NCBI GenBank assembly: GCA_044892505.1
Contig: CM097882.1
Coordinates: 303,738,001 to 303,802,000 of the forward strand
Direction: 5' to 3'
Length of the DNA: 64,000 bases
Source of the DNA: Schmidtea nova
Lineage: Eukaryota
In this document: piece by piece, positions 1 through 64,000 of the stretch
Position numbering within the stretch: the stretch's first letter is position 1
Layout: each line of letters begins with the position of its first letter
Made by a program: the position numbers and the translations under genes
The notes under the pieces: model-generated
Told to the model about the DNA's origin: nothing
Database searches by the model: none
Seen by the model: only the letters and a program-made list of their open reading frames with translations

Positions 1-648
1 TACCAGAGTCCCTTTTTACCCTAGAAAATTGTGGGAATTGAAAATTCTATTCAAAATAATTTCTATCTATTTTACTAGTTTACAAATTTACAAGTGTTTT
101 CATTTACCATAAAAATTACAGTTCAAAATTATCAGAGTCCTTTTTTGAAGGAGAAAAAATTTCGGAGCTCAAAATCATATACAAAAATACCAGACAAAAA
201 ATCCTATTCAAAATAACCAGACTAAAAATCCTAAAAAAAAACCAGACCAAAAATCCATGTATAAAAATCCCTGTACAAAAATCTAGTGGCCCTTTTTGCC
301 CGAGAAAAATCTCGGAGTAGAAAATCCTATTCAAAAGATTGATAAAAATTACCTTCATTTAAACAAAATTTTAAAATTAAATTTACTTCATTTAAACAAA
401 AAAAGGGGTGGATAAACTGTATAATTATTACGTAATATATACAGTTAAGGGATAAATGGCTTGGCCCAGTGTTCTCACTATCCTGTTGATCAACTCTCCA
501 TATTTTTTTTCAATACATTTGACTTTTACTCAACTTAATAAGTTACTTTAACAACTCAATCAAAAAATATAAATCATTTCAAAATAAAATGGAAAACGAA
601 AAATTAATATTTTTCAAAATGATACAATAATATTGGCCATTTATCCAA

Positions 649-1111
649 CTAAAGAAAATATCTGATCCAGGGCTGATTCTGACAGTGGCAATCTGAATTG
701 AGAATTGTAGCCCAAAAACTCACACTAATTATTTTTTTATCTAACACGGTTTGAAATAATAAAAATTTTACTGTGGAATTATTTGAAGGCAATTGGAAAG
801 ACGTTAAGATAGACTGAGCAGTGGGATTATTAGAAAGACTTTGGGCACTATCAAACAAATCTGGTGGATTTAGTTTTCTTAGCTGCTTTATTGACAAGAT
901 ATGACCTTGGGTTGTAAAAATATAATCTTCAACATTTTTGTTGATCATATTATTTTCGTCAAATAACTTAAAGATGTTTATCAATGAAATAAATTTAATA
1001 TATAATTTAATTACTAAATATAAATATTTACATGTTTCACTAAGAAAAAAGCTTTCCATTCGATCTTCTAAACTCATATTCAATACATCATGAACAGTCG
1101 CATAACCACAT
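649..1111 (-). CDS. EDEM1: EDEM1 exon 8 (1015-1111) and exon 9 (from 966); 3' end unresolved
   Basis: ttttag|A TGT GGT TAT completes VKCGYAT across the 28.5 kb intron; 48-nt in-frame intron 967-1014; [15 protein letters not shown]. Confidence 0.85.
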
Positions 1112-4100
1112 CTAAAACAAAACGAAATCAGCCGGATTTCTTCAATTTTACAATTATAATCAAAAGACTGCTCAAATTTTACAAAACTAAAAATAGGAAA
1201 ACAATTAACGATTTCAAAGAAAAGTGGCATTTGGTGATGTGTTGTAAGGCATTCATTTAATATAATAATGTTTTCTTTAAAAACAAAATCGATTAAAATT
1301 ATTTATTAACGATAACTTATTTTTTTTGTGATACAATAAAACATTTAACCAGAATATTTCATGACTCCATACTAACTATTAAAAAATAACTTTAATTTTA
1401 ATTTATAATAAAATTAATTAACTTAGTTTTAAGACAATCAATTGTAGTGCTTTCGTCATATATATATTTATTTATATTTTAAATAATTTTAAGATGTATA
1501 GCTTATATATAATTAAATTAAAAATATCTACATTTTATAAACAGTTGTTTGAATAACAAAGGAGACTTTCAGAATATGAATTTAAATAAATGCAAGCAGC
1601 ACTAGATAAAAGAAAATGCACGTTCAATTAGATTAAAAGAAGAAATGAACGTACAATTAAATAAAAAGAAAATGCACATTCAAGTAGATAAAAAGAAAAC
1701 GCAAGAGAAGATGGAGTTCAAACATGTTAATGAATTACAGCATCCAGCAACAATCTATTTTATGTTTAATAAAAATTTTTGGTTGTTAATCTTTATTTGT
1801 TTAGTCACGATAATCACCACAGACGAAAACTTAAAATAGTTTTAATTGTGTTTCAACGACGCGAAAACCTCAAAAAAAATCAAAACACGCATGAAATTTA
1901 TTTAAATTCTTACACAAACGCCTAAAAAACAAAATATTACCAAACAATAGCAAAATATCAAAATTAAGGACTTATGATATTAAAATGAAACACAAAATGC
2001 AAGAAGCTTAGTACGAATTTATATGTAAACTGCCATGCCAAAACGTTAAGAGAATGTAAAAGTTCAAGAAAATAAAATAAATATTAAAAAACAAAAAGTA
2101 AAATTTAATTTAGAAAATATCATAAAAGTACTATTTAAAAATATGAATTAGAATAAAGAAAATTAGTTTTAAAAATAAATTTCGAATTCCATAAATTAAA
2201 TGGAATTAGAAGAAATATAATAAAATTAGAAACTAATAAAATTATTAACAAAAAATGAAAAATTTAGGATTGAAAATAAATATTTAAAATGTATGACGTT
2301 GTTTCGGCTACGTTGGTGTGTTAGCTTAGATAGATAGCTTACTAACTATCTGATCATGTGTGTATTTTTAGGCTTCGCGTCTGTGTACACGCTTTTAATT
2401 TTAAGATTTATCGCGTTTGTGTTCGCGCCTTTTAGTTATTGGGATTTTTAAAAAATCATTAGAAAATTGGTGTATTTTAATTGTTGTTTTGTCGAATCAT
2501 TCTGATTTTGATTTGTTTTGATTAAAAATTGTGCTTTATGGAAAAATTAATTTTTAAAATGGAAATTGGTTATGAATTGTAGTGATTTTTAAAAAATATT
2601 AATAATATAACAGCTATCGGAATCTTGAAAGAGTTTAGTGATGTTAAATAATTAATGAATATTAAAACATTGTTTTAATATTACAATTTCGGCACTGTTT
2701 ATATAAAAATATATTTTATTTAATATTAAGATTTTTGAAGATATTGTAATTGGCGACAACACCGATGATATCGAGCTGATCCTCATGGTGACATGAAATC
2801 AGCATAGAAAGATGATTATGGAATCGTTGCATAAACACGCAAAAGACAATTAAAATTTTAATATCAGAAGATTCGACGGCCGAAGCACGATAGAAGTGAA
2901 GAAATGGCTCAAGAATTTTGAAGATTGAATGCTCATTAACGATCTAAATTTATTACATATTTTTGACATATTTTGTCTGAAGAGGCATCTATTCTCTGGA
3001 AAGAATATAAAGACATCTTCACAGCGAATGAAAAAGCTCGTGAATGGTTTAATGACATATGACTTATCATTAGCGAAACAAAATCACGATGAAAGATTCG
3101 TTACATTCGAGATACAAATGAAGAAACTCGTTGATGAGGTCTTAGACTATGGAATTTCAAAAGAAAATATTGCTGAACTGATTTTGTGCAAAAGAATTCG
3201 GAACGACCGTTTAAAAGAAAATATATATACGAAGGCTAACATCACAAGGGAAGAAATTAGAAATTTAGCAAAATATATGAAGCACGAGAAGGTTATGATG
3301 CAAAAGAACGATTTGAAGAAGTACAGGCAGTAGTTAAATCAACCTATACAAACGTTGCTCAAGATAAATAGAAGCAATTAGTAGGTAGTTGTGAGCGCAC
3401 TCTGACTCATCGAAAAGTCGGTCAAGGTCACAAAAACAAAGGAATTTCGTCGGGATTTTCAAATTTCACACACAAAAAGTACATGAAATCGTGGAAATCT
3501 GCATCAGACATACATAAAATTATTTTAAACAAAGAATATTTTTACGAAACCCCCTAGATAAAAACACAAAGAACTTTTTTAATTTTTCAGAAATTGATTA
3601 ATATAACACTTTTTGGAAAATTTTTCTAAGTCAAGATAAAGACATGTTATGCACAAATTTTTCTATATTAAAACAGATTTTTTATGCATTTATATTTCAT
3701 TTTTGATATGTTATTATTATTTTATAAATATTATTATTTTAATTTAAATGTGTGTTAGTCATGTATATGTATTGCACTTGTATTGCATTTCCATTGCATT
3801 GTTCATATATTTTTATTATTTTATAAATATTATTATTCGAAATTGTTGTGTGTATGTGTGTATTACTCATGCATTTGTATTACATTTTCGATATATTCTT
3901 ATTATTTTATTAAAATTATTATGTGAAATTGATGTGTGTGCGTGTTAGTCATGCATATGTATTGCATTTTAATTGCATTTTCTATATATAATTATTATTA
4001 TCATTTTCAATTATATATCATTTGTTATTAAAAAATATGTTCGAGTATGCAAGTTTGGCAGATAAAAACCATCGCAAACGCGGTTCTGCTACCAAAGGTT

Positions 4101-7100
4101 CTACTAAAAAGTTACTAAGATTCTGACACTATGATAAATATGAATACCATCAAACGAGACTGGACAGGAATACATGAAAAATTAATATACTATAGAAATC
4201 ATCACACACAAAAACCTTCTCTTTAGCATATTTTCTGATATCAGCAATAATGTTGGATCTGTTTGTAGTTCCGAATCAATTTGTGGAACTTCTTGTCTGC
4301 CATTTATGGATCTTGTTTCCAGCACAATTAGTGTGTCTTCATTTGCTGCTCTCAACTTCTTCTTTAATGCTTCTAACATCTTGTTCCATGGTATCCCAAT
4401 AATATTTCAATTTCAATCTTGACAATGTTTTTCAAGCTGATAAATGTCCTCCTGACCCATCGTCATGTTATATCAACAGTAATGCTTTTCGATGTTTTGT
4501 TGGAACAATAATTAACTAATTTTCATTTTTAACACATTTTAACAGACCGTCATGGATAATATATTTATGCTTTTTTCCACTATGTATTTCCAGTCGCTCT
4601 CTTTTTTGATTGTGACTGCATTATTCCGTAATTGATTCAATTCATCATCATTTTCTTGATCATTTTGCAATTCCTTCATATTATTTGCGGTTTCCACACG
4701 CATTAGAGATGTCGGTTTGAAAGTTAATCCTGAGAAATGCACGTTCTATAAATGTGTATTAAATTTCATTGGTCATGCAGTGAGTGAAAAGGGAATTCAA
4801 ACAAATAAAAGAAAGATTTCAGAAATTGAAAATACAACTAAACCGAAGAGTGTTACAGAATTGAGATCATTCTTAGGTTTAAAGAATTATTATCGGCGGT
4901 TTATCAATAATTCTTCAATAATAGTAGCACCTTTGTATGACGCAACGACAGGGAAGGATAAAATTATTGTTTGGGCTGAAGAATATAGAAAAAGGTTTAT
5001 CAATTTAAAAAATCTGTAAAGTGAAGCGCCAATAACTTATCAAAATAATATTAATAATAACTTATAAAATTTTAAATCTGTAAATATTTACAAAAGAACA
5101 ATCTGAAATTACACAAAAAATTAAAATTTATAATACTAAAGTTTATTAAATAACATTTATGCAAATCGTGCACTGTCAATTCTCTAAATTGGAGTTCTAA
5201 CATCTTTTTTATTCACTTTATAACCTTGAATGATTATATTAATGAACCAATGTTCATAATCCTTGTATTCGATTGATTGGAACGCATCATGGAAACGAGT
5301 TTTTCGGTCGCTGATGTAATTTGTTTTTTTACAAATTAAATTTTTATTGATTTTCAGTAACACTATTTAGTGCAACATTTTCTTTAGTTATATTTGCAGA
5401 TAAACTGTCATACAATGACTGCTAATTTCGCTGGATAAAAGGATCTAAACGAAATTTCCTCTACCAAGAACTAAATTTTAAAATCATAGTACATTTGAAC
5501 CGGTTTGACTTCAGTCCTAATTTCCCTTTTATTATCTTCTCTCCTGTTTTCTTCGCCCTTGTTAGGGCTGTTAAATATTTTATCATAAGTTGGGAAGTTG
5601 ATTTGTGTGATTGCATTTTAATAATAGTGATATTATCTTATAAATGTCTTTGTATTTAGTCACGAGCTTATGTCTTTGTCCAATGAGAATAACGCATATG
5701 CTATACATGTATGTCTTTGTTTAATGTGTCTTTTTCATATGTAACTGATGCATGTGTGTCTATCGATTTATTTATTTAGTTATTTACATCTTTTAACTAA
5801 TTAAGATCTTTATTTGTCATGTTTTTATTTATTTACTTATAAAAAATACTTTAAGTGATAATTAATTGTTTAACTAATTAAAGTTTTTATTTATCATGTC
5901 TTTATTTATTTAGTTATAAAAATTCCTATTAATTATATTTTATTTTTAAAAAATCTAATAAAATTATTTAAAACTTAATAAAAAACTCAAACTGAAAAAA
6001 CTAAAATAAGAATGATAAAAAAATTATTAAATGAAATTATAACACATAAAATGAAAAACATTTAATACAAGAAACTGATAAAATAAAAACATTGATTTTT
6101 CTTTATTGTTATTCTGAAAGCTCGGAATCAGCAATTTTCCAATGACATTCGACGCGATCGGGAGTTGATGAGATTCAAGAGGAGCCGGAAATTCAGGCTA
6201 TTGATTAGAATCTGAAGGAGCAGGACAATCGAGAAATTCATTGCATTCCTTATTTGAATTTTAATCAAGCCATTATTGGAAATACTCAGAAATCTACTTT
6301 AGTCAGTGAACACTGGATTGTTGTTTACGTAAAACCGGATCCAATATATGATTTTTGATTCATTTGGATATTATTATTATTTCAATTTATTAGTTAGTAA
6401 ATTGCAATCTTTGGGTAAACCGATTGTATATAATAGAACTTGGTATCAACATCCATTCCCGAATACTTGTGGTCAACAATGCCTTGCATGGTTAAAATCT
6501 ATGTTAAAAACAATTTAGATTAATAAATTTTATTATAAATAATAACTTGATATTTTATTGATATTTACAGTTATAATGATATTGGAGGAATAATTATTAA
6601 AGAATTATGTATTATTAATGTTAATAATATTTTTAAACCAAAGTATTATATAAACAATGATTCACCTTTCTGGGCAGGAATTGGAATACCTGATCGATTG
6701 GAATAGTATGAAGGACACTATTGCTTTTGCCTAACGTGTATTATGAATGATATTGAAGATACTAGCGCTATTTTCTATGTCAGTGATCTTGATAAACTGT
6801 TGGGCCTGGCAAATTAACTTAAAAACAACAGAATGTTGGGCCCGGCGAATCGCAAGCAATCTAAAATAGAAATAAAATAAATACAAAAAATTAATAAGAA
6901 AAACAATAAAATAACCAACAAAATACCAAAAATCCACCAAGAATCGATAACAAGCAATGGAGCCTAAAATGAATTAGCAACGAATTAGAATGACAATCAA
7001 AAACTTAATCACGCAGAAAGACATTGGAATGAGTCAAACAAAAACTGACAGTGAGTGGGCGGAACACTCGGATGATACACAATCTAAAATAAAACGATTA

Positions 7101-10100
7101 AATAAAAAAAGGTAATGCATCAATAAACATAAAACTCACCGAATTAACAGTGGAAGGACAGGCATTAAAATAAAATAACCAACAAAGTCACATACATACT
7201 GAATTCTGATTGGCTAGCCGTCAACAAAAATAAGTATATATACGGCAGCCAAACTCAGTAAGTTAATGTCATTTTTACTAGTGAACTGTCAGCTTACTTG
7301 TGACAACTGTAAATCAGAAGATCTGTGTAATAGCGAAATCGAATCGGAATAAAAGTTATGAAGTATTGTAATTTGTTTTATTGTAAACCCTCATGAGTAA
7401 AAATGTATAAGGTGTCCCGAAGGTCGTTAGATCTGCCGGGATTTTGGGCCTCTCAGTGCAACACCTTCGGGTGAGGGCTGATGCGGCGAGTAGTTTAATA
7501 AAATAAATTCGGGAAGGGAGCACATAACGGACGAGACGAAACTAATTATGCGACAAAAATGTAGATAGAGAAGAGACACATGAAAGATGAGACGACACAA
7601 ACCCCATGATAAAAACATTGACAGGAAGAGAGGTTTCAGGGGACACCGTAGTAAACACCCCAGTACTTAGCTATACAAATGGAGATACTTACAATCACAA
7701 GTAATTATCAAGGGAGGGAGCGATAAATCCCCTGAGTTAGAGCTATTAAACTAATAATAATCCCGACATGCTAGTGGAATGTTTCAGGTAGTTAGTGCAG
7801 AATTGAATGATGATAATGTATGATGACTAAACATAATCGATCGGTGCGATAATAAGCATCGCTAATGAATGATCTAAATTTGACGTAGGCCGCATCATAG
7901 TGACTGTTAGATTTTCGTGGGCCGATCTCATCACCACGGCGAGTGAGATAAATATAATGAATAAACCAGATAGTGAATTTGAGTATTTCTGCAGAATGAT
8001 GAAGCCGGTAAATTATGAAATTGTATTGATGGATGTTGAGAATGCCTGAACCCATGTACGTATGAGCAACGGGAGGATAATGTCGGTGAATGGAATGATG
8101 GGGGCTGCGCAATTATTACCATATGATTGATAACTATTTTCTCAGAAGATGTTACGGAGAGCAACCCGAATATATAATTGCCAACTAAATCAACCAAATG
8201 AAATGGAACCGAACGCAGCGACGAAAATTCCGAGAAAAATCCAAGCCACAGCGAAGCGCCACATGAGGGTGTGGAGGCGAAGCCACCTAAATCTCAACAA
8301 TATGCCGAAGGCTATCCAATACCATTGCCGGAAAAGATGGAAGGGTGACCCATCTTGGCCCTTGCCAAACCCAGACAACATTTCTAAGATTCCAAAATGG
8401 TTTATTCAGTTCGACGATGGGAGTGCTATGTCCCAATGGTTGCTAACGTTTATGGATATTCCAGGGCAGGTGATACGACAGATGGGCTATATCCTCTTAG
8501 AGCGCCCCAGATGCATCCGTACCGGCGAATTTCGTCCGTACACCAATTCTCCAGTAAATCAGGATATGGAGCAGGACCAATGGGCTCCGGGAACACGGTT
8601 GTGGGAAGTCTTTATCCATAACAACCAGTTATGTTAGATTCCGTTTTCGGAGTACTTCCAAGCGGACGGCACCGGAAAAGTGGATCGAGAATGCGATCAG
8701 GAATGGGCCGAAGTCTGATGAAACATCTACGGACATATGTGTGATATATGGTGTCAGCTAAAATAATTAAATAAATAAATGGTTGAGTTCATGAGTTTTG
8801 ATGGTGAAGCATGAATGTGGTGTGAAGGGATGAATGACTGGGGGAGAAATAAATAAGACGGCGGAATAATGAACAGAAAATTGAAGTCAAATAGAAGGTG
8901 TATGATGGTGGTGTGATGACCGAATTTGATAAAGACGAATAGTTGACCCCCTGTAATTCTAGATGGACGAGATTACAGAGGACCACTGTGAAAATCGTCA
9001 ATTGAGAAGGCGTATGAAAGCGCTGGAAAGCCATTTGAAGCGACAGGAATCAGAAATAAACCTATTACGAACAACCTAATTCCACCCCGAACGGTCTAAA
9101 GATATACAACAACATCGCTACCGGACAGAGAGAGCTCTAGAAGATCAGGTCAGAGAAACCGCCGCGGTCAGATTAGAACTGAATAACTATCTACGATTGT
9201 CGACCAAGGAATTTGTTGAGCAACAATTGCGGCCCCTGATACGTGCTAGTACTTTTAGCCGATGGGCAGTGTCAACATGCACCAACAATTAAACCCAAAC
9301 CGAGGGATGCTTCACTTCTACCACGAACATTCCAGTTGAAATTTCTAAACCTGAAGGGTCAGCACGCAAAGCGGAGGAATCGCTTAGGCGCGAAACGTCA
9401 CCGAGAGAGGAGGGCGTATGCCGAAAGACTCGAAATCGAGATCGATTTGCTGAGCGGACAAACAGAGAAACAGCTCCTCAATGTTATCAATCCGGATGTT
9501 TTGCTAAATTAAATGAATGTTTCAGTATTAACAGTGTTGTCTCGTGATTGAATATAGAATGTATGAAAATTTGGTGAATGATGTAATAAATAAGTATACA
9601 CAATTCATTTGAAGGGATCGGGGGAAAATGTTAAGGGAGCGAACCATAGACGTAATTAAACTCGTGATAAAAATGGGGACCGGAATAAAACCACACAGAC
9701 CTTCTATCGGTAATGGTGGACCCGAAGATAAATGAGGGAATAGTAGCCGCAAGGTTGCTCACCTGCCTTATCATTCTACAACGTTGATACAGTATCAAGA
9801 TGATGAGTAATTAGGGACACATCATGGGTATCAGCGGGGGAAGCGTGTTTATGTTGGCGAGATTACCCTAATATTAACATCAAATAAAATCTCAGTTCAA
9901 AGACCATACCAACAAACCAGCAAGAATAAGAAAAAGAAAATACATAAATTAACATATAAATCATCATAGAACAACCAATAATGCATAGAATTTGCGTAGT
10001 GAAACATAAATAAAAATTTTATTGTGCATAAAATAATCACTAAGACTTGACTACATCACGAGTAGGTGGGCCACTCAAATTTGACAACATCACCATAACC

Positions 10101-13100
10101 AAGCACAAAATATTCATGCTAAATACATAATAAATAGCATAAAATCAAATACAATCAAACCTACAGACAGTTAATGAGAACTACGCAAATCAAATGAAAA
10201 CTATTATCAGACGATAAGACGAATTCTGATTGACTGAAGATTACTATATAAGTAAGTACTAAATCAGTCTAAAAAAACACAACCACAACACCACAACAAA
10301 AACCAACACTAAGACCAAACGTAGCCTAACTAAAGTTATATCTGACATTGTACCAAGCTAATCATTTGAAGAAACATTTGTGTGAAGGATCAATTGGAAA
10401 TAAAGGTATACTATGAGACTTTTGTTGTTATTTTAAACCCTAATGTTTTCCTTTTTATGATGGTAAAATCAATAAGGACACGTCCTGGAGGTATCCGGAT
10501 TGACGGGCGGAATGGGCCTCTCAGCACATCATCCTATGGGCGGTGGCTGATGCGGCGTAGTGGAGCCAAATGAACAGGAGAGGAGGTGCACATAGAGCAT
10601 CACTGAAAAGAATGCACATATGACATTTTCGAGATCTAACGAGTCGAAATCAAAGGGAGGATTTGGTTCAGTCCCGAAAAAATTAAGGAGATACAACAGC
10701 ATCGATATTGAGCCGAAAGAGCGTTGGAAGAACAAGCTCGAGAGACAGCCGCCGTCAGGCTAGAGCTGAATAACTATTTAAGAGCGTCGGCTCGACATTT
10801 TATCGAAAGGCAGTTGAAGCCATTGATCAGAGAGAGTACGTTCGATCGATGGGCGACTCCCGTCGGCAAGAATATCGAAACGCAAACGGAAGAGGGATTT
10901 TTAACGACGAAAGAAAAGGAGGTATCGACTATGCAACCAACCCAGGTCTTAGCCATGAAAGCGAAAAAGAGAAACCGCCTAGGAGCAAAGCGGCGCAGAG
11001 AGAGAAGAGCTTACGCGGAAAGGCTCGGCTTAGAGGTAGACCTGCTTAGCGGGTTATCCGAAAGACAATTGATTAATGTTATCAATCCAACCGTATTTCT
11101 AGGGAAATAAAGGTATTTAGAGATGACTTGACTTGTTTTATTGTTTGATGTGGAATGAATGATGAAATGGAGATATAAATAACTGATAAAGAAATTACAC
11201 AATTCATTTAACCAGTCGCCGGAAAAGGATGATAAAAAAACCCTAGACATAATTAAACATAATGAGTAATGGTAATTGGGACCGTAAAAAATCCACACAG
11301 GCTTTCTATCAGCAGTGATGAACCCGTAGATAAACGAGAGAATAGTAACCGTCAAGGTTGCTCACCTGTCTCGTCATTCTACAACGCTAGATACATTACC
11401 AACTTGATAAGTAATTAGGGACAAGTCATGGGTATCAACGGGGTGAATTTTTTTATGTTGGTGAGATTTCCCTAATGATAACATCAATAAAAATCTCAGT
11501 TTAGACACCATACCAACAAACCAGCAAAACTACAAGTGTTGAAGAAATATTTCTCGAAATTGAGATTAATTAAATAGAATTTTAAAGAAATTGAAAATGT
11601 TTCAGATAATATATCGTGTCCATATAGAGACGATAGTATGTGTAGCTATAAAGGATGTGTGTGCGGTGTTATAGATTATTTAAATCAATTAATGTTTTAT
11701 GTGTTTTATTATTAATTAAAATTATTATTATTTGATAAATATTATCAAATTATTAGTCATCAAAGTCATGACATAGTAAATAAAGACACGAGGTCATGAA
11801 CTCACATCTATTTATCATGCTACATAACAACTATAGTGACATCATATACATAAACAATCATGAAGTATGTGTGTATACATTTCCCTATCTTATCTCGATT
11901 TTGATTGGATGATTAATAAAACTTAAAACATCAGCTTTATATAGTCTATACTTGTATTTTTAGTCACTTTTAATCACAAATTTTATTAAAACTATTTTGA
12001 ATCAAAAAAAACTATTACAATGAACAATATCGATTTAAATAAATCACGAAGAGTCGCCGGAGGAGTAAACATTAATTTTATTATTTTATTTTTATCTCGT
12101 TAGAAATTATTATAGCGAATAATATTGTTGCTAATAACAGTGTTGGAGGAAACAGTGGCTAATTGAATGGAGCAAAAATTATGGGTATATTTTATATTAT
12201 TTTTACTAAATATTATATTATTATATTTTTATTTTAAATTTATCATTATTATATTATTATATCCTTATTATTTTATTTTTAATTTCAAGTTATTATTAAT
12301 GTTATTATTATTATTAATTTAAATTAATTTTTTAAAAATTTTTTATACTTAGAAAATTTTGATGCTGATATTGATGCGTCCACTATGCAGAATGCCCCCA
12401 GTTTTTCGGATGCTCCGATTAACCTTTTGATTAGTAAGTTTTATTTTACAATGATACGTCTCTTTTCATCTAAAGAGCTATGAGCGACAAACCGATACTT
12501 ACTCATTTACTCTAAGGAGTGCAATTGGCAGAAAACGTACCGGTACGTTCATACTCTGAGAAGGGTAGTCAGCCGTGAACGTACGGGTACGTTCATACTA
12601 ATCAACGGGTTAAAGGATCGAAAAAATGTAAGTTTATGCTAATGTTTTTAAAAAAAATATCTAAAGTGTTTAATCAATTGTTTTTTAATTTTTATATTTA
12701 ATATACTTTTAATATTACTTATATTAGTTTTGTAATAGTAACAATATTATTTAATGATAGTTATATAAATTGTTGTTTAAATATTCAAAAAAGAAAGGTG
12801 TGTTTTAAAATAAATAATTAATCTTGCCATTTGTATTTTTGATAAATTTAAGAGGCATAACTGGCTTACCATGCCAAGAAATCAATGCCGTCACTAGACA
12901 GCAGACGACCAAAAGTATGTTGTAGTCATTAGCAAAGCAGGCTAGAGAAATATTAAATTTTAACGTGAGGAAGTTCGATGGAAAAGTTGGTTGTGAGGCC
13001 GAACTATGGCTAAAAGATATTTCAGAATGATTGAGGATAGAAGACCAGAATTTAGTAAATGCGTTTGATTTTTTACTGACAGAGGCAGCAGCTCTATTAT

Positions 13101-16100
13101 TGGGAGCAGCCAAAGGAGAGAAAATGACAGATCTAATAGCGAAAGAATGGTTCATTGAAACGTTTACAGCAAAGAAAACAATTAAGAACAAAATCGTGGA
13201 ACTTGCCCAATTACATCAAGAAGGCGATGAGAGATTTCAAGTTTTTGAAATAAGAGTAGGAACGTTAATAAAGAGCGAATTAAACTCGTAAATGTCGAAA
13301 GAACAAATTGTACGGGATATAATTTCAAACAGAGCAAAAGACGATCGGGTAAAAGAGATATTTATGTCAGGAAAATTAACTAGTTTTGAAGAAGCAAGAA
13401 ATATGGCGAAAATTCAAGAAAAATTTGAAATGACAAATGGAAACATTTCTAATATGTGCGCTATACGAATAGAATCCTACGCATCTATTGCAAATAAATG
13501 TAAATCTAACAGGCGTCCGCAAGACAGCACGACAGAGAAACCGATATACATTCACGAAGAACGACGAGAACTAAGGTATAGATCAGCAAGACCCAAAAAT
13601 AATCAATACGTACCAATAATAGAGGAGTGAAAAACTGAGAACGAACGGTATTTTACAGGACGAAATAGTTTTTCAGAAACAGAAAGGAAGATTCCAACAG
13701 TATCACTGAAAGATATCGCCAGAAGAATATTTAACGACAGTAGGTCGAGAACGACACCAACACCAGAGAAATTAGCTCCTGGTCAGTGTTTCTGCTATGG
13801 AGAAAAAGAACATTGACGTTTTAAATGTCCAATGAAAGATAAATGTCTCATTTATTGTAAGGAAGGCCATCGATTCAGAGACTGTTATTTACTGAATAAT
13901 AGAAACAATTACAAGAAAAGAGTAGCATGTATATATGAAGAAAATTTTACAAATAATAACAACGAAGACACCGAGAATGCCTATAGTAATTACGATGAAA
14001 TGATACAAAAAATCAATAGACAAAGCGAAAAACAGAGACGATCCCGTTGCTTTCATTTCGTCAGTGGGATCGGCACAATAAAGAAGAGAGAGAATCGAAA
14101 TGAAGTCAAGAAGCTGAAGATGTACGAGACGAATAATAGAAAAAAGTGGAGTAAAATTATTTTGAATTGAACAGAAATCGATATGTTGTGGGACTCTGGA
14201 GCATCAGTATCAGTGATGAGCAAGAGCAGTTGGACAAAAATAGGAAAACGAAAGCTGACAGTAGATAATATCACATTATGTGGAGTGTTTTCATCTAGTT
14301 CGGAAAGACCACTAGGAGAAATGACGATAGAAGCAGATTGGAATGGCAGGAGGAAAAAATAAGTGTGATTGTAGTTACAGACATACGGTCGAATTTTATT
14401 GACAGCGTAGACACATGGAAAAGTTTGGAATTCTGCTGGTAGAAATCAATAATATCGAAGCATCACTGGTGGGAAAGAAATATCAGAATTCACAACGAGA
14501 AATGAAAGCGCTGGAGAGTTTGTGGAGTTATAAAAACGAAGATTTAGAAATAATTATGCGAAAATTTAGAGAAATTTTTATGGCATCAACTTTTGACTTG
14601 GGATTCACTGAAATGTTAAAACATGAGATGGATATAACAGGAGATCCAGTAAGAATACAGCCCAGAAGACAACCAATGCATCTGTAACAAAAACTAGGCG
14701 AGTTAATCATCAACTTACTGGAAGCAAAGGTCATTAGGAAATGTAAAAGTTCATGGAATGCACCGCTGGTGATAATCGCAAAGAAAGACAATTTAATTAG
14801 AATGTGTGTGGACTACAGAGGATTGAACGCCATTACAAAAAAGTGTCGTTTCCAATGCCAGATATTCGATTCCTTTTGGACTGCCTGGTAGATTCAAAGT
14901 ATTTTATTTCCATTGATCTAGGACATGCCTATTACCATGTCAGGATGGCGGAAGAAATACAAGACGTCATAGATTTTAGTACAAGGCAAGGACAATTTTG
15001 CTTCAACAGATTACCTTTTGGACTGGCAACAGCCCCAGCAACATTCCAGAGGATGATGCACTCTGCTGGAAGGAATATTGTTTAAAGGAGTGGTGGTTTA
15101 CTTAGACGATATATTGATTTATGGGAAAGACAGTAAAGAACATAATTTACGGCTAGAGGAAGTATTCAAAAGGATACAATTAGCAGGGTTGAAGATTAAT
15201 CCTGGTAAATGTGACATTTTTAAAGAAGAACTGACATTTCTGGAACATACTGTTAGTTCCGAGGGGATAAAGACGAATAACAAGAAGATCAAAGAAATTA
15301 AAGAGGCAGAGATACCGACATGCGCTAAACAATTGAGGTGGTTCCTGGGTATGACTACAGTAAAGTTCATAATTACTACAGTAAGTTCATAAAATATTAC
15401 GCAAAGATTGCTGAACCGTTGTACACAGCCACTTCCAGATGAGGGAAAATGATTATTTGTCAGAAGATTGCAATAAAAGTTTTGAATTGCTTTAAACAAA
15501 ATTATGTGAAGCCCAAATCCTGGATTATCCAAGAGTAGAGGACAAATTTATTCTGGACACAGATGCCAGTTTTGGAGCCATCGGATTCGTTCTGTGTCAA
15601 GAAAGAGGAGACCATACAGAGGTGGTTATTGCGTATGGATCAAGGCATTTAACGGCACACAAAAAAGGGTATTGTGTGACAAGGAAGGAATTACTTTCAA
15701 TACACGAATGTCTTATATTTCAGACAATATCTATATGGGAAGGCTTTCGTAGTGCGGGCAGATCACAAAGCAATAGTCTTCATGAGATACACCAAGAAAG
15801 CAATAAACCAACAGTTTCAGACATGGCTATCCAACCTTTCCGGATATGACTTCGACTTGCAATATAGGAAATGAGAAGAACATTGGAATGCAGACGGTAT
15901 CTCAAGGATCAAGGGTATGTTATGTGCTCAATGCCAGACACAACATGAAGACGCGAAAGAGGGAAAACAGAGTGAGACATATTAGTGAGACTATTAAGCA
16001 AACAAGAAGATAACGTAAGACTTCATACACATGTCAAGGGCATTACTGGGAAAAGATAATGAAGGAACTCGGAGCAAGAAGAAATTCCCTTTCAATTTGC

Positions 16101-19100
16101 TGAAGAACACAAAATTCGAAAACGGATTATTCGTGCTTGAGAAAGACGGAAAGGATATCATATTAGTACCATTATACGACACTAATACATTAGTCAACGA
16201 CATATATACAGAAATGTGTCATATTGGAGTGAAGAAATTAACAAGTTACATGAGCGATTTATTTTTTTGGCCGAATATGCAGAGAATAATTCAAAGCTGT
16301 TTAAGATCATGTGAAATATGTTGTAAATCAGAAGTTCCCAACCTTTCTGGTGCTGTGACCCATGATAACATTTGCCAATTTGTGGCGACCCAAACAATAA
16401 AATCAATAGAGTTGCACTTCAGTTTCAGCATTTTTGCAGTCAAATATTATTATTGTTGGGCCCGGTGAATCGCAAAACAATCCTAAAAAGATATAAATTA
16501 AACATAAAAATAACAATAGAATTAAATAAAATAGATTACCAACCATCAATGAAAAACAAGCAATCAGCAAGCACGGAAAACCTGAAAGAAATAGCATAAC
16601 AATACAAATAATAATAATAACATAGAACTTACCGCTAGACCGAGATGAGAGAACTGGTTGATGAGTAACAAACCAACCAAGCGAAAATAAGACCTATCAA
16701 AATGTCATCAGATAAAATAGGTACAATAAACAATAATTACCAGTGATCAATTGAGAACCACCAAAGCCTGAAATAAAAAGAATGATGAATGGTAAAAATA
16801 ACAATAAAATTATCAGAGCGAGAATGACAATTATGAACGGAACAAATGCGGAGGTGGGCCGCTCTACAAAATGTAGAAAATAAATATAAAATAAAAATCA
16901 CTGAAGCATAAATAAAAGAATAAACATCAAACTCACCGGTCTAATAGAGAAAAACACAACAATCAAAACAAATGGATAGAAAATAGACAACCGTGCTAAA
17001 TTCTGATTGGTTGACAGGCAACACAAATTAGTATAAATACTGAAGCGAAATCAGTATGAGGGTCACTTTTTTACCAGTCATTATTTTCACCGAGTGTAAT
17101 TTACCATTACTATCTGACATCTTACGAGTGATTGTGAACGTTTTGAAAATTTGTACATCAGTAGTGAAGTTGAAATAAAGGTATACTTCATTTGAATTTT
17201 TATTATTAATTGAACCCTCATAATATCTAAAATCCATAAGTTTTGTCCCGAAGATCTCGCGATCTGACGGGATACTCGGCCTCTCGGCACAACATATTCT
17301 TATATGAGGTACCGATGCGGCGAGACTATAATGTGTTAAACTGATGCGGAGGGGGAGGGGTGCACATAGCGCATTGTATAAAGGACCTATAGGCGATTGA
17401 AGTCGTGTGGATAATAATATACCATAACTATGCTCGGTGTCAATCTAGATCAGAGGGAGGGACTCTCCATGTTACCGCCGATGTCATAGTAAAAGAAACA
17501 GGCAGTGAGACCAGATAACCCAACGGGTACCCAGTAGGTTCCCTCCAGAATAAACTAGCGGACCCCATCTTCGTAACCATACCCATTGATTAAACCATTC
17601 TGAACCGAATGTACATGATCCAGTGAAATGATAAATTCCAACATACGATAACAATAACCAGTAATGCATAAACGATCACCATAATCAATAAAATGCGTGT
17701 AACGATAAGCCTAAGTAACAATCAGTGTAACGATCAGCCCACGGCGATAGGCCATAGCCAAGACATAGCGTTCGCGTAGTAACACCAACTACTACGTCAA
17801 CATGCGAATAACGATATAAAATTACAACCGATCTAACAACAATATATTGAGAGCAATCAAACTTCTTAAAGGCCGAGGATGTATGAAAATGATCGAGTGA
17901 GTAATGTAAGAGTTGAATATGTTCTCTAAGTATGATGTCCGAATGATGCTTGACTGGGTTGACTGATGAAGGAATGCATGATTGACCGACGATTTCGACT
18001 GATAATTAAACCCTGTACACGTTCATATTTAGAAAATGAAATGCCGAAGAACCCGTCCACGAGGCAACAGGAATCAACAGTGGCAAGCCATGGAATCTAC
18101 ACCTATTCCGAATACCATCAAACGGGCGGCAGAGCGATGCCTCAGAACATGGATGCGCAGACACGTGGATCCCGCAGCCCGAGCGGCCATAACGTCTTTT
18201 CGATGGCGAGTACGCTGGGAAGGCGATCCGAATTGGCTGACACAAGCCGCTAGTCCGACACGAACGAAGCCCCGATGGTTCGTACAATTCGAGGATGAGA
18301 CACAACAACCGAAATGGATAATCAGCGATCCATCCATCAACCCAGAAGCCGAACCACCGGAGAAAGCAAACCATACCTACATGCTCCCGGAAATGTAGCC
18401 ATGGACATTCAATCCAACGGAGACCAAGCGAGACTGTGGGAGGTCTTCGCATGCAACAATCGATTATGCTGGAGCCCCTGCCCCAAAATATACCTACCGA
18501 ACGGAACCGGGCGGGAGGATAGACAATTCGACCAAGACCTCAGGGAATTCACGCAAGAACTATGAACGGAGCTGTTGGAAGTGTGTTGAACATCTGTATT
18601 TTCATCTAAATAAATTGTCTAAATCTCTTGGTTGTATGAATTGGTGTTGTACTGTGTATGTTGAGTTATGCAAGGGTGAATGATGTATGAGAGACGTAAG
18701 AGAGGCACTAAGTAGTGTATACGAGAGTAGGGTAAAGTTAGAAACGGCAAGAACCACAACCAAGTATAGCTTCGGGAAATGTAGGGGAATACCAACCCGT
18801 AACGAACCCCAATCCAAAACTGATAATTTAAACCCCTTTATTTTTTTATATGAATAATACGACCCCTCGTGACTTCAGGAAAGAAGCCAAGGAGTATAAA
18901 GCTCGCGCTAAAGTGTTGGAGAGTCGATTACGCCAATTGTGTGAGGAGTATCAGCGCGTTAAAACCACATGGTTCAACCCTGAACGAGTGAGATCTATCC
19001 TACAGGCAAGATATAGAGCGGAGCGTATCGCCGAGGAGCAATCCAGGGAGACCGCAGCGGTGAGGCTAGAGCTACATAACTACCTAAAAGCCTCTACTCA

Positions 19101-22100
19101 GGAATTCATATCGCAACAATTACGTCCACTCATCCGGGCGAGTACGTTTAATCGCTGGGCCGAAACCATATCTACGACGACAAATACTCAGACCGAGGCA
19201 GAACAAGATACTACGACGCCCACCCCAGCAATATCGACGCCGCTGGAAGGCTCAAAAAGAACGAAGCGCCGAAACCGTCTAGGAGCAAAAAGACGTCGAG
19301 AACGAAGGGCTTACGCAGAGAGACTCGGTATCGAGGTCGACTTACTGAGTGGATTGACTGAACAACAACTATTAGATGTGATCAATCCGTCAATGTTATT
19401 GAACAATTAATAAATGCATATGAAATGAGTTGAATTAATTGGGTTGTCTGTGGAATGATTGAGAAAACAATAATAAAGTCACTCGAACCCATTTCATTTT
19501 ATGCTGCAGGTATCCAGAATCGAGTTATTTGCGAAAAGTTCAAGGAGCGCATAAAGGGACCAAAACAAATCCACGTAAACCTTCTATCGGTAGTGGTGGA
19601 CCCGTGAATAAACAAGGGAATAGTAACCGCGAGGTTGCTCACCTGCCTTGTCATTTCACAACGTTGGCACAGTACCAACATGATGAGTAGTTAGGGATAC
19701 ATCATGGGTGTCAGCGGGGATATATTTTTTTATGTTGGCGAGATCACCCTAACGTATAAAATCCAAACGATCTCAGTTGTCCTTCTAACCAACACACCAG
19801 CATTATAATTATGTTTTGGCTTCTAATTATCTGATTTTATTTTATTTTATACTTTTATATGCATCATATTTTTTTATTACAAATTTTGAATAATATTCAA
19901 ATTTCGAATAATATAATTGAATCATAATAATTTATCAATAAAACAATTTGTTATAAGTATATGTTTTGGCTAATATTTTTAAAAATGAATTTGCAAAGGA
20001 ATAAAATGTTTACATTATTGTAAGTGTGTATTGTGCAATGTACATTATACAATTAAGAGTCTCACACAGAGGCGTAGCTGTGATATTTTGCGCACGCGGA
20101 CGAACTATAAAATTGGCGCCTCAGCCCCCTCTCCGTTTAATCACATTTTTCTATTACATTAAATAAGGAAAACAATTTAAATTTTAATAAAACATTGTAT
20201 TTAAAGAAGCAAATTTATAGAAATTATAGTACATGACCCACTCAGTCACTGTCGTAGACTGGTTTACATAGTCTACAAAAGATTTATTTTCCTTGATTTC
20301 ACTGTTGCAAACTGGTCAATTACGCAAAATCTGTTTTTTCCAATGTTTCTCTTTCGACGCTAAGAAGAGCAAGATCGCTGAGACGATCCTGTCCCATTGA
20401 CGCACACAAATGCGACAAAATAAGTTTCAATTTGCTGAACGATCGTTCACAGCTTGCAATTGAAACTGCTATTGTTAATAAAATTTGTAATGAAATTCGC
20501 AGATTCGGAAATATGTCGTTTCCATAAAACACAATAAAACCAAGAAGATCCAAAGATGTTTCTAGTAGAACTTCATTCAGGTTGATGAGCAGCATTCTGC
20601 AATCTCCGATTTCTGTGAAAAGTTTTCTCGGCTGGCTGCAGTGGTTGGCAGGCAGCATCATCACTGTGGATGGCAGACGTATCAGATGACACGTCTGCTG
20701 AGCCGCTGCAGTGATCTTGTGACCGATTTATTACCCTTGTTTACTTATTATAATGTAACGTTGTAAGCCTCATTTTGGCGCCTTGTACTTTGGCGCCCAG
20801 GGACATATGTACCCACCCCACCCCCTAGCTATGCCTTTGGTCTCACACAATCGAAGCTATTAACTTCAAAGTTGAGGTTTTAATTTATAAAATTTGAAAA
20901 GAAAATAAAGCTGAAGAAAGCAAAAATCTTATTAATTTAATTATAGCTGTTAGAGTTGAAAAACCCAAAAAGCGTCAGTAAGAAGGCTGTGCTTGCTTCT
21001 TTCTTGCCAAATCAGAAATTCTTGGAACAGTCTTTGCAAGACCACAACGCAGATCATCTTCTGCAAAAAGTCTGCTTCTGTATTTAGATTTGATAACCCA
21101 CAATCTTGAGAAGCCTGTTTCACAAAGGTATGTTGTTGGAAAAGAAAGAAGCAGGCGCAAAACGATCTCAGACCAAACAGGATATGACTGCAAACAATTG
21201 ATCCAGAATTTGGTAATTGACATTGAAGAGAAATCATTTTTTGCTGCATCACTGGTAATCAGTTCAATGAACTCCTCTTGTGCATTCTCGGGAACATCTT
21301 CAACTCTGATGGTGAATGGACTTCTAGCAAGTGCAAATGGTGTATCAGGTAAATTCGGAAAATATCTTGAGATTTCTCCTTCAAGAATTTCAAAGTGTTC
21401 TTTGACAGAAAGTATTGTGCTATTCATTTTTTCCTGTTCAATGTCATTTTCCTCAAAAAAAGCAGATAAGTTCGACAACATGTAAATGCTATTTTCATCC
21501 AATTTTGTTTGCCAAAGTTGAAGTTTCAATTGGAATTCTCGGATCTTTTCTGACAAATCTAGGCATGTTTCATTTGGTCCTTGGAGGGATGAATTTTATT
21601 CGTTTAAGAGTGCAAAGATGTCAACCAAATAAGCAATTTCGTGAAGTTGGTTTTATTCGTCAAAAAGTGCTTCAAAGTGTGGTGTAGATTTTTGATAAAT
21701 AAACGTTTATAATTCATCACGAAGATCAAAAACACGTTTTAAAACTTTGCTTCTTGACAATCATCTCACATTAGTGTGAAATAACAGAACATTATTGCAT
21801 AAATCCAACTCACTGCAAAGTTTTGAAAACAGGCGGCTGTTTAAAGCACTAGCTTTTTTTTCTTAAAATACTGGACATCCTTGCCTGCATAGTTAGGATA
21901 TTTAGTATCAAAATGGCGTTTCAGTTTGTTGGGCTTCATGGATTCGGCTGACATAATTTCGTTGCAAATAACGCATTGTGACTTTTCAATTCCTGTTGCA
22001 ACTGTGAAAGTAAAGCCATACTTTAAAAATTCATCACTATATTTTCTTTTCCTAACACTTGTATCTCGCTTATTCATTCTCAAGGGCATGCAAATTTCAT

Positions 22101-23795
22101 CAATATAAAATTTTATAATAAAATTTTTAGTTTAGTTGACTTTTATAATTAGAGAATATGAAGCACGTGCATGAATAATTTTAATAATAGCTGAAAACAA
22201 TGTTTTGTCGCAAACAGAATATGATTTCATTTTACTTTACTAAGTACGTAGGTAATTTCGTAGAGTTGAAGTTGCAAGAATTTAAATGGCTAAAATTATT
22301 AAATTATATAGGCTCCTGACATCTGTCGAATGAATCATAGTATTGTACGTCGCTTCAGTGTTGTGACTGTAATGCCAGTGTAGTCAGAGTAGGTCAGGAG
22401 AAGTATCGCTTAAATTTAAAATGATAGTAAGGAACCACTGACTCTCGTAAAAATTATTTTTCAGAAGGTCTCAGGCGACCCCCCCCCAAACTATCACGAA
22501 CCTCTGTTGTAAATGGAAGATAATATAAGAGAAAACAAAGGAACGACTGATACCTATAATAAGTTCAGATTTCTTGGAACAATTGGTTGTAGTTATAGCC
22601 CGCATGAAACCTCAAAAAAGTTACAGATATTTATTAGTTATTATTGACCGTTTTAGAAAGATGGTTAGTCTAGCTGCACTGGAAAGACAAGATGAGAAAT
22701 CGTTGTTCAAAGCCATATTAGAGAAGTGGATATATAGATTCGGTAAACCACGAAGTCTTTTATCAGACAAAGGTAAGAATTTCGACAGCATCTTTGTGAA
22801 GACACACCTAGGAAAGTTAGGCATCGAACAACACATGAGCTCACCATACCAACAGCAATCGAATGGGCTGGTGGAAAAGACTATACGAACAGAGACTTAT
22901 TAACAACTTCTACATTCAGTGGATTAAGGGAGAGAAATTTGGTAGATTTATTCAACGTATAGAATTTTGTATCAATGCGACAACACAGAGTATAACAGGA
23001 TTCTCACCATTCGAAATTGTTTTCTGGAGGAAAATTAATCTACATTCAACACTACCACAGTCAAATTTGAACGCAACCGAAATACGCAAGCAGGTTCTAG
23101 CAAACAGTGAAAGGATAGCAAAACGAATGAAAGAAATAGACACAGATAGAAGGACGCATAGAACTTTTGAGGTAGGGGAGAAAGTATTGGTTCGGAAAGA
23201 ACCACAAAATCGGTACAAAGATGGCCTAAAGTACGACGGGCCGTTCGTAATATCAAGATTTTTGGAGCAGATCGATGGAGATTCAAAGAAACTTCGTAGG
23301 ATCGAATGGCTGAAGAGATGGGCAGATTCTTAAAGGAAGGGGGAGTTATATAAATTGCTGTTTAAATATTCAAAAAAGAAAGGTGCGTTTTAAAATAAAT
23401 AATTAATCTTGCCATTTGAATTTTTGATGAATTTAGAATGAGACATAACTATAATAGTTACTCTATAATAGTAATAAAATTGAAACTTATATTTTATATT
23501 ACTGATAAATAGTTGAAATACTTATAATACTGATAATAGCTGAATTAATTTATAATAGTGATAATATTGTTACTTATATTTTATAGTATTTATAACATTT
23601 TATAGTATTTTTAGTATTTTAGTACTGATAATGCTTTATATTAATTAGTTGAATTACTTTATAATAGTTGAAATATTTATATTTTGTAATACTAATTGTA
23701 GTGCCTCCGTCATTTATCTATTATTTATATATTAAAAGTAACTAAAACTTAATTAAATATATTTTTAATTATATAAGATTATAAAAGAAAAATAA

Positions 23796-23861
<66 letters not shown>

Positions 23862-23986
23862 CATAATTATCTTTTTTCACCTTTGATCTTTTTTTATTAT
23901 TATTATCAATAATTCTCATAATGACTATAGATCAAATTTTTTATAAAAAAAATTTGATCTATAGTCATTATGAGAATTATTGATAA

Positions 23987-24041
<55 letters not shown>

Positions 24042-27034
24042 AGTTGTTGTTGTTTATAAAAGCAGTTTTGTTTTAAAGAGGAGTTTTGTGATAAGAAAAG
24101 AATATTAAAACAGATTTAGTTCAAAAAGCAAGTTTAAAGAAAGAAGCACTAAAAAGCAATTTTGTTTGAAGCACTAAAAAAGCAATTTTGTTACAAGCAC
24201 TATCAAGACCTCACTTCGCATTCTCGCATCTTCCTCTGGATGGACCAAATCCCCAAGTTTAAAAGAAGAAGAGCAGTTTTAAATCCTACGAGTTTACAAA
24301 TAAACAACAAATGAATATTTTAATCAAATATGTTTTATGTATTGGTTTATTAATTTTTCATTCAGTTACATTCACTAAACTGATAATTTTTTCAGCTAAA
24401 ATGTGTAGCTCAGATAGATAGCTTACTATCTATCTGAGCTTGTATCAAATTTGTTTTCGCGTCTGTATGCGCATTTGTTCTTTTTTGTGTAATTCTTACG
24501 TCTGTGTGCGCTGCGAATTTGTAAAAATTGGTCTCGCGTTTGTGTGCGCGATTTTATTTCCAGCTTTCATTTGGAATCATTGGAATTAATTCCTAAAGTG
24601 ATTTTAAATTCTTGGATTTATGAATTGATTCCTCAGTTGTTTTGTCGAATCATTTTGGATTTGAATATTTTGAGTTTGGTTTTGAATTTTGCTGTGTGTA
24701 TGGTTTTTAGCATTTTTTAAAAAGATCTAATTTGAAAAAGTGTGATTAAAAAATAATAAAATTTCCAAGTATTTGTATTTTGGAATTTATTCGATAAAAA
24801 TGGTTAATTTTAAAGAACCTTCTGAAGATTAAACCAAAGTCAAAGGTTTTTGTGATTGTTTCTTAATATTTTATCTGAAACCAGTCATACCAAATGAATC
24901 TATAATCAAACAATATTGTGATCTAATATTTGTTGGATCGAATAATGACTCTATTCATGCTAATCAGAAATCTTTGGAGTTTCCCGAAGTATCTGTCAAT
25001 GCAGAGGTTGTTTCAATTGATTCATTTATTGATGTCGAAGCAGATATTGTTTCTATTGTATTATGCCGTTTAAAGAAAGAAAACAAACCTAAGTCTATGA
25101 TTCACATATATGATGTTCCATCAAAATCAGAAAGCCCTGCGGAAATGATGGACAAATCTAAACCCAATCTTGTATTCAAAAGGAAAACCGAATTGACCGC
25201 GAACAATAATAGTTGAAATACTTCTATTTTATATTACTGATAAAAGTTGAATTACTTTATATCACTGATAAAAGTTGAATTACTTTATAATAATCAGAAT
25301 AGTTTTTTTAATACTTATAATAGCTGAATTAATTCATGATACTTAAATTTCATAATACTTTAATAATAGTGGTAATATTTGTATGTTAACCTTTAATATA
25401 GTACGTAATAGTTTTTTAAAAATCATTACGTAATATCTTTAAGGTAAATAGAATAATTTACCTTAAAATAGAAAGCGAATATATATTAGAAGGGACCTGC
25501 AAATTTAAGAGTACTATTACCTTCTATCGGTGGTGCAAAGCAATTAAAAAAATTAATAAAAATATAAATTACAGTATAACATTAGAAAATGAGAACAAAA
25601 ATTAATATTTTCGGAAGAAAATGTATGTATTAGTAAATGAAAAGATTAGTACAAATATAATAATTTAAAATCGACGGAGCACCTTTAGGCAATTATTTAA
25701 AAATATAAATTGATGACATTGATCATTAACATTAAGGCAGTCATGCTTGTCAAGCTTATCCTTTAAGTGCGGGATTAAATTTCATAAAAAGTTAGGAAAT
25801 GTATCAATCATCCGTCAAAAAAAGTTAAAGATATAATTGTGATTTTCATTAGGCATTCTATTCAATAGTATTCGGGTGTATCTGCACTTGAGAGCCGCGT
25901 ATTTTGTAGAGCGTGGGATAAATCTGCATCTCGCACTTGAGAGCTGTACACGGTGATTCGGATTTATCCGAATTTCGCATCTAAAGGGTTAAGCAAAAAA
26001 AAATGATTTAGCGAAGATTTTAATAGCTTGGTAAGGAGATTTCGGAGGCAAATTAAATTAAATTGTTTATCTTTCAAATAATTTAGGTGAAGGAACCATA
26101 TATAACAAAAGAGAAACTACACTCATAATTCTCATAAGAATTATGTTAAAGAATATTGATTTAGTGCTAAGTTTGCTATACAAAGTTAAAGACAGGGATA
26201 TTGTTGCTCGATTATGGTACCATAACAGTGGAGGGTTTTTGACCGTTAATATGACCTTGACGTTGCTATGGCTCATATCAACAACTCAACATACAAAACA
26301 TTAGATTAACCATCTTGTTGCCCGTCGCAATGTAACGTTGGTAATGCAACAAATGGATGGGTATTCGCAATCAGTGAGCGTCGAAAAATTCGAAACTATG
26401 ATTGACCGAATATTTTCTGGGTCCGAGGGCTACCGATAGAATGTTTAATGCCCATTTTGTCCCTTCTTCAACCATTTATCCACAAACATTCAATACTGTG
26501 GTGGGGGGTTTTATTTTGTCCGGCGGGCATGTCGGATGGTCGCAAGATGAAGAATTCAGTAATACTGTCCGCAACATCTCTATAAATGTCTACTCGTCTT
26601 TCTTGCGCTGAATTTCTCAAATTTTCTCAAATTTCTCAAAATCATGATTTGATCGTTTCCAGTATATCAAAATAAAACTAAAAAAAGAATTAATACTATT
26701 GGAAATAAAAAACTTAATTAAAGACAATGATTATTAAAAAAAACATTTATTTTGCTTGACTTATGATTTTTTCTAAAAAGGGTTTTTTGTTTGTATAATG
26801 CAAATTGGAAAATTGTAATTTAGATTTAAAAATTATAATTTGTTAATTGTCGTTCGACTTTTTAAAAAACTTAAATTTGTTAAACTTGGTTCGGTGCTTT
26901 TGTTCAAATAAATATGGAGTCCCAGATCCTCAAATTCAATTAAATAGGAAAACAAATAGAAATGATCCAAATTATATTGAATTAAGAACCACGAAATTAA
27001 GAACCATTGGAATTTCAAAACAAAAAATCTACAT

Positions 27035-27111
<77 letters not shown>

Positions 27112-30100
27112 ATTCCAACATCGAAACATCAACAATTCATGCAAGGACCCATTTAAAGTACGCATAACACAATAAAATCAATAAAATCATTCGTTCAAAG
27201 AGTATTATGGTCCTTCGGGGTTTGCGAGATGTTTTTTGTACCCTGTTGTCCCCAAATTTTCGATTTTTCCGATCAAAATTTAAAGCGTAATAAAATCAAT
27301 TTTTGCAATCAATCGCTATACACTACATCATCCAAAGACACTAGAATATTCGCGCATTTATTTCATCCACGAGATCGTAGTCAAACATATTATCACAATC
27401 TCAATTCGTGGATCGAATATTCCTTTAAAAATACATATATTCGGGGATATTCAATATATATTTTTTATCTAAATGACTGTTATTATCGCAATTTTTCAAC
27501 ATTATTATGTTTTCAATATTTAAAATCTAAGTACACTTTATTTATGTTCTAGTCCTATTGTCTATCTTGCGTTATAAATTAGGATAAAAAGTTTTAATTC
27601 AATTTATCTTTTAGATTTCAAAACTTTGCCGAGGCCTTAGTAACGATTTTGATTCAGTAAAACTTTCCACTTTAATTTCCAACCATCAGATTTCGGTTTT
27701 TTCAACTTATTTAATTTTTAAATTTAAATTTAAAATTTTTCTGTAAATTTAAATTAAACTTGGTAAAAATTATGCAAAATTTCATTATCATTAAAATTTT
27801 ATAAATTATAATTGTTTAAAATAAGAAAAGATTTATAGCATTTTCTTATTTACACACAGTTTCAACATGATTGGTTGTTTTTAACATAACAGCAGTCTAT
27901 TATATGATAAAATATTGATTTTTCTCCTTCCAATTTAGTATTGATAGAGAAATTTACGTTTCATTTTCATGACCGATTTCACAAGTAAATTGATTTTGTT
28001 TTATTTTTCTTCTAGGATTATCTTAAAACTATTTTAGAGAATCTTACATCAAACTATCTTAGACAATCACACTTCAAAACCATCTTTGGAAAATCTCGCT
28101 TCAAAAATTATTTTGGAAATTCCTACCAAGTATTTTGGGAAAGTTGGATTACTGGGGAACATTAATACCCATTCACCTGTGCTACTACACATATCGACAT
28201 TCATCACGGCATAGTCAAAACCAGACACAGATCTCAATTAGCAATTCGAACGCAAAATTTTTACTTTGGATCTATTAGTTTTGGATGGGATTTTCGGTGA
28301 TGAAGGATACGATTTCATGATCGATTCATTTCATACTGCCAGCATCGTATTCACATATATCCATTTATATACTCGTATGCACCTATATGTATACATCTGT
28401 AGTAATAAAAGATATCTATTTTTTGACTTGTTTTAGATTTTGGTTTTTTGTCTCTAAGAATTCTAAGTGTTGCGTTGTTAATTGAGAGTGTATTTTTACA
28501 AAAAAAAGATAATATAGCGTAATCGAGTCAAATTTTATCGGTATGGAGTGTCGTCGGGGAAATATGAACTTATCCAATTCCTTACCGATTGAAACCTAAT
28601 CGTTGATTTTTCTTGCATATAATATTTAGTTCAAATGGTTCTGAACAACTGAAATAGTAAGTTTCTGCATACCAGGATCAAACTTACTGGGTGTTGCAAG
28701 CAATGAGGTAATGAAGGTGGTAGGATGTTAGAAATTTGTGGGATAATTGATATAGCGGGGAAAATATAAGTTAGAAATGACTAACCGATACTACAGAGCG
28801 TTGCCAAAGGTAGTTGAAATGGTTAGTGCGATAGGGTGTTATTGACTGCAAATAAATGATTATAGGTATTTTTATAAATGTAACGGTTAATTCTCAAGGT
28901 GGTAATTTGAATATAGATGATGTTGTGAATGAAACGTGTGGCTCAATGATGAATGTGAATGAGTGAATTTTCTGGATGTGTGATGCTGACGAATGTTATT
29001 GAGTGAAATGATGTAGTGTGTATTATGGATAAATAAATTTTGTATGTGGTATTAGGTATGGAGTGCGACATACTCTTGAAATGAATAATGTTCATTAACC
29101 CATCACTCACTATAATTCATATAATAATTTATATATTTTATTTTTTCATCTTTTATTTCATTTTTCTAATTCAGGAATTTTGTTTTTTTTAATAAAAATA
29201 ATTCATGTGACATTTTTTATCTCATCTTAATATTAAAAAATGAAAAATAAATAAAATAAATAATAATTCTAAGATTACAAATTAAATGGAAAAAGAAATG
29301 AGTAAAATTACACTTAGTAATTAAATAAATCATTAATGGCAATATTTAAATTAATCAATATAACAATATAAAATTTTTTAAAATAAAATAGATTTTAATA
29401 AAAAATCAATTTATAGTAAAAGTGAATTCAATAAAGTGAAATATTGAACTGTTATTTTACAAAAAAAAATATTTTTAAAAGAGTAATCGCGCTTGTATAG
29501 CGGACTTCTGAACCTAATATATGAATATATTTGTTTGTGAGAAAAGCAAACTTCATAATGTTGAAATAATCAATAAATATTTACTTGACTTTTGTATAAT
29601 TATTTAAATTTGACACAATTTCTTCACCGACATGTAAATAAAAAGGATTTTTGGTAGCCATATATAATAAGTATGTAGATTCAGCGAATTCTGGTCGCAA
29701 TGGATAGAAATTGACATCGGGACGTTTATGATACCAATTGAATCTTTCTGGTAAAACCCGGAATTTTTTCCAAATAGCATAGTAATAGGCGTGTACACAA
29801 ATAGCCTCGTCTAGGTCACCATTCAAGGTCTGAATAATGACGTGATTTAATTGAATTCATTTTGATTGGAAAAAGTTAATAAAGTTCGATTCGAGGTGAA
29901 GTGAAGTTGGGTTTGTTTGGCGGGCGTGTCGAAGTGTGTAGATTCATATTCGTTCAAAAGATTATTATTTCATTTGTATTCTTTAACATGGAGTTAAATT
30001 ACTCGTCGATTGATAACAATTTCAGAATGACAATTAAAAAACAAATCTTTGACACTTTAAAATATCTTGTTGATTAAGTTTTGGTGTTTTAATTTATTAA

Positions 30101-33100
30101 TTAGTTTCATGTCATTTTGGTGACTTTTAAAATATATATTTTTGGAATTTGAAAAACACAATACTAATTCTGTTTTCTAAAAAACGCTTGTATTCGAAAA
30201 TAGACATGAATTTTCCTGGATTGGATTATAGCACTCAACGGTTAAAGGCGCTTATTGTCGATATTGATGGAGAAATTCTTTATGAGACAAACGTTGATTT
30301 TGATTCCCAATTAAGCCAATTATCAGTCATGGTAAATTTAGAAAGTCCCTTTATTAATTAAGGCTAACGAGTATTTCTAAGTATCAAATAAAACACGAGG
30401 ACTTTAATTAGAGACTTTAATTGGTTCCCAAAGGTAGGTCGCCAAGAATATTGATATCTAGTTGTCCGTATTAATTGAGTGCATATTAAATTACCGCAAT
30501 ACAAAAGCAGAAATGCCGAATATGTTATTGCCAAAAATAGAAAGCAAGCTCATTCATCTCACGAATCCTTTTAACTATGCTCTAATATTTGCTTCTAATA
30601 AATATATTAATAAAACTTTTAACTTTTTGCCTTGTTTTTTACAGTTGAGTAACAAAAACTTTACTGTTTTAATAGTCGGTCTGGTAACAATTTGGGAACC
30701 CCTGGGAAAGATAAATAGTTTACTGAATTTTACAGATAATGAAATTTGAAAATCATAATAGAGGTTTAATAAAATAATAATGAACATACCAATATACCTG
30801 GCAGAGCGGCTTGTAGAGAATCAATCCAGTGATTATCAATGTCACCATTTTTCATCTGTACATTAACAAAAAACGGTGGCAATCCATTATTTCCAGAGCA
30901 TTTTTGTCGACCTTTACGCATATAATAACGAACACTACTCATCGCCTCATTAAATAACTTATTATACTTTACATTCCCGAATACAACATAGCTCTATCAA
31001 TTTCCGTTCATCAAAAAACGTTAAGTATCATTAAAAACACTACTTTCAATAGATATTCATAAAAAGAATCTTGGCCAGCGCCCAAACCAGACATCTCACT
31101 TATCCATTTTCCGGTATGAATATTTATTACATTTCCTATGTCAGTATCAAATATGGTTTCGGAAAATTGACCATTACTAACCTGGAAGTCCTGTTACATT
31201 GGATTTTAGCCTCCATAATGTATTTATCGTTCTATCAGCAACGTTTTCAAATACTGGATCCTGAATAAGTCGGCTAAGTACACCGAATTCCAAGAGTAAC
31301 GTTGAAGCACCAGCCAAACAAGTTTCATTTACTGAATTTAGAGGAATTCCGGTGAGTAAATTAACTCTTGGGTGAGGGATTCCAGTATTTGTTTGCTTTA
31401 AATTTATCATTAAGTCACTTCTAAATAGTTTTTTTTTTAATTTTGCATTTTATCATATTAATTGTCAGGAAAGCTAAAAGTTCCACAGGGTCTTTGATAA
31501 GAAACATTTCTATAATTTATTCAATTAGCGTAATTATTTCTAGTCTTATTTAGAAAAGGTTTCATTAAATGAGCGTATGAGATAAAGAAAGGGTTTAATG
31601 AAAATATTTACAAACATGAACATTTAAATAATTTTGTCTTTGTCTTTATTAAATTTCAGCAAAATGGAACCCTATGATCTATTCTACTCTTATAATATGG
31701 CTGTTTTCCATAATATAGATTTCCAATAACTTCGCAAATGGAATATTTTCTATGATCATTTATTTGTATGGGGATACAGTGCAATTTCCATATATTTCAC
31801 ACTCAAATGATGTTAAAAATATGGAGGTTTTAATTTTTTTTTAAAGTATACGAGCTTCAGCTACAGCCTTTTTCAAGTGTGTTTTCCTATAAAAACACTA
31901 TTGAAAAATGTTGCGCCGAAAATTCGAGTACTTCTTGAAAACAAAAATTGCTTCAGTCTTCATAAAAATGAAAATTTCGGAAATACAAAAGAATAGATCA
32001 AAGGCGAAATGTTAACGATTCTTTATATAAACATTAAATTTATAATTCAATACATTGATCTTGGTGTTCTTTATCAATTGATTCTTTTTCATTAATAATC
32101 AATTTATCATTATTTTTCGAATCACTTTCTTTTTAATTCTATCTCTATTAAAACTATTATTTTATCATTTTCGAAGCATTAAAATCCTTATCAAAATTCT
32201 GATGTTCTCAGCGTAATCTTATTATCATTTGCTATAAAATTCATCGAATTCAACTCAGCAATCAAATTATTAAGATCAATATCAAGCTTATTGATGATCT
32301 TCTCTTCATCATTTAAATCAAAGCTTAACCTTTTGATTAGTAAGTTTTATTTTACGTAAACTGACAGATATGATACGTCTCGTTTCATCTAGAGAGCTAT
32401 GTGCGACAAAACGATATTTACTCATTTACTCTAAGGAGTGCAATAGGCAGAAAACATACTGGTACGTTCATACTAATCAAAGGGTTAACCATCCATATTT
32501 GAAACAGTTTTAAAAGTATCAAACTACGAAAATATGTTAAAGAGAATAATTTTAAAAATACTCTAGAAATAATTTAAGTCAACTGAATTTAGTAGAAATT
32601 TAATGAAGTACTTTCTATAATTAATTTTAAAATTTTGACTCATTCCTTAATCCATCTTGTTTGGTAACTGTGCTGGTGGTGAAATATAAAATTACCAATT
32701 AAATATTTGACTCCAAGCATGCTTTATTTGACCAACAAAATAACAATTTTCAGACAACATAAACCTTTATTGATTATCACCTATGATTACACAAATTATA
32801 AGAATATTACTGATTCAATATCGCCACCAGTTGTTACACAGTGCTTATTGCGACACTACGTGAAGAATAGCACACTTTTTTGAGAGCAGCTTGAATTAAC
32901 TATCACTCACTGCTGCCTCTGATTCAATAATTGAGAAATCGATCTGGTTGTTTTTGTACTTTGACTTGAATGATTTACTTGATAGGCTTCTGCTCTTTTG
33001 TTATTCAATTAATTCTTGTTTTGCTACATTTAATTTAATCTTTTCTAATTTTCTTTTGATTTCACGTTTTTTAATAATTCAACTCTATTTTGACTCGACG

Positions 33101-36100
33101 AATTCTTTTATTTCTTTTTTTAACTGAATTCTTGTTCTCCAATTTGTTTAATTTCCACTAATTTTCTCCAATTTCCAATCTCTCTATCCTACTCTAATAT
33201 TAATTTATCCATAATCTAATTTCTCTCATCTGTTGTGGTTTTTTTTTATAGTTTGTCATTCTCTAGCACTGGAGATTATTTTTGTCTCTGTCTACAGCAT
33301 ATTTCATTTTTCTTCATGGTTCCCTACTCGCCCTGACAGCTGTAGAAATATACTATTTCTGATCATTTCCTTTTTATATTTCCCGATTCTTCCCGTTACA
33401 CTTTTGTTATCTCTAGCAAGCTGTCGAGATATGTATTTTCTTCTTGTGTTTGTTTTCAATTTTGGAATTACATTTTTCTTTTTGTACTTGTTAATTAACA
33501 ATGACCTATTTACTTTATTGTTTAATTTCTTTAATTTTTACTATTATCTTCGTATTTCTCAATTTCTTACTCTCATTCCTTCTTCTCAATTCCAAAGTAG
33601 CACACCATTTATTTCATCCATTTTCCACCAATCATTTTTATTAATTTTAGAATATTATTTAATTTTTATTAATTAGGTATCTTCACCAATATGTTGAATC
33701 AAAAATATCGTATTTCGAGACAAGAAATAAAACCTAATAAAATTTTCAAATGTTCAACTTATGGAATTACATTTTAGCCTAAGATTCTGAAATTTCGTTC
33801 AATGATCAAATATCCTGGCCACACTCTACATTTTAATTTTGAAATAAAATGTTTTCGCTTTCTCCAAGTCGCATTATTTATTGCGAAAATTCTGTGCTTA
33901 AATAGTATTAGTTATCGAAATGAAGTCATTTAAAAATTGTAATTTTTGTAAGACTATAGATCAAAACCATTTTTTTATTTGGTACAAGTAATGAAAGCTG
34001 TGTAAAAAATTAATATGAAAATTATTGAGTTAAAAAAAAGATCAAAGGTGAAACCATAAGATAATGATAACATTAAAATTTAATTGTTCAATATATGGAA
34101 GTTTCACTGTATATAGGAGAATATTTATACGAAAGCCGACTGCATTATATAAGAACAAAAATGGTTAAGTGTTAAGTAAAACAATTAAAGATGTAGTGAA
34201 AAGGATAAATTTAGGAACATATAAAACCATTAAAGTTAAATTATTTTGCAAGTTATATTGAATGTTATTCTATTTCTCCTACCGTGCATAATTATTAATA
34301 TTAGAATACAATCAAATAATATATTTTTTACTTCAAAAGCTGATAGTAATCGCGAAGCTAGATCCCTAGCTAACATTAATAATTCATTGGTATACCCAAT
34401 TGGTTTCAGATCTCCAAATCGTTTCGTCTCATCAATTATGAGCAAATGGGCAGATAATAATGAACCCATTATCCTTAAATAATAATTTAACTGCATCATT
34501 CAAACTATTTCACTACCGAATTGTAGCTTCAAAAACCTGTACAGTAGTATTTTGATTAAAATGAAGACTGTCAATGACAATTTTAACTGCCCGTTTAAAT
34601 TCTGGTATGTCGTTAATTATCTGAATGCAAATTATTCATAATTGTCCTTACCACAAATACGCAACAATAAATTGAAAAGAATTGTTATTAGAAAATATAA
34701 GAATTTAAATAACAAATAAATTTTTTCTTTGTTTTAGTGAAGATCGCGTAAAATATAGGAGCAATTTTTGTGATGTAATATTTACTTAAATCTAATGAAA
34801 TCATGTAAGGACAATGTGAAAATTGTAATTCTTCTGTTGTGTTTTATTGAAATGATCTTTGTGCGTTTTTCTTTATGTCAACTACAGAAACAATCGGAAC
34901 AGGAAATTATCTCGACTGAATGATTACAGCAATTAAATTTTGAAACAAAAATAATAACTTCGTTTAATTATAAAGATGATAATGTGCGTGTTTATAACTG
35001 TTTTTGTTATTTTGTCCATTAATTTCACTGCGGAATTGTTGTTCCCTTCTATACAAAAATATCACTATATATTCGTCCTCCAGAATGAATATATTGATTG
35101 CCAGGATGAGTATACTCGTTGTATATTAAATGTGTTTTAATGTCTATTGACAAGTAGTAGTAGAATGTGCCCTCGTCAGATAAAACACCCTTAGTGTGAT
35201 GTAATAATCGACCTTTGATATTTTATGTGATACATCAATGTAATAATTAACCTCATATAACACATTCATAACGTAATAATTAACATTTGTTATATGATGT
35301 AATACTTGTCATATTCTATCACATTTGACTTTTTCACTGTTATGTCATACTTGACCCTTGATCCTCGTGTTACCTTCACCTTTAGTTGCTAAAATTATAT
35401 TTATAGATATTAATATTTAGTTTTTTTCATTGTAATTTCTGTTGCTTATTTTACAATAGACCGACAAAAATTTTTTTGGCTCATGGAACTATTCCTGCTT
35501 TACATGACTGCTCTAACTTGTTCGGCAAACTATGACAACTAATTGGTTTTATTTTGTTCGTGTATCATATTTAATAAAAGGACAATAGCCTAAATTGTCT
35601 AAAAATCTATGATTCTATGCGAGATAAATGTATTTTTCAAGGTTTCAGCCATTCAGTAGAAATCATATCTTGATGTATTCTATTGCTTCCTAGAAGCATG
35701 AATGATGTTTTTTAAACTATCTATAAAGCCCGTAAAATGACTGTCGCATTTTTTGAATTTCTATAAAATTAGATATGGGTAATGACGAACGGACAGAGTG
35801 GGATTCAGCTTACTCAAGAAATGAAAATACATGATATAATTTTGGCTTTAAAGACTGAACATGGTGATTTAATAATATCTGTTTTTAAAAGTCACCAAAT
35901 GTTTTGTTTATTAAGTTCGTAAGGAGTTAGAGACCGAAAATGGAAACGTGTGGTCACTATCAAAGTTTAAAATGGTATAGGTGCCAACCGTCTTTGTACA
36001 AAATGTTCTAAACAGTGCGATAACCTGATATATGTTCTTTCACATCAATCCACATCATTTGTAGATTATCATTGAGATTTGATTGAATCACTTTTTTGGA

Positions 36101-38743
36101 TTTTTTATTGTTCAAGATTTTTTCCATGACTTCAATAAAGTTAGAGGGGGAATTTTTATGTGGAAAATCGAAGTTTTACTGAAATGACAATTACAGTATA
36201 CTCAGATTAAGTTACCATTCAAAGCCACTTTAAAGAGTGATGAATTAAGTGTATGGTGAATTAACCGGAAACAGCAATTTTTTAATCTACGGGCTTTAAT
36301 GTAAAGATTTGGATGCTAAGGACAATAATTTAACACTATCTTGATGTTCTTGATGCAACTGATAATTATAACATGAATGCACGTACTCAATTGAAGCTTC
36401 AGTGCAATGATGTAATCACCAATGCTTCTAACAATAGCTGTTTTAGCGGATAGATGAGTTTATGAGTTAGGTTGATCTATCTAAAAGTGTTTGATCAACA
36501 TGAATAGGTGACAGTAGGCGTTTGTGAGTTGGAGTTGATTTGTACTACATACATTGAATTTCATTCATTTGTCCAAAAACGATGTATCGGCTTTTCACTT
36601 TACTTTATGGATGTAAGTATATTTAATTATGTACATCCTATGTATATTTGGATATTATGATTGATGATAGAATGCATTTTTTGAGTACCGTCACAATTTT
36701 TTCAATTCATGTGTATGTAATAGTAGGGAGAATCTACTCGAACAGGTAGTAAACTATCCAAAGTATTCACTATAATAAATTGTATTTTGGGCGGAGAAAA
36801 GGTGCCGAATTAACTGGTATTATAGTTACAGGTTTGTATGGGTTTGTGCTCAGGAATGCCAAAAGTTAACGAATGGCGAATTAACCAGAATATACAGTAA
36901 TTTGTACATATTTCATTTTTTGTCAGTAATCTTTTATCTTAAAGCAATCGGATAAGAAAAGCTTTATGTATAAATAATATAAAAATAATTCATTATCTCG
37001 TACTTTTTTTCATTTAAAACAATATAAAAATAAGAAATATTCACCAAGATTAAATTAAAATTAATAATGTTTATACTTTAATTATTAAATGTTTAAATTC
37101 GATAAAAGAAAACAAAAATGATATCATATCACAAGAGGATATGTAATGTGTCAAATAGAGTCAATATATAAGTATCGAGTGTATCATTTATAATTACAAA
37201 GACCTGAGAATGGAAGAATGTGCCAAACAGATAGATAAAAAATAATTCAAATTCAAATAGAAAAATTCATATACAACAATGTGCTACGTACGAATAGAGA
37301 ATTTAATATTGACAATTAAGTATGGATTAAAGAGGATAAAATAACAAAGGAGGACAATAGATATGATGGTCCTGGGAAAATAATAAGAAGCGGCACAATA
37401 TCAGATATGTAATAAAAATAACAACATGAAAAATAAGATCAAGATTGACTAAAAGAATTTTAAAAGTAAGAAGATTTTAAGCAATGATGGTATTCAAATA
37501 TTTTAGCAACCGGTACGTCAAAACTGAACCAATATTAACAAGCGGTTTGCCCGAACACTGACAAATCCCCTAATTTTTGATGCCGACTCAAAACTCGAAC
37601 GCGTTAGTCATTTTCATATGAAATCAAAATTAGATAATTTTATATGGTATCATTATTATAAATCCTCCAATTATAAATCCTCCTATTTGCACAGAAATAA
37701 ATATTTCCAGCAACAAGCGGTTCCCACGAACCTTCCGAATCCCATCATTGGTCTTATTTATGATTACTCAGCTGATAATAGATGCCAAACAAAAACAAAG
37801 GCATTCAGGTATCATTATAACAACCGTTTCGTAGAACTGACGAAAAGTCTAATTAATTTGTTCAGACGAGGAGGCTTAATTCAACCACTGGATGTAAAGC
37901 ATATTTATAAACATTTAAATGCCTTTTGTGTGTTAAAGTTGGATAATTATATTACTCAAGTAATTATTTATATTTAAGTAAAAGGGTTATAAAGAAATTA
38001 ATTTGTTTAGCACGATGGCTGTCTCGCTTGTGGCTCGTCTGAGGCGCCGTGAGACCACACGAAATCTCAAATGATATTTTTCAAAAATAAATTCATATGT
38101 ACATATAAATCAATACTATATATACATGATTTTGATTTGGTCTCTTAGTTAACCCACATACTTGCATTTGTCGGCAGCTAATTTGTTAAATAATATAATT
38201 TTATCTTCAATGTGTTATTTATTCTTTTTATGAAAAAATTAAATATTTAGCTAACATGAATAATATGAAAAGATTTCATTATTATTTGTACTTTGGTCAT
38301 TTAAATAATATCAAATTAAGAAATAGTCAACTAAATTAAATATAAATTTTTTTGAACTAGTTAGTTTTAATTTTTCATTATTAAATATGAATAAAAAATG
38401 ATGATCATACCACAAGAGTATCTAAAGTGTCAACTAGAGTCAATTGATAATCACCTAGTGCATCATTTATATTGATATTATCCCTATTCTCATAATCATG
38501 TCCTCTTCCTTTGCAGTTAATCGGATCAAGCTCATCAAAAGGGTGTGCAAAATTCATATAATTTTCATAACCAAAATAAAACATTGATTTCACAATTTTT
38601 AATGTTTCAATTTTAGGTTTATAAACGAGGTATTTCTCTTTTTTTATTGACTCTAGAAATACTTTCTGTCCATAAGACATACATAGAGATGACTTTGTTA
38701 GAAGAACAATAATCAAAATTTTAGCAAATGGAAAATTAAGCAT
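649..38743 (-). CDS. EDEM1: ER degradation-enhancing alpha-mannosidase-like protein 1 (GH47), multi-exon host gene
   Basis: GT-AG exons with consistent phases: 38411-38743, 34517-34620, 34332-34473, 31182-31395, 31044-31135, 30790-30993, 29585-29829, 1015-1111, then from 966 (last exon end uncertain, 772 or 649). Peptides [94 protein letters not shown] match recalled EDEM1 motifs. Confidence 0.93.
1586..1720 (+). repeat. degenerate ~30-bp tandem repeat
   Basis: about 4 units of aaaagaaaatgcac(g/a)ttcaa.tagat. Confidence 0.55.
2750..3420 (+). pseudogene. Ty3/Gypsy gag fragment
   Basis: [19 protein letters not shown] and [21 protein letters not shown] resemble the gag at 12934-13630; stops and frameshifts. 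Confidence 0.6.
3720..4030. repeat. three imperfect ~90-105 bp tandem copies
   Basis: recurring gtgtgttagtcatg(t/c)atatgtattgca. Confidence 0.6.
4370..5040. pseudogene. rearranged Gypsy pol fragments: integrase H-H region (-) and RT thumb/connection (+)
   Basis: minus strand [20 protein letters not shown]; plus strand [26 protein letters not shown]. Confidence 0.75.
6240..6510 (+). pseudogene. Polinton/adintovirus-type adenain cysteine protease remnant
   Basis: [35 protein letters not shown]: the HW / DSFG / Q..TCG.C motif order; frameshifted. Confidence 0.75.
7201..7360 (+). promoter_or_regulatory. element A promoter: inverted CCAAT, TATA, Inr, then AATAAA
   Basis: ATTGG 7209, TATATA 7235, TCAGT 7255, AATAAA 7348; same arrangement in B, C and D. 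Confidence 0.7.
7414..7488 (+). ncRNA. conserved two-hairpin motif 1 (copy A)
   Basis: gtcccg/cgggat stem, then GGCCTCT-cagt..acc-ttcg-ggt..gctg-ATGCGGCG; present in all 4 copies. Confidence 0.55.
8149..8718 (+). pseudogene. element ORF1, Trp-rich unknown protein (copy A; one TGG>TAG stop at 8635)
   Basis: [31 protein letters not shown](W) shared with C and D. Confidence 0.75.
8963..9512 (+). pseudogene. element ORF2 (copy A; 2 stops and 1 frameshift)
   Basis: [45 protein letters not shown]. Confidence 0.8.
9691..9872 (+). ncRNA. conserved structured RNA motif 2 (copy A)
   Basis: multi-stem fold with GCAA tetraloop and attaggg/ccctaat pseudoknot; covaries across 4 copies. Confidence 0.7.
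10221..10410 (+). promoter_or_regulatory. element B promoter, AATAAA and splice donor
   Basis: ctgattga 10226, TATATAA 10245, TCAGT 10264, AATAAAG|GTATAC at 10399-10411. Confidence 0.7.
10482..10557 (+). ncRNA. motif 1 (copy B)
   Basis: GGCCTCT-cagc..gctg-ATGCGGCG. Confidence 0.5.
10610..11110 (+). pseudogene. element ORF2 (copy B; in-frame stops at 10637 and 10709); ORF1 absent
   Basis: [46 protein letters not shown]. Confidence 0.8.
11292..11476 (+). ncRNA. structured RNA motif 2 (copy B)
   Basis: compensatory pairs acgaga/tctcgt and gct/agc. Confidence 0.7.
12423..12609. mobile_element. piggyBac-type MITE
   Basis: TTAA on both sides, TIR ccttttgattagta / tactaatcaacggg; sister copy at 32329. 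Confidence 0.85.
17000..17186 (+). promoter_or_regulatory. element C promoter, AATAAA and splice donor
   Basis: ctgattgg, TATAAA 17032, TCAGT 17051, AATAAAG|GTATAC 17174-17186. Confidence 0.7.
17245..17322 (+). ncRNA. motif 1 (copy C)
   Basis: gtcccg-a-agatc-tcgc-gatct-ga-cgggat; GGCCTCT-cgg..ccg-ATGCGGCG (compensatory versus cag/ctg). Confidence 0.55.
18036..18565 (+). pseudogene. element ORF1 (copy C; one frameshift)
   Basis: [32 protein letters not shown]. Confidence 0.75.
18850..19410 (+). CDS. element ORF2, intact 186 aa: coiled coil, TQT, Arg-rich motif
   Basis: open ORF homologous end-to-end to 52639-53202. Confidence 0.85.
   Translation: MNNTTPRDFRKEAKEYKARAKVLESRLRQLCEEYQRVKTTWFNPERVRSILQARYRAERIAEEQSRETAAVRLELHNYLKASTQEFISQQLRPLIRASTFNRWAETISTTTNTQTEAEQDTTTPTPAISTPLEGSKRTKRRNRLGAKRRRERRAYAERLGIEVDLLSGLTEQQLLDVINPSMLLNN
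19570..19753 (+). ncRNA. structured RNA motif 2 (copy C)
   Basis: acaagg/ccttgt, gtgaa/ttcac, GCGA loop, gttaggg/ccctaac. Confidence 0.7.
20067..20839 (-). mobile_element. 773-bp hAT deletion derivative retaining the dimerisation domain
   Basis: 8-bp TSD GTCTCACA; TIR cagaggcgtagct/agctatgcctttg; [28 protein letters not shown]. Confidence 0.9.
23799..24025. repeat. two (AT)n tracts flanking a perfect 44-bp-arm palindrome (23899-23990)
   Basis: direct inspection. Confidence 0.9.
24407..24720 (+). repeat. dispersed repeat starting with a perfect 15-bp hairpin; related copy at ~2320-2560
   Basis: agctcagatagatag-ctta-ctatctatctgagct followed by ttcgcgtctgt/gcgtttgtgt motifs. Confidence 0.65.
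25760..25988. mobile_element. possible second piggyBac-type MITE
   Basis: ttat-cctttaagtgcg ... cgcatctaaaggg-ttaa imperfect TIR. Confidence 0.45.
26060..27760 (-). repeat. decayed dispersed element of unknown class (copy 1), with ~620-bp insert and (AT)n
   Basis: 26230-26490 and 27110-27760 are collinear reverse complements of 44340-44600 and 43640-44230. Confidence 0.75.
29585..29829 (-). CDS. EDEM1: EDEM1 exon 7
   Basis: [39 protein letters not shown], donor GTAAAT at 29584. Confidence 0.9.
30206..30331 (+). pseudogene. xylulokinase (FGGY family) N-terminal exon-like fragment inside EDEM1 intron 6
   Basis: [36 protein letters not shown] resembles the G.D.STQQLK N-terminus of XYLB/Xks1 (recalled); followed by G|GTAAAT; no downstream exons found. 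Confidence 0.6.
30790..31395 (-). CDS. EDEM1: EDEM1 exons 4-6 (31182-31395, 31044-31135, 30790-30993), 46- and 50-nt introns
   Basis: [15 protein letters not shown]|[17 protein letters not shown]|[19 protein letters not shown]; phases consistent. Confidence 0.9.
32329..32484. mobile_element. piggyBac-type MITE (sister of 12423-12609)
   Basis: TTAA flanks, TIR ccttttgattagta/tactaatcaaaggg. Confidence 0.85.
32700..33900 (-). pseudogene. heavily decayed gag-like retroelement fragment
   Basis: Lys/Glu/Arg-rich broken frames on the minus strand; faint resemblance to the gag at 63400-63790. Confidence 0.35.
34332..34620 (-). CDS. EDEM1: EDEM1 exons 2-3 (34517-34620, 34332-34473), 43-nt intron
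   Basis: [21 protein letters not shown]|[15 protein letters not shown] with GT/AG boundaries. Confidence 0.9.
36194..36897. mobile_element. pogo/Tigger-like non-autonomous element
   Basis: TA-cagtatactc ... gaatatacag-TA imperfect TIR; internal gaattaacc repeats. Confidence 0.45.
38411..38743 (-). CDS. EDEM1: EDEM1 exon 1 (signal/anchor plus GH47 N-terminus)
   Basis: ATG at 38743, hydrophobic N-terminus, [28 protein letters not shown], donor GTATGA at 38410; 333 bp. Confidence 0.9.
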
Positions 38744-39289
38744 TATCTAAAATATTAATAGACAAATGTGAAGGTAAAAAAGATTATGAAAATACCTTTC
38801 AAAGAATAACGTTAAATTTGTTTATTATGTTATATATCATAATCAAAATATTTAATTGAATGTTACACCAAAATTTATGTTATATGATTTCTGTAATAAT
38901 TCTAGCCAATTAAATACAAATTATGACGCTAGTTAATATTTATATTATTTAAACAAAGAACACTTGCTTAAAATTATGAATATATTGCTAATATAAATTT
39001 CCGGAATCTAGTTTAAATATATTTACTTTATAGCTCAAATATTTAATAGTTATAAATATATTCAATTACTAGGATGAAATCCTTCTTAAAAATTATACTA
39101 GTTAAATATAATTTTTATGAATTGTTATTAATACAACGAAAATAAATGGTTAGTAATATATAATATTTATCAACAAAAGCTAATTGGTTATCTGGTAATT
39201 ATAATAAATACTAAAAAAGCCAGTAAACTGAAGTGCTTCAAATTTAATTCATAAAACTGTTTTAATATAAATTTTAAAAGAAATCAGAA

Positions 39290-39570
39290 CTATTTCGTTG
39301 TTTATATTGGACTTGAAACAGCGGTTTTTAATGTTTGATGGGTTATTGATGAACTTAAATCTAACTACTGCGGCTTGACTCTCAATGATCTCGTATATAA
39401 ACCTTACAAAAAAATCTTGTTACCAGTTGACTAGAAACGCTGGTGATGTAACGAATGGGTGACTTCCACAAAAATTGAGCACTATATCCAGAGCTATAAT
39501 TGATCGAATTTCTCGGTTGAGTCCAAGGGCGACAGATAGAGGTATACTGCTGTTTTTGCCCTGCTAGTAA
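39290..39570 (-). repeat. diverged third copy of the unknown coding repeat
   Basis: VALGLNREIRSII..HPFV..QD aligns with ..DIRSII..HPFV..GQQD at 44380-44510. Confidence 0.55.
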
Positions 39571-41900
39571 CTCATGAATATTCGTTCAATAGCTCATTTC
39601 TCATAAGAATTTATTTAAAAAAAACATTTTACTCATTCGAGTATTCTTTTGATGTATTCGGGTTTCTATTACACAACGGAAAAATTACATGGTGATAAAT
39701 TTTACTAATAATTTCTGTGGAGCATTTAATTATATTTTAGGGAGAAAAATCTTTATGTTGATTGCTAAATGAGTAAAAATTAAATAATAATTTTTAATAT
39801 CATGATATAATTTAATAATAAATTATAATATTCGCACAATCATACAAAAAACCGAAAAATAAAATGAAACAACAAAGAACAATTTTTAAGTTAAAATTCG
39901 GTCAGTTATCACAATTAAATTTTATTAGAGTGATAGGGACGAAAGTCCGTCCGTCAGATCGATACAATTTTTTGGAAGTTTTTTTAATTAATTCCAAATG
40001 CCTCACCTGTTGTCAATGCTTACGCCTGGCTAGTATAACTTTACTTAGTTTGGATTTTTGACTTAATAAGGATTGGAATCTGTTCCCTCTCGATGTTCAC
40101 ATGGTTTACATGAAATAGCTGTAGTTTATTTTCAGAAATTAAAGCATCTTAGACTGTTGTAATTCTATGATCTAATTGACTTTACTATTTGAGCGTCACG
40201 TTCACACACTATGATTTTATATGCGTGGTTCTTTGTTGCATCTTCTTCCACTTGCTTCTGTAAAAGTTCTATTTGTATTCTGCTCTTTCCCATTTTGTCA
40301 GCGTTGAACCAGATTACTTCCATAGTTCTGCAACAGGATACATTTTATTTAGCCTCGATCTTTACATTTTCTTTCTCATCTTCCATTGTCATCAAACGAT
40401 TGGCTATCGTTTTGATGTGGTGTTTGATGTTCTGTCCTAACTTCACTAATTCGTCCATTTTTGGAGAGAAAATTTAAATAGTGCATTTAGTATTCAATAT
40501 ACTCAGAAAATTATTCACAGTAAATATTATTAATTTAGTTGGTTCGCAATATAAATAGCAAAATGTTTTCTCAAAATCTTATTCTTTTAATTGTTGAGCA
40601 AAAACTGGGATTTGTTTAAATGGCGTGGTATTACAACACGTAGAGAGCGCGCAAGAAGTAGATTTGAAATTCTTTGAACCCAAAACACCAAGTACAGCTC
40701 AGTAGCAGCAGAAAACATGAAATAGTCGATCAGAACACGTTGAAAAATTGAAACGAACAAAAGCGCATTGAATTTATACGTGAAGAACACATGTATAACG
40801 TGAGAACATTAATTGTGTAATAGAATAGCAAATTAGAAAAACTAACATCTTTTCGCGAGGAAATTTTCAAATTTTAGTGTAGAAATTCAAAAAATATGAA
40901 GGAAAATTGTTTGTTAGAAATTATGATAAATTAATTTAATTAGGAAAAACTTTGATCTAAAAATGAAATTTTAGATCAAAAATAAATTATTTAGAATTTA
41001 TTTAAAATTTTATGCAAAAATAATAACTCAATTTTGCGTAAAATAATTGAAATTAATTTTCAAGAATCGGAAAATTCCTTCTAGAACAATTTGTTTTAAT
41101 ACCTTAACGAAAATAAAAATTTGAGCAACTATATATACCGCCATTAAAATGGATTTCGGCATCAATTTCGTCAGAATTTGCAGAATTTGAGCAGAATTTT
41201 CTGGAATTTTGTTGCTAAAAATTTTGAAAGGTTTTTAGCAGTGAAATTTTTAAGAGATAACTTTGCTTAAAATTGTTTGAGAGAATTCTCGGAAGGTGAA
41301 CCCCTCGAAAAAAATTCTAGAAATCGTATACGAACCAAGCGGAGAAGCTATTCGATTACGTAATAATCATAAGGTCTGTTTTGAAAATAATTAACGCCTA
41401 GAATCCTATTACATTTTTTGAAATGCGATATGGTATTCAAAGACTGAAATGAATATTTTATTTTTAATATTGTAGTTATTTTTATTTATATTAAATCACA
41501 TAGCTCTCACAACTACATAAAAATGCGAACATAATAAAAACGAATCGGAAATATGCATTCGTCTCGTCAATCGCCTTCGCTCAATAAATGTCATCTTTAC
41601 TTCACTATGAAAGAATTCGGAAAGTCAAACGTATAAAAGCTCGTAAATGAACCCTCAAAGAGCAATAATAATGTTATATTGAATTATGCTTACAGATTAT
41701 GCTTGATAATAGTTCGTCGAATTTATTCAATCACACCCAAGAACAAGAATAGAAAATTCTTCTCTGTGGGGAGGGGGTTATTTTGTCCGGCGGGCATGTC
41801 GGAGTGTGTGGGGGGAGTTCAGGATTTCCCAGAAAATTAGGGAAATTCTCAATATCACTAATAAAATGTCGTTTTCTAATACTCTACAACCACAAAATCG

Positions 41901-42041
41901 NNNNNNNNNNNNNNNNNNNNNNNNNNNNNNNNNNNNNNNNNNNNNNNNNNNNNNNNNNNNNNNNNNNNNNNNNNNNNNNNNNNNNNNNNNNNNNNNNNNN
42001 NNNNNNNNNNNNNNNNNNNNNNNNNNNNNNNNNNNNNNNNN
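41901..42041. other. assembly gap (141 N)
   Basis: run of n. Confidence 0.99.
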
Positions 42042-43599
42042 ATCAAACTGGGAATTCTGAAATTTCAACGAAGAATTCCAAACAGCTGGATCTTATTAAT
42101 ATTAGTAATGAATGTGTTAATCAAGATGTTCAAATGACTTATTCAAATTCAAGTTTTAAGAGCCCATCATCTCATTCTTTATCTGGCAGTGGTAATTTGT
42201 GTTCGTCAAATGAGAATTCAAAAAAGGATATGATGGTTGTATGTATGTTAGATGCGGAATGGATGGAAAACTGCTCTGACTTTTCGAAAGAGGATTCACA
42301 ACATTCTTGGTCTCCAATTAATAAATAAAAACATTAATTGAAATTTATATTTTGTTTGTTAGTTTGATTTCGTTATTATTCCGTAATTGAATATGTGATT
42401 TCGAATACAATGTAAAGCATCTTGATATATAAAATAAACAGCTCACGTGCATGTTTGTAATTTTTATTAGAATAGTTTTGTACATGATAATAAGTATTAC
42501 TTTAAGTACGCGCGACTCGTTGTGCCTTGACATTAGTTTTCGATATTTTATCATTCTACAACTTTTGTATTGAAGCAGATTATACGTAATTTTGATTTCG
42601 GAAATATGTTTAAATGTCGCTTTTAAATAACTCTGTATAATTTTTTTTGTTATTATTTATTTAAAAGTTTTCTTTGAAAATATTCATGTATTTTGCCTTG
42701 CTTACTAAATAAAGGAGTTGTTTATATAATCATAATTTTGTAAATTTTTTTAAAAATATAATTTGGTTTTGTAATTTGTTTAATTTTCTATCGTAAAATG
42801 AAATTCAGATCAATTGAGGATTAAACTGAATGTGAACTGTTTGTAAGAGAAAATGACAATTTTATTTCCATTAGAAGTAACGTGATTGAACAGTTATGGT
42901 CAACTAAAGGAATAACCGAGAATCGCTTTTGAAATCGTTTCTGATTTAACGTGTGTTTCGGAATTTCATTCTGTGAACCCTTAGGAGCCGCCGATCCATT
43001 ATTCGTTAGAGATTCCCAAAGAGTTAAGTTTAGATCAATTGAAATTATTAACAAGCGAAATCTGTGAAATCGATGTTTTGAAAATTTATGAAATGAATAA
43101 CAATGAGCAAGTCAATCGATCAATATTTTCATCTTTGTTGAAATATCAGAATTTAGCTCAATCTTCTGAGCACACCACAGGGCCATTGATATCTAATATA
43201 AATTCTATTGAATTAAGAACCACCAAGTTCTCCAACCTATAACAGTCGAGGGGCAAAATTATTAAAACTATAGGCAAACTTTACCACCCAGAAACTCGAT
43301 ATACCACTCATTAGAACCCCCTCAGATCATACATTTGTACATATGTGATGTGAAAATATAGGCTTATACGTATCTCATTAGTTTACACAGTACACATCTC
43401 TTCTCTCATAAAATGAACTGGACTCATGCAAAACCCCTTAGCCAGAAGCATGGAAACTTCACAATGATCAATAAACTGCCGCTTAGGAGACAATGGAGAA
43501 GGTTTACTATTACCCATTAATCATTCTGGAGGTGAGAAAAAAATTCCACCCTTCCTAAAATTTGTAATGATGGTTAAATTTTACCTAATATAGTAACAA

Positions 43600-44600
43600 G
43601 TTGATTTGAACGTGCAGTAAAATTTTAAATTAAATTTAAAAAATTAAATTATTTCAAAAAACCGAAATCTGATGGCGACAAATTTCAAATGGGAAGTTTT
43701 ACTGAATTAAAGTCGTTACTAAGGCCTCAGCAAAATTTTAAAATCTAAATGTTAAAATTTTAATTATTCTATTATAAATTTAGAGCAAGATAGACAATAG
43801 AATTAGGATATGAATAAAGTTTTGCTTGAATTTTAAATATTAAAATATAATAATTTGGAAAAAATTACGAAATAATAGTCATTTTGATAAAATTAACGGT
43901 TGTAGAATATCCCCGAAAATATGAATTTTTAAAGGAATATTCGATCCCCGAATTGAGATTGTGATAATATGCTTTGCTATGATCGTGTGAAATAAATGTG
44001 TGGAATGCTTATGTCTTTGGATAATATAGCGTATAACGATTAATGGAAATAATCGATTTCATTGTGCTTTGGATATTGGTAGGAAAAATTGAGAATTCAG
44101 TGACAGTAGGGTACAAAAACATCCCGAAAAACCCGAAGAACTTTAATACTCTTTGTACGAATGATTTTCTTGATTTTATTCTGTTTATCAGTGTGTTATG
44201 TGTACTTAAAATGGGTCCTTGCATGAATTACTGATGTTTTGATGTTGAAAAAGGTTTTATTTTGATGCAATAATAAATTTATATTGATGTAGATTATCTA
44301 TTTTGAAAGTCCGATTAAAATTTTATTGAATCTTTATGGATAAATGTTTGAAGAAGGGACGAAATGGGCATTAAACCTTCTAGCGGTAGCCCTTGGACCC
44401 AGGAGATATTCGGTCAATCATAGTTTTGAATTTTCGACGCTCACTGATTGCGAATACCCATCCATTTGTTGCATTACCAACGTTACATTGTGACGGGCAA
44501 CAAGATGGTTAATCTAATGTTTTATGTGTTGAGTTGTTGATTTGAGCCACAGCAACGTCAAGGTCATATTGACAGTCAACAACCTACCATAATTATAAAT
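43600..44600 (+). repeat. decayed dispersed element of unknown class (copy 2)
   Basis: inverted homolog of 26230-27760. Confidence 0.75.
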
Positions 44601-45189
44601 TTGAAATAAATCAAACATACAGTATTATTAATTCATCAGACACAAAATCTGATATAAGTCAGATTTTAACAATCTCGCAACAATCATAAAAATTTTAATA
44701 TGTTTTAACCAGTGACATACCTAGAACTTTTGCCGCCCGGGGCGGTCTCAAATTTGCCGCGATTTCTAAGTCAATCAAATGGGGGTTTGTATAAATTAAT
44801 AAACATGAACAAACAATAGGTGAGGAACTTTTTCACACTGGTGCGTCACCAAACTGGCGATAATGGTTCTCCAGACTGGGCAACGTTCTGTCTCTCCACA
44901 CTTCCTTTATGCTAACACAAAGTGATTTAAAATAAAAGTAACATTATTTGACTATTTTCAATCAATTCAGGACGGACAATTATCCACCTTGTCCCCCCTG
45001 CGGGCGTCATTGAATCAGAACTATGATAAAAGAGAACATAAAAATTTTTTTAAACGATTAATTAATTATTTAATTCTTTAGTAATATAAATATAATTATT
45101 GTAGGTTGGTCAGTTGACGTAAAAACTTCAATTTATCTTCTTTATATTCATAGTCCTGAAAAACTCTTGCCACTTGATTACAAAGAGCC

Positions 45190-46560
45190 GAATAATTTTT
45201 TTTGTAATTTCTGGGCGACCTGTTCGAAAATTAGCTAATATTACTTGCCGACAAGCTATATCTTTCCTCAATCCATCTAATAGGTTCTAAATTCTTGGGT
45301 AACTACAATGGAACAGCGAATTTAAAACGTTGTGGAAGTCCTCACAGCAATTTGTAGTCTTAGGACACCTTTCTGCAGCAGCATCAAAATGATTCCAAAT
45401 TCAAATTGGAAAGAGAGGTGATCTTCCGAAACAAATAGTTTATAGTAAAATTAAAATAATTAAATATTAAATATTAAATAAACAAACCGTATTCCATGAA
45501 AACTAATTAATTCCATGAATTAGAATTTTTCTGTTTTATCATAGTTCTGTTTTTTCATGTTTTGTTTTATCCGGTTACCGACTTTTTCACTGCGTCTCCC
45601 AATCGCTCTATGAATTCGTTCTGAATTTTTGGCGATAAATAAGAAATACTATATTTATTACCCATCCTAATTTTTACTTCATGTTCAAGTAATAATGGAT
45701 GGTACTTAGCCAACAAGTCAACAAGCTCTAGAAAATTTCCTCTATATTCCATTGAACTGATATTTTCTTGATGATCACTTTAACGATGACCTCTTAACGC
45801 CAAATTATTTTTTGCTAAGAATCTAATTATATCAAGTATTGTAAAAATTTCCTTCCATTTTTTGATTTCTTTAGCAATATTCTGTTGTTGTAGATTATCC
45901 AAAGTTGCAATATGTCTAAGTCTTATTTCTCATTCCTTCACTTGGGGAAATGATTGAATGCGCAGTGGATTCAACTCGTGTTGACTTATTTTGGTATTAA
46001 GTTTCCACCATTTATTAAAACTATTTTCTGTGTTAAAACTTCATTAACAAAGATCATCAAATAGTTTACAACAAAAACAATAAATACTTTTCTTCGATGG
46101 TGAATACATTATCCATGACCTTAACAGCTTTTCACTATTAGGCAAAATTTGAAAAAACCAGTCGCGATTAAGTTTACTTGTTAAACCTTTGGCTTTGATA
46201 GTATTACCAGGACGTTTTACTATTTCACTGAAATTGGCATCTAAATTTTGAATTGCAGACGGACCTTGATGTACCAGGAATATTCTTGTTTTGTCATCAA
46301 TCTTGTTAAGCCATAATCCAACATTTTCATAGAAATAGACGGAATAATTTGCGCAGCAGACTCTTCATCAGAACTTGATGAACATTTTACTTCTTCGCCA
46401 GTATGTAAGGCAGGTCTTTCTGCTTCAACAACATTGGAAGAAGTTTTCTAGCTTTCGAGGACTTATACTTCGCCATTTTTTTGAATGAAAATTACTTGAT
46501 AAATTTTAAAATTTTAAAAATATTTTTACTTAACCATTGTTTAAAATAATCATATTCACC
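45190..46560 (-). pseudogene. hAT transposase remnant (ZMYM1/DUF4371-like)
   Basis: RSWIMYSPSKKSIYCFCCKLF and GNFLELVDLLAKY..YLSPKIQNEFI. Confidence 0.85.
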
Positions 46561-46665
46561 ATAGCCACCGCTAACTTTTGGAGCAATAATTGAATTTTAA
46601 TAAACAATTTTTAGAAAATTTAGGTCATTTTGATTGTATATCAACTGCAATATTATTATAAATAC

Positions 46666-47379
46666 GGTACTTCTATACTTTCCCCTCACCTTTGATTATT
46701 ATATAACAAATCATTATAATTTATTGTAAAGGATTGTACAATACTATACCACTCAATATACATTCAAACAAATCCTTTCCTTTATTTCTCTGTCTCCATA
46801 TGAATTCACATAGATAAGAGTCGAGAAGACTTCGGTGAGTTCCCCATCTTCTTTTGTGTTTCTGTTTAGCAACATTCCACATTCCTTCCACAGTATTTGT
46901 ACATGCACCATTGTTTGGGTCAATGGAGTTTTCTGAGTGATTGACAGTTAAATGTGTATAATGCATATTTGGTATTTCAGTAATGCCATTGTATGCTGCC
47001 CATCGATCACTTACGATTGTTGTATGCAGCAAAATCGACTCCTTAATAACGGGAAGTAGTGTTGCTGCCGATCTGCCTGGTATGGCATACAAAAAACATT
47101 CCTTTGTCTCACGGCAAATCCCGCCAAATACCCATTGCTCGTTTATTTGTCTACCAATATTATACTTTCGTCGTACGAAACAACTTTCATCTATTTCAAC
47201 AGTAGTGTTCTGACCACCAATTTGGATTGGATTAGCAAGAAGGCTTTGAGCACGCATCTCCCTCATATAGTTATTCCAGTCCACAATTGTGTTTTGGCTG
47301 TAAATATTCAACTCACTTTGACAAAATGCAATTTAGACGCATGCCAAAAATCAAAGGTGGGGGGAAGTATAGAAGTACC
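46666..47379 (-). mobile_element. Merlin (IS1595/ISXO2-like) deletion derivative
   Basis: ~30-bp TIR ggtacttctatacttcccc; 8-bp TSD ATAAATAC; open 196-aa DDE core VEIDES..WVFGG..SDRWAAY..HLTVNHS..TNTVEGMW. Confidence 0.93.
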
Positions 47380-48361
47380 ATAAATACTAGTCAAAAAATA
47401 TTATTATTATTAAATTACTTTTCATTTAACAAAATAATTTCTTTAAAACAGTCTTAAACAAAAATTACTTAAATAAAAAGAAGTGATTTAAAAACATTTA
47501 ATAAAAAAATCAAACACATTACTATACCGTTTCCATAACTAATGAAACAACCAAATAAAACAATTCATAAGCAAGGACCTACCTGTCTTAAAAAACATTT
47601 ATTACGAAATCATATGGGTAACGCTTCCACCACTAATGAATAAAAATGAAATTTAAAAAAATTTGTATCAAATATTTATTTTTTATCTATAACTAACAAA
47701 ATTTTCTCAACTATTTCGCAGGATCCATTTGTGATATTTAATCACTTTTTCGGTAAAACTTGCGCATCGGTATTGCAACTTGATTGCATCTGTATTTTTA
47801 CTTAATTTACAAAATCAATAATAATTATAACTAATAAAAAATGAACTACAAGTCATAACTAATAAAAAATTATTTAAATAAAAGATGTAATTCAAAAAAC
47901 AAAGACATACAAGTCTTAAACAATAAATTAAGTCTACTAAATAAAAAATTATTCAAAAATAATTGTTAAACAGTACAATAAAATTTACAATTTCCTTAAC
48001 TTTTTTCGCATCACCCATTTGTGATATTTCTGTGCTATTGAGGCAACTGTCTTATCTATAGGGATATATGATTTTAGCGCTGCAGCTTGATATATCCTCA
48101 TCTAAATTATGTTGATGATCGGCCAAGATTTCATTGAGATGGATCCATGTTATTGTATGGATCTTGTAAGGCAGAAGCACTGGAGCGCAGAATACGAGTT
48201 ATCTCAACAATTCCGGGAAGAGATTCTCCATCTTGGAAATGAAAACGGCCATCAATTTATGTAAATGAATGCAAATATTTATAAAATATCTTTTAAATAA
48301 TCTAAGCTTATTATTAGAATTATTCGAAGAAATTTTTACATAAATCTAACAAAAATGACAT

Positions 48362-48409
<48 letters not shown>

Positions 48410-48984
48410 TTAATTATGTAATTAGTATTAAAAATTTTAAAAATCCAAGTCATAATTCACTGATTTGATATCGTTAATAATTTCGTCAACGAAAACATGA
48501 TAGTTTAATGCTTTCATACCAAGTATAACTACTTTACCAATGTTAAATATGTTGACACATAAAGGGTTATATTTTATGTATCTCAATGCCGGAAATATTT
48601 AGGGTTCATAAAAACGTGTAATATTTCGTGATAATTCATTTAGATTGACACATGTTCCAATATCCGTAGTAACTGTAATTGATTGTATTTGCAAATAACT
48701 TATTTTATACAATAAATCATCATTTTTAAGTGATTGCTTACATCCCATTATTTTACATCTACTCGTCTTGAAAAATATATTTATATACTTGCTGCTCATA
48801 TCTACAATTTGTGCGGTTTATATTTTGAAAATTTATGAGAAACAGAGCATTTTCCTTTATAATTTATGTTGTTTAACATTTTTCGATTGATTATTTTTTA
48901 AATAATTTTCATAAAAGTAAAACAATAAATTAAAACAAATATAAAAATATCATTAAACAAGTAATTTTTTGAAAATAGGATTAA

Positions 48985-49500
48985 GAAACGATGCAGTTTA
49001 TCAAGTTGTTGGTTTAAATGAAAGTTGAAAAAAATAATTTGTTTTTAAATTATTACAATCAAAATTGTTCAAGTCTAAATTCAACAAAATATATTGGCAT
49101 AAAGGAGGATTTGATAAAAGCTGGTCTTCTAGATTATGAAATGCTGATGTGATTATTATTGATTACTTGTAACAAGAAGCAAAGAAAGAAAGGGACTTTA
49201 ATAATTTATTTACTAAAATCGTTAGACACAAATGTGTTACAGTTATTTTTGTTAATCAGAATTTATTTCATCAAGGTGGATAGCATTGAACTCGTAATTT
49301 GAATGTTAAAATATCTAGCTATTTTTAAAAATCCTAGAGATGCTACAGTTATTGAGTTTCTCGAAAGACAGACGTACCCCAATAATCATAATTTCTTGAT
49401 CAATGCATTTCAAGATGCAATTAAATTCTTAAATAGTTATATTTTTCTTGACTTTACTCACAATGCAATGATGAATTACGTGTTAAAACTGATATTTTCA
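48985..49500 (+). pseudogene. Polinton/adintovirus packaging ATPase (A32/FtsK-like) remnant
   Basis: degenerate Walker A VGLNES.K, VIIID, NLFTK..VTVIFVNQNLFHQG, LNVKYLAIFKNPRD. Confidence 0.85.
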
Positions 49501-49759
49501 ACAAAGAAGGAGCCATGGTTTATAAACAAAGTTTAATAGATGTATATTATCAATCATGTTAATGAAATCTCGAGTAAAATTTTCGCGCTTGATAAAGGCT
49601 AGAAAAACAAAGAAACTGGGAAAAATTAATAAAATTCTATCAAAGAAAACAAAGAAACCAGTTTCAAAAACCAGTTACAAACAACCGAAAAAATACTTAT
49701 TGATAATATTCCAAAGAGTAATCATATTCAAAATAATTTAAAACCAAATCCAAAACAAA

Positions 49760-50070
49760 TACATCATAGTAGTTTCCAATTTTTCAATGCATTACTTAAA
49801 GCCCCAAGTATTAGAAGAAAGAGTATTTTACAATCGTCTCCTAATTACGTTATTGATGATTACTAATGATTTTAATTAAAGTCGTTAGAGGTAAAATCCT
49901 TATAAGTGAATCAAATAGAAGGGTTTTGAACAAAATCAAGAAACCTTTGTTATAACTCGTAAAAACAAAAAATAGAAAACTAATGCGTAAATTAATATAT
50001 TAACAACAAGTAGGATTTATTGCAGCATTGTTACCATTAGTATTATCACTATTGGAAGGTTCTGGTTTAT
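49760..50070 (+). pseudogene. Polinton basic core-like gene remnant
   Basis: RRKSILQ..KPLL.LVKTKNRK..QQVGFIAALLPLVLSLL. Confidence 0.55.
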
Positions 50071-50940
50071 TAGAAAATGGTCATTAATAATGATACACTA
50101 ATTATCTCATCTAACTTGAACTTTAAATCTTCTTGTTGTAATGGAGAAGATATGGACGAACCCAAATCACAAAGCAGGTTTCGATGGAGTCAAAAAGCTA
50201 AGGAAAAATGTATCAAATTCTAAAAACAGACTCAAACTTGACTATCGGGGCAACTTGCACACAGTCTAAACAACACGATGCTGAAACGCTTCCTGACTCG
50301 AGCATATAAAACATATAGAATTAATGATTTGTGGCAAATGGATTTGATGGAAATGATTCCGTATTCAAAAATTAACAAGGGATACAAGTATATTTTAACA
50401 TAAAATGATGTTTTCAGTCGTTTTGTGAAGGCTATTCCAGTAAAATATAAATCTGCTAATGATATTGAATTTGCAATCAAAACAATGTTCAATGGTGTAC
50501 GTCAAAATAATTTACAAACTGATTTGGGTAAGTTAATTTATTTTTATTAAATATTAATTATTTATCTAGGCAAAGACTTTTACAACAGTGTTGGGCCAGC
50601 CAAATGACAAGAAATCGTCTAAAATAAATAATATATTTAGAGAATAATAATAAAATACCAGTGAATAGATGAAAGGCCAACCAAAAATCATTGAAGTCTG
50701 AAAAAGAAAATGATATAATAATGAATAATAAAAATATGACAACCTGAAAACCAGTCAAGTAGAACCAGACCACCAAAGCAAGCATGACATCACCAGAATA
50801 TGTCATAAATCATAAAATAAAGACATAAGATAAAGACATAAAATATATCAAATAAGATGAATTAAAATCAAAAACTATCAATGACTGGACATCAGAAATA
50901 ATTAGAAAATAAATACCAAACATTAATAACACAGTGACGA

Positions 50941-51092
50941 ATTCTGATTGGCCGACCCAAACTGAAAACTGTTATATAAGCAGTAGCCAAAATCAGTAGA
51001 GAGAGAATTTTTGTCATTGAGTACCAAGAATGTCACTGTAAAAACATTGAAATTGTACCTTGAGATCATCTAGCGAAATAAAAGGTATGAGT
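50941..51092 (+). promoter_or_regulatory. element D promoter, AATAAA and splice donor
   Basis: ctgattgg, TATATAA 50973, TCAGT 50993, AATAAAAG|GTATGAGT 51077-51092. Confidence 0.7.
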
Positions 51093-51156
51093 TAGTTGTT
51101 ATTCTTTAATATGATACGAGCTCTCATGATTCATATATTTAAAATCATTAAGACCA

Positions 51157-51235
51157 CATCTGGAGGGTCTCCGGACCCGTAGGGCGCCAAAGGGCCTCTC
51201 AGCGCATTACCTTCGTGGTGATGGCGGATGCGGCG
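51157..51235 (+). ncRNA. motif 1 (copy D)
   Basis: ggtc-tccg-gacc hairpin; GGCCTCT-cagc..cattacc-ttcgt-ggtgatg..ATGCGGCG. Confidence 0.5.
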
Positions 51236-51804
51236 TAGTTTTCTCGATAAACTATGGGAACGGGATGGGGGTGCACATGGTCTCGTATGTCAGAGCGAGT
51301 TATGTGGGTTAAAAGAGTTGAACTGCCAAAATAGTAATGATTGATAACCGATATATAATGGATGATATCGAAGCAAACCCACCACAATAGACCCATTCCA
51401 ACGAGGAAGCGAACATCCACCCCGAATGATGATAAATGATGATGCGATTGACCGATTAATGTGTAATGATGTCTCATAAAATCAGGAAGGTGATTCTTAG
51501 TTGACTACAACAGTTCCAAACCTTACATTGTATGATGAGTTGATGTAGTGAATGTCAAGGCATTCAAGAGTTATGTATGCGATCGATCAAAATAACCAGC
51601 GCGCTGATTAGAGTGAATCGGCACTAATACAACAGCCAATACAGTGTACTTGAATAAACAGGGAATGATGAATATGCAAATATTGATAACGAATGCTGAT
51701 GAAGGGAGGTCTGATGAGTTGTTGTGGGTGAATGACGTCGGAAGGTGAAATTCCAGCCTGATTAAATGTGATAATACAGTTATTTTCGTTCCAAGAAACT
51801 CGAC

Positions 51805-52347
51805 ATGAAAGGTCGACCTAATCTCGGTAAAGACGCATGGTGAAAGGACAATGGCACCCAGTCATTTTCAATCGTCATAGCGCTAGACGAAGCGCCAACC
51901 AAACTCTAGGACTGCGTAAGAAGGCATTTGCTCCATTGGCGTAGATCACACGATATTTCAAAGCTCTTCTCAGACCAAACAACATGGAGAATCAAACTAC
52001 GGTGGGAAGGTGACTCCCATTGGCCGCTAGTAAACCACCAACCCTTTTCAGATAAGCCAAAGTGGTTCATCAAGATGCAGGAACCCTCTGGAAAACACTG
52101 ATGGCTATTTCATTTCCAGGCGATAGCGGTGTCCGAACTCCACCGTTTGGGATACGTGATTTTGGATCGACCAAGAAACATTGTCACGGGAGAATCGATT
52201 TCCTATACAAATCTACCTACCGGAACACTAACCACGGATGAACGAAGTACCATTTGGGTGGCAGGTGTCGAATGGCAGGAAGTTTTTCTGTATAAAGGAC
52301 AATTATGCTGGAACCCAAACCCCGATTTCTATCATGCCAATCCATAA
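51805..52347 (+). pseudogene. element ORF1 (copy D; stops and a frameshift)
   Basis: RRHLLHWRRSH..LRWEGDSHW..KPKWFIK..GYVILDRP..WQEVFLYKGQLCWNP. Confidence 0.75.
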
Positions 52348-52638
52348 TCAGTGTGTAGTAAAGTTAAAAATAAATCTTCGTCTCCACATTTGCTGTATGT
52401 CGTATGTTGAGTTTGCATGAGTGGAAATATGGAAGGTAGTAATTAAGAATGACTGAAATACAATAAAAGGACTTGTAATGAGAATGATGCCTGTGTGAGT
52501 AGTTTGATGACGAGTTATAAGCAAGTTGATGAGAGAAAAATCTGGTTGGGTCATGAGTTTAACCGTTACACATGAGAGTGACGATCAATCTGTTGACTAA
52601 TAAAATCAAGGACATGACTGTTGTTTCTATTTTAGAAA

Positions 52639-53202
52639 ATGGAGTCATCAAACAAATCGACTACTGACGAGGAGGTTGAACAGATGCGTCGACGTATCTG
52701 TCTTCTAGAGGGAACGATAAATCGGCAGCGAGTAGACTTAGAGGAACTCCGACGGAGCTGGTTTTGTCCTGCCGCAGTTAAGGAGATCCAAAAGGGAAAG
52801 GATTGTTCACAGCGCGCCCTTGACGAACAAGCAATTGAATTGGCAGCGACCCGAGTAGAACTAAATCGCTGTCTTAAGACGGTGTCGGCCAACTTCATCT
52901 CTGAGTACCTAAAAGAAAAGATTAGAGCAACCACGTTCGACAGATGGGTTCCGTCACGGAGCATAAATATGGAGACTCAAACCGATAACCTGATTAGTAG
53001 CACGGTCACGACTAGTGAGATAAAAACTGGAACGTCTGTAGCCAACGCCAAGACGAAAAAGCGAAACAGATTAGGAGCGAAGCGCCGACGAGAAAGACGT
53101 GCCTATGCCAATCGAATGGGCATAGAAGTGGATTTGTTGAGTGGATTGTCAGAACGACAATTACTGAAAGTAATCAACCCAAAGGTGTTATTAGGTCAAT
53201 AA
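52639..53202 (+). CDS. element ORF2, intact 187 aa
   Basis: open ORF; coiled coil, [22 protein letters not shown]. Confidence 0.85.
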   Translation: MESSNKSTTDEEVEQMRRRICLLEGTINRQRVDLEELRRSWFCPAAVKEIQKGKDCSQRALDEQAIELAATRVELNRCLKTVSANFISEYLKEKIRATTFDRWVPSRSINMETQTDNLISSTVTTSEIKTGTSVANAKTKKRNRLGAKRRRERRAYANRMGIEVDLLSGLSERQLLKVINPKVLLGQ

Positions 53203-53379
53203 AATATAGAATTGTTTTGTGTGCGTGTAATTGTATGATGAGTAGGAGAAGTAGAACGTATGCATGAGTAAATAATCGGAAATTCACAATTCATTTAACC
53301 GGAAGACCGATGGAGATAAGTAAATAGAACCCTAGACGAAATTGAAACGGTGAATGAGTAAAAGGGGGACCGAAGTAAA

Positions 53380-53564
53380 TCCACAAAGACCTTCTATCGG
53401 TAGTGGTGGACCCGTAGATAAATGAGGGAATAGTAGCCGCAAGGTTGCTCACCTGCCTCATCATTCTACAACGTTAGATACACCACCAACATGATGAGTA
53501 GTTAGGGACACATCATGGGTATCAGCGAGGTGAATATTTTTATGTTGGTGAGATTGCCCTAATC
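53380..53564 (+). ncRNA. structured RNA motif 2 (copy D)
   Basis: atgagg/cctcat, GCAA loop, gatac/gtatc, catgatg/catcatg, ttaggg/ccctaa. Confidence 0.7.
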
Positions 53565-53974
53565 AGAACATCGAATAAAAAATCTCAGTTGTTATACTCA
53601 CAACAACAAACCAGAAACAGTAAAGGCAATGAAATTCTAAAGGAAATCAATCATTACTCGGTATTCTCTCAATTCAAAGCGGCTGATGTCGAAAGATTTA
53701 ATCCAAAATTAAGAGATAGTCTGAAAAAAATATTTTGTTCACCAGGGTTGTTAGATGTTACGAGAACATCTTCTAAGTTGCTTGAAAAAACATTTTCATT
53801 AACTGAATTCATATTCAAAAATTTATTAATACCACAATTATGTTTAATATTTAAACAAACCTTTCGGCATTGAATCAAACAATTTCAAAACAATTTCTCA
53901 TAAGAATTCAATATCATAAATACAAATCGAATTAATTTTTTATTTGAAATTATATTTTAAAATTTAAAAACTTA

Positions 53975-54372
53975 TTAATATAATGGATCTTATGCTTCTT
54001 CTTCATCTACATTCAAACATTTTAATGTAACTTCATTATCTGTGTCGAAAAATACCGATTATTGAGAAACTTATAGTCAAGATTTTGAAAATGATAATTT
54101 TAGTGCCATATATGTGGCACACAAATTTATAATATTTAGATAAAAACTTTAATTGCGGTATAAGTCTCGATAAATTTAAAACAAAATATCTATTCTTTAA
54201 ATTTTTTCTTGATCCAAATCTCGATTTGAATCAAAATCAAATCCCTCGAAATGGCAATTTACGATTAGATATCAAGTTTGCCAAACCCATTAGCGAACCG
54301 CTACATGCAATAACATATGAAGTTTTTGAAAATGAAATCCAAATAACTGCAAATAGAATAGTACTTGTTTGA
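53975..54372 (+). pseudogene. Polinton/adintovirus major capsid protein C-terminal remnant
   Basis: NGNLRLDIKFAKPISEPLHAITYEVFENEIQITANRIV* matches the recalled double-jelly-roll MCP C-terminal motif. Confidence 0.7.
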
Positions 54373-55371
54373 ACTTTGTTCACTGGTTTGAACGGTTTAA
54401 ATGAATAAATCAAAGTGAACAATTTGTTACAGAGTAAGTTTTTAATTGGTAAAATAATAAGTCGTTGGTCGACTTAATGGTAATTTTATTATTATTTTTA
54501 ATTTATTCCAATTTAGAAATTAATATTTCTAACACGATCGCCAGAGCGTCAAATACTATCGTTGGACCATCGAACGGCGTTGGAGAAGAATTTAACGGAT
54601 CGAGAACTATTGTTAAAATTTATATTATTATTATATCGTAATTTTATCATTATTAATTTTAGAAAATAATACGAATTTTAACGGATCCACTGTCCCAAAT
54701 TTTAATGCATTTTACGGTGTAAATATTGATGCCCCGAATTTTGATGAAAATGCCCCCGAAGATTGCTAGAAATGCCTCAAAATTTGATGGAAATAGCTCG
54801 AATGTTTCTAATGCATCGAAAAAATGTATTTGTAATAATATTTTTTTATTGGTTATAATATTTTAATAAGACTTATAATTATTACGATACCTTTAATCTA
54901 TTATGTAATATACTTTCTAAACAATTACGTAATATGTTATAGGCAAATAGTTTTTATAATTATAAATAATTTTACAATTTTTGAATAACTTGTGAAAAGA
55001 TATACATTTATAATTATGAAAAGTTTTACGATCATAAGAAATTTTATAATGATGAGAAAATATTTTATGATTATAATGAAAAGTTTTTTATGACGAGGAA
55101 ATTATTGATTTTATGAAATTTTTTTTTGTTAATAAAAAATATTTATTTTGTCATAATCTTTAACATGATATGTAATTGTTTTTATAAAGATGATAAAATG
55201 TTTTATGATTATAATAATTTTACGATTTTATGATGATATGAAATTTTATGACGATAAGAAATTTTATAATGATGAAAAACTGTTTTTAATGAATAATGTT
55301 TTGATGATAAGAGTTCTAACGATTTTATTTGTAATAAAAATATATTTATTTTGTCATATTTTATATTAATA

Positions 55372-57945
55372 AGAGAACACCATTTTTTTAAATATATTAA
55401 TGCAATATATTTCAACAGCTTAGCTGTCATCATCAGGCTTTCCACAATCTCAATAAAATAAAAATTAATCTTATTTATACGCTTAATAGTGATTACATAA
55501 TTACATGTGCATAATCCAATAAAACTTTTATTTACCCTAGTAAAATTAATTAAAACCTTGTACGAGGTAATTGGTGATTTTCATTTTTACATGTGCATTA
55601 AATCCGTAATTTTAAACTCACAACGTTGTTTAAGTTCAAAAATTGATTGTCAAAAAAAAATTAAAAATTTGAGAAAATTGTTTGGTGTATGTATGTTTAA
55701 TGTTAAGAATACTGTGTTGAATGTTAATGATGTGCCATTGACGAGTGATGAGGAACGTATTTTGAAGTTTGGCCCGAATCATGGTATTAGAAATAGGATT
55801 GACAAATTTAAATTTTTTTCCCAGATTGAATGTTTGTTTTTTACTTTATCTAAAAATAAGAATATTAATTTGAATTATTTAAAACATTTACTGAATGTTA
55901 ACGCCGATAATTATTTAACTAAGAATAAAAAACAAAATATTAATTATTTTAATACTTTAAAAAATTTATCGAAGAAAAATATTAATATATGTAAATTTGA
56001 TAAGGGTAATGGTTTGGTCGTTCTTAATCATGATGATTATATAAAAAAGTTAGAAATGGTATTGTTATCTCCACAATTTGAAAAGTTTGTCAGTTTTCGT
56101 AAGAATGGCAAATTACCACCTTTAAAAGATGAAGCCATATCAATATATCTACTTCATGACTTAATTTCAAATAACCATATAGATAAGAATATTGTTAATT
56201 CACTTTGGCCTTGAGGATCCCAACCTGCTAAATTATACGGTCTTCCAAAAGTACATAAAGATAATTAACCTATGAGACCTGTATCGTCAATTATTCAAAC
56301 TTCACAATATAAGGTTGCGAAGTTTTTAGATAGTTTGTTGAAACCCTTAATTAAGACTGAATATGAATGTAAAGATAGCTTTGAATTTTGCCTCTTTTAT
56401 AGTAAATTTAAATAAGAGTGGGAATGATGACTTTATGGTTTCGTTTGATGTGGTTAGCCTTTTTACAAATGTTCCTTTAATAGAAACGATTGATATTTGT
56501 TGCAATTTATGGAGTGTTAACACTTAACTTCATAATACTATTGATGTTGTTGCTTTTCTAATTTGCTTTTCTAATTTGCTACTTCTAATGTCCATTTTAT
56601 CTTTGATAATCAATGGTATAAGCAAATTGATGGTGTTGCCATGGGCTAACCTTTAGCTCCTACACTGGCATCTATTTTTATGTCAAGTTTAGAAAATAAA
56701 TTTATAAATTGTAGTGTGAATAAACCCTTAGTATATAAACGTTATGTTGATGATATTTTTCTTGTATTTAAGAATAAAGAACATGTTGAGCCTTTATTGT
56801 ATTATATGAATAATTTGCATGAAAATATTAAATTTACTTTTGAAGAAGAAATTAATTCTAAAATATCATTTCTTGATTTGTTGATTGAAAAGAAAGATAA
56901 ACATTTTGAAACTGAAATTTATAGGAAAACAACAGATACTGGTTTGTATACATCACCGGAAAGCTTTTGTGATTTTAAATATAAAAGAAATATGATAAGG
57001 GAATAGGTTTATCGTTCTTGGACATTGCCGTCAACTTATTGTAAATCTATAAATAGTATTGATAAATTACTTAAAGTACTACATAATAATGGATATTCAA
57101 AATGTTTATTGCAACGAATGGTGAGTGAAACTGTTGATAAGTGTATTAATAAGTTGAATGTGATTGATGAAAAAATTTCTCCTGGTGTTGATCCGTTTAA
57201 TATCTTTGATAGTGCTTCTTTGATTGAAACATGTGATGTTGTTATGGGAATGAATGATGGTGTTGATTGTAATAATAATGAAATAAATAAAAGTAACTTG
57301 AATGATTGCATTGGTTCTGTTATAGTTTTACCGTTTTCTGAGGGATTTGTAAATTTTAAAAAATATATTATAAAATATAATGGAAATTCTAATGTTAAAA
57401 TAATTTCTAAGTCTTGCAAAGTTCGGGACATGTTCAGTAATAAATCTGTGACGTCATTTTGTCTGTGTTCTGATCTCATATATCGTTTTACTTGTAATGG
57501 GTGTAATGCCACATACATTGGAGAGACTGCCCGTCATCTCTGTACACGAGTTCAAGAACATGCCAGAAAGAGCGGAAAGAGTAACATTATTGAGCATAAT
57601 AAGACTTGCAAGAAGAGCATTGATATTCCTAATTTCAAAATACTTTCTAGGGGTTTTAAAATTATTATGAACGTGTGATTTGTGAGGCTCTGATGATAAA
57701 ATCATTTAATCCAAAAATAAACATACAAAATGCAATATCTACAGACATTTTGAGAGTTTTTAATTAATTTTACTAGGGTAAATAAAAGTTTTATTGGATT
57801 ATGCACATGTAATTATGTAATCACTATTAAGAGTATAAATAAGATTAATTTTTATTTTATTGAGATTTTGGAAAGCCTGATGATGACAGCTAAGCTGTTG
57901 AAATATATTGAATTAATATATTTTAAAAAATGGTGTTCTCTTATT
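55372..57945 (+). mobile_element. Penelope-like element (RT plus GIY-YIG), decayed, with inverted pseudo-LTR
   Basis: YKRYVDDIF and IYRFTCNGCNATYIGETARHLCTRVQEH; 55372-55560 is the reverse complement of 57765-57945. Confidence 0.92.
57877..57922 (+). ncRNA. hammerhead-ribozyme-like core in the Penelope pLTR (inverse copy 55389-55437)
   Basis: CTGATGA, acagc-taa-gctgt stem II, GAAA, atatatt/aatatat stem III; stem I poorly paired. Confidence 0.55.
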
Positions 57946-58656
57946 TATATGAATAAATTGCCATTTTTATTTAATAGTATATTTTATATTATCTTTAATA
58001 TATTATGTAATTGTATTTTAAACCATTACATATTATGTTAAAGACAAATAGATTTTTATATCATATTTATTTTTTTAGATTTTTCAAAATATTTTTTATT
58101 CTGACTCAATATGTAGAAATTTCTGCAATAGTAGTTTCCATAATGATTGTCATGTCATTATGGAAAAATACTATTCTTATAAATATAATGGTGTCACCCA
58201 CCTTCTATGCCCTAAATGTAAATCAATAGAAATTATACCTTACAATGAATTTTTTTATGAACATCAAACTCATCTCATCCAATATAGGCCTTCAAAGAAA
58301 TCATTGTTTTTTAGATTATACCAAAATTATATGAACATTAATCTTAATAACAACACTAATCTTAATAACAACAATAATAACAATCTAAACATTAATCTAA
58401 ACAATAACAATAATCTAAATAATAACAATTATTCAAATAATAACTCTATAAATATTAAAAGAAAAAATAATAATAATATATAGGATTCAGTTCCTACCAA
58501 AATTATTAAAGTAATCGACATCAGTGATGATGAAAATGAAATTATTAACATTAGCGACGATGAAATTATCATCATCAGCAATGAAATAACAACAACATTA
58601 AATAATCAAATAATTATTCAAATTGAACATGGTTTAGTCGAAGGTAATTCAGACTA

Positions 58657-60077
58657 AAATGAAAGTTGGCAATTAATTGAGTCGCTAAATAAGTCCATAA
58701 AATTTATTTCAATACGATTATTAAAACCTTAACTGGTTTTAATTTGTTTCGATATTTAAACAAATATACCATCTTCATTTTTTTATTTTCAATTTTTCAA
58801 TTTTAAATATTTTTCAATTTTAACTTTTAAATTTAAAATATTTTCTAAATTTTTAATTTCACATTTTCAATATTTTGTAACCAATAACTTAAAAAATTTT
58901 TAGAATCTTCCTGCTTCCGTCATATTCCCCTTCCTTAGAATTTTTTAAAGTTTTTCTACGTTTCTTTAGAATATTTTACCATTATCGTTTATAAGATATA
59001 TCGTCTGTCATGCACTTTCTCATTAACTTTGTATGGCCCCTCATATCTGTTCTGGTTTTGTTGCGTGTTTCTAATTTAATTAATACTTCTTCTTCAACAT
59101 TGAATTTCCTCCTTGTTTGTTCTTCCGTTTGTTCTTTTACCTGTCTTTCTTCGGACTCGTACCATTTTTCCCTGCCAAAAACTATCTCTGCCGGGCTTTT
59201 TCCTGTCGTTTTTTGTTTAGTTGCATTTAATGTGAATTCGACTTCTGGTAGTATCTCTGCCCAATCAGTCTTCTTTCTGTTCTGTAAAGCAGCATTTATC
59301 AGTTCTGGGATTGTTCTTAATTGTCTTTCAGTCTGTCCATTTGTTTGGTGATGGCATGGACTCGAAAATCATAACTTAATATTTAGCTTCTTTGAGAATT
59401 CTCTCATAATTCCTGATTCAAACGCTTTCCCGCAATCAACTCTTTCTCCTTTGGGCAATTAAATCTTAAAATCCATTTTTCGAAAATCGTTTTCTTTATT
59501 GCTTCCTCGTCTTGTCTTGTTATGGCTGTCAAGACTTGATACTTATTATACTGGTCTATTATGCCCAATATATACTTTTTACGTCCTTTGATTTCTTATA
59601 TTAGTCCACATATATCCACGAATATAATTTCGAACATTTCAGTTGATTCTAGTTTCTTTACTGGTTCTTTCGTTGTTTTTATGGATGTTATTGTATGTAA
59701 GTATGACGCTGTATCTAGTAAGTGTTGTTATAGTATATAATAACTTTTTAATATTTGCTTTGTAGTTTATTTTGTAAGTGTATGCGAGTGTGAAGAGGAA
59801 TGGAAGTGCCCGAGAGAGTCAACCCGATTATTGTGGGGACACCCGGGGTGTATGCTGTGTAATGCGGTAATGAATAACAAACAAGAAATAATAAAATTAA
59901 TTAATTATTAAAGTAACAGTTATTAACAAAATCTAACGACTATAAAATGTTACTTTGTGAAATTTGTGAATTCTGTATTTATTATCTTTCTAATGGATGA
60001 TTTTTGAACAGCTTTCGATATATATGTTGGCGAAAATTGGGAAGAGGATATCAAACTGATAATAAATTTGACAAATT

Positions 60078-60172
<95 letters not shown>

Positions 60173-63100
60173 GCAAAGATTGGGAAGGAAATAACCAACT
60201 GATAATAAATTTGATTGAGAATTCTTGGTTGTTTGGATCGTTGTTTTGATAGTTTATTCTATTTTTAATTGTTGCTTTGGCTAATAAATTTTATTATTAA
60301 AATCAATTTTTCAAATTATCTATTTGGCTTACTATAGCATTTGCTATAGTAAGCCAAATTCGAAATTCAATTTAAAATTAAAATAATAATAATTACAATA
60401 ATAAACTTAATTTTTAATCGCCCAGTACCCGAATAAATGTACAAACCATAATAATGATAATAAAAACACTAATAATAAAAATACTAATAATAAAAAAAAC
60501 AAATCATTATAATTAACTTTTGGGTTCACCACAGTTGTTATTGTTATAGCCTTAGTTTTGTGACAAATCTCGCAACTTCTAACAATTTCCTGAATCTGAC
60601 TCAATAAGTGTTTTCCAAAATATATTTCTTTCATATAATCGGCTACCTTCTCGACAACAGCATGACACAATAGTCCATGTATTTTTTTATAGTCTCTTGC
60701 ATCTCGTTTTCAGGTATAATTGTTTTCTTTTGTACTTCTTCTTCCAAGATTCTTTGTTGTCTAATGCTTCTCCCTTCTTCTCTGGTCGAGTCTAATAATC
60801 TAGTTTTTATCTTCCTTTTCTTAGCTTTTCATGGATCATTTGACACTGAGTACAGGTGTTACACTTAGTTCTTGACACCATGTCTGCATTTTGGTGACTA
60901 ACACAATTTCTGTATTCTACGACCATATCTAAACCGCTTAAATAATTGATCCAGGTTTGAAATTGTGAAGTAATTGGCTTCTTGGTTGTCATCATAAACG
61001 TGATCGCCTTGTGGTCTGTTTTAAGTGTGAATCTCCTTCTGTAGAGATAATGCTTAAAATGAATGCAAAAGTAGTATAGAACGAATAGTTCCTTCCTTGT
61101 AATACAATACCCTTTCTCGTGGCTCGTCACATCGAGAGTGATCCATACGCAACAACTCGTTTCTTTCCATCTTTATCTCTTTGTGAAAGTACCGCCCAAT
61201 GGTATCAAAACTGGCAGCTGTATCTAAGATTAACTCCTTTTTCGGATCCAGAAAACATAGGATCGGTGCCGTCGTAAGTGCTCACTTCAATCCCTCAAAC
61301 ACGCTATTCGTTGCATCCGTCCATTCCAATTTTTTGTTACTCGGGCCGCTACATAATTGTTCTAACATCCTGGCCTTCTTTGCATACTCGCTGATAGATC
61401 TTCTGTAAAAAAAGCTTCGGAGTTTCTTTACGCAACTTGGCTTCCAAAAATTTTGTATAGCCTCAATCTTAGAAAGATCTATCTGTACTCATTCTTTACT
61501 GATTATGTGTCCTAAGAACCTGATTTCTATCTGTAATATTTGACACTTTTCTGGGTTAATCTTTAGTCTTGCTTCTTCAATCGCCTTTAACACTTCCCCG
61601 AATATGGCATAATATTTTTCTTTACTGCTTGAATAAATCAAGATGTCGTCCAAATACACCATTGCCCTTTTAAATTGCCGATTACCTTTGTCATCATTTC
61701 CTGGAACGTACCTGGTGCTGCTGCAATTCCGAACGGCATTCTTTTGAAACAGTATTGCTCGTTCTTTGTTGAGAAGGTTGTTTTCTGCTGTGATTCTTTG
61801 TCAAATACAACTTGGTAATATGCATTACCTAGATTGATTGAGCTGAAAAAGACGGCTTCTCTTAACAAATCCAACATCTTGTCTATGTTCGGCATTGGAA
61901 ATGCCTGCCGCTCTGTTACCGCGTTTAGCCGCCTGGAATCCAAACATAACCTTATATCTTTTTTCTCTTTTTTCCATATGCATTTTAATGGCGTAATCCA
62001 TGGAGAGTTGCATTTCTGTATAATCCCGTTTTCGTACAAATTTTGTATTGCTTCTTCAATCTTTGTTTCCAGATTTAATGGTTGACGATATGGTTTTATA
62101 TTAATCGGTTCACCTCTTGTAACTATCTTATGTTTTACTAAATGCGTGCAACCAACATCCCATTTATCCGCCATGAACACGTTTCAACTGTTCGTTATTA
62201 TTTCTTTTAGTTTGTTATCTTCATTAGTCTTTAGATGTTCCAAGACCCATATCAACCGTTCTCCGTCTTTTATTTGTCTGCCAAATTTTGCTTCAATGTT
62301 ACAAATATTGTTCTTGTCTTTTTCATTAGCTTCGATATTTTTCCTTTTCTACAGCCTATATCCCAATACTTCTTGTAATTCTACTCCTCCAATCAAATCT
62401 GGTGTCACTTTCTCCGCCACAATGAATATAACTTCTTTAGAAATATCTCCAATAGTTACTTGCACCTTTGTTCTTCCTATTTTCTCTACCGTACTCTCAT
62501 TTGCGCATCGTAATTTATCGTCGCTCCTCAACATTTGTTGTCCTCGTAACTTTTTAAAACAGTTCACACTCAATTCGTTGATTCATGCCCCGGTATCTAA
62601 TAAACAGTCAAAACTTTCCCCATTCATGATTACTGTTACACTAGGTCTTCCCTGTAGCTTGTCATACACAATTTCTACAGCCTGTCCCATTTCAATTGTT
62701 CCAATTCTTTCCACTTCCTCGTGAAAGCTTTCTCTTCTTAAGAACCTGTATACTTTCTCACTTACTCTTCCTACATTTTCCCACTTTCTGCCCCTTGAGG
62801 ATATCCCATTCATTATTCTGTTAGTATATGGTTCCAACCATTTCATATACTGATGGAGCCCAGTTGTTTGGGTACGGCTTACTAAATTTATCTTCATTTG
62901 TCTACAAACACGATTCCTTTTCCTCTTCTTTCTCGATTCCATTTATCCGATTGTACATGTTTCCTTTCTGTCTTTTTTTCTCTATCGTTTTCCTGAACCC
63001 AACTTTGTATAATATTATTAGGATCTATGACCATTTCTGTTGCATCTTTTACACCGTATTTCCTGACCTAACCTTCTTATATGACCTTCTTTCCCACAAC

Positions 63101-64000
63101 CAAAACATCTTGGGTCTTTTTTATCTGGACAATTTCTACTTATATGTCCGTTTCTGTGACACGTCCAACACTCTACCTTTTATTGGCCAGTTTATTTTCG
63201 TATGGCCCATTTTGTGACATAACCAACATTCTGGTCATTCTCTTCTACTGTGTTTTTCTCTTTGTTCTTTTTGCTTGCATTGCCCCCCTCTCTGTGGCTC
63301 CTAATGAACCGCTCTTACGTAGCTTTTCATAAAGTTAATCTGATCTCTTTGTTTCTCTACTTTATCAATAAGAATTAGTGTTTCGTTTATTTCTTCTGTG
63401 CTTTGTATCTTTTGTAGTATTACTTCCTTCTCAGATTTTTTATTCTCCGCACATAATATCATGATCTTTGCTGTTAATTTCTCTTTGGTGAATTCTTTAT
63501 TATCGAATACCCTGTTTCCAAATTCTTCATTAAACCTCTTTCATAATCAAATGCCATTCGTAATCTCTCTTGAAATCCTTCTACTTTTTTAAGTATCTCT
63601 GCATAGGTTTCCAATAGATCCTCGTCAATCAGGCATGCTGTTAATCTTTCTTGTTCTTTCTTATTGGTGATGCCCTTAGCATCGAAATAGATTTCGTATC
63701 TTTTAATAAACTTCTCCAAGTCATCACCTTGGCAAAATACATTTGGAAGTAATCTTTCTGTGATTGCGCCCGTGTTTAACGCTGCCACAATATTAGGATT
63801 TTCATCTTTTGAAAATTGGCAATTAATTGAGTCGCAAAATAAGTCCATAAAATTTATTTCAATACAATTATTAAAAACTTAACTGGTTTTAATTTGTTTC
63901 GATATTTAAACAAATTTACCATCTTCATTTTTTATTTTCAATTTTTCAATTTTAAATATTTTTCAATTTTAACTTTTAAATTTAAAATATTTTCTAAATT
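58657..64000 (-). mobile_element. decayed Ty3/Gypsy retrotransposon; 5' LTR runs off the window
   Basis: direct repeat ~58660-58850 vs ~63815-64000; PPT-like aaggaagggg near 58927; tRNA-Leu-like PBS ttgtggcagcg near 63780; gag, LLDTGA protease, RT, RNase H, integrase. Confidence 0.88.
59692..60536. mobile_element. ~845-bp insertion with (AT)n interrupting the Gypsy integrase
   Basis: integrase CEICHKTKAITI resumes as ..KTTKEP..FVDICG; gttat duplicated at the flanks; begins TGT. Confidence 0.5.

Follow-up and report, generated by a model that had tools for sequence, protein, structure and literature searches.

Solo LTRs of a giant Burro-type retrotransposon in Schmidtea nova carry two open reading frames under purifying selection

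Results

Four LTR units in the locus

The window analyzed here is a stretch of 64,000 nucleotides from the planarian Schmidtea nova (assembly GCA_044892505.1, contig CM097882.1, positions 303,738,001 to 303,802,000). It contains four related long terminal repeat (LTR) units, A to D, each with its own target site duplication (TSD), as well as exons of a host gene.

6834..9922, plus strand: solo LTR A, 3,089 bp, TSD AGAA, nested in B
6798..11526 (6798-6833 and 9927-11526), plus strand: solo LTR B, about 1.64 kb, TSD AAAC, without ORF1
16454..19802, plus strand: solo LTR C, 3,349 bp, TSD TTAT
50589..53616, plus strand: solo LTR D, 3,028 bp, TSD ACAG
649-1230 and 38405-38743, minus strand: exons of the host glycosyl hydrolase 47 gene, flanking A, B and C

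The coordinates and exact TSDs given for the four units in a preliminary description of this DNA were recovered. Its 6-bp inverted ends proved inexact, as TGTTGG...CCAGCA matches at five of six positions only and D terminates in AGAA, not CA. The common orientation that it had noted is correct as to the strand, and for A, B and C this direction is antisense to the host gene. The order of promoter, poly(A) signal, RNA motif 1, ORF1, ORF2 and RNA motif 2, described as common to all copies, applies to A, C and D and not to B, because B lacks ORF1 and retains only a 5'-truncated ORF2. A was inserted 36 bp inside B, which without A measures about 1.64 kb; C sits in a hAT-like element that splits an unrelated gypsy integrase. 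Relatives of A are 76-90% identical to it, and 4-bp TSDs were seen at six A-type loci. A 3' end of 250-300 bp is common to A, B, C and D (77-83% identity). Searches of the genome returned 2,136 first-look candidates for this 3' end and 9,229 for ORF2; these figures are not copy numbers, and they show that the LTR family is not a product of chance.

The parent element

The units had been proposed to be solo LTRs of a giant Ty3/Gypsy element, and this was borne out: paired direct LTRs with a single shared TSD (CGAT, CTCT, CAAT, AAAG) enclose a primer site and gag-pol in four of five fetched elements, which are 28.8-29.5 kb long and have LTR pairs of 99.7-100% identity. The 3' junction of the fifth lies beyond the 40 kb fetched. 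The primer site, an 18-nt complement of host tRNA-Pro(UGG), starts 6 nt past the LTR, and the LTR end joined to it has 135 matches in the genome (control 0). LTR starts preceded by one fixed 3' junction are matched 136 times (control 0), with only a short purine run ahead of the 3' LTR at that junction. LTR D shares 85-90% identity with LTRs that adjoin a primer site and are followed by Burro-type ORFs. Three D-type primer loci are decayed, the partner LTR being absent within 40-50 kb. For the A and C subfamilies no full-length element was found; one A-type LTR adjoins a primer site, and a C-type pair considered as an element turned out to be an inverted duplication.

The polyprotein of 5,087 codons is open in one copy and broken in the other three. 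Its Pfam domain order is zinc knuckles, fusion glycoprotein, protease, reverse transcriptase, RNase H, integrase and ankyrin, the env domain (PF24664, E 4.8e-71) lying in frame between knuckles and protease; TRAF/MATH and RING domains are found on separate ORFs of the element. Burro/GYPSM1 elements of dugesiid planarians are likewise described as about 30 kb long, with CCHC knuckles, env in frame between gag and pol, ankyrins and an accessory-ORF MATH/TRAF domain, and their reported polyproteins comprise 4,873 and 5,140 aa (PMC6431247, text without figure). TRAF/MATH lies downstream of pol here, unlike in the Burro text, and BIR, BCL2-like, SUMO-like and dUTPase-like motifs gave no Pfam match at E up to 0.5; according to the same text, some of these motifs were found in Burro by HHpred. 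We assign the element to the Burro type by described architecture, and the comparison with the named Burro-1 to -4/GYPSM1 is one of descriptions. Taken together, the data support the four units as solo LTRs of a Burro-type Ty3/Gypsy element, a family already described.

Coding and signal content of the LTR

The LTR holds two ORFs of no recognised family, of 211 aa (ORF1) and 187 aa (ORF2), downstream of a putative promoter, with one conserved RNA structure on either side of the pair.

50944..51000, plus strand: CCAAT-like box, TATA (50973) and Inr (50993) of D, sequence motifs only
7206/7235/7255 (A), 10226/10245/10264 (B), 17003/17032/17051 (C), plus strand: CCAAT-like box/TATA/Inr, sequence motifs only
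51077..51090, plus strand: first AATAAA of D, fused to a predicted splice donor (AATAAAAG/GTATG)
10399 (B), 17174 (C), plus strand: first AATAAA with predicted donor; at 7348 (A) without the donor GGT
51155..51235 (D), about 7410-7488 (A), 10478-10557 (B), 17243-17322 (C), plus strand: RNA motif 1, two hairpins
51805..52344, plus strand: ORF1 remnant of D, in-frame stops
8149-8712 (A, premature stop), 18036-18565 (C, frame break), plus strand: ORF1 remnants
52639..53202, plus strand: ORF2 of D, open frame of 187 aa, acceptor 3 nt ahead of the ATG, stop overlapped by AATAAA
18850..19410, plus strand: ORF2 of C, open frame of 186 aa, YAG absent within 12 nt of the ATG
10664-11107, plus strand: ORF2 of B, 5'-truncated
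53366..53616 (D), plus strand: RNA motif 2, ten helices in about 250 nt, a kissing loop among them
9676-9922 (A), 11278-11526 (B), 19556-19802 (C), plus strand: RNA motif 2, other copies

A, C and D all have a broken ORF1, which is intact at 211 aa in young elements; ORF2 is broken in A and open in C and D. Both ORFs span at least 150 codons in 15 of 15 full-size LTRs. The comparison of dN/dS across copies that had been suggested gave low values for both, with medians of 0.20 for ORF1 (107 of 153 pairs usable, dS saturated in 42) and 0.12 for ORF2 (93 of 210 usable, 117 saturated): both ORFs are under purifying selection overall.

The distance from Inr to the first AATAAA, 93 (A), 135 (B), 123 (C) and 84 nt (D), agrees with the preliminary description. 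This signal and its donor are kept in 35 of 39 primer-adjacent LTRs, none of which (0/39) has a terminal AWTAAA; in A, B and D an AATAAA lies about 40 nt before the LTR end. A strict acceptor precedes the ATG of 13/15 ORF1 and 19/21 ORF2 copies, as against 105 of 1,301 other ATGs. AWTAAA occurs no more than 120 nt past ORF1 in 13/15 cases (background 893 of 2,643 windows) and overlaps the ORF2 stop in 21/21, counts that are not independent because the copies are related (about four subfamilies). Each ORF thus has a predicted acceptor and a putative poly(A) signal of its own downstream of one shared predicted donor, and the pattern of signal conservation suggests that the ORFs lie in U5 and not in a long R. 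Donor-acceptor joints numbered 0 among the matches listed for four sequencing runs, which are contigs of uncertain type, two of them with tagmentation adaptors; this says nothing either way.

Features of the two proteins

ORF2 combines a coiled coil, a TQT motif and an arginine-rich helix. The TQT motif is present in 20 of 21 copies, within a variable linker of low pLDDT. Clients of LC8 are recognized by a TQT anchor in a disordered segment plus binding, as far as the part of PMC10046861 consulted goes; docking of ORF2 with LC8 was weak (0.42 versus 0.17 for the best control), with a partner pLDDT of 42-44 and a contact agreement of at least 50%. A bZIP identity of ORF2 was rejected, since bZIP_1 was matched in 4/21 copies only, at best with E 0.0012 and 19.3 bits, below the cut-off of 27.6, and the model has short helices after the basic helix, not a leucine zipper. 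The ORF2 model has a pTM of 0.30 and a best fold match at E 3.3, the ORF1 model a pLDDT of 52, a best fold match at Z 3.5 and a best viral match at E 0.12.

Word-index searches, confined to near lengths, yielded no homologues of either ORF, and an ORF1 profile had 0 matches in 1.84 billion representatives. There was neither a usable Atlas match, nor a PDB sequence match below E 0.15, nor a metagenome locus. The libraries are poor in flatworm repeats, and these searches therefore do not demonstrate a true absence. Pattern and plasmid searches were uninformative.

RNA motifs

Both motifs are covarying RNA structures, although not on every measure for motif 1. In the motif 2 alignment 97.4% of cells are paired and 16 of 57 pairs are changed on both sides (0/500 shuffles). 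For motif 1 the cell-level pairing measures exceed shuffles (0/500), while pair changes on both sides do not (53/500). Both are absent from Rfam in Rfam scans, and hammerhead, HDV-like and group I/II readings were ruled out by eye and by these scans. A likeness of motif 1 to the EMCV J-K eIF4G site was rejected as homology. No Rfam IRES matched (positive control 151.9 bits), and a type II IRES J-K assignment, which calls for a match to RF00210 and an A-rich junction loop, was not supported; in a profile comparison the viral sequence ranked no higher than shuffles. With strict scoring, one of 29 copies reached 4/300 shuffles and most were at null; with gaps scored loosely, 0/300 was reached by one and 6/300 by two of six selected copies.

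LTRs without ORFs and divergence of the ORF block

Among 45 primer-adjacent LTRs, six have neither ORF but keep both RNA motifs, and four of these six have a TSD and a partner LTR of 99.8-99.9% identity. Elements without the ORFs have therefore been copied recently, so that the ORFs are dispensable in cis; the same mobility would be seen if the genes were simply optional. Within the same elements, synonymous difference is 0.59 in the ORF block versus 0.16 in pol, and in two independent samples of young elements the ORF block is down to 52-67% identity while pol stays at about 95%. Differences in pol are star-like (0.125-0.196), ORF1 ranges from 0.07 to 0.68, and pairs with near-identical ORF1 have an ordinary pol distance. 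The most diverged part of the LTR is non-coding (positions 1001-1500). Neither the mobile variants without ORFs nor this excess divergence figures in the preliminary description, nor do the donor, the acceptors and the poly(A) signal of each ORF. An apparent co-evolution of U3 with ORF2 (rho 0.67-0.71, 16 LTRs) fell to 0.16-0.34 in 15 others and was discarded.

Discussion

We consider it probable that the units derive, as solo LTRs, from a 29.5-kb Burro-type element whose two ORFs are protein-coding, likely spliced and likely to regulate in trans. The observations behind this are LTR identity, primer site, TSDs, polyprotein, purifying selection, splice and poly(A) signals, RNA covariation and the copying of ORF-less elements. 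The regulator role draws on motifs and architecture, since the searches returned no homologue and no matching fold for either protein.

Transcription would start about 420 nt into the LTR. The donor fused to the first AATAAA may block early cleavage, by analogy with U1 in foamy viruses, and would be spliced to the acceptor just ahead of either ATG, giving short mRNAs that would each terminate at a separate poly(A) site within a U5 of 2.7 kb. On this view every solo LTR would form a unit of two genes, complete in itself. Perhaps, and we propose this tentatively, ORF1 and ORF2 act as factors of the retroviral Rev/Tat class, the unspliced 26-kb RNA passing the signals. Motif 1, in unspliced RNA only, would then act in packaging or as a response element, and motif 2 would contribute to the function of the primer site. 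More speculative, and rather doubtful as a whole, is the extension that U5 is a swappable two-gene module, each solo LTR a complete spliced transcription unit, with thousands of them supplying Rev/Tat-like factors in trans and also storing old types of the cassette, which active elements would take up again between the two RNA structures that stay fixed.

The divergence of the ORF block could quite plausibly be a neutral by-product, internal regions being homogenised by recombination and LTR middles being re-acquired from older lineages or solo LTRs. The star-like pol beside the wide range of ORF1 speaks for this, as does a like pattern in the non-coding LTRs of crapaud (in the portion of PMC10787394 consulted); without selection, however, the open frames of both ORFs in re-acquired blocks would go unexplained. 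Neutral re-acquisition is compatible with regulatory genes in the LTR and does not exclude them.

With the same solo-LTR anatomy, the proteins might instead antagonize host defence, for example PIWI/piRNA chromatin silencing, the ORF block diversifying under host pressure. We regard this as unlikely, although the strong divergence of that block relative to pol is in its favour, and LC8 and TQT are used by a fly piRNA silencing complex. Burro is also de-repressed upon smedwi-2 knock-down (PMC8532177, in the part available). Selection on the proteins is nevertheless purifying overall, not positive, and divergence peaks outside the coding sequence.

Still less probable is an arrangement in which genomic RNA ends near the far LTR end, which would place the ORFs and both motifs in an R region of great length and make motif 2 a structure that processes or stabilises the 3' end. 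The late AATAAA of A, B and D and a donor that overlays, and may silence, the first signal are consistent with it; the primer-adjacent LTRs, which conserve the first signal and lack a terminal one, are not. That the units are standalone non-autonomous elements, the alternative of the preliminary description, is highly improbable: ORF2 candidates do vastly outnumber exact primer-site junctions, but recombination between LTRs is expected to leave an excess of solos, gag-pol lies between paired copies that share one TSD, and D-type copies are followed by these internal ORFs as well.

MMTV sag, HIV nef and foamy bel2 are accessory genes that overlap the LTR, in U3. The elements studied here resemble complex retroviruses in LTR-borne coding and in spliced subgenomic mRNAs predicted from a single donor, and differ in that a Ty3/Gypsy element carries two ORFs downstream of the inferred start site, with a separate acceptor and poly(A) signal for each; no likeness in sequence or fold turned up. 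In foamy virus, too, donor and poly(A) signal both occur in both LTRs, with the donor upstream of the signal, whereas here it lies 1-2 nt after AATAAA (PMC3694450, in part). Crapaud of Podospora likewise has diverged LTR variants around a homogenised internal region, but its LTRs are about 400 bp long and ORFs are unmentioned in the portion consulted (PMC10787394), whereas the diverged block here holds selected genes. Ogre elements share LTRs of several kb and extra ORFs of unassigned role, which are internal there (PMC6431247) and LTR-borne here; for Burro, an LTR-borne ORF, a splice design and RNA structure are unmentioned in the text without figure (PMC6431247). In the literature surveyed, which did not extend to the founding Burro paper and Repbase, we found no description of such an LTR-borne ORF pair.

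The findings yield two protein families without detected relatives and two RNA structures new to Rfam, offer a testable model for the regulation of a 26-kb retroelement RNA, and provide a natural deletion series that separates RNA motifs kept in cis from dispensable ORFs, in a host group whose giant elements are piRNA targets. Solo LTRs are usually viewed as non-coding promoter debris. Here they bear, in thousands of places, two selected genes with full predicted splice and poly(A) signals, and the scattered LTRs would likely serve as small units of spliced genes through which the element is regulated at a distance.

Identity of the repeat units

The preliminary description had read the four units A–D as solo LTRs or as non-autonomous units mobilised in trans, and proposed a search for paired units enclosing a primer-binding site and gag-pol within one TSD. 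When loci were taken from the genome with the 3′ end of copy D, one and the same sequence resembling a tRNA primer site followed in three of 30. The combined pattern of LTR end and primer site had 135 exact genome matches and the fixed 3′ junction had 136, while the reversed controls had none. The primer site is complementary to the host tRNA-Pro(UGG) across 18 nt, and four of five primer loci (40 kb each) indeed contained a second LTR at 99.7–100% identity, sharing one TSD and delimiting elements of 28.8–29.5 kb. One element has a frame of 5,087 codons that encodes zinc knuckles, a fusion glycoprotein, protease, RT, RNase H, integrase and ankyrins; a TRAF/MATH ORF lies downstream of it. These features agree with those described for the giant planarian family Burro in section 7 of PMC6431247. 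Given paired LTRs, primer site and gag-pol frame, the window units are, with near certainty, solo LTRs of a giant Ty3/Gypsy element.

The window copies are not of the subfamily to which the young full elements belong. Both are tied together by ORF homology, by common RNA motifs and by D-type, A-type and B-like loci: D-type LTRs are followed by the RING ORF and polyprotein of the young elements, at 65–92%, one A-type and one B-like LTR adjoin primer sites, and six A-type loci carry the 4-bp TSDs expected of solo LTRs.

Further features were seen at single loci of the source genome (G000; C1, contig); the L059 ORFs had no Pfam family above cut-off, and the tRNA-Pro(UGG) pattern has 899 matches across the genome.

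L057:4522-4977, RING ORF
L059:4867-6054, 396-codon ORF 5′ of the 3′ LTR
L059:6125-6652, 176-codon ORF 5′ of the 3′ LTR
G000:C1:459609706 onward (L168), tandem array of tRNA-Pro(UGG), the element's primer tRNA, period 308 bp
G000:C1:513911628, 513917610 and 513923592 (L110–L112), ORF1 of C type in three copies spaced exactly 5,982 bp apart, a tandem repeat that includes LTR sequence

The copies in the window

All four units are present with the TSDs first reported (AGAA, AAAC, TTAT and ACAG for A–D), and A is nested within B. A common gene order had been claimed for all of them; B lacks ORF1, which in A, C and D is disrupted yet present, and an open ORF2 is found in the copies C and D. Two finer points did not hold: D terminates in AA rather than CA, and the 6-bp inverted ends match at five of six only. 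A Burro-type internal region is absent from the window, polyprotein matches there (27–44%) coming from other elements. Host GC content is 31%, which together with the Burro-type element points to a planarian flatworm. Copies A, B and C lie antisense to a glycosyl hydrolase 47 gene.

649-1230 and 38405-38743, minus, glycosyl hydrolase 47 exons on either side of A, B and C
13292-22903, nested stack in which LTR C splits a hAT-like element, which splits an unrelated gypsy pol
46721-47266, minus, ISXO2-like transposase fragment
59168-63848, minus, another decayed gypsy element

Coding capacity and selection

In young elements, ORF1 comprises 211 and ORF2 187 amino acids. A dN/dS comparison across copies, as suggested at the outset, gave low pairwise NG86 medians of 0.20 for ORF1 (107 of 153 pairs; 42 saturated and four with dS ≤0.1 dropped) and 0.12 for ORF2 (93 of 210 pairs; 117 saturated), values biased downward by alignments that took in open-frame copies only. 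In a second sample of 20 LTRs adjoining primer sites, both frames reached at least 150 codons in 15 of 15 full-size ones, the remainder being three short LTRs and two without a recognisable start. That both ORFs are coding and under selection is thus strongly supported. Sequence and structure searches returned neither homologue nor fold match for either.

ORF2 is predicted to form two long helices, a disordered linker and an arginine-rich helix; its likeness to bZIP proteins fell under the cut-off. The linker contains TQT in 20 of 21 copies, a motif described as an LC8 anchor (PMC10046861). Docking to host LC8 scored 0.42 versus 0.17 for the best control (partner pLDDT 42–44) and lends weak support to binding, the pass mark being attained by 51 of 78 solved and two of 108 mismatched pairs, passes at ≤0.60 being wrong more often unless the pairing is likely beforehand, and a pass possibly reflecting likeness to solved complexes. 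Dynein light chain has 61 matches across the genome, and intronless clusters of its genes lie at 5.2–6.7, 20.1–20.3 and 42–45 Mb of contig G000:C2.

LTRs without the ORFs and the RNA motifs

Six of 45 primer-adjacent LTRs are missing both ORFs and measure 1.5–1.7 kb, their deletions having three or more different breakpoints; promoter and motifs 1 and 2 are retained in every case seen. Four have an equally short partner at 99.8–99.9% identity, with a TSD; for the other two the search pattern did not pick up a partner's end. Since such elements were copied recently, the ORFs are dispensable in cis.

Motif 1 consists of two hairpins (29 aligned rows, one mis-trimmed and without its 3′ arm; 97.5% of cells paired) and motif 2 of ten helices, including a 7-bp loop–loop pairing (97.4% paired). 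Motif 1 has 51 double-change cells (reached in 0/500 shuffles) and 8 of 21 pairs changed on both sides (53/500), motif 2 has 16 of 57 such pairs (0/500), the kissing helix having one pair changed on both sides, and shuffles overstate significance for both, because the structures were drawn from the same alignments and the copies are related. Neither motif had a match in Rfam, and a supposed resemblance between motif 1 and the J-K domain of EMCV, as presented in PMC3113573, PMC13018306 and PMC8476729, failed testing. A distant version of motif 2 stands beside a different LTR end (CAACA), which suggests that its structure is common to another family as well.

L060:7163-7432, minus, distant motif 2 version

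Predicted splicing and polyadenylation

Among the 39 primer-adjacent LTRs (of 45) in which motif 1 could be placed, 35 have a predicted donor immediately 3′ of the first AATAAA and none has a terminal AWTAAA. A pyrimidine tract with YAG precedes the ATG of ORF1 in 13 of 15 and of ORF2 in 19 of 21 cases (other ATGs, 105 of 1,301); downstream of ORF1, AWTAAA is found in 13 of 15, and in all 21 ORF2 copies it overlaps the stop codon. The signals keep their positions across subfamilies although the ORFs are just 26–42% identical. Judged from these positions, the LTR is probably designed for splicing: two short spliced mRNAs would be produced within U5, so that a solo LTR would require no internal region. 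Foamy viruses offer a precedent for a splice donor that controls polyadenylation in the LTR (PMC3694450).

Excess divergence of the ORF block

In the 11 elements with a pol window and intact ORF1, out of 21 (17 windows and four whole elements; those with deletions, other inserts or broken ORF1 left out), synonymous difference was 0.162 (0.125–0.196) in pol, 0.585 in ORF1 (55 pairs) and 0.587 in ORF2 (45 pairs). LTR ends are 88–100% identical versus 52–67% for the middle in both samples. Middle and ORF1 vary as one block (rho 0.79 and 0.84), whose link to U3 is weak (0.04–0.28). Balancing selection, re-acquisition from older LTRs or faster mutation may be the source; crapaud (PMC10787394) offers a non-coding precedent for a diverged LTR pattern.

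Proposed function

The Burro family itself is already known. The literature searched, including PMC11410931 and PMC13309565, yielded no mention of ORFs carried on the LTR; Grohme 2018 with supplements, Jurka 2007, Repbase, Dfam and a figure of PMC6431247 may show them. Our best guess, a tentative one, is that both proteins regulate the element's long RNA. That they are instead anti-silencing factors is judged less likely; PIWI repression of Burro is described in PMC8532177. As regulators, the two proteins, made from short spliced mRNAs of any LTR, would act in trans and let the long unspliced RNA be produced or exported. Motif 1 would be a response element or packaging signal, and motif 2 might serve the primer site; the overall design would resemble that of a complex retrovirus.

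Follow-up and report, generated by a model that had tools for sequence, protein, structure and literature searches.

The last 250 or so nucleotides of the long terminal repeats (LTRs) of giant Burro-like gypsy elements in Schmidtea nova are a real RNA family, apparently undescribed, whose fold runs across the LTR end up to the primer-binding site (PBS) and which carries strands complementary to tRNA-Pro(UGG). Judging by the comparisons made here, its function is most likely that of a larger, new variant of known retroviral primer-contact elements. We analyzed a stretch of 64,000 nucleotides (the window) and copies gathered from the window's own genome (1.25 Gb, AT-rich). A sequence-only reading of the window had proposed a pseudoknotted structure of ~185 nt at the 3' end of an element. 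The structure is real and lies where it was placed, but it is larger, about 250 nt from 9676 to the LTR end at 9922, and in 5' LTRs it extends 6-10 nt past the LTR. The features of the carrier and the further motif copies in the window are the following.

6834..9922, + strand: solo LTR copy A, 3089 bp, TG...CA, with 4-bp target duplication AGAA, nested in copy B
6798-11526: solo LTR B, with A inside, target duplication AAAC
16454-19802: solo LTR C, target duplication TTAT
50589-53616: solo LTR D, target duplication ACAG, terminal two bases AA
11278..11526, + strand: motif copy B, end of solo LTR B
19556..19802, + strand: motif copy C, end of solo LTR C
53366..53616, + strand: motif copy D, end of solo LTR D
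44356..44589, + strand: diverged group 1 motif copy, without the loop-loop kiss
26229..26463, - strand: second diverged group 1 motif copy
7209..7259, + strand: promoter-like set of inverted CCAAT box, TATA and initiator-like TCAGT, found by eye in A, B, C and D
7348..7380, + strand: AATAAA followed by a T/GT-rich tract, found by eye in all four copies
18832..19410, + strand: ORF2, an LTR-encoded frame with an arginine-rich C-terminal stretch, which stops ~150 nt before the motif
10712-11110 (in B) and 52636-53202 (in D): ORF2 homologues

LTRs A-D are 3.0-3.35 kb long, with TG...CA ends and 4-bp target duplications, and a full group 1 element is framed by a 4-bp target duplication as well, as an LTR element should be. 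The LTR-end pattern has 1294 matches in the genome, against 15 for the control. These ends often occur in same-strand pairs ~26.2 kb apart, which rules out a free-standing 3-kb unit as the carrier; since this period adds to a 3.3-kb LTR, the element is close to 30 kb long. What the window holds are solo LTRs, presumably inert remnants, of Burro-like gypsy elements that measure ~29.5 kb and have a fusion-protein gene. In the elements themselves, a RING frame starts ~550 nt past the LTR, after 32 ATGs, and the gag frame ~3.5 kb past it, beyond a repeat-rich leader and 99 ATGs; gag does not, therefore, follow directly on the PBS, as had been supposed. The long gag frame encodes CCHC knuckles (zf-CCHC) and, upstream of RVP, the domain of a viral fusion glycoprotein (Monjiviricetes_fusion, E 6e-19 and 1.5e-52), and another element copy has the fusion domain, the protease RVP, RVT_1, RNase H and integrase, in that order. 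Ank, RING and MATH_2 score above the Pfam cut-offs, with the ankyrin and MATH/TRAF frames further downstream, and the Pfam search found no BIR domain among the accessory frames. A likeness to Bcl-2 is seen by eye, with no Pfam match.

Burro elements are giant gypsy-like elements known from planarians (PMC6431247). The likeness to what passages of that paper describe comprises a length of ~30 kb, a Gag with three CCHC knuckles, a fusion-glycoprotein domain between gag and protease, the order PR-RT-RH-IN, and ankyrin, RING and MATH/TRAF frames; the Burro-like assignment thus refers to the described architecture and not to the sequence of the named Burro-1 to -4. Those Burro passages hold nothing about LTR anatomy, primer or RNA structure. 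In the LTRs studied here, the CCAAT, TATA and initiator-like words lie 400-600 nt into the LTR and the AATAAA/T-rich tract ~100-125 nt further on, and from these words we infer that 7209..7259 marks the U3/R border and 7348..7380 the R/U5 border. If so, some 2.5 kb of U5 would follow, containing two protein frames and both RNA motifs, the one described here and another, motif 1. For ORF2, the sequence search found no relatives and Pfam only a sub-threshold bZIP match.

The motif is widespread. Its core pattern occurs 15,288 times in the genome, against one occurrence for the control, and 164 distinct cores fall into eight real sequence groups at 70% identity (a truncated duplicate of copy B, group 5, was excluded), the farthest representatives being 41% alike. 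As loci found by the motif pattern are biased towards the invariants, counts of conservation were taken from 30 loci picked by their PBS, of which 20 belong to group 1, eight to group 2 and one each to groups 4 and 7. In one group 1 copy the motif core is retained although the 10 kb past the PBS contain no gag or RT family, as is expected of a cis signal. Outside this genome, 30 matches came from metagenomes, all of them lacking the rest of the core, and no viral contig matched. A comparison with the covariance models of Rfam 15, suggested by the sequence-only reading, matched no family in the window at the gathering threshold, the best hit having E 2 at 9600-9960, and a match for the motif 1 region is likewise absent. 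Nor did literature searches on the LTR structure of planarian and Burro elements, on their primer sites and on LTR RNAs that covary turn up this motif, and it is not described in the passages used of PMC8532177, PMC11410931 and PMC10886601.

In copy A, the motif is built as follows.

9676..9681, + strand: segment 1, GGGACC, single-stranded, complement of the tRNA-Pro variable loop, nt 45-50
9691..9719, + strand: hairpin I, with a covarying 3-bp stem 9699-9701/9709-9711
9702-9708: hairpin I loop TTCTATC, conserved 7 nt, T-loop-like except for U at the purine-57 place
9718..9724, + strand: segment 2, GRACCCG, where hairpins I and II meet, complement of tRNA-Pro nt 50-56
9724..9779, + strand: domain II, a stack of three helices that contains the invariant internal loop U-AGU/GCU-CAC
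9782..9836, + strand: domain III, two helices around an A-K-U-W-CCAAC / GG internal loop, with TTAGGG in the apical loop
9795..9798, + strand: CCAA site, complement of the tRNA-Pro(UGG) anticodon loop U33-U34-G35-G36
11399-11402 (B), 19675-19678 (C) and 53486-53489 (D): intact CCAA
9810..9872, + strand: loop-loop kiss of 9810-9816 with 9866-9872, joining the loops of domains III and IV
9848..9922, + strand: domain IV, the terminal hairpin, with TTTATG at its base, paired to the spacer that separates the LTR end from the PBS

Segment 1 is seen in groups 1, 3, 4, 6 and 9 but not in groups 2, 7 and 8, and an A-rich linker separates it from hairpin I. Copy A itself has decayed at the CCAA site, with TCAAG instead of CCAAC at 9795-9799. 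The pseudoknot of the earlier proposal stands as a pairing, but it is a kiss between two loops and is missing from the commonest group: it is found in groups 2, 4 and 7, by eye in most of group 3, and in 10 of the 30 PBS-selected loci, while group 1 lacks it. Two helices were added to the motif, 9859-64/9888-93, which covaries, and 9852-57/9917-22. Two candidate features were rejected: an outer CCAC/GTGG stem of hairpin I shows no real covariation, and an AATAAA-like word in domain IV is not conserved in C or in other groups, which argues against a role as poly(A) signal.

All six covariations on which the structure had originally been proposed are present in the window copies (A from 9676, B from 11278, C from 19556, D from 53366). 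The alignment of these copies has atgagg/cctcat, acgaga/tctcgt and acaagg/ccttgt in place of one another, gtaga/tctac against gtgaa/ttcac, and acc/ggt against gct/agc around TTCTATC; it also has cgttgatac/gtatcagcg against cgttggcac/gtgtcagcg and attaggg/ccctaat against gttaggg/ccctaac. A GNRA loop, which had been part of the proposal, is not general, since B has a loop of 5 nt and group 1 has loops of 6-7 nt. The claim that this is the best-conserved part of the LTR holds: identity is 0.87-0.94 at 9734-9833 and 0.21-0.79 in the other 30 bins.

For copies of the same family, a structure of 60 pairs in 11 helices was set by hand on alignment A2, which comprises 53 copies (cluster representatives from 97 distinct cores, and window copies A and D). 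Of its 3165 cells, 96.1% pair, a level reached by none of 500 shuffles, slid-partner controls pair in 31-47%, and 22 of the 60 pairs show two-sided change. Because G-U cells outnumber A-C cells (241 vs 51), the + strand, as RNA, is the strand that folds. Between families, the parse was anchored on the invariants alone and covers 31 representatives; one of 32 failed, and about seven with a misplaced GG junction were kept, which lowers the counts for domain III. The middle and apical helices of domain II pair at 83% and 94% across families (shuffled 56% and 58%), and the two helices of domain III at 85% and 79% (shuffled 69% and 60%), with none of 2000 shuffles reaching the observed level in any of the four. 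G-C, A-U, C-G and U-A all occur at the same places in these helices.

Covariation also outlasts correction for phylogeny in part. Against a null simulated on the fitted tree, four of the 60 pairs in A2 are significant at E<0.05 over the proposed pairs, two of them in hairpin I, one in domain II and one in the kiss (pair 143-211, with 18 two-sided changes); over all column pairs of A2, none is. The corresponding test across families singles out five of 27 proposed pairs, and one over all column pairs, and among 3570 column pairs the 16 with the highest scores include nine of the proposed ones; the rest of the proposed pairs stay below significance in either test. Folded singly, copy A and a PBS-linked copy show no unusual energy (z -0.57 and -1.53, respectively).

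The position of the motif next to the PBS follows from loci that continue beyond the LTR. Among 30 unselected LTR-end loci, four run on into a shared 6-nt spacer and an 18-nt PBS complementary to tRNA-Pro. A PBS directly at the LTR end was discarded, as TGGCG gave no match and TGG within 4 nt gave 41, of which the 30 inspected had unrelated flanks; these early patterns failed because the spacer is 6 nt long. The PBS pattern occurs 3086 times in the genome, and all 30 loci picked by the PBS alone have the motif core upstream of it. These PBS-linked loci bear out both the LTR nature of the carrier and the suggestion that the motif of a 5' LTR lies directly before the PBS. The stem between TTTATG and the spacer is present in 19 of 19 distinct PBS-linked junctions (groups 1, 2, 4 and 7), and in group 1 a longer spacer is matched by a longer pairing partner in the base of domain IV. 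As this last stem pairs with a spacer that is outside the LTR and exists only in 5' LTR context, only a transcript that runs through a 5' LTR, and so has the full-length leader, contains the whole fold, which there ends ~1 nt before the PBS.

The PBS also records which tRNA-Pro served as primer. The host tRNA-Pro(UGG) gene sequence was read from the genome, and the gene of the CGG isoacceptor differs from it at nt 59 (U59 instead of A59), which is recorded by PBS base 18. This base is T (UGG) in 3086 sites, A (CGG) in 69, C in three and G in one, with the two count patterns differing slightly in degeneracy. UGG-type sites thus make up ~98% and CGG-type sites ~2%, the latter against a gene share of up to 210/1106 (up to 19%). 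Three of the 30 PBS sites match neither of the tRNA-Pro genes read, and a search of the genome did not find a tRNA-Pro(AGG) gene. A search for families with a non-Pro primer gave 18 matches, 13 of which are decayed Pro sites and five unrelated.

Beyond the PBS, three strands of the motif are complementary to the same tRNA. Segment 2 matches tRNA-Pro nt 50-56 at seven of seven places in 19 of 31 representatives, at six in nine and at five in three, and 28 of the 30 loci chosen by their PBS have GRACCC exactly. Opposite U55 stands A in 22 and G in nine of the 31 representatives, both of which can pair with U. The G-to-A change in segment 2 breaks its only intramolecular partner, a local C-G pair, is left unrepaired in 12 of 53 copies, and accounts for the one A-C that recurs in A2. 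The neighboring tRNA stretch, nt 45-49/50, has its complement in segment 1 (18 of the 30 loci chosen by their PBS); in group 1, no G of segment 2 faces C50, and segment 1 supplies that G instead. Finally, CCAA is complementary to anticodon-loop nt 33-36 in all 30 of these loci. When the tRNA body was shuffled 20,000 times, p was 0.03-0.04 for at least 7 bp to the T-arm region, 0.08-0.09 for four Watson-Crick pairs to the anticodon and 0.002-0.003 for both matches jointly, with cut-offs set post hoc, and 7 bp anywhere on the tRNA occur in 18-26% of shuffles. Segments 1 and 2 also largely fit the host tRNA-Lys(UUU) and hence are not specific for Pro. The CC/GG of domain III pairs in 57 of 62 cells and never varies, so that the partner of CC may be just the invariant GG across the loop; within the RNA, the same GGG could also engage ACCC. 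Modifications of G37 and A58 of the tRNA may hinder neighboring pairs.

Together, these data suggest a model in which the motif is a multi-contact docking platform for tRNA-Pro that starts reverse transcription, akin to the primer activation signal (PAS) and A-rich loop of HIV, a model to which we give about an even chance. In full-length RNA from a 5' LTR, pairing of the 18-nt PBS would open the tRNA's acceptor stem and its T stem, GRACCCG would pair with nt 50-56 of the T-arm strand thus released, and GGAC(C) would, in most groups, do so with the variable loop next to it (45-49/50). Pairing of the anticodon loop with CCAA would favor the UGG isoacceptor. Domains II-IV would fold up the ~200 nt between the contact sites, placing the contacts near the PBS, and the terminal hairpin, as the first template for reverse transcriptase, could gate initiation. 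As GRACCCG is partly masked by neighboring helices and CC by GG, the platform could stay off until primer and nucleocapsid arrive. Against the docking model speak the shortness of the matches, which span only 4-7 nt, the fit of segments 1 and 2 to tRNA-Lys, the alternative partners within the RNA, the three groups in which segment 1 is not seen, the search that gave no family with a different primer, and two conserved parts that pairing with the tRNA leaves unexplained, the invariant loop of domain II and the TTCTATC loop. The isoacceptor bias fits reading of the anticodon, but also supply or inheritance, since it could reflect tRNA abundance, parental PBS inheritance, or deletions that mimic A.

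The roles considered below do not all compete with docking, since primer, packaging, export and other roles can coexist. Packaging or dimerisation, with the invariant loops bound by Gag/nucleocapsid and the kiss possibly joining two genome copies, is compatible with a primer role; as an account of the motif it is possible, though on the unlikely side. It would explain the position in the 5' leader and the completion of the fold only in 5' LTR context, the core kept in a group 1 copy without gag or RT in the region read, the invariant loops that the tRNA leaves unaccounted for, and a kiss that covaries. Yet no 6-nt palindrome is common to more than 10 of 32 representatives, the kiss is missing from group 1, no packaging family of Rfam matches, and the motif is for the most part contained in the LTR, upstream of the PBS. 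Retroviral psi elements are mostly found downstream of the PBS, which we count against packaging.

A bolder form of the docking model, which we regard as rather doubtful, is a T-box-like receptor that would read the anticodon, clamp 12 contiguous nucleotides of T-arm and variable loop by two distant strands, and present UUCUAUC as a T-loop mimic to the D-loop of the primer. The loop, which varies mostly at its sixth place, fits the T-loop pattern of tRNAs at six of seven places; its docking on the primer D-loop is speculation. If such a receptor existed, the choice of primer would be made by RNA architecture and not by protein.

Improbable, on present evidence, is a Rev/Rex-type system, in which the arginine-rich protein of ORF2 would bind the domain II loop or the kiss and so export or stabilise unspliced RNA. 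Complex retroviruses carry Rev/Rex response elements in the LTR, which we count in favor of export. ORF2 with its arginine-rich tail precedes the motif in groups 2 (4/10), 4 (86/94) and 7 (2/2), group 1 has neither ORF2 (0/34 within 1.5 kb) nor the kiss, and the domain II loop is purine-rich and asymmetric, with G opposite G. Nevertheless, the core including the invariant loop of domain II is kept in group 1, with no ORF2 nearby, and ORF2, with no known relatives and only a sub-threshold bZIP match, may bind DNA instead.

The ribozyme and the internal ribosome entry site (IRES) that had been named as candidates fare worse. An unrecognised ribozyme is very improbable: many unpaired nucleotides are invariant within a compact multi-helix fold, the 3-bp stem with its 7-nt UUC loop resembles HDV P3/L3, and TTAGGG/CCCTAA resembles the pistol pseudoknot, but Rfam gives no match (best E 2), pattern matching finds a hammerhead core in one of 32 representatives and twister and pistol in none, G stands at loop place 6 in two of 32, there is no room for HDV P2 before the stem, and a cut between R and PBS would presumably sever the strong-stop DNA template. 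An IRES, perhaps one like the intergenic IRES of dicistroviruses, in which the kiss would imitate the pairing of anticodon and codon, has the slimmest chance of all, since beside its size, its multi-domain fold and a kiss core AGG/CCU that resembles the dicistrovirus pairing stand the closure of all three frames within 18 codons after CCU (in one PBS-linked copy), the 32 and 99 ATGs before the next frame and gag, the absence of the kiss from group 1, and the lack of a match to an Rfam IRES.

The PAS and A-loop contacts of HIV have been debated for decades, being short and variable between isolates. The motif offers candidates for both in one fold, shared by thousands of copies from eight diverged families; taken with the fold, the isoacceptor record of the PBS makes the question of extra contacts accessible to comparison and simple probing. 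Within the literature searched, it is the first cis-acting RNA landmark for giant env-bearing retroelements of the planarian type. It also serves as a marker of ~15,000 LTR ends that are elsewhere too diverged to be aligned.

Among known systems, response elements of the Rev/Rex/Rec type are alike in being large LTR structures beside an arginine-rich accessory frame, and differ in that the core of the motif stays where such a frame is missing. With T-box riboswitches the motif would share the reading of the anticodon by a codon plus A in an internal loop, as well as a T-loop-like hairpin; unlike them, it has no Rfam match, no GAA for a loop E motif and no antiterminator, and the acceptor end is on an 18-nt PBS. 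Avian retroviruses have a U5-IR stem and a contact between U5 and the T-loop, and Ty1 and Ty3 have extended primer contacts, downstream of the PBS in Ty1 and at the far 3' end in Ty3. A stem that ends at the PBS across the LTR end, and extra pairing with the primer in an LTR retroelement, are what these have in common with the motif, whereas sequence and size differ.

The closest comparison is with HIV-1, whose PAS forms pairs with nt 48-55 of the tRNA but stays masked before nucleocapsid comes into play (PMC3675109), and whose A-rich loop pairs with anticodon nt 33-36 (PMC13191261); tRNA-Pro(UGG) is the primer of HTLV-1 (PMC11251516). As far as passages of these papers describe the HIV-1 elements, the likeness to the PAS (PMC3675109) consists in a U5 strand upstream of an 18-nt PBS (U5 here being assigned from the LTR words), 7-8 nt long, facing the 5' side of the T-arm with a G-U option at 55, and in the partial masking of the contact strand, and the likeness to the A-rich loop (PMC13191261) in a 4-nt strand complementary to anticodon nt 33-36. 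The same passages set HIV-1 apart in that the candidate PAS lies ~200 nt upstream of the PBS in our elements, compared with ~55 in HIV-1, in the register (50-56 vs 48-55), in the extra strand for the variable loop and in the use of tRNA-Pro as primer. In the elements described here, both candidate contacts moreover sit in one large fold, kept between families that are 41-70% alike.

The long terminal repeats (LTRs) of these Burro-like giant gypsy elements contain more than the main RNA motif at their 3′ end.

Features within the LTRs (window coordinates)
7411-7540, 10480-10600, 17245-17370, 51155-51280: motif 1, a second conserved, apparently structured stretch, just 3′ of AATAAA
8134-8637, 18033-18398: ORF1, a protein-coding frame
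10712-11110, 18832-19410, 52636-53202: ORF2, a protein-coding frame

The protein encoded by ORF2 begins with a coiled-coil-like stretch and ends in a tail rich in arginine; no relatives of it were found in databases. The frame is interrupted in solo LTR copy A; sequence groups 2 and 7 of the main motif also have it, with approximately 30% identity. The motif 1 region has no match in Rfam. Near this motif and the AATAAA, the LTR may harbor an intron of 65-75 nt, its donor-like AAG|GTAT lying directly 3′ of the AATAAA in copies B, C and D. In three out of four runs, contigs connect the two flanks of copy C (16450-19805) directly, so an empty allele exists and this insertion is polymorphic.

The remains of other mobile elements share the window.

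Other decayed mobile elements (window coordinates, strand)
12880-16350, +: gypsy gag-pol; includes RT, RNase H and the zinc finger of integrase
20975-21595, -: hAT-like transposase, by eye
46721-47332, -: ISXO2-like transposase, by eye
55500-57680, +: Penelope-like RT with GIY-YIG-like end, by eye
60800-63900, -: second gypsy-like pol, by eye

The group 1 element L306 has an LTR of 4.2 kb, and RING, protease, ankyrin and TRAF-RING are present; no gag or RT family was found in the 10 kb 3′ of the primer-binding site (PBS) of this single copy. Judging from L306, group 1, the commonest, may be non-autonomous.

Host tRNA genes are clustered as long tandem arrays (L154 and L292, G000:C1:459.6 Mb and C2:112.0 Mb; also L232-L261), with one Pro(UGG) gene per 308 bp and one Pro(CGG) gene per 713 bp; those for Arg(UCG) and Lys(UUU) are arranged likewise. 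Three of the 30 primer sites (L106, L109, L118) have a T at PBS position 12, which neither tRNA-Pro gene read matches. Their primer is perhaps a third tRNA-Pro isodecoder such as AGG; no tRNA-Pro(AGG) gene was found in the host genome. The anticodon loop of that tRNA has the same letters, TTAGGG, as the core of the loop-loop pairing in the main motif (9811-9816 and homologues), as does the common animal telomere repeat. Both identities are probably due to chance.

At the other end of the element, a GGGGACCCC palindrome lies immediately 5′ of the 3′ LTR (L092:8590-8598), in the place where one would expect a purine tract. Its sequence repeats that of segment 1, the GGGACC at the start of the main motif, and a similar stretch is present in group 1. 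The palindrome may serve as a second contact for the tRNA. A spacer of 6 nt in groups 2, 4 and 7 and of 10 nt in group 1 separates the LTR end from the PBS (L091:331-336; L304 end). This is longer than the usual 2 nt and implies that integrase processes the ends in an unusual way.

What the first reader, a model, noticed from the sequence alone, without database searches (positions are those of the whole stretch)
18850..19410. ORF2: coiled coil, TQT motif and near-invariant Arg-rich module, a Rev/Tat-like candidate
ORF2 is intact in C (186 aa) and D (187 aa). The C-terminal [40 protein letters not shown] is nearly identical in four copies while its codons differ synonymously (RNRLGAK = agg aat cgc tta ggc gcg aaa / aga aac cgc cta gga gca aag / cga aac cgt cta gga gca aaa / cga aac aga tta gga gcg aag). 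This is direct evidence of purifying selection. A TQT tripeptide survives in the variable linker of all four; TQT is the established core of dynein light chain LC8-binding sites. An Arg-rich motif followed by a Leu-rich tail, co-inherited with structured RNAs, parallels retroviral Rev/Rex/Rec plus response-element systems (inference).
Basis: partly seen in the sequence, partly recalled or inferred. Interest (0 to 1): 0.75.

Follow-up and report, generated by a model that had tools for sequence, protein, structure and literature searches.

The report
Regulator gene inside giant retroelement LTR
This gene sits inside the 3.3-kb end repeat of a giant virus-like jumping element and is strongly conserved across its many copies; it likely makes a small RNA-binding protein that would help the element's own full-length RNA leave the nucleus, as HIV Rev does.

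Summary
ORF2 (186 aa) has dN/dS about 0.06 between diverged copies; TQT is kept in 78 of 84 open copies inside a freely changing linker. Young full-length elements carry open ORF1 and ORF2 in both LTRs. Promoter, poly(A), splice-site and recombination signals place both ORFs in a predicted 2.6-kb U5, after the promoter and before the tRNA-Pro-like primer site, each behind its own predicted splice acceptor, with a poly(A) signal at the ORF2 stop. Known LTR-overlapping genes lie in U3 (recalled). The two flanking RNA motifs show compensatory changes. Best mechanism (about 0.45): a Rev-like, LC8-dimerised protein made from a short spliced LTR transcript that helps the unspliced genomic RNA. Main rival (0.25): a bZIP-like DNA-binding regulator, since the basic region fits N-x7-R but has no zipper. 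No RNA data, no known homologue, LC8 model only weakly supportive.

The parts
16454..19802 (+). Solo LTR (copy C, 3349 bp, TG...CA) of a Burro-type giant gypsy element
   Evidence: same ends found joined to a primer site and to internal sequence elsewhere
16450..16453 (.). Left 4-bp target-site duplication
19803..19806 (.). Right 4-bp target-site duplication
   Evidence: contigs of the host repeat without the insertion join 16450 to 19805
17006..17039 (+). Conserved CCAAT box (reverse) and TATA box; predicted U3/R border about 30 nt downstream
   Evidence: found in 81 of 108 LTR starts; recombination switch points
17174..17184 (+). First poly(A) signal directly followed by a splice-donor-like AG|GTA; predicted end of a short R
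   Evidence: exact AATAAA in 63 of the 65 LTRs that carry the motif
17216..17355 (+). RNA motif 1: conserved hairpins inside the predicted intron; candidate response element
   Evidence: RNAalifold, some two-sided changes, no formal control; no Rfam match
18036..18565 (+). ORF1 (about 190-230 aa in open relatives), behind a predicted splice acceptor; broken in this copy near 18335
   Evidence: no family or fold match
18850..19410 (+). ORF2, 186 aa, open; its predicted splice acceptor is degenerate in this copy
18874..19131 (+). ORF2 residues 9-94: two long predicted helices split by the invariant WF.P; coiled-coil pattern in helix 1
19171..19197 (+). ORF2 residues 108-116: LC8-type motif ending in TQT(E/D), at the start of a low-confidence linker
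19258..19323 (+). ORF2 residues 137-158: Arg/Lys-rich helix (12 basic of 22)
19324..19401 (+). ORF2 residues 159-184: Leu-rich tail with NES-like spacing
   Evidence: patterns in 21-23 of 25; weak evidence
19409..19452 (+). Second poly(A) signal overlapping the ORF2 stop, followed by a G/T-rich stretch
   Evidence: AATAAA near the stop in 23 of 23 LTRs with open ORF2
19556..19802 (+). RNA motif 2: most conserved part of the LTR, multi-stem structure, next to the primer site in full-length elements
6834..9922 (+). Solo LTR copy A with its own 4-bp duplication, nested in copy B; ORF2 broken
6798..11526 (+). Solo LTR copy B (interrupted by A), 4-bp duplication; ORF2 broken
50589..53616 (+). Solo LTR copy D, 4-bp duplication; ORF2 open at 52639-53202

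Best explanation
ORF2 is a conserved accessory gene inside the LTR of a Burro-type giant retroelement; it is predicted to be made from a short spliced LTR transcript and likely acts like Rev, binding a structured element in the element's own unspliced RNA so that this RNA would be exported and used. SHOWN: location in both LTRs of 29-30-kb elements; window copies are solo LTRs; purifying selection on the helices, TQT and basic region; conserved promoter, poly(A), donor and acceptor motifs; paired RNA motifs. INFERRED: (1) transcription starts about 30 nt after the TATA box; (2) the donor next to the first AATAAA is spliced to the ORF1 or the ORF2 acceptor and the RNA ends at the second AATAAA, giving two small early mRNAs (about 0.8); U1 binding at that donor would also mask the first poly(A) site in the 5' LTR; (3) the protein dimerises through its coiled coil, helped by LC8 at TQT (about 0.65); (4) the basic helix enters the nucleus and binds motif 1, which lies in the intron and so marks unspliced RNA, and the Leu-rich tail recruits export or blocks splicing and early poly(A) use (about 0.45). 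The full-length RNA needs such help, because it must keep this intron and read through two poly(A) signals before it reaches the primer site and gag.
For: LTR identity: 16 of 17 loci with both ends have a 4-bp duplication (20 fetched), and the exception is a 3' LTR whose upstream pol is 96% identical to that of a full-length element. 138 LTR ends are followed by a tRNA-Pro-like primer site (tRNA identity recalled). 7 of 8 fetched LTR pairs align over 3.2-3.3 kb at 99.05-100%. ORF2 was found in 25 of 30 primer-site loci at 65-74% identity for full matches. Internal domains: against the Burro description in PMC6431247 section 7. Borders of R: similarity is discordant in 162 of 254 pairs at U3|R and 33 of 79 at R|U5, against 0-12% at six other borders. 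Acceptor: AG 0-5 nt before the start in 106 of 114 copies (control 35%); strict YAG plus pyrimidines in 74 of 114 against 107 of 2299 other ATGs. Motif 2: 98.2% of cells paired, 10 of 65 pairs with two-sided change, slid controls 28-47% paired. Domain order coiled coil, ARM, Leu-rich tail matches the Rev-like layout (PMC5568270, abstract and passages). A gypsy element with a spliced export protein exists (CERV, PMC10309623). LC8 model 0.45 against best control 0.15, contacts agree at least 79%, partner pLDDT at least 41; the mark was reached by 51 of 78 solved and 2 of 108 mismatched pairs, but at 0.60 or under by only 5 of the 78 and by all 4 passing mismatches, so weak.
Against: No RNA evidence of any kind: start, splicing and poly(A) sites are read from DNA motifs. 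No sequence or fold link to any Rev-like protein. The basic region matches host bZIP basic regions closely, and 5 of 25 members hit Pfam bZIP_1 below the cut-off. Structured RNA beside a primer site is expected for packaging and priming anyway, so motif 2 needs no protein partner, and most of its two-sided changes follow one subfamily split. Motif 1 had no formal control and is not alignable in the distant family, which also lacks TQT and the AATAAAGG pattern. NES-like spacing is common in hydrophobic helices. Copies are related, so counts are not independent events. R is short and indel-rich, so part of the discordance may be fast change and not recombination.
Confidence: 0.45

Rival explanations
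1. ORF2 is a DNA-binding transcription regulator of its own LTR, using a bZIP-like basic region dimerised by the upstream coiled coil and LC8 in place of a leucine zipper (functionally like foamy virus Tas or HTLV-1 HBZ; recalled).
For: The basic region fits N-x7-R and resembles host bZIPs residue by residue. Pfam bZIP_1 in 5 of 25 members, best E 5e-4. AP-1-like sites in 11 of 26 U3 regions against 3.3 in shuffles (related copies). N142, R143, G145, K147, R150 are 98-100% conserved.
Against: The first zipper Leu position holds Gly (Asp in the distant family) and no heptad Leu series follows. The distant family has His for the key Asn. All hits are below the Pfam cut-off. U3 is freely swapped among lineages independently of the ORF-bearing part, which fits poorly with a co-evolving protein-DNA pair.
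Confidence: 0.25
2. ORF2 acts on the host or on particle traffic: an LC8-bound coiled-coil adaptor that links element RNPs to transport, or that counters silencing, with the basic region serving as a nuclear or nucleolar localisation signal.
For: Fast divergence against pol: ORF2 24% identical between two families whose pol is 86% identical. Selected LC8 motif. Burro RNA is repressed by PIWI in planarians (PMC8532177 passages). Burro carries other host-facing domains.
Against: A plain localisation signal would not need near-invariant N, L, G, E positions. Synonymous saturation with low dN between lineages suggests a benefit tied to the element's own RNA or DNA. LC8 is a general dimerisation hub, found in regions unrelated to dynein (PMC6607443 passages).
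Confidence: 0.22
3. The 3.3-kb unit is itself a non-autonomous mobile element or a host gene family, not an LTR.
For: Most copies stand alone: 1294 exact ends against 138 followed by the primer site. The first tight searches for a primer site and a purine tract found nothing.
Against: Paired 99-100% identical copies flank gag-env-pol with one shared target duplication. The primer site follows a 6-nt spacer that the first pattern missed. The closest pairs decay near neutrally.
Confidence: 0.03

Closest known systems
Burro / GYPSM1 giant gypsy-like elements of planarians (PMC6431247, section 7 read whole)
   Same: About 30 kb; Gag with CCHC knuckles; fusion glycoprotein between gag and protease in one polyprotein; PR-RT-RH-IN; ankyrin; RING and MATH/TRAF; accessory ORFs.
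   Different: The section read mentions accessory ORFs but none inside the LTR (its figure was not visible). BIR and BCL2 were not detected by Pfam at E 0.01. TRAF/MATH lies downstream of pol as a separate ORF. No named Burro sequence was available for direct comparison.
Retroviral Rev, Rex, Rec, Rem with their response elements (PMC5568270 abstract and passages)
   Same: Small accessory protein; coiled coil, Arg-rich motif, Leu-rich tail; predicted spliced mRNA; structured RNA in the predicted intron.
   Different: No sequence or fold similarity found. Encoded wholly inside the LTR upstream of the primer site, not near env. LC8 motif. Function untested.
CERV of C. elegans Cer1 (PMC10309623 abstract and passages)
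   Same: Gypsy-group element with a spliced, lineage-specific nuclear protein needed for export of unspliced genomic RNA; leucine zipper, NLS and candidate NES.
   Different: CERV is 517 aa, shares exons with gag and ends in the env position; it has no recognised RNA-binding motif. ORF2 is separate and LTR-encoded.
LTR-overlapping retroviral genes (HIV nef, MMTV sag, foamy bel; recalled, no call)
   Same: Accessory ORF carried in LTR sequence and so present twice.
   Different: Those lie in U3 and are expressed from the 3' end of the genome. Here both ORFs lie downstream of the promoter, so a solo LTR holds promoter, splice sites, two ORFs and a poly(A) signal.
Foamy virus 5' LTR poly(A) control by U1 snRNP (PMC3694450 abstract)
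   Same: A splice donor next to the LTR poly(A) signal, which could suppress it in the 5' LTR.
   Different: In foamy virus the donor is upstream of the signal; here it follows it directly. No protein partner is implied there.
bZIP basic regions (PF00170)
   Same: N-x7-R basic helix.
   Different: No zipper in register; below the family cut-off.

Membership tests
LTR of a Ty3/gypsy element | TG...CA ends with short target-site duplication | tested here: met
   16 of 17 loci with both ends; 4 of 4 window copies have the duplication, copy D ends in AA
LTR of a Ty3/gypsy element | Near-identical direct pair around gag-pol in the order PR-RT-RH-IN, primer site after the 5' copy | tested here: met
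LTR of a Ty3/gypsy element | Polypurine tract before the 3' LTR | tested here: inconclusive
   No pure purine run (0 hits); a conserved G-run plus spacer precedes 291 LTR starts
Burro | Total length about 30 kb with long LTRs | tested here: met
   LTR-to-LTR spacing 25-26 kb plus 3.3-kb LTR
Burro | Fusion glycoprotein in frame between gag and protease | tested here: met
   PF24664, E 1.7e-68, then RVP and RT in one 2854-aa frame
Burro | Ankyrin, RING and MATH/TRAF domains | tested here: met
Burro | BIR and BCL2-like motifs | tested here: inconclusive
   Not hit by Pfam at E 0.01 in 23 ORFs; profile-profile search not available
Burro | RT clusters with named Burro-1 to -4 sequences | not testable with these tools
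   No named Burro sequence was available
Rev-like proteins | Arg-rich motif plus oligomerising helix or coiled coil | tested here: met
Rev-like proteins | Leu-rich CRM1-type export signal | tested here: inconclusive
   Spacing patterns in 21-23 of 25; low specificity
Rev-like proteins | Made from a spliced mRNA; response element retained only in unspliced RNA | tested here: inconclusive
   Splice motifs conserved; no RNA data
Rev-like proteins | Binds the element and drives export of unspliced RNA | not testable with these tools
   Needs bench work
Rev-like proteins | Sequence or fold homology to Rev, Rex, Rec or Rem | tested here: inconclusive
   No hit in Pfam, PDB sequences, PDB or viral folds; a helical model with pTM 0.33 cannot exclude it
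bZIP | Basic region N-x7-R/K | tested here: met
   (main family; His for Asn in the distant family)
bZIP | Leucine zipper starting 9 residues after R/K | tested here: not met
   Gly at that place, no heptad series
LC8 client | TQT anchor in a disordered region with D/E/P at +2, near a coiled coil | tested here: met
LC8 client | Physical binding | tested here: inconclusive
   Model score 0.45 against best control 0.15, weak

The most novel reading that the evidence does not exclude
Burro elements are complex retrovirus-like agents whose regulatory gene pair (a Rev-like ORF2 and an unrelated ORF1) is encoded in a 2.6-kb U5, ahead of the primer site. Every solo LTR is then a self-contained spliced transcription unit, and hundreds to thousands of them could supply regulator protein in trans, or titrate it, across the host genome.
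Probability: 0.3. Interest if true: 0.8.

Novelty: new variant of a known kind. Interest (0 to 1): 0.6.

Why it matters
Burro elements are already suspected to be integrated proviruses, but how a 30-kb intron-containing RNA is made and exported is open. A defined candidate regulator and candidate RNA elements make that testable by RNAi, FISH and CLIP in planarians. Genes in U5 would be a new LTR design: they force a minus-strand strong-stop DNA of about 2.7 kb, and they survive solo-LTR formation, the process that normally disarms these elements. A Rev-like protein here would be an independent invention of the system in the gypsy group, next to CERV.

Tried and rejected
Unit as a DNA transposon or stand-alone element: rejected once paired copies were found. 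A primer-site pattern with a 0-3 nt spacer gave 13 hits with unrelated flanks and a purine-tract pattern none; both were too tight. The pair at C2:454.5 Mb is a segmental duplication and the pair at C1:131.8 Mb is rearranged, so neither was used. ORFs in U3 with a promoter near the LTR end: rejected, since the TATA-like word there varies between copies and leaves no room for R-U5. The AATAAA 194 nt from the end is GATAAA in A, B, D and was dropped as a poly(A) signal. A long R reaching the second AATAAA is disfavoured but not excluded. Homologue searches: none; one 407-aa protein (E 1.2e-5; 97%; 1-member cluster without a useful name). Atlas: only scores under 0.8 or none. Fold searches: nothing at E 0.001 for ORF2 or ORF1 (best Z 3.9). 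Rfam: two chance-level hits. Sequencing runs: no RNA holder listed; the four runs laid behave as genomic DNA contigs. Earlier findings: none. Literature: searches found no description of ORFs inside Burro LTRs; the original Burro paper (Grohme 2018), its extended data and Repbase were not seen and may annotate them.
Full report
Observation. ORF2 is open in copies C (18850-19410, 186 aa) and D (52639-53202, 187 aa) and broken in A and B. The quoted codons are correct. A search of the 1.25-Gb genome gave 9,229 first-look candidates, of which 150 were scored at 73-100% identity. Among 40 open frames from 60 loci, median dN/dS fell from 0.36 for close pairs to 0.06 for distant ones. This is the pattern of a gene selected while the element replicates and decaying after insertion. 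In 84 open copies, TQT was kept in 78 and the next residue was E or D in 83; the linker around it is close to neutral.

What the unit is. ORF2 lies in a 3.0-3.4-kb unit that starts TGTTGGGCC and ends CCAGCA. All four window copies have a 4-bp target duplication, and A is nested in B. Of 20 related loci, 17 had both ends and 16 of these the duplication. A distant homologue met by chance in locus L045 occurs in many same-strand pairs about 25 kb apart. One such pair proved to be 3,340-bp LTRs, 99.9% identical, around a giant internal region. This gave the junction motifs: 138 ends of the window's family are followed by a 6-nt spacer and a primer site that resembles the tRNA-Pro site of MLV (identity recalled), and 291 LTR starts follow a shared internal end. 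Seven of eight fetched pairs align over the whole LTR at 99.05-100%, with matching target duplications and open ORF1 and ORF2; the eighth is truncated. ORF2 was found in 25 of 30 primer-site loci. The one locus without a duplication carries an ORF2 90% identical to the window's and has upstream pol 96% identical to a full-length element. There are 1,294 exact LTR ends against 15 in the control, so most copies are solo LTRs.

The parent. Pfam finds RING, Gag CCHC, a viral fusion glycoprotein, protease, RT, RNase H, integrase, ankyrin and TRAF RING-MATH in that order. This matches the Burro elements of planarians as described in PMC6431247, section 7, read whole, including env between gag and pol. 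BIR and BCL2 were not detected. The host is inferred to be a planarian from this architecture; no call named it. The gypsy pol pieces beside copy C are only about 25-45% identical to this pol and belong to another family; copy C sits in a hAT-like repeat inserted in them.

LTR anatomy, read from DNA only. A CCAAT-TATA promoter lies 350-580 nt into the LTR in 81 of 108 LTR starts. In 65 of those 81 an AATAAAGG-like word follows 91-154 nt later; 63 have an exact AATAAA, nearly all followed by a donor-like GGTA. The 16 without it include the distant family. Segment similarity switches partner at the two borders of this short stretch (64% and 42% of informative pairs) and seldom elsewhere (0-12%), as expected if it is R, where strand transfer occurs. 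The remaining 2.6 kb would be U5 and holds motif 1, ORF1, ORF2, a second AATAAA and motif 2. ORF2 starts 0-5 nt after an AG in 106 of 114 copies, with different spacing in different lineages; the strict acceptor pattern occurs in 74 of 114 against 4.7% of other ATGs. ORF1 of the solo subfamilies also follows such a site. An AATAAA lies at the ORF2 stop in 23 of 23 LTRs with an open ORF2. Eight of 19 solo and 6 of 13 paired LTRs keep every part; these were chosen as best hits, so the share is inflated. In copy C, ORF1 is broken and the ORF2 acceptor is degenerate, so this copy may well be silent. A long R that ends at the second AATAAA is less favoured but not excluded. Either way both ORFs lie between promoter and primer site.

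RNA motifs. Motif 2 folds on the plus strand with 98.2% of cells paired and 10 of 65 pairs changed on both sides; slid controls reach 28-47%. Most two-sided changes follow one subfamily split, so independent events are few. Motif 1 shows similar changes but had no formal control. Neither matches Rfam.

Protein. The model (pLDDT 76, pTM 0.33) has helices 9-41, 44-94, 97-114 and 143-167 and a low-confidence linker 112-138. The motif fits LC8 preferences given in PMC6607443 (passages). A model with host LC8 scored 0.45 against 0.15 for the best control, a weak pass that may reflect likeness to solved complexes. No family, fold or close homologue was found; one 407-aa protein is a remote relative. 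The basic helix resembles both a Rev ARM (recalled) and host bZIP basic regions, but the zipper is missing. Between two families pol is 86% identical and ORF2 24%; the distant family lacks TQT.

Mechanism. The genomic RNA must keep an intron and pass two poly(A) signals within its first 2.7 kb. A small protein from the spliced product, with coiled coil, Arg-rich helix and Leu-rich tail, and a structured RNA inside that intron, is the Rev layout (PMC5568270, abstract and passages). CERV shows that a gypsy element can evolve such a protein (PMC10309623, abstract and passages), and foamy viruses show U1 masking of an LTR poly(A) site (PMC3694450, abstract). I put this at 0.45, a DNA-binding regulator at 0.25 and a host-facing or transport role at 0.22. 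None is tested.

Novelty. The element kind is known. The LTR-internal gene pair was not described in what six searches returned, but the original Burro paper, its supplements, Repbase and the review's figure were not seen. Other papers: PMC8532177, PMC11410931 and PMC6884822 were seen as passages only. Verdict: new variant of a known kind, interest 0.6.

Noticed in passing
L259:4775-5245, L183:6532-6993, L261:3683-5053, L185:4619-6025: The element carries a RING-finger ORF before gag and a TRAF-like RING-zinc finger-MATH ORF after pol, plus several ORFs without a Pfam match.
   Followed up: partly
L259:4231-4260 and L262:1085-1104: The primer site follows a 6-nt spacer and has two mismatches to the recalled tRNA-Pro site; the 3' LTR is preceded by a G-run and spacer in place of a purine tract.
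   Followed up: partly
window 19634-19645 (motif 2): A word that reads as a strong splice donor on the minus strand is conserved even in the distant family; it could reflect an antisense spliced RNA or only structure.
   Followed up: no
window 16328-22300: Nested insertions: gypsy pol remnants, interrupted by a hAT-like element with transposase fragments (about 20300-22050), itself interrupted by solo LTR C.
   Followed up: partly
L045 and L037, flanks of the LTR: A second LTR type with the same first nine bases and a 24%-identical ORF2 hosts or flanks the window-type LTR; Burro LTRs often insert into each other (also A in B).
   Followed up: partly
G000:C2 5.2-45 Mb (L299-L310): At least 20 intronless, near-identical LC8 dynein light chain genes in clusters.
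   Followed up: no
P0001 residues 191-336: A 407-aa database protein whose second half is an ORF2 homologue and whose first 62 residues match three other places in this genome; possibly a chimeric gene model or a host capture.
   Followed up: partly
L179-L182: A rearranged full-length element with a gypsy insertion in the end of its 5' LTR and internal LTR duplications.
   Followed up: partly
window 55501-57678: Fragments of a Penelope-like RT and endonuclease, judged by eye from the ORF list.
   Followed up: no
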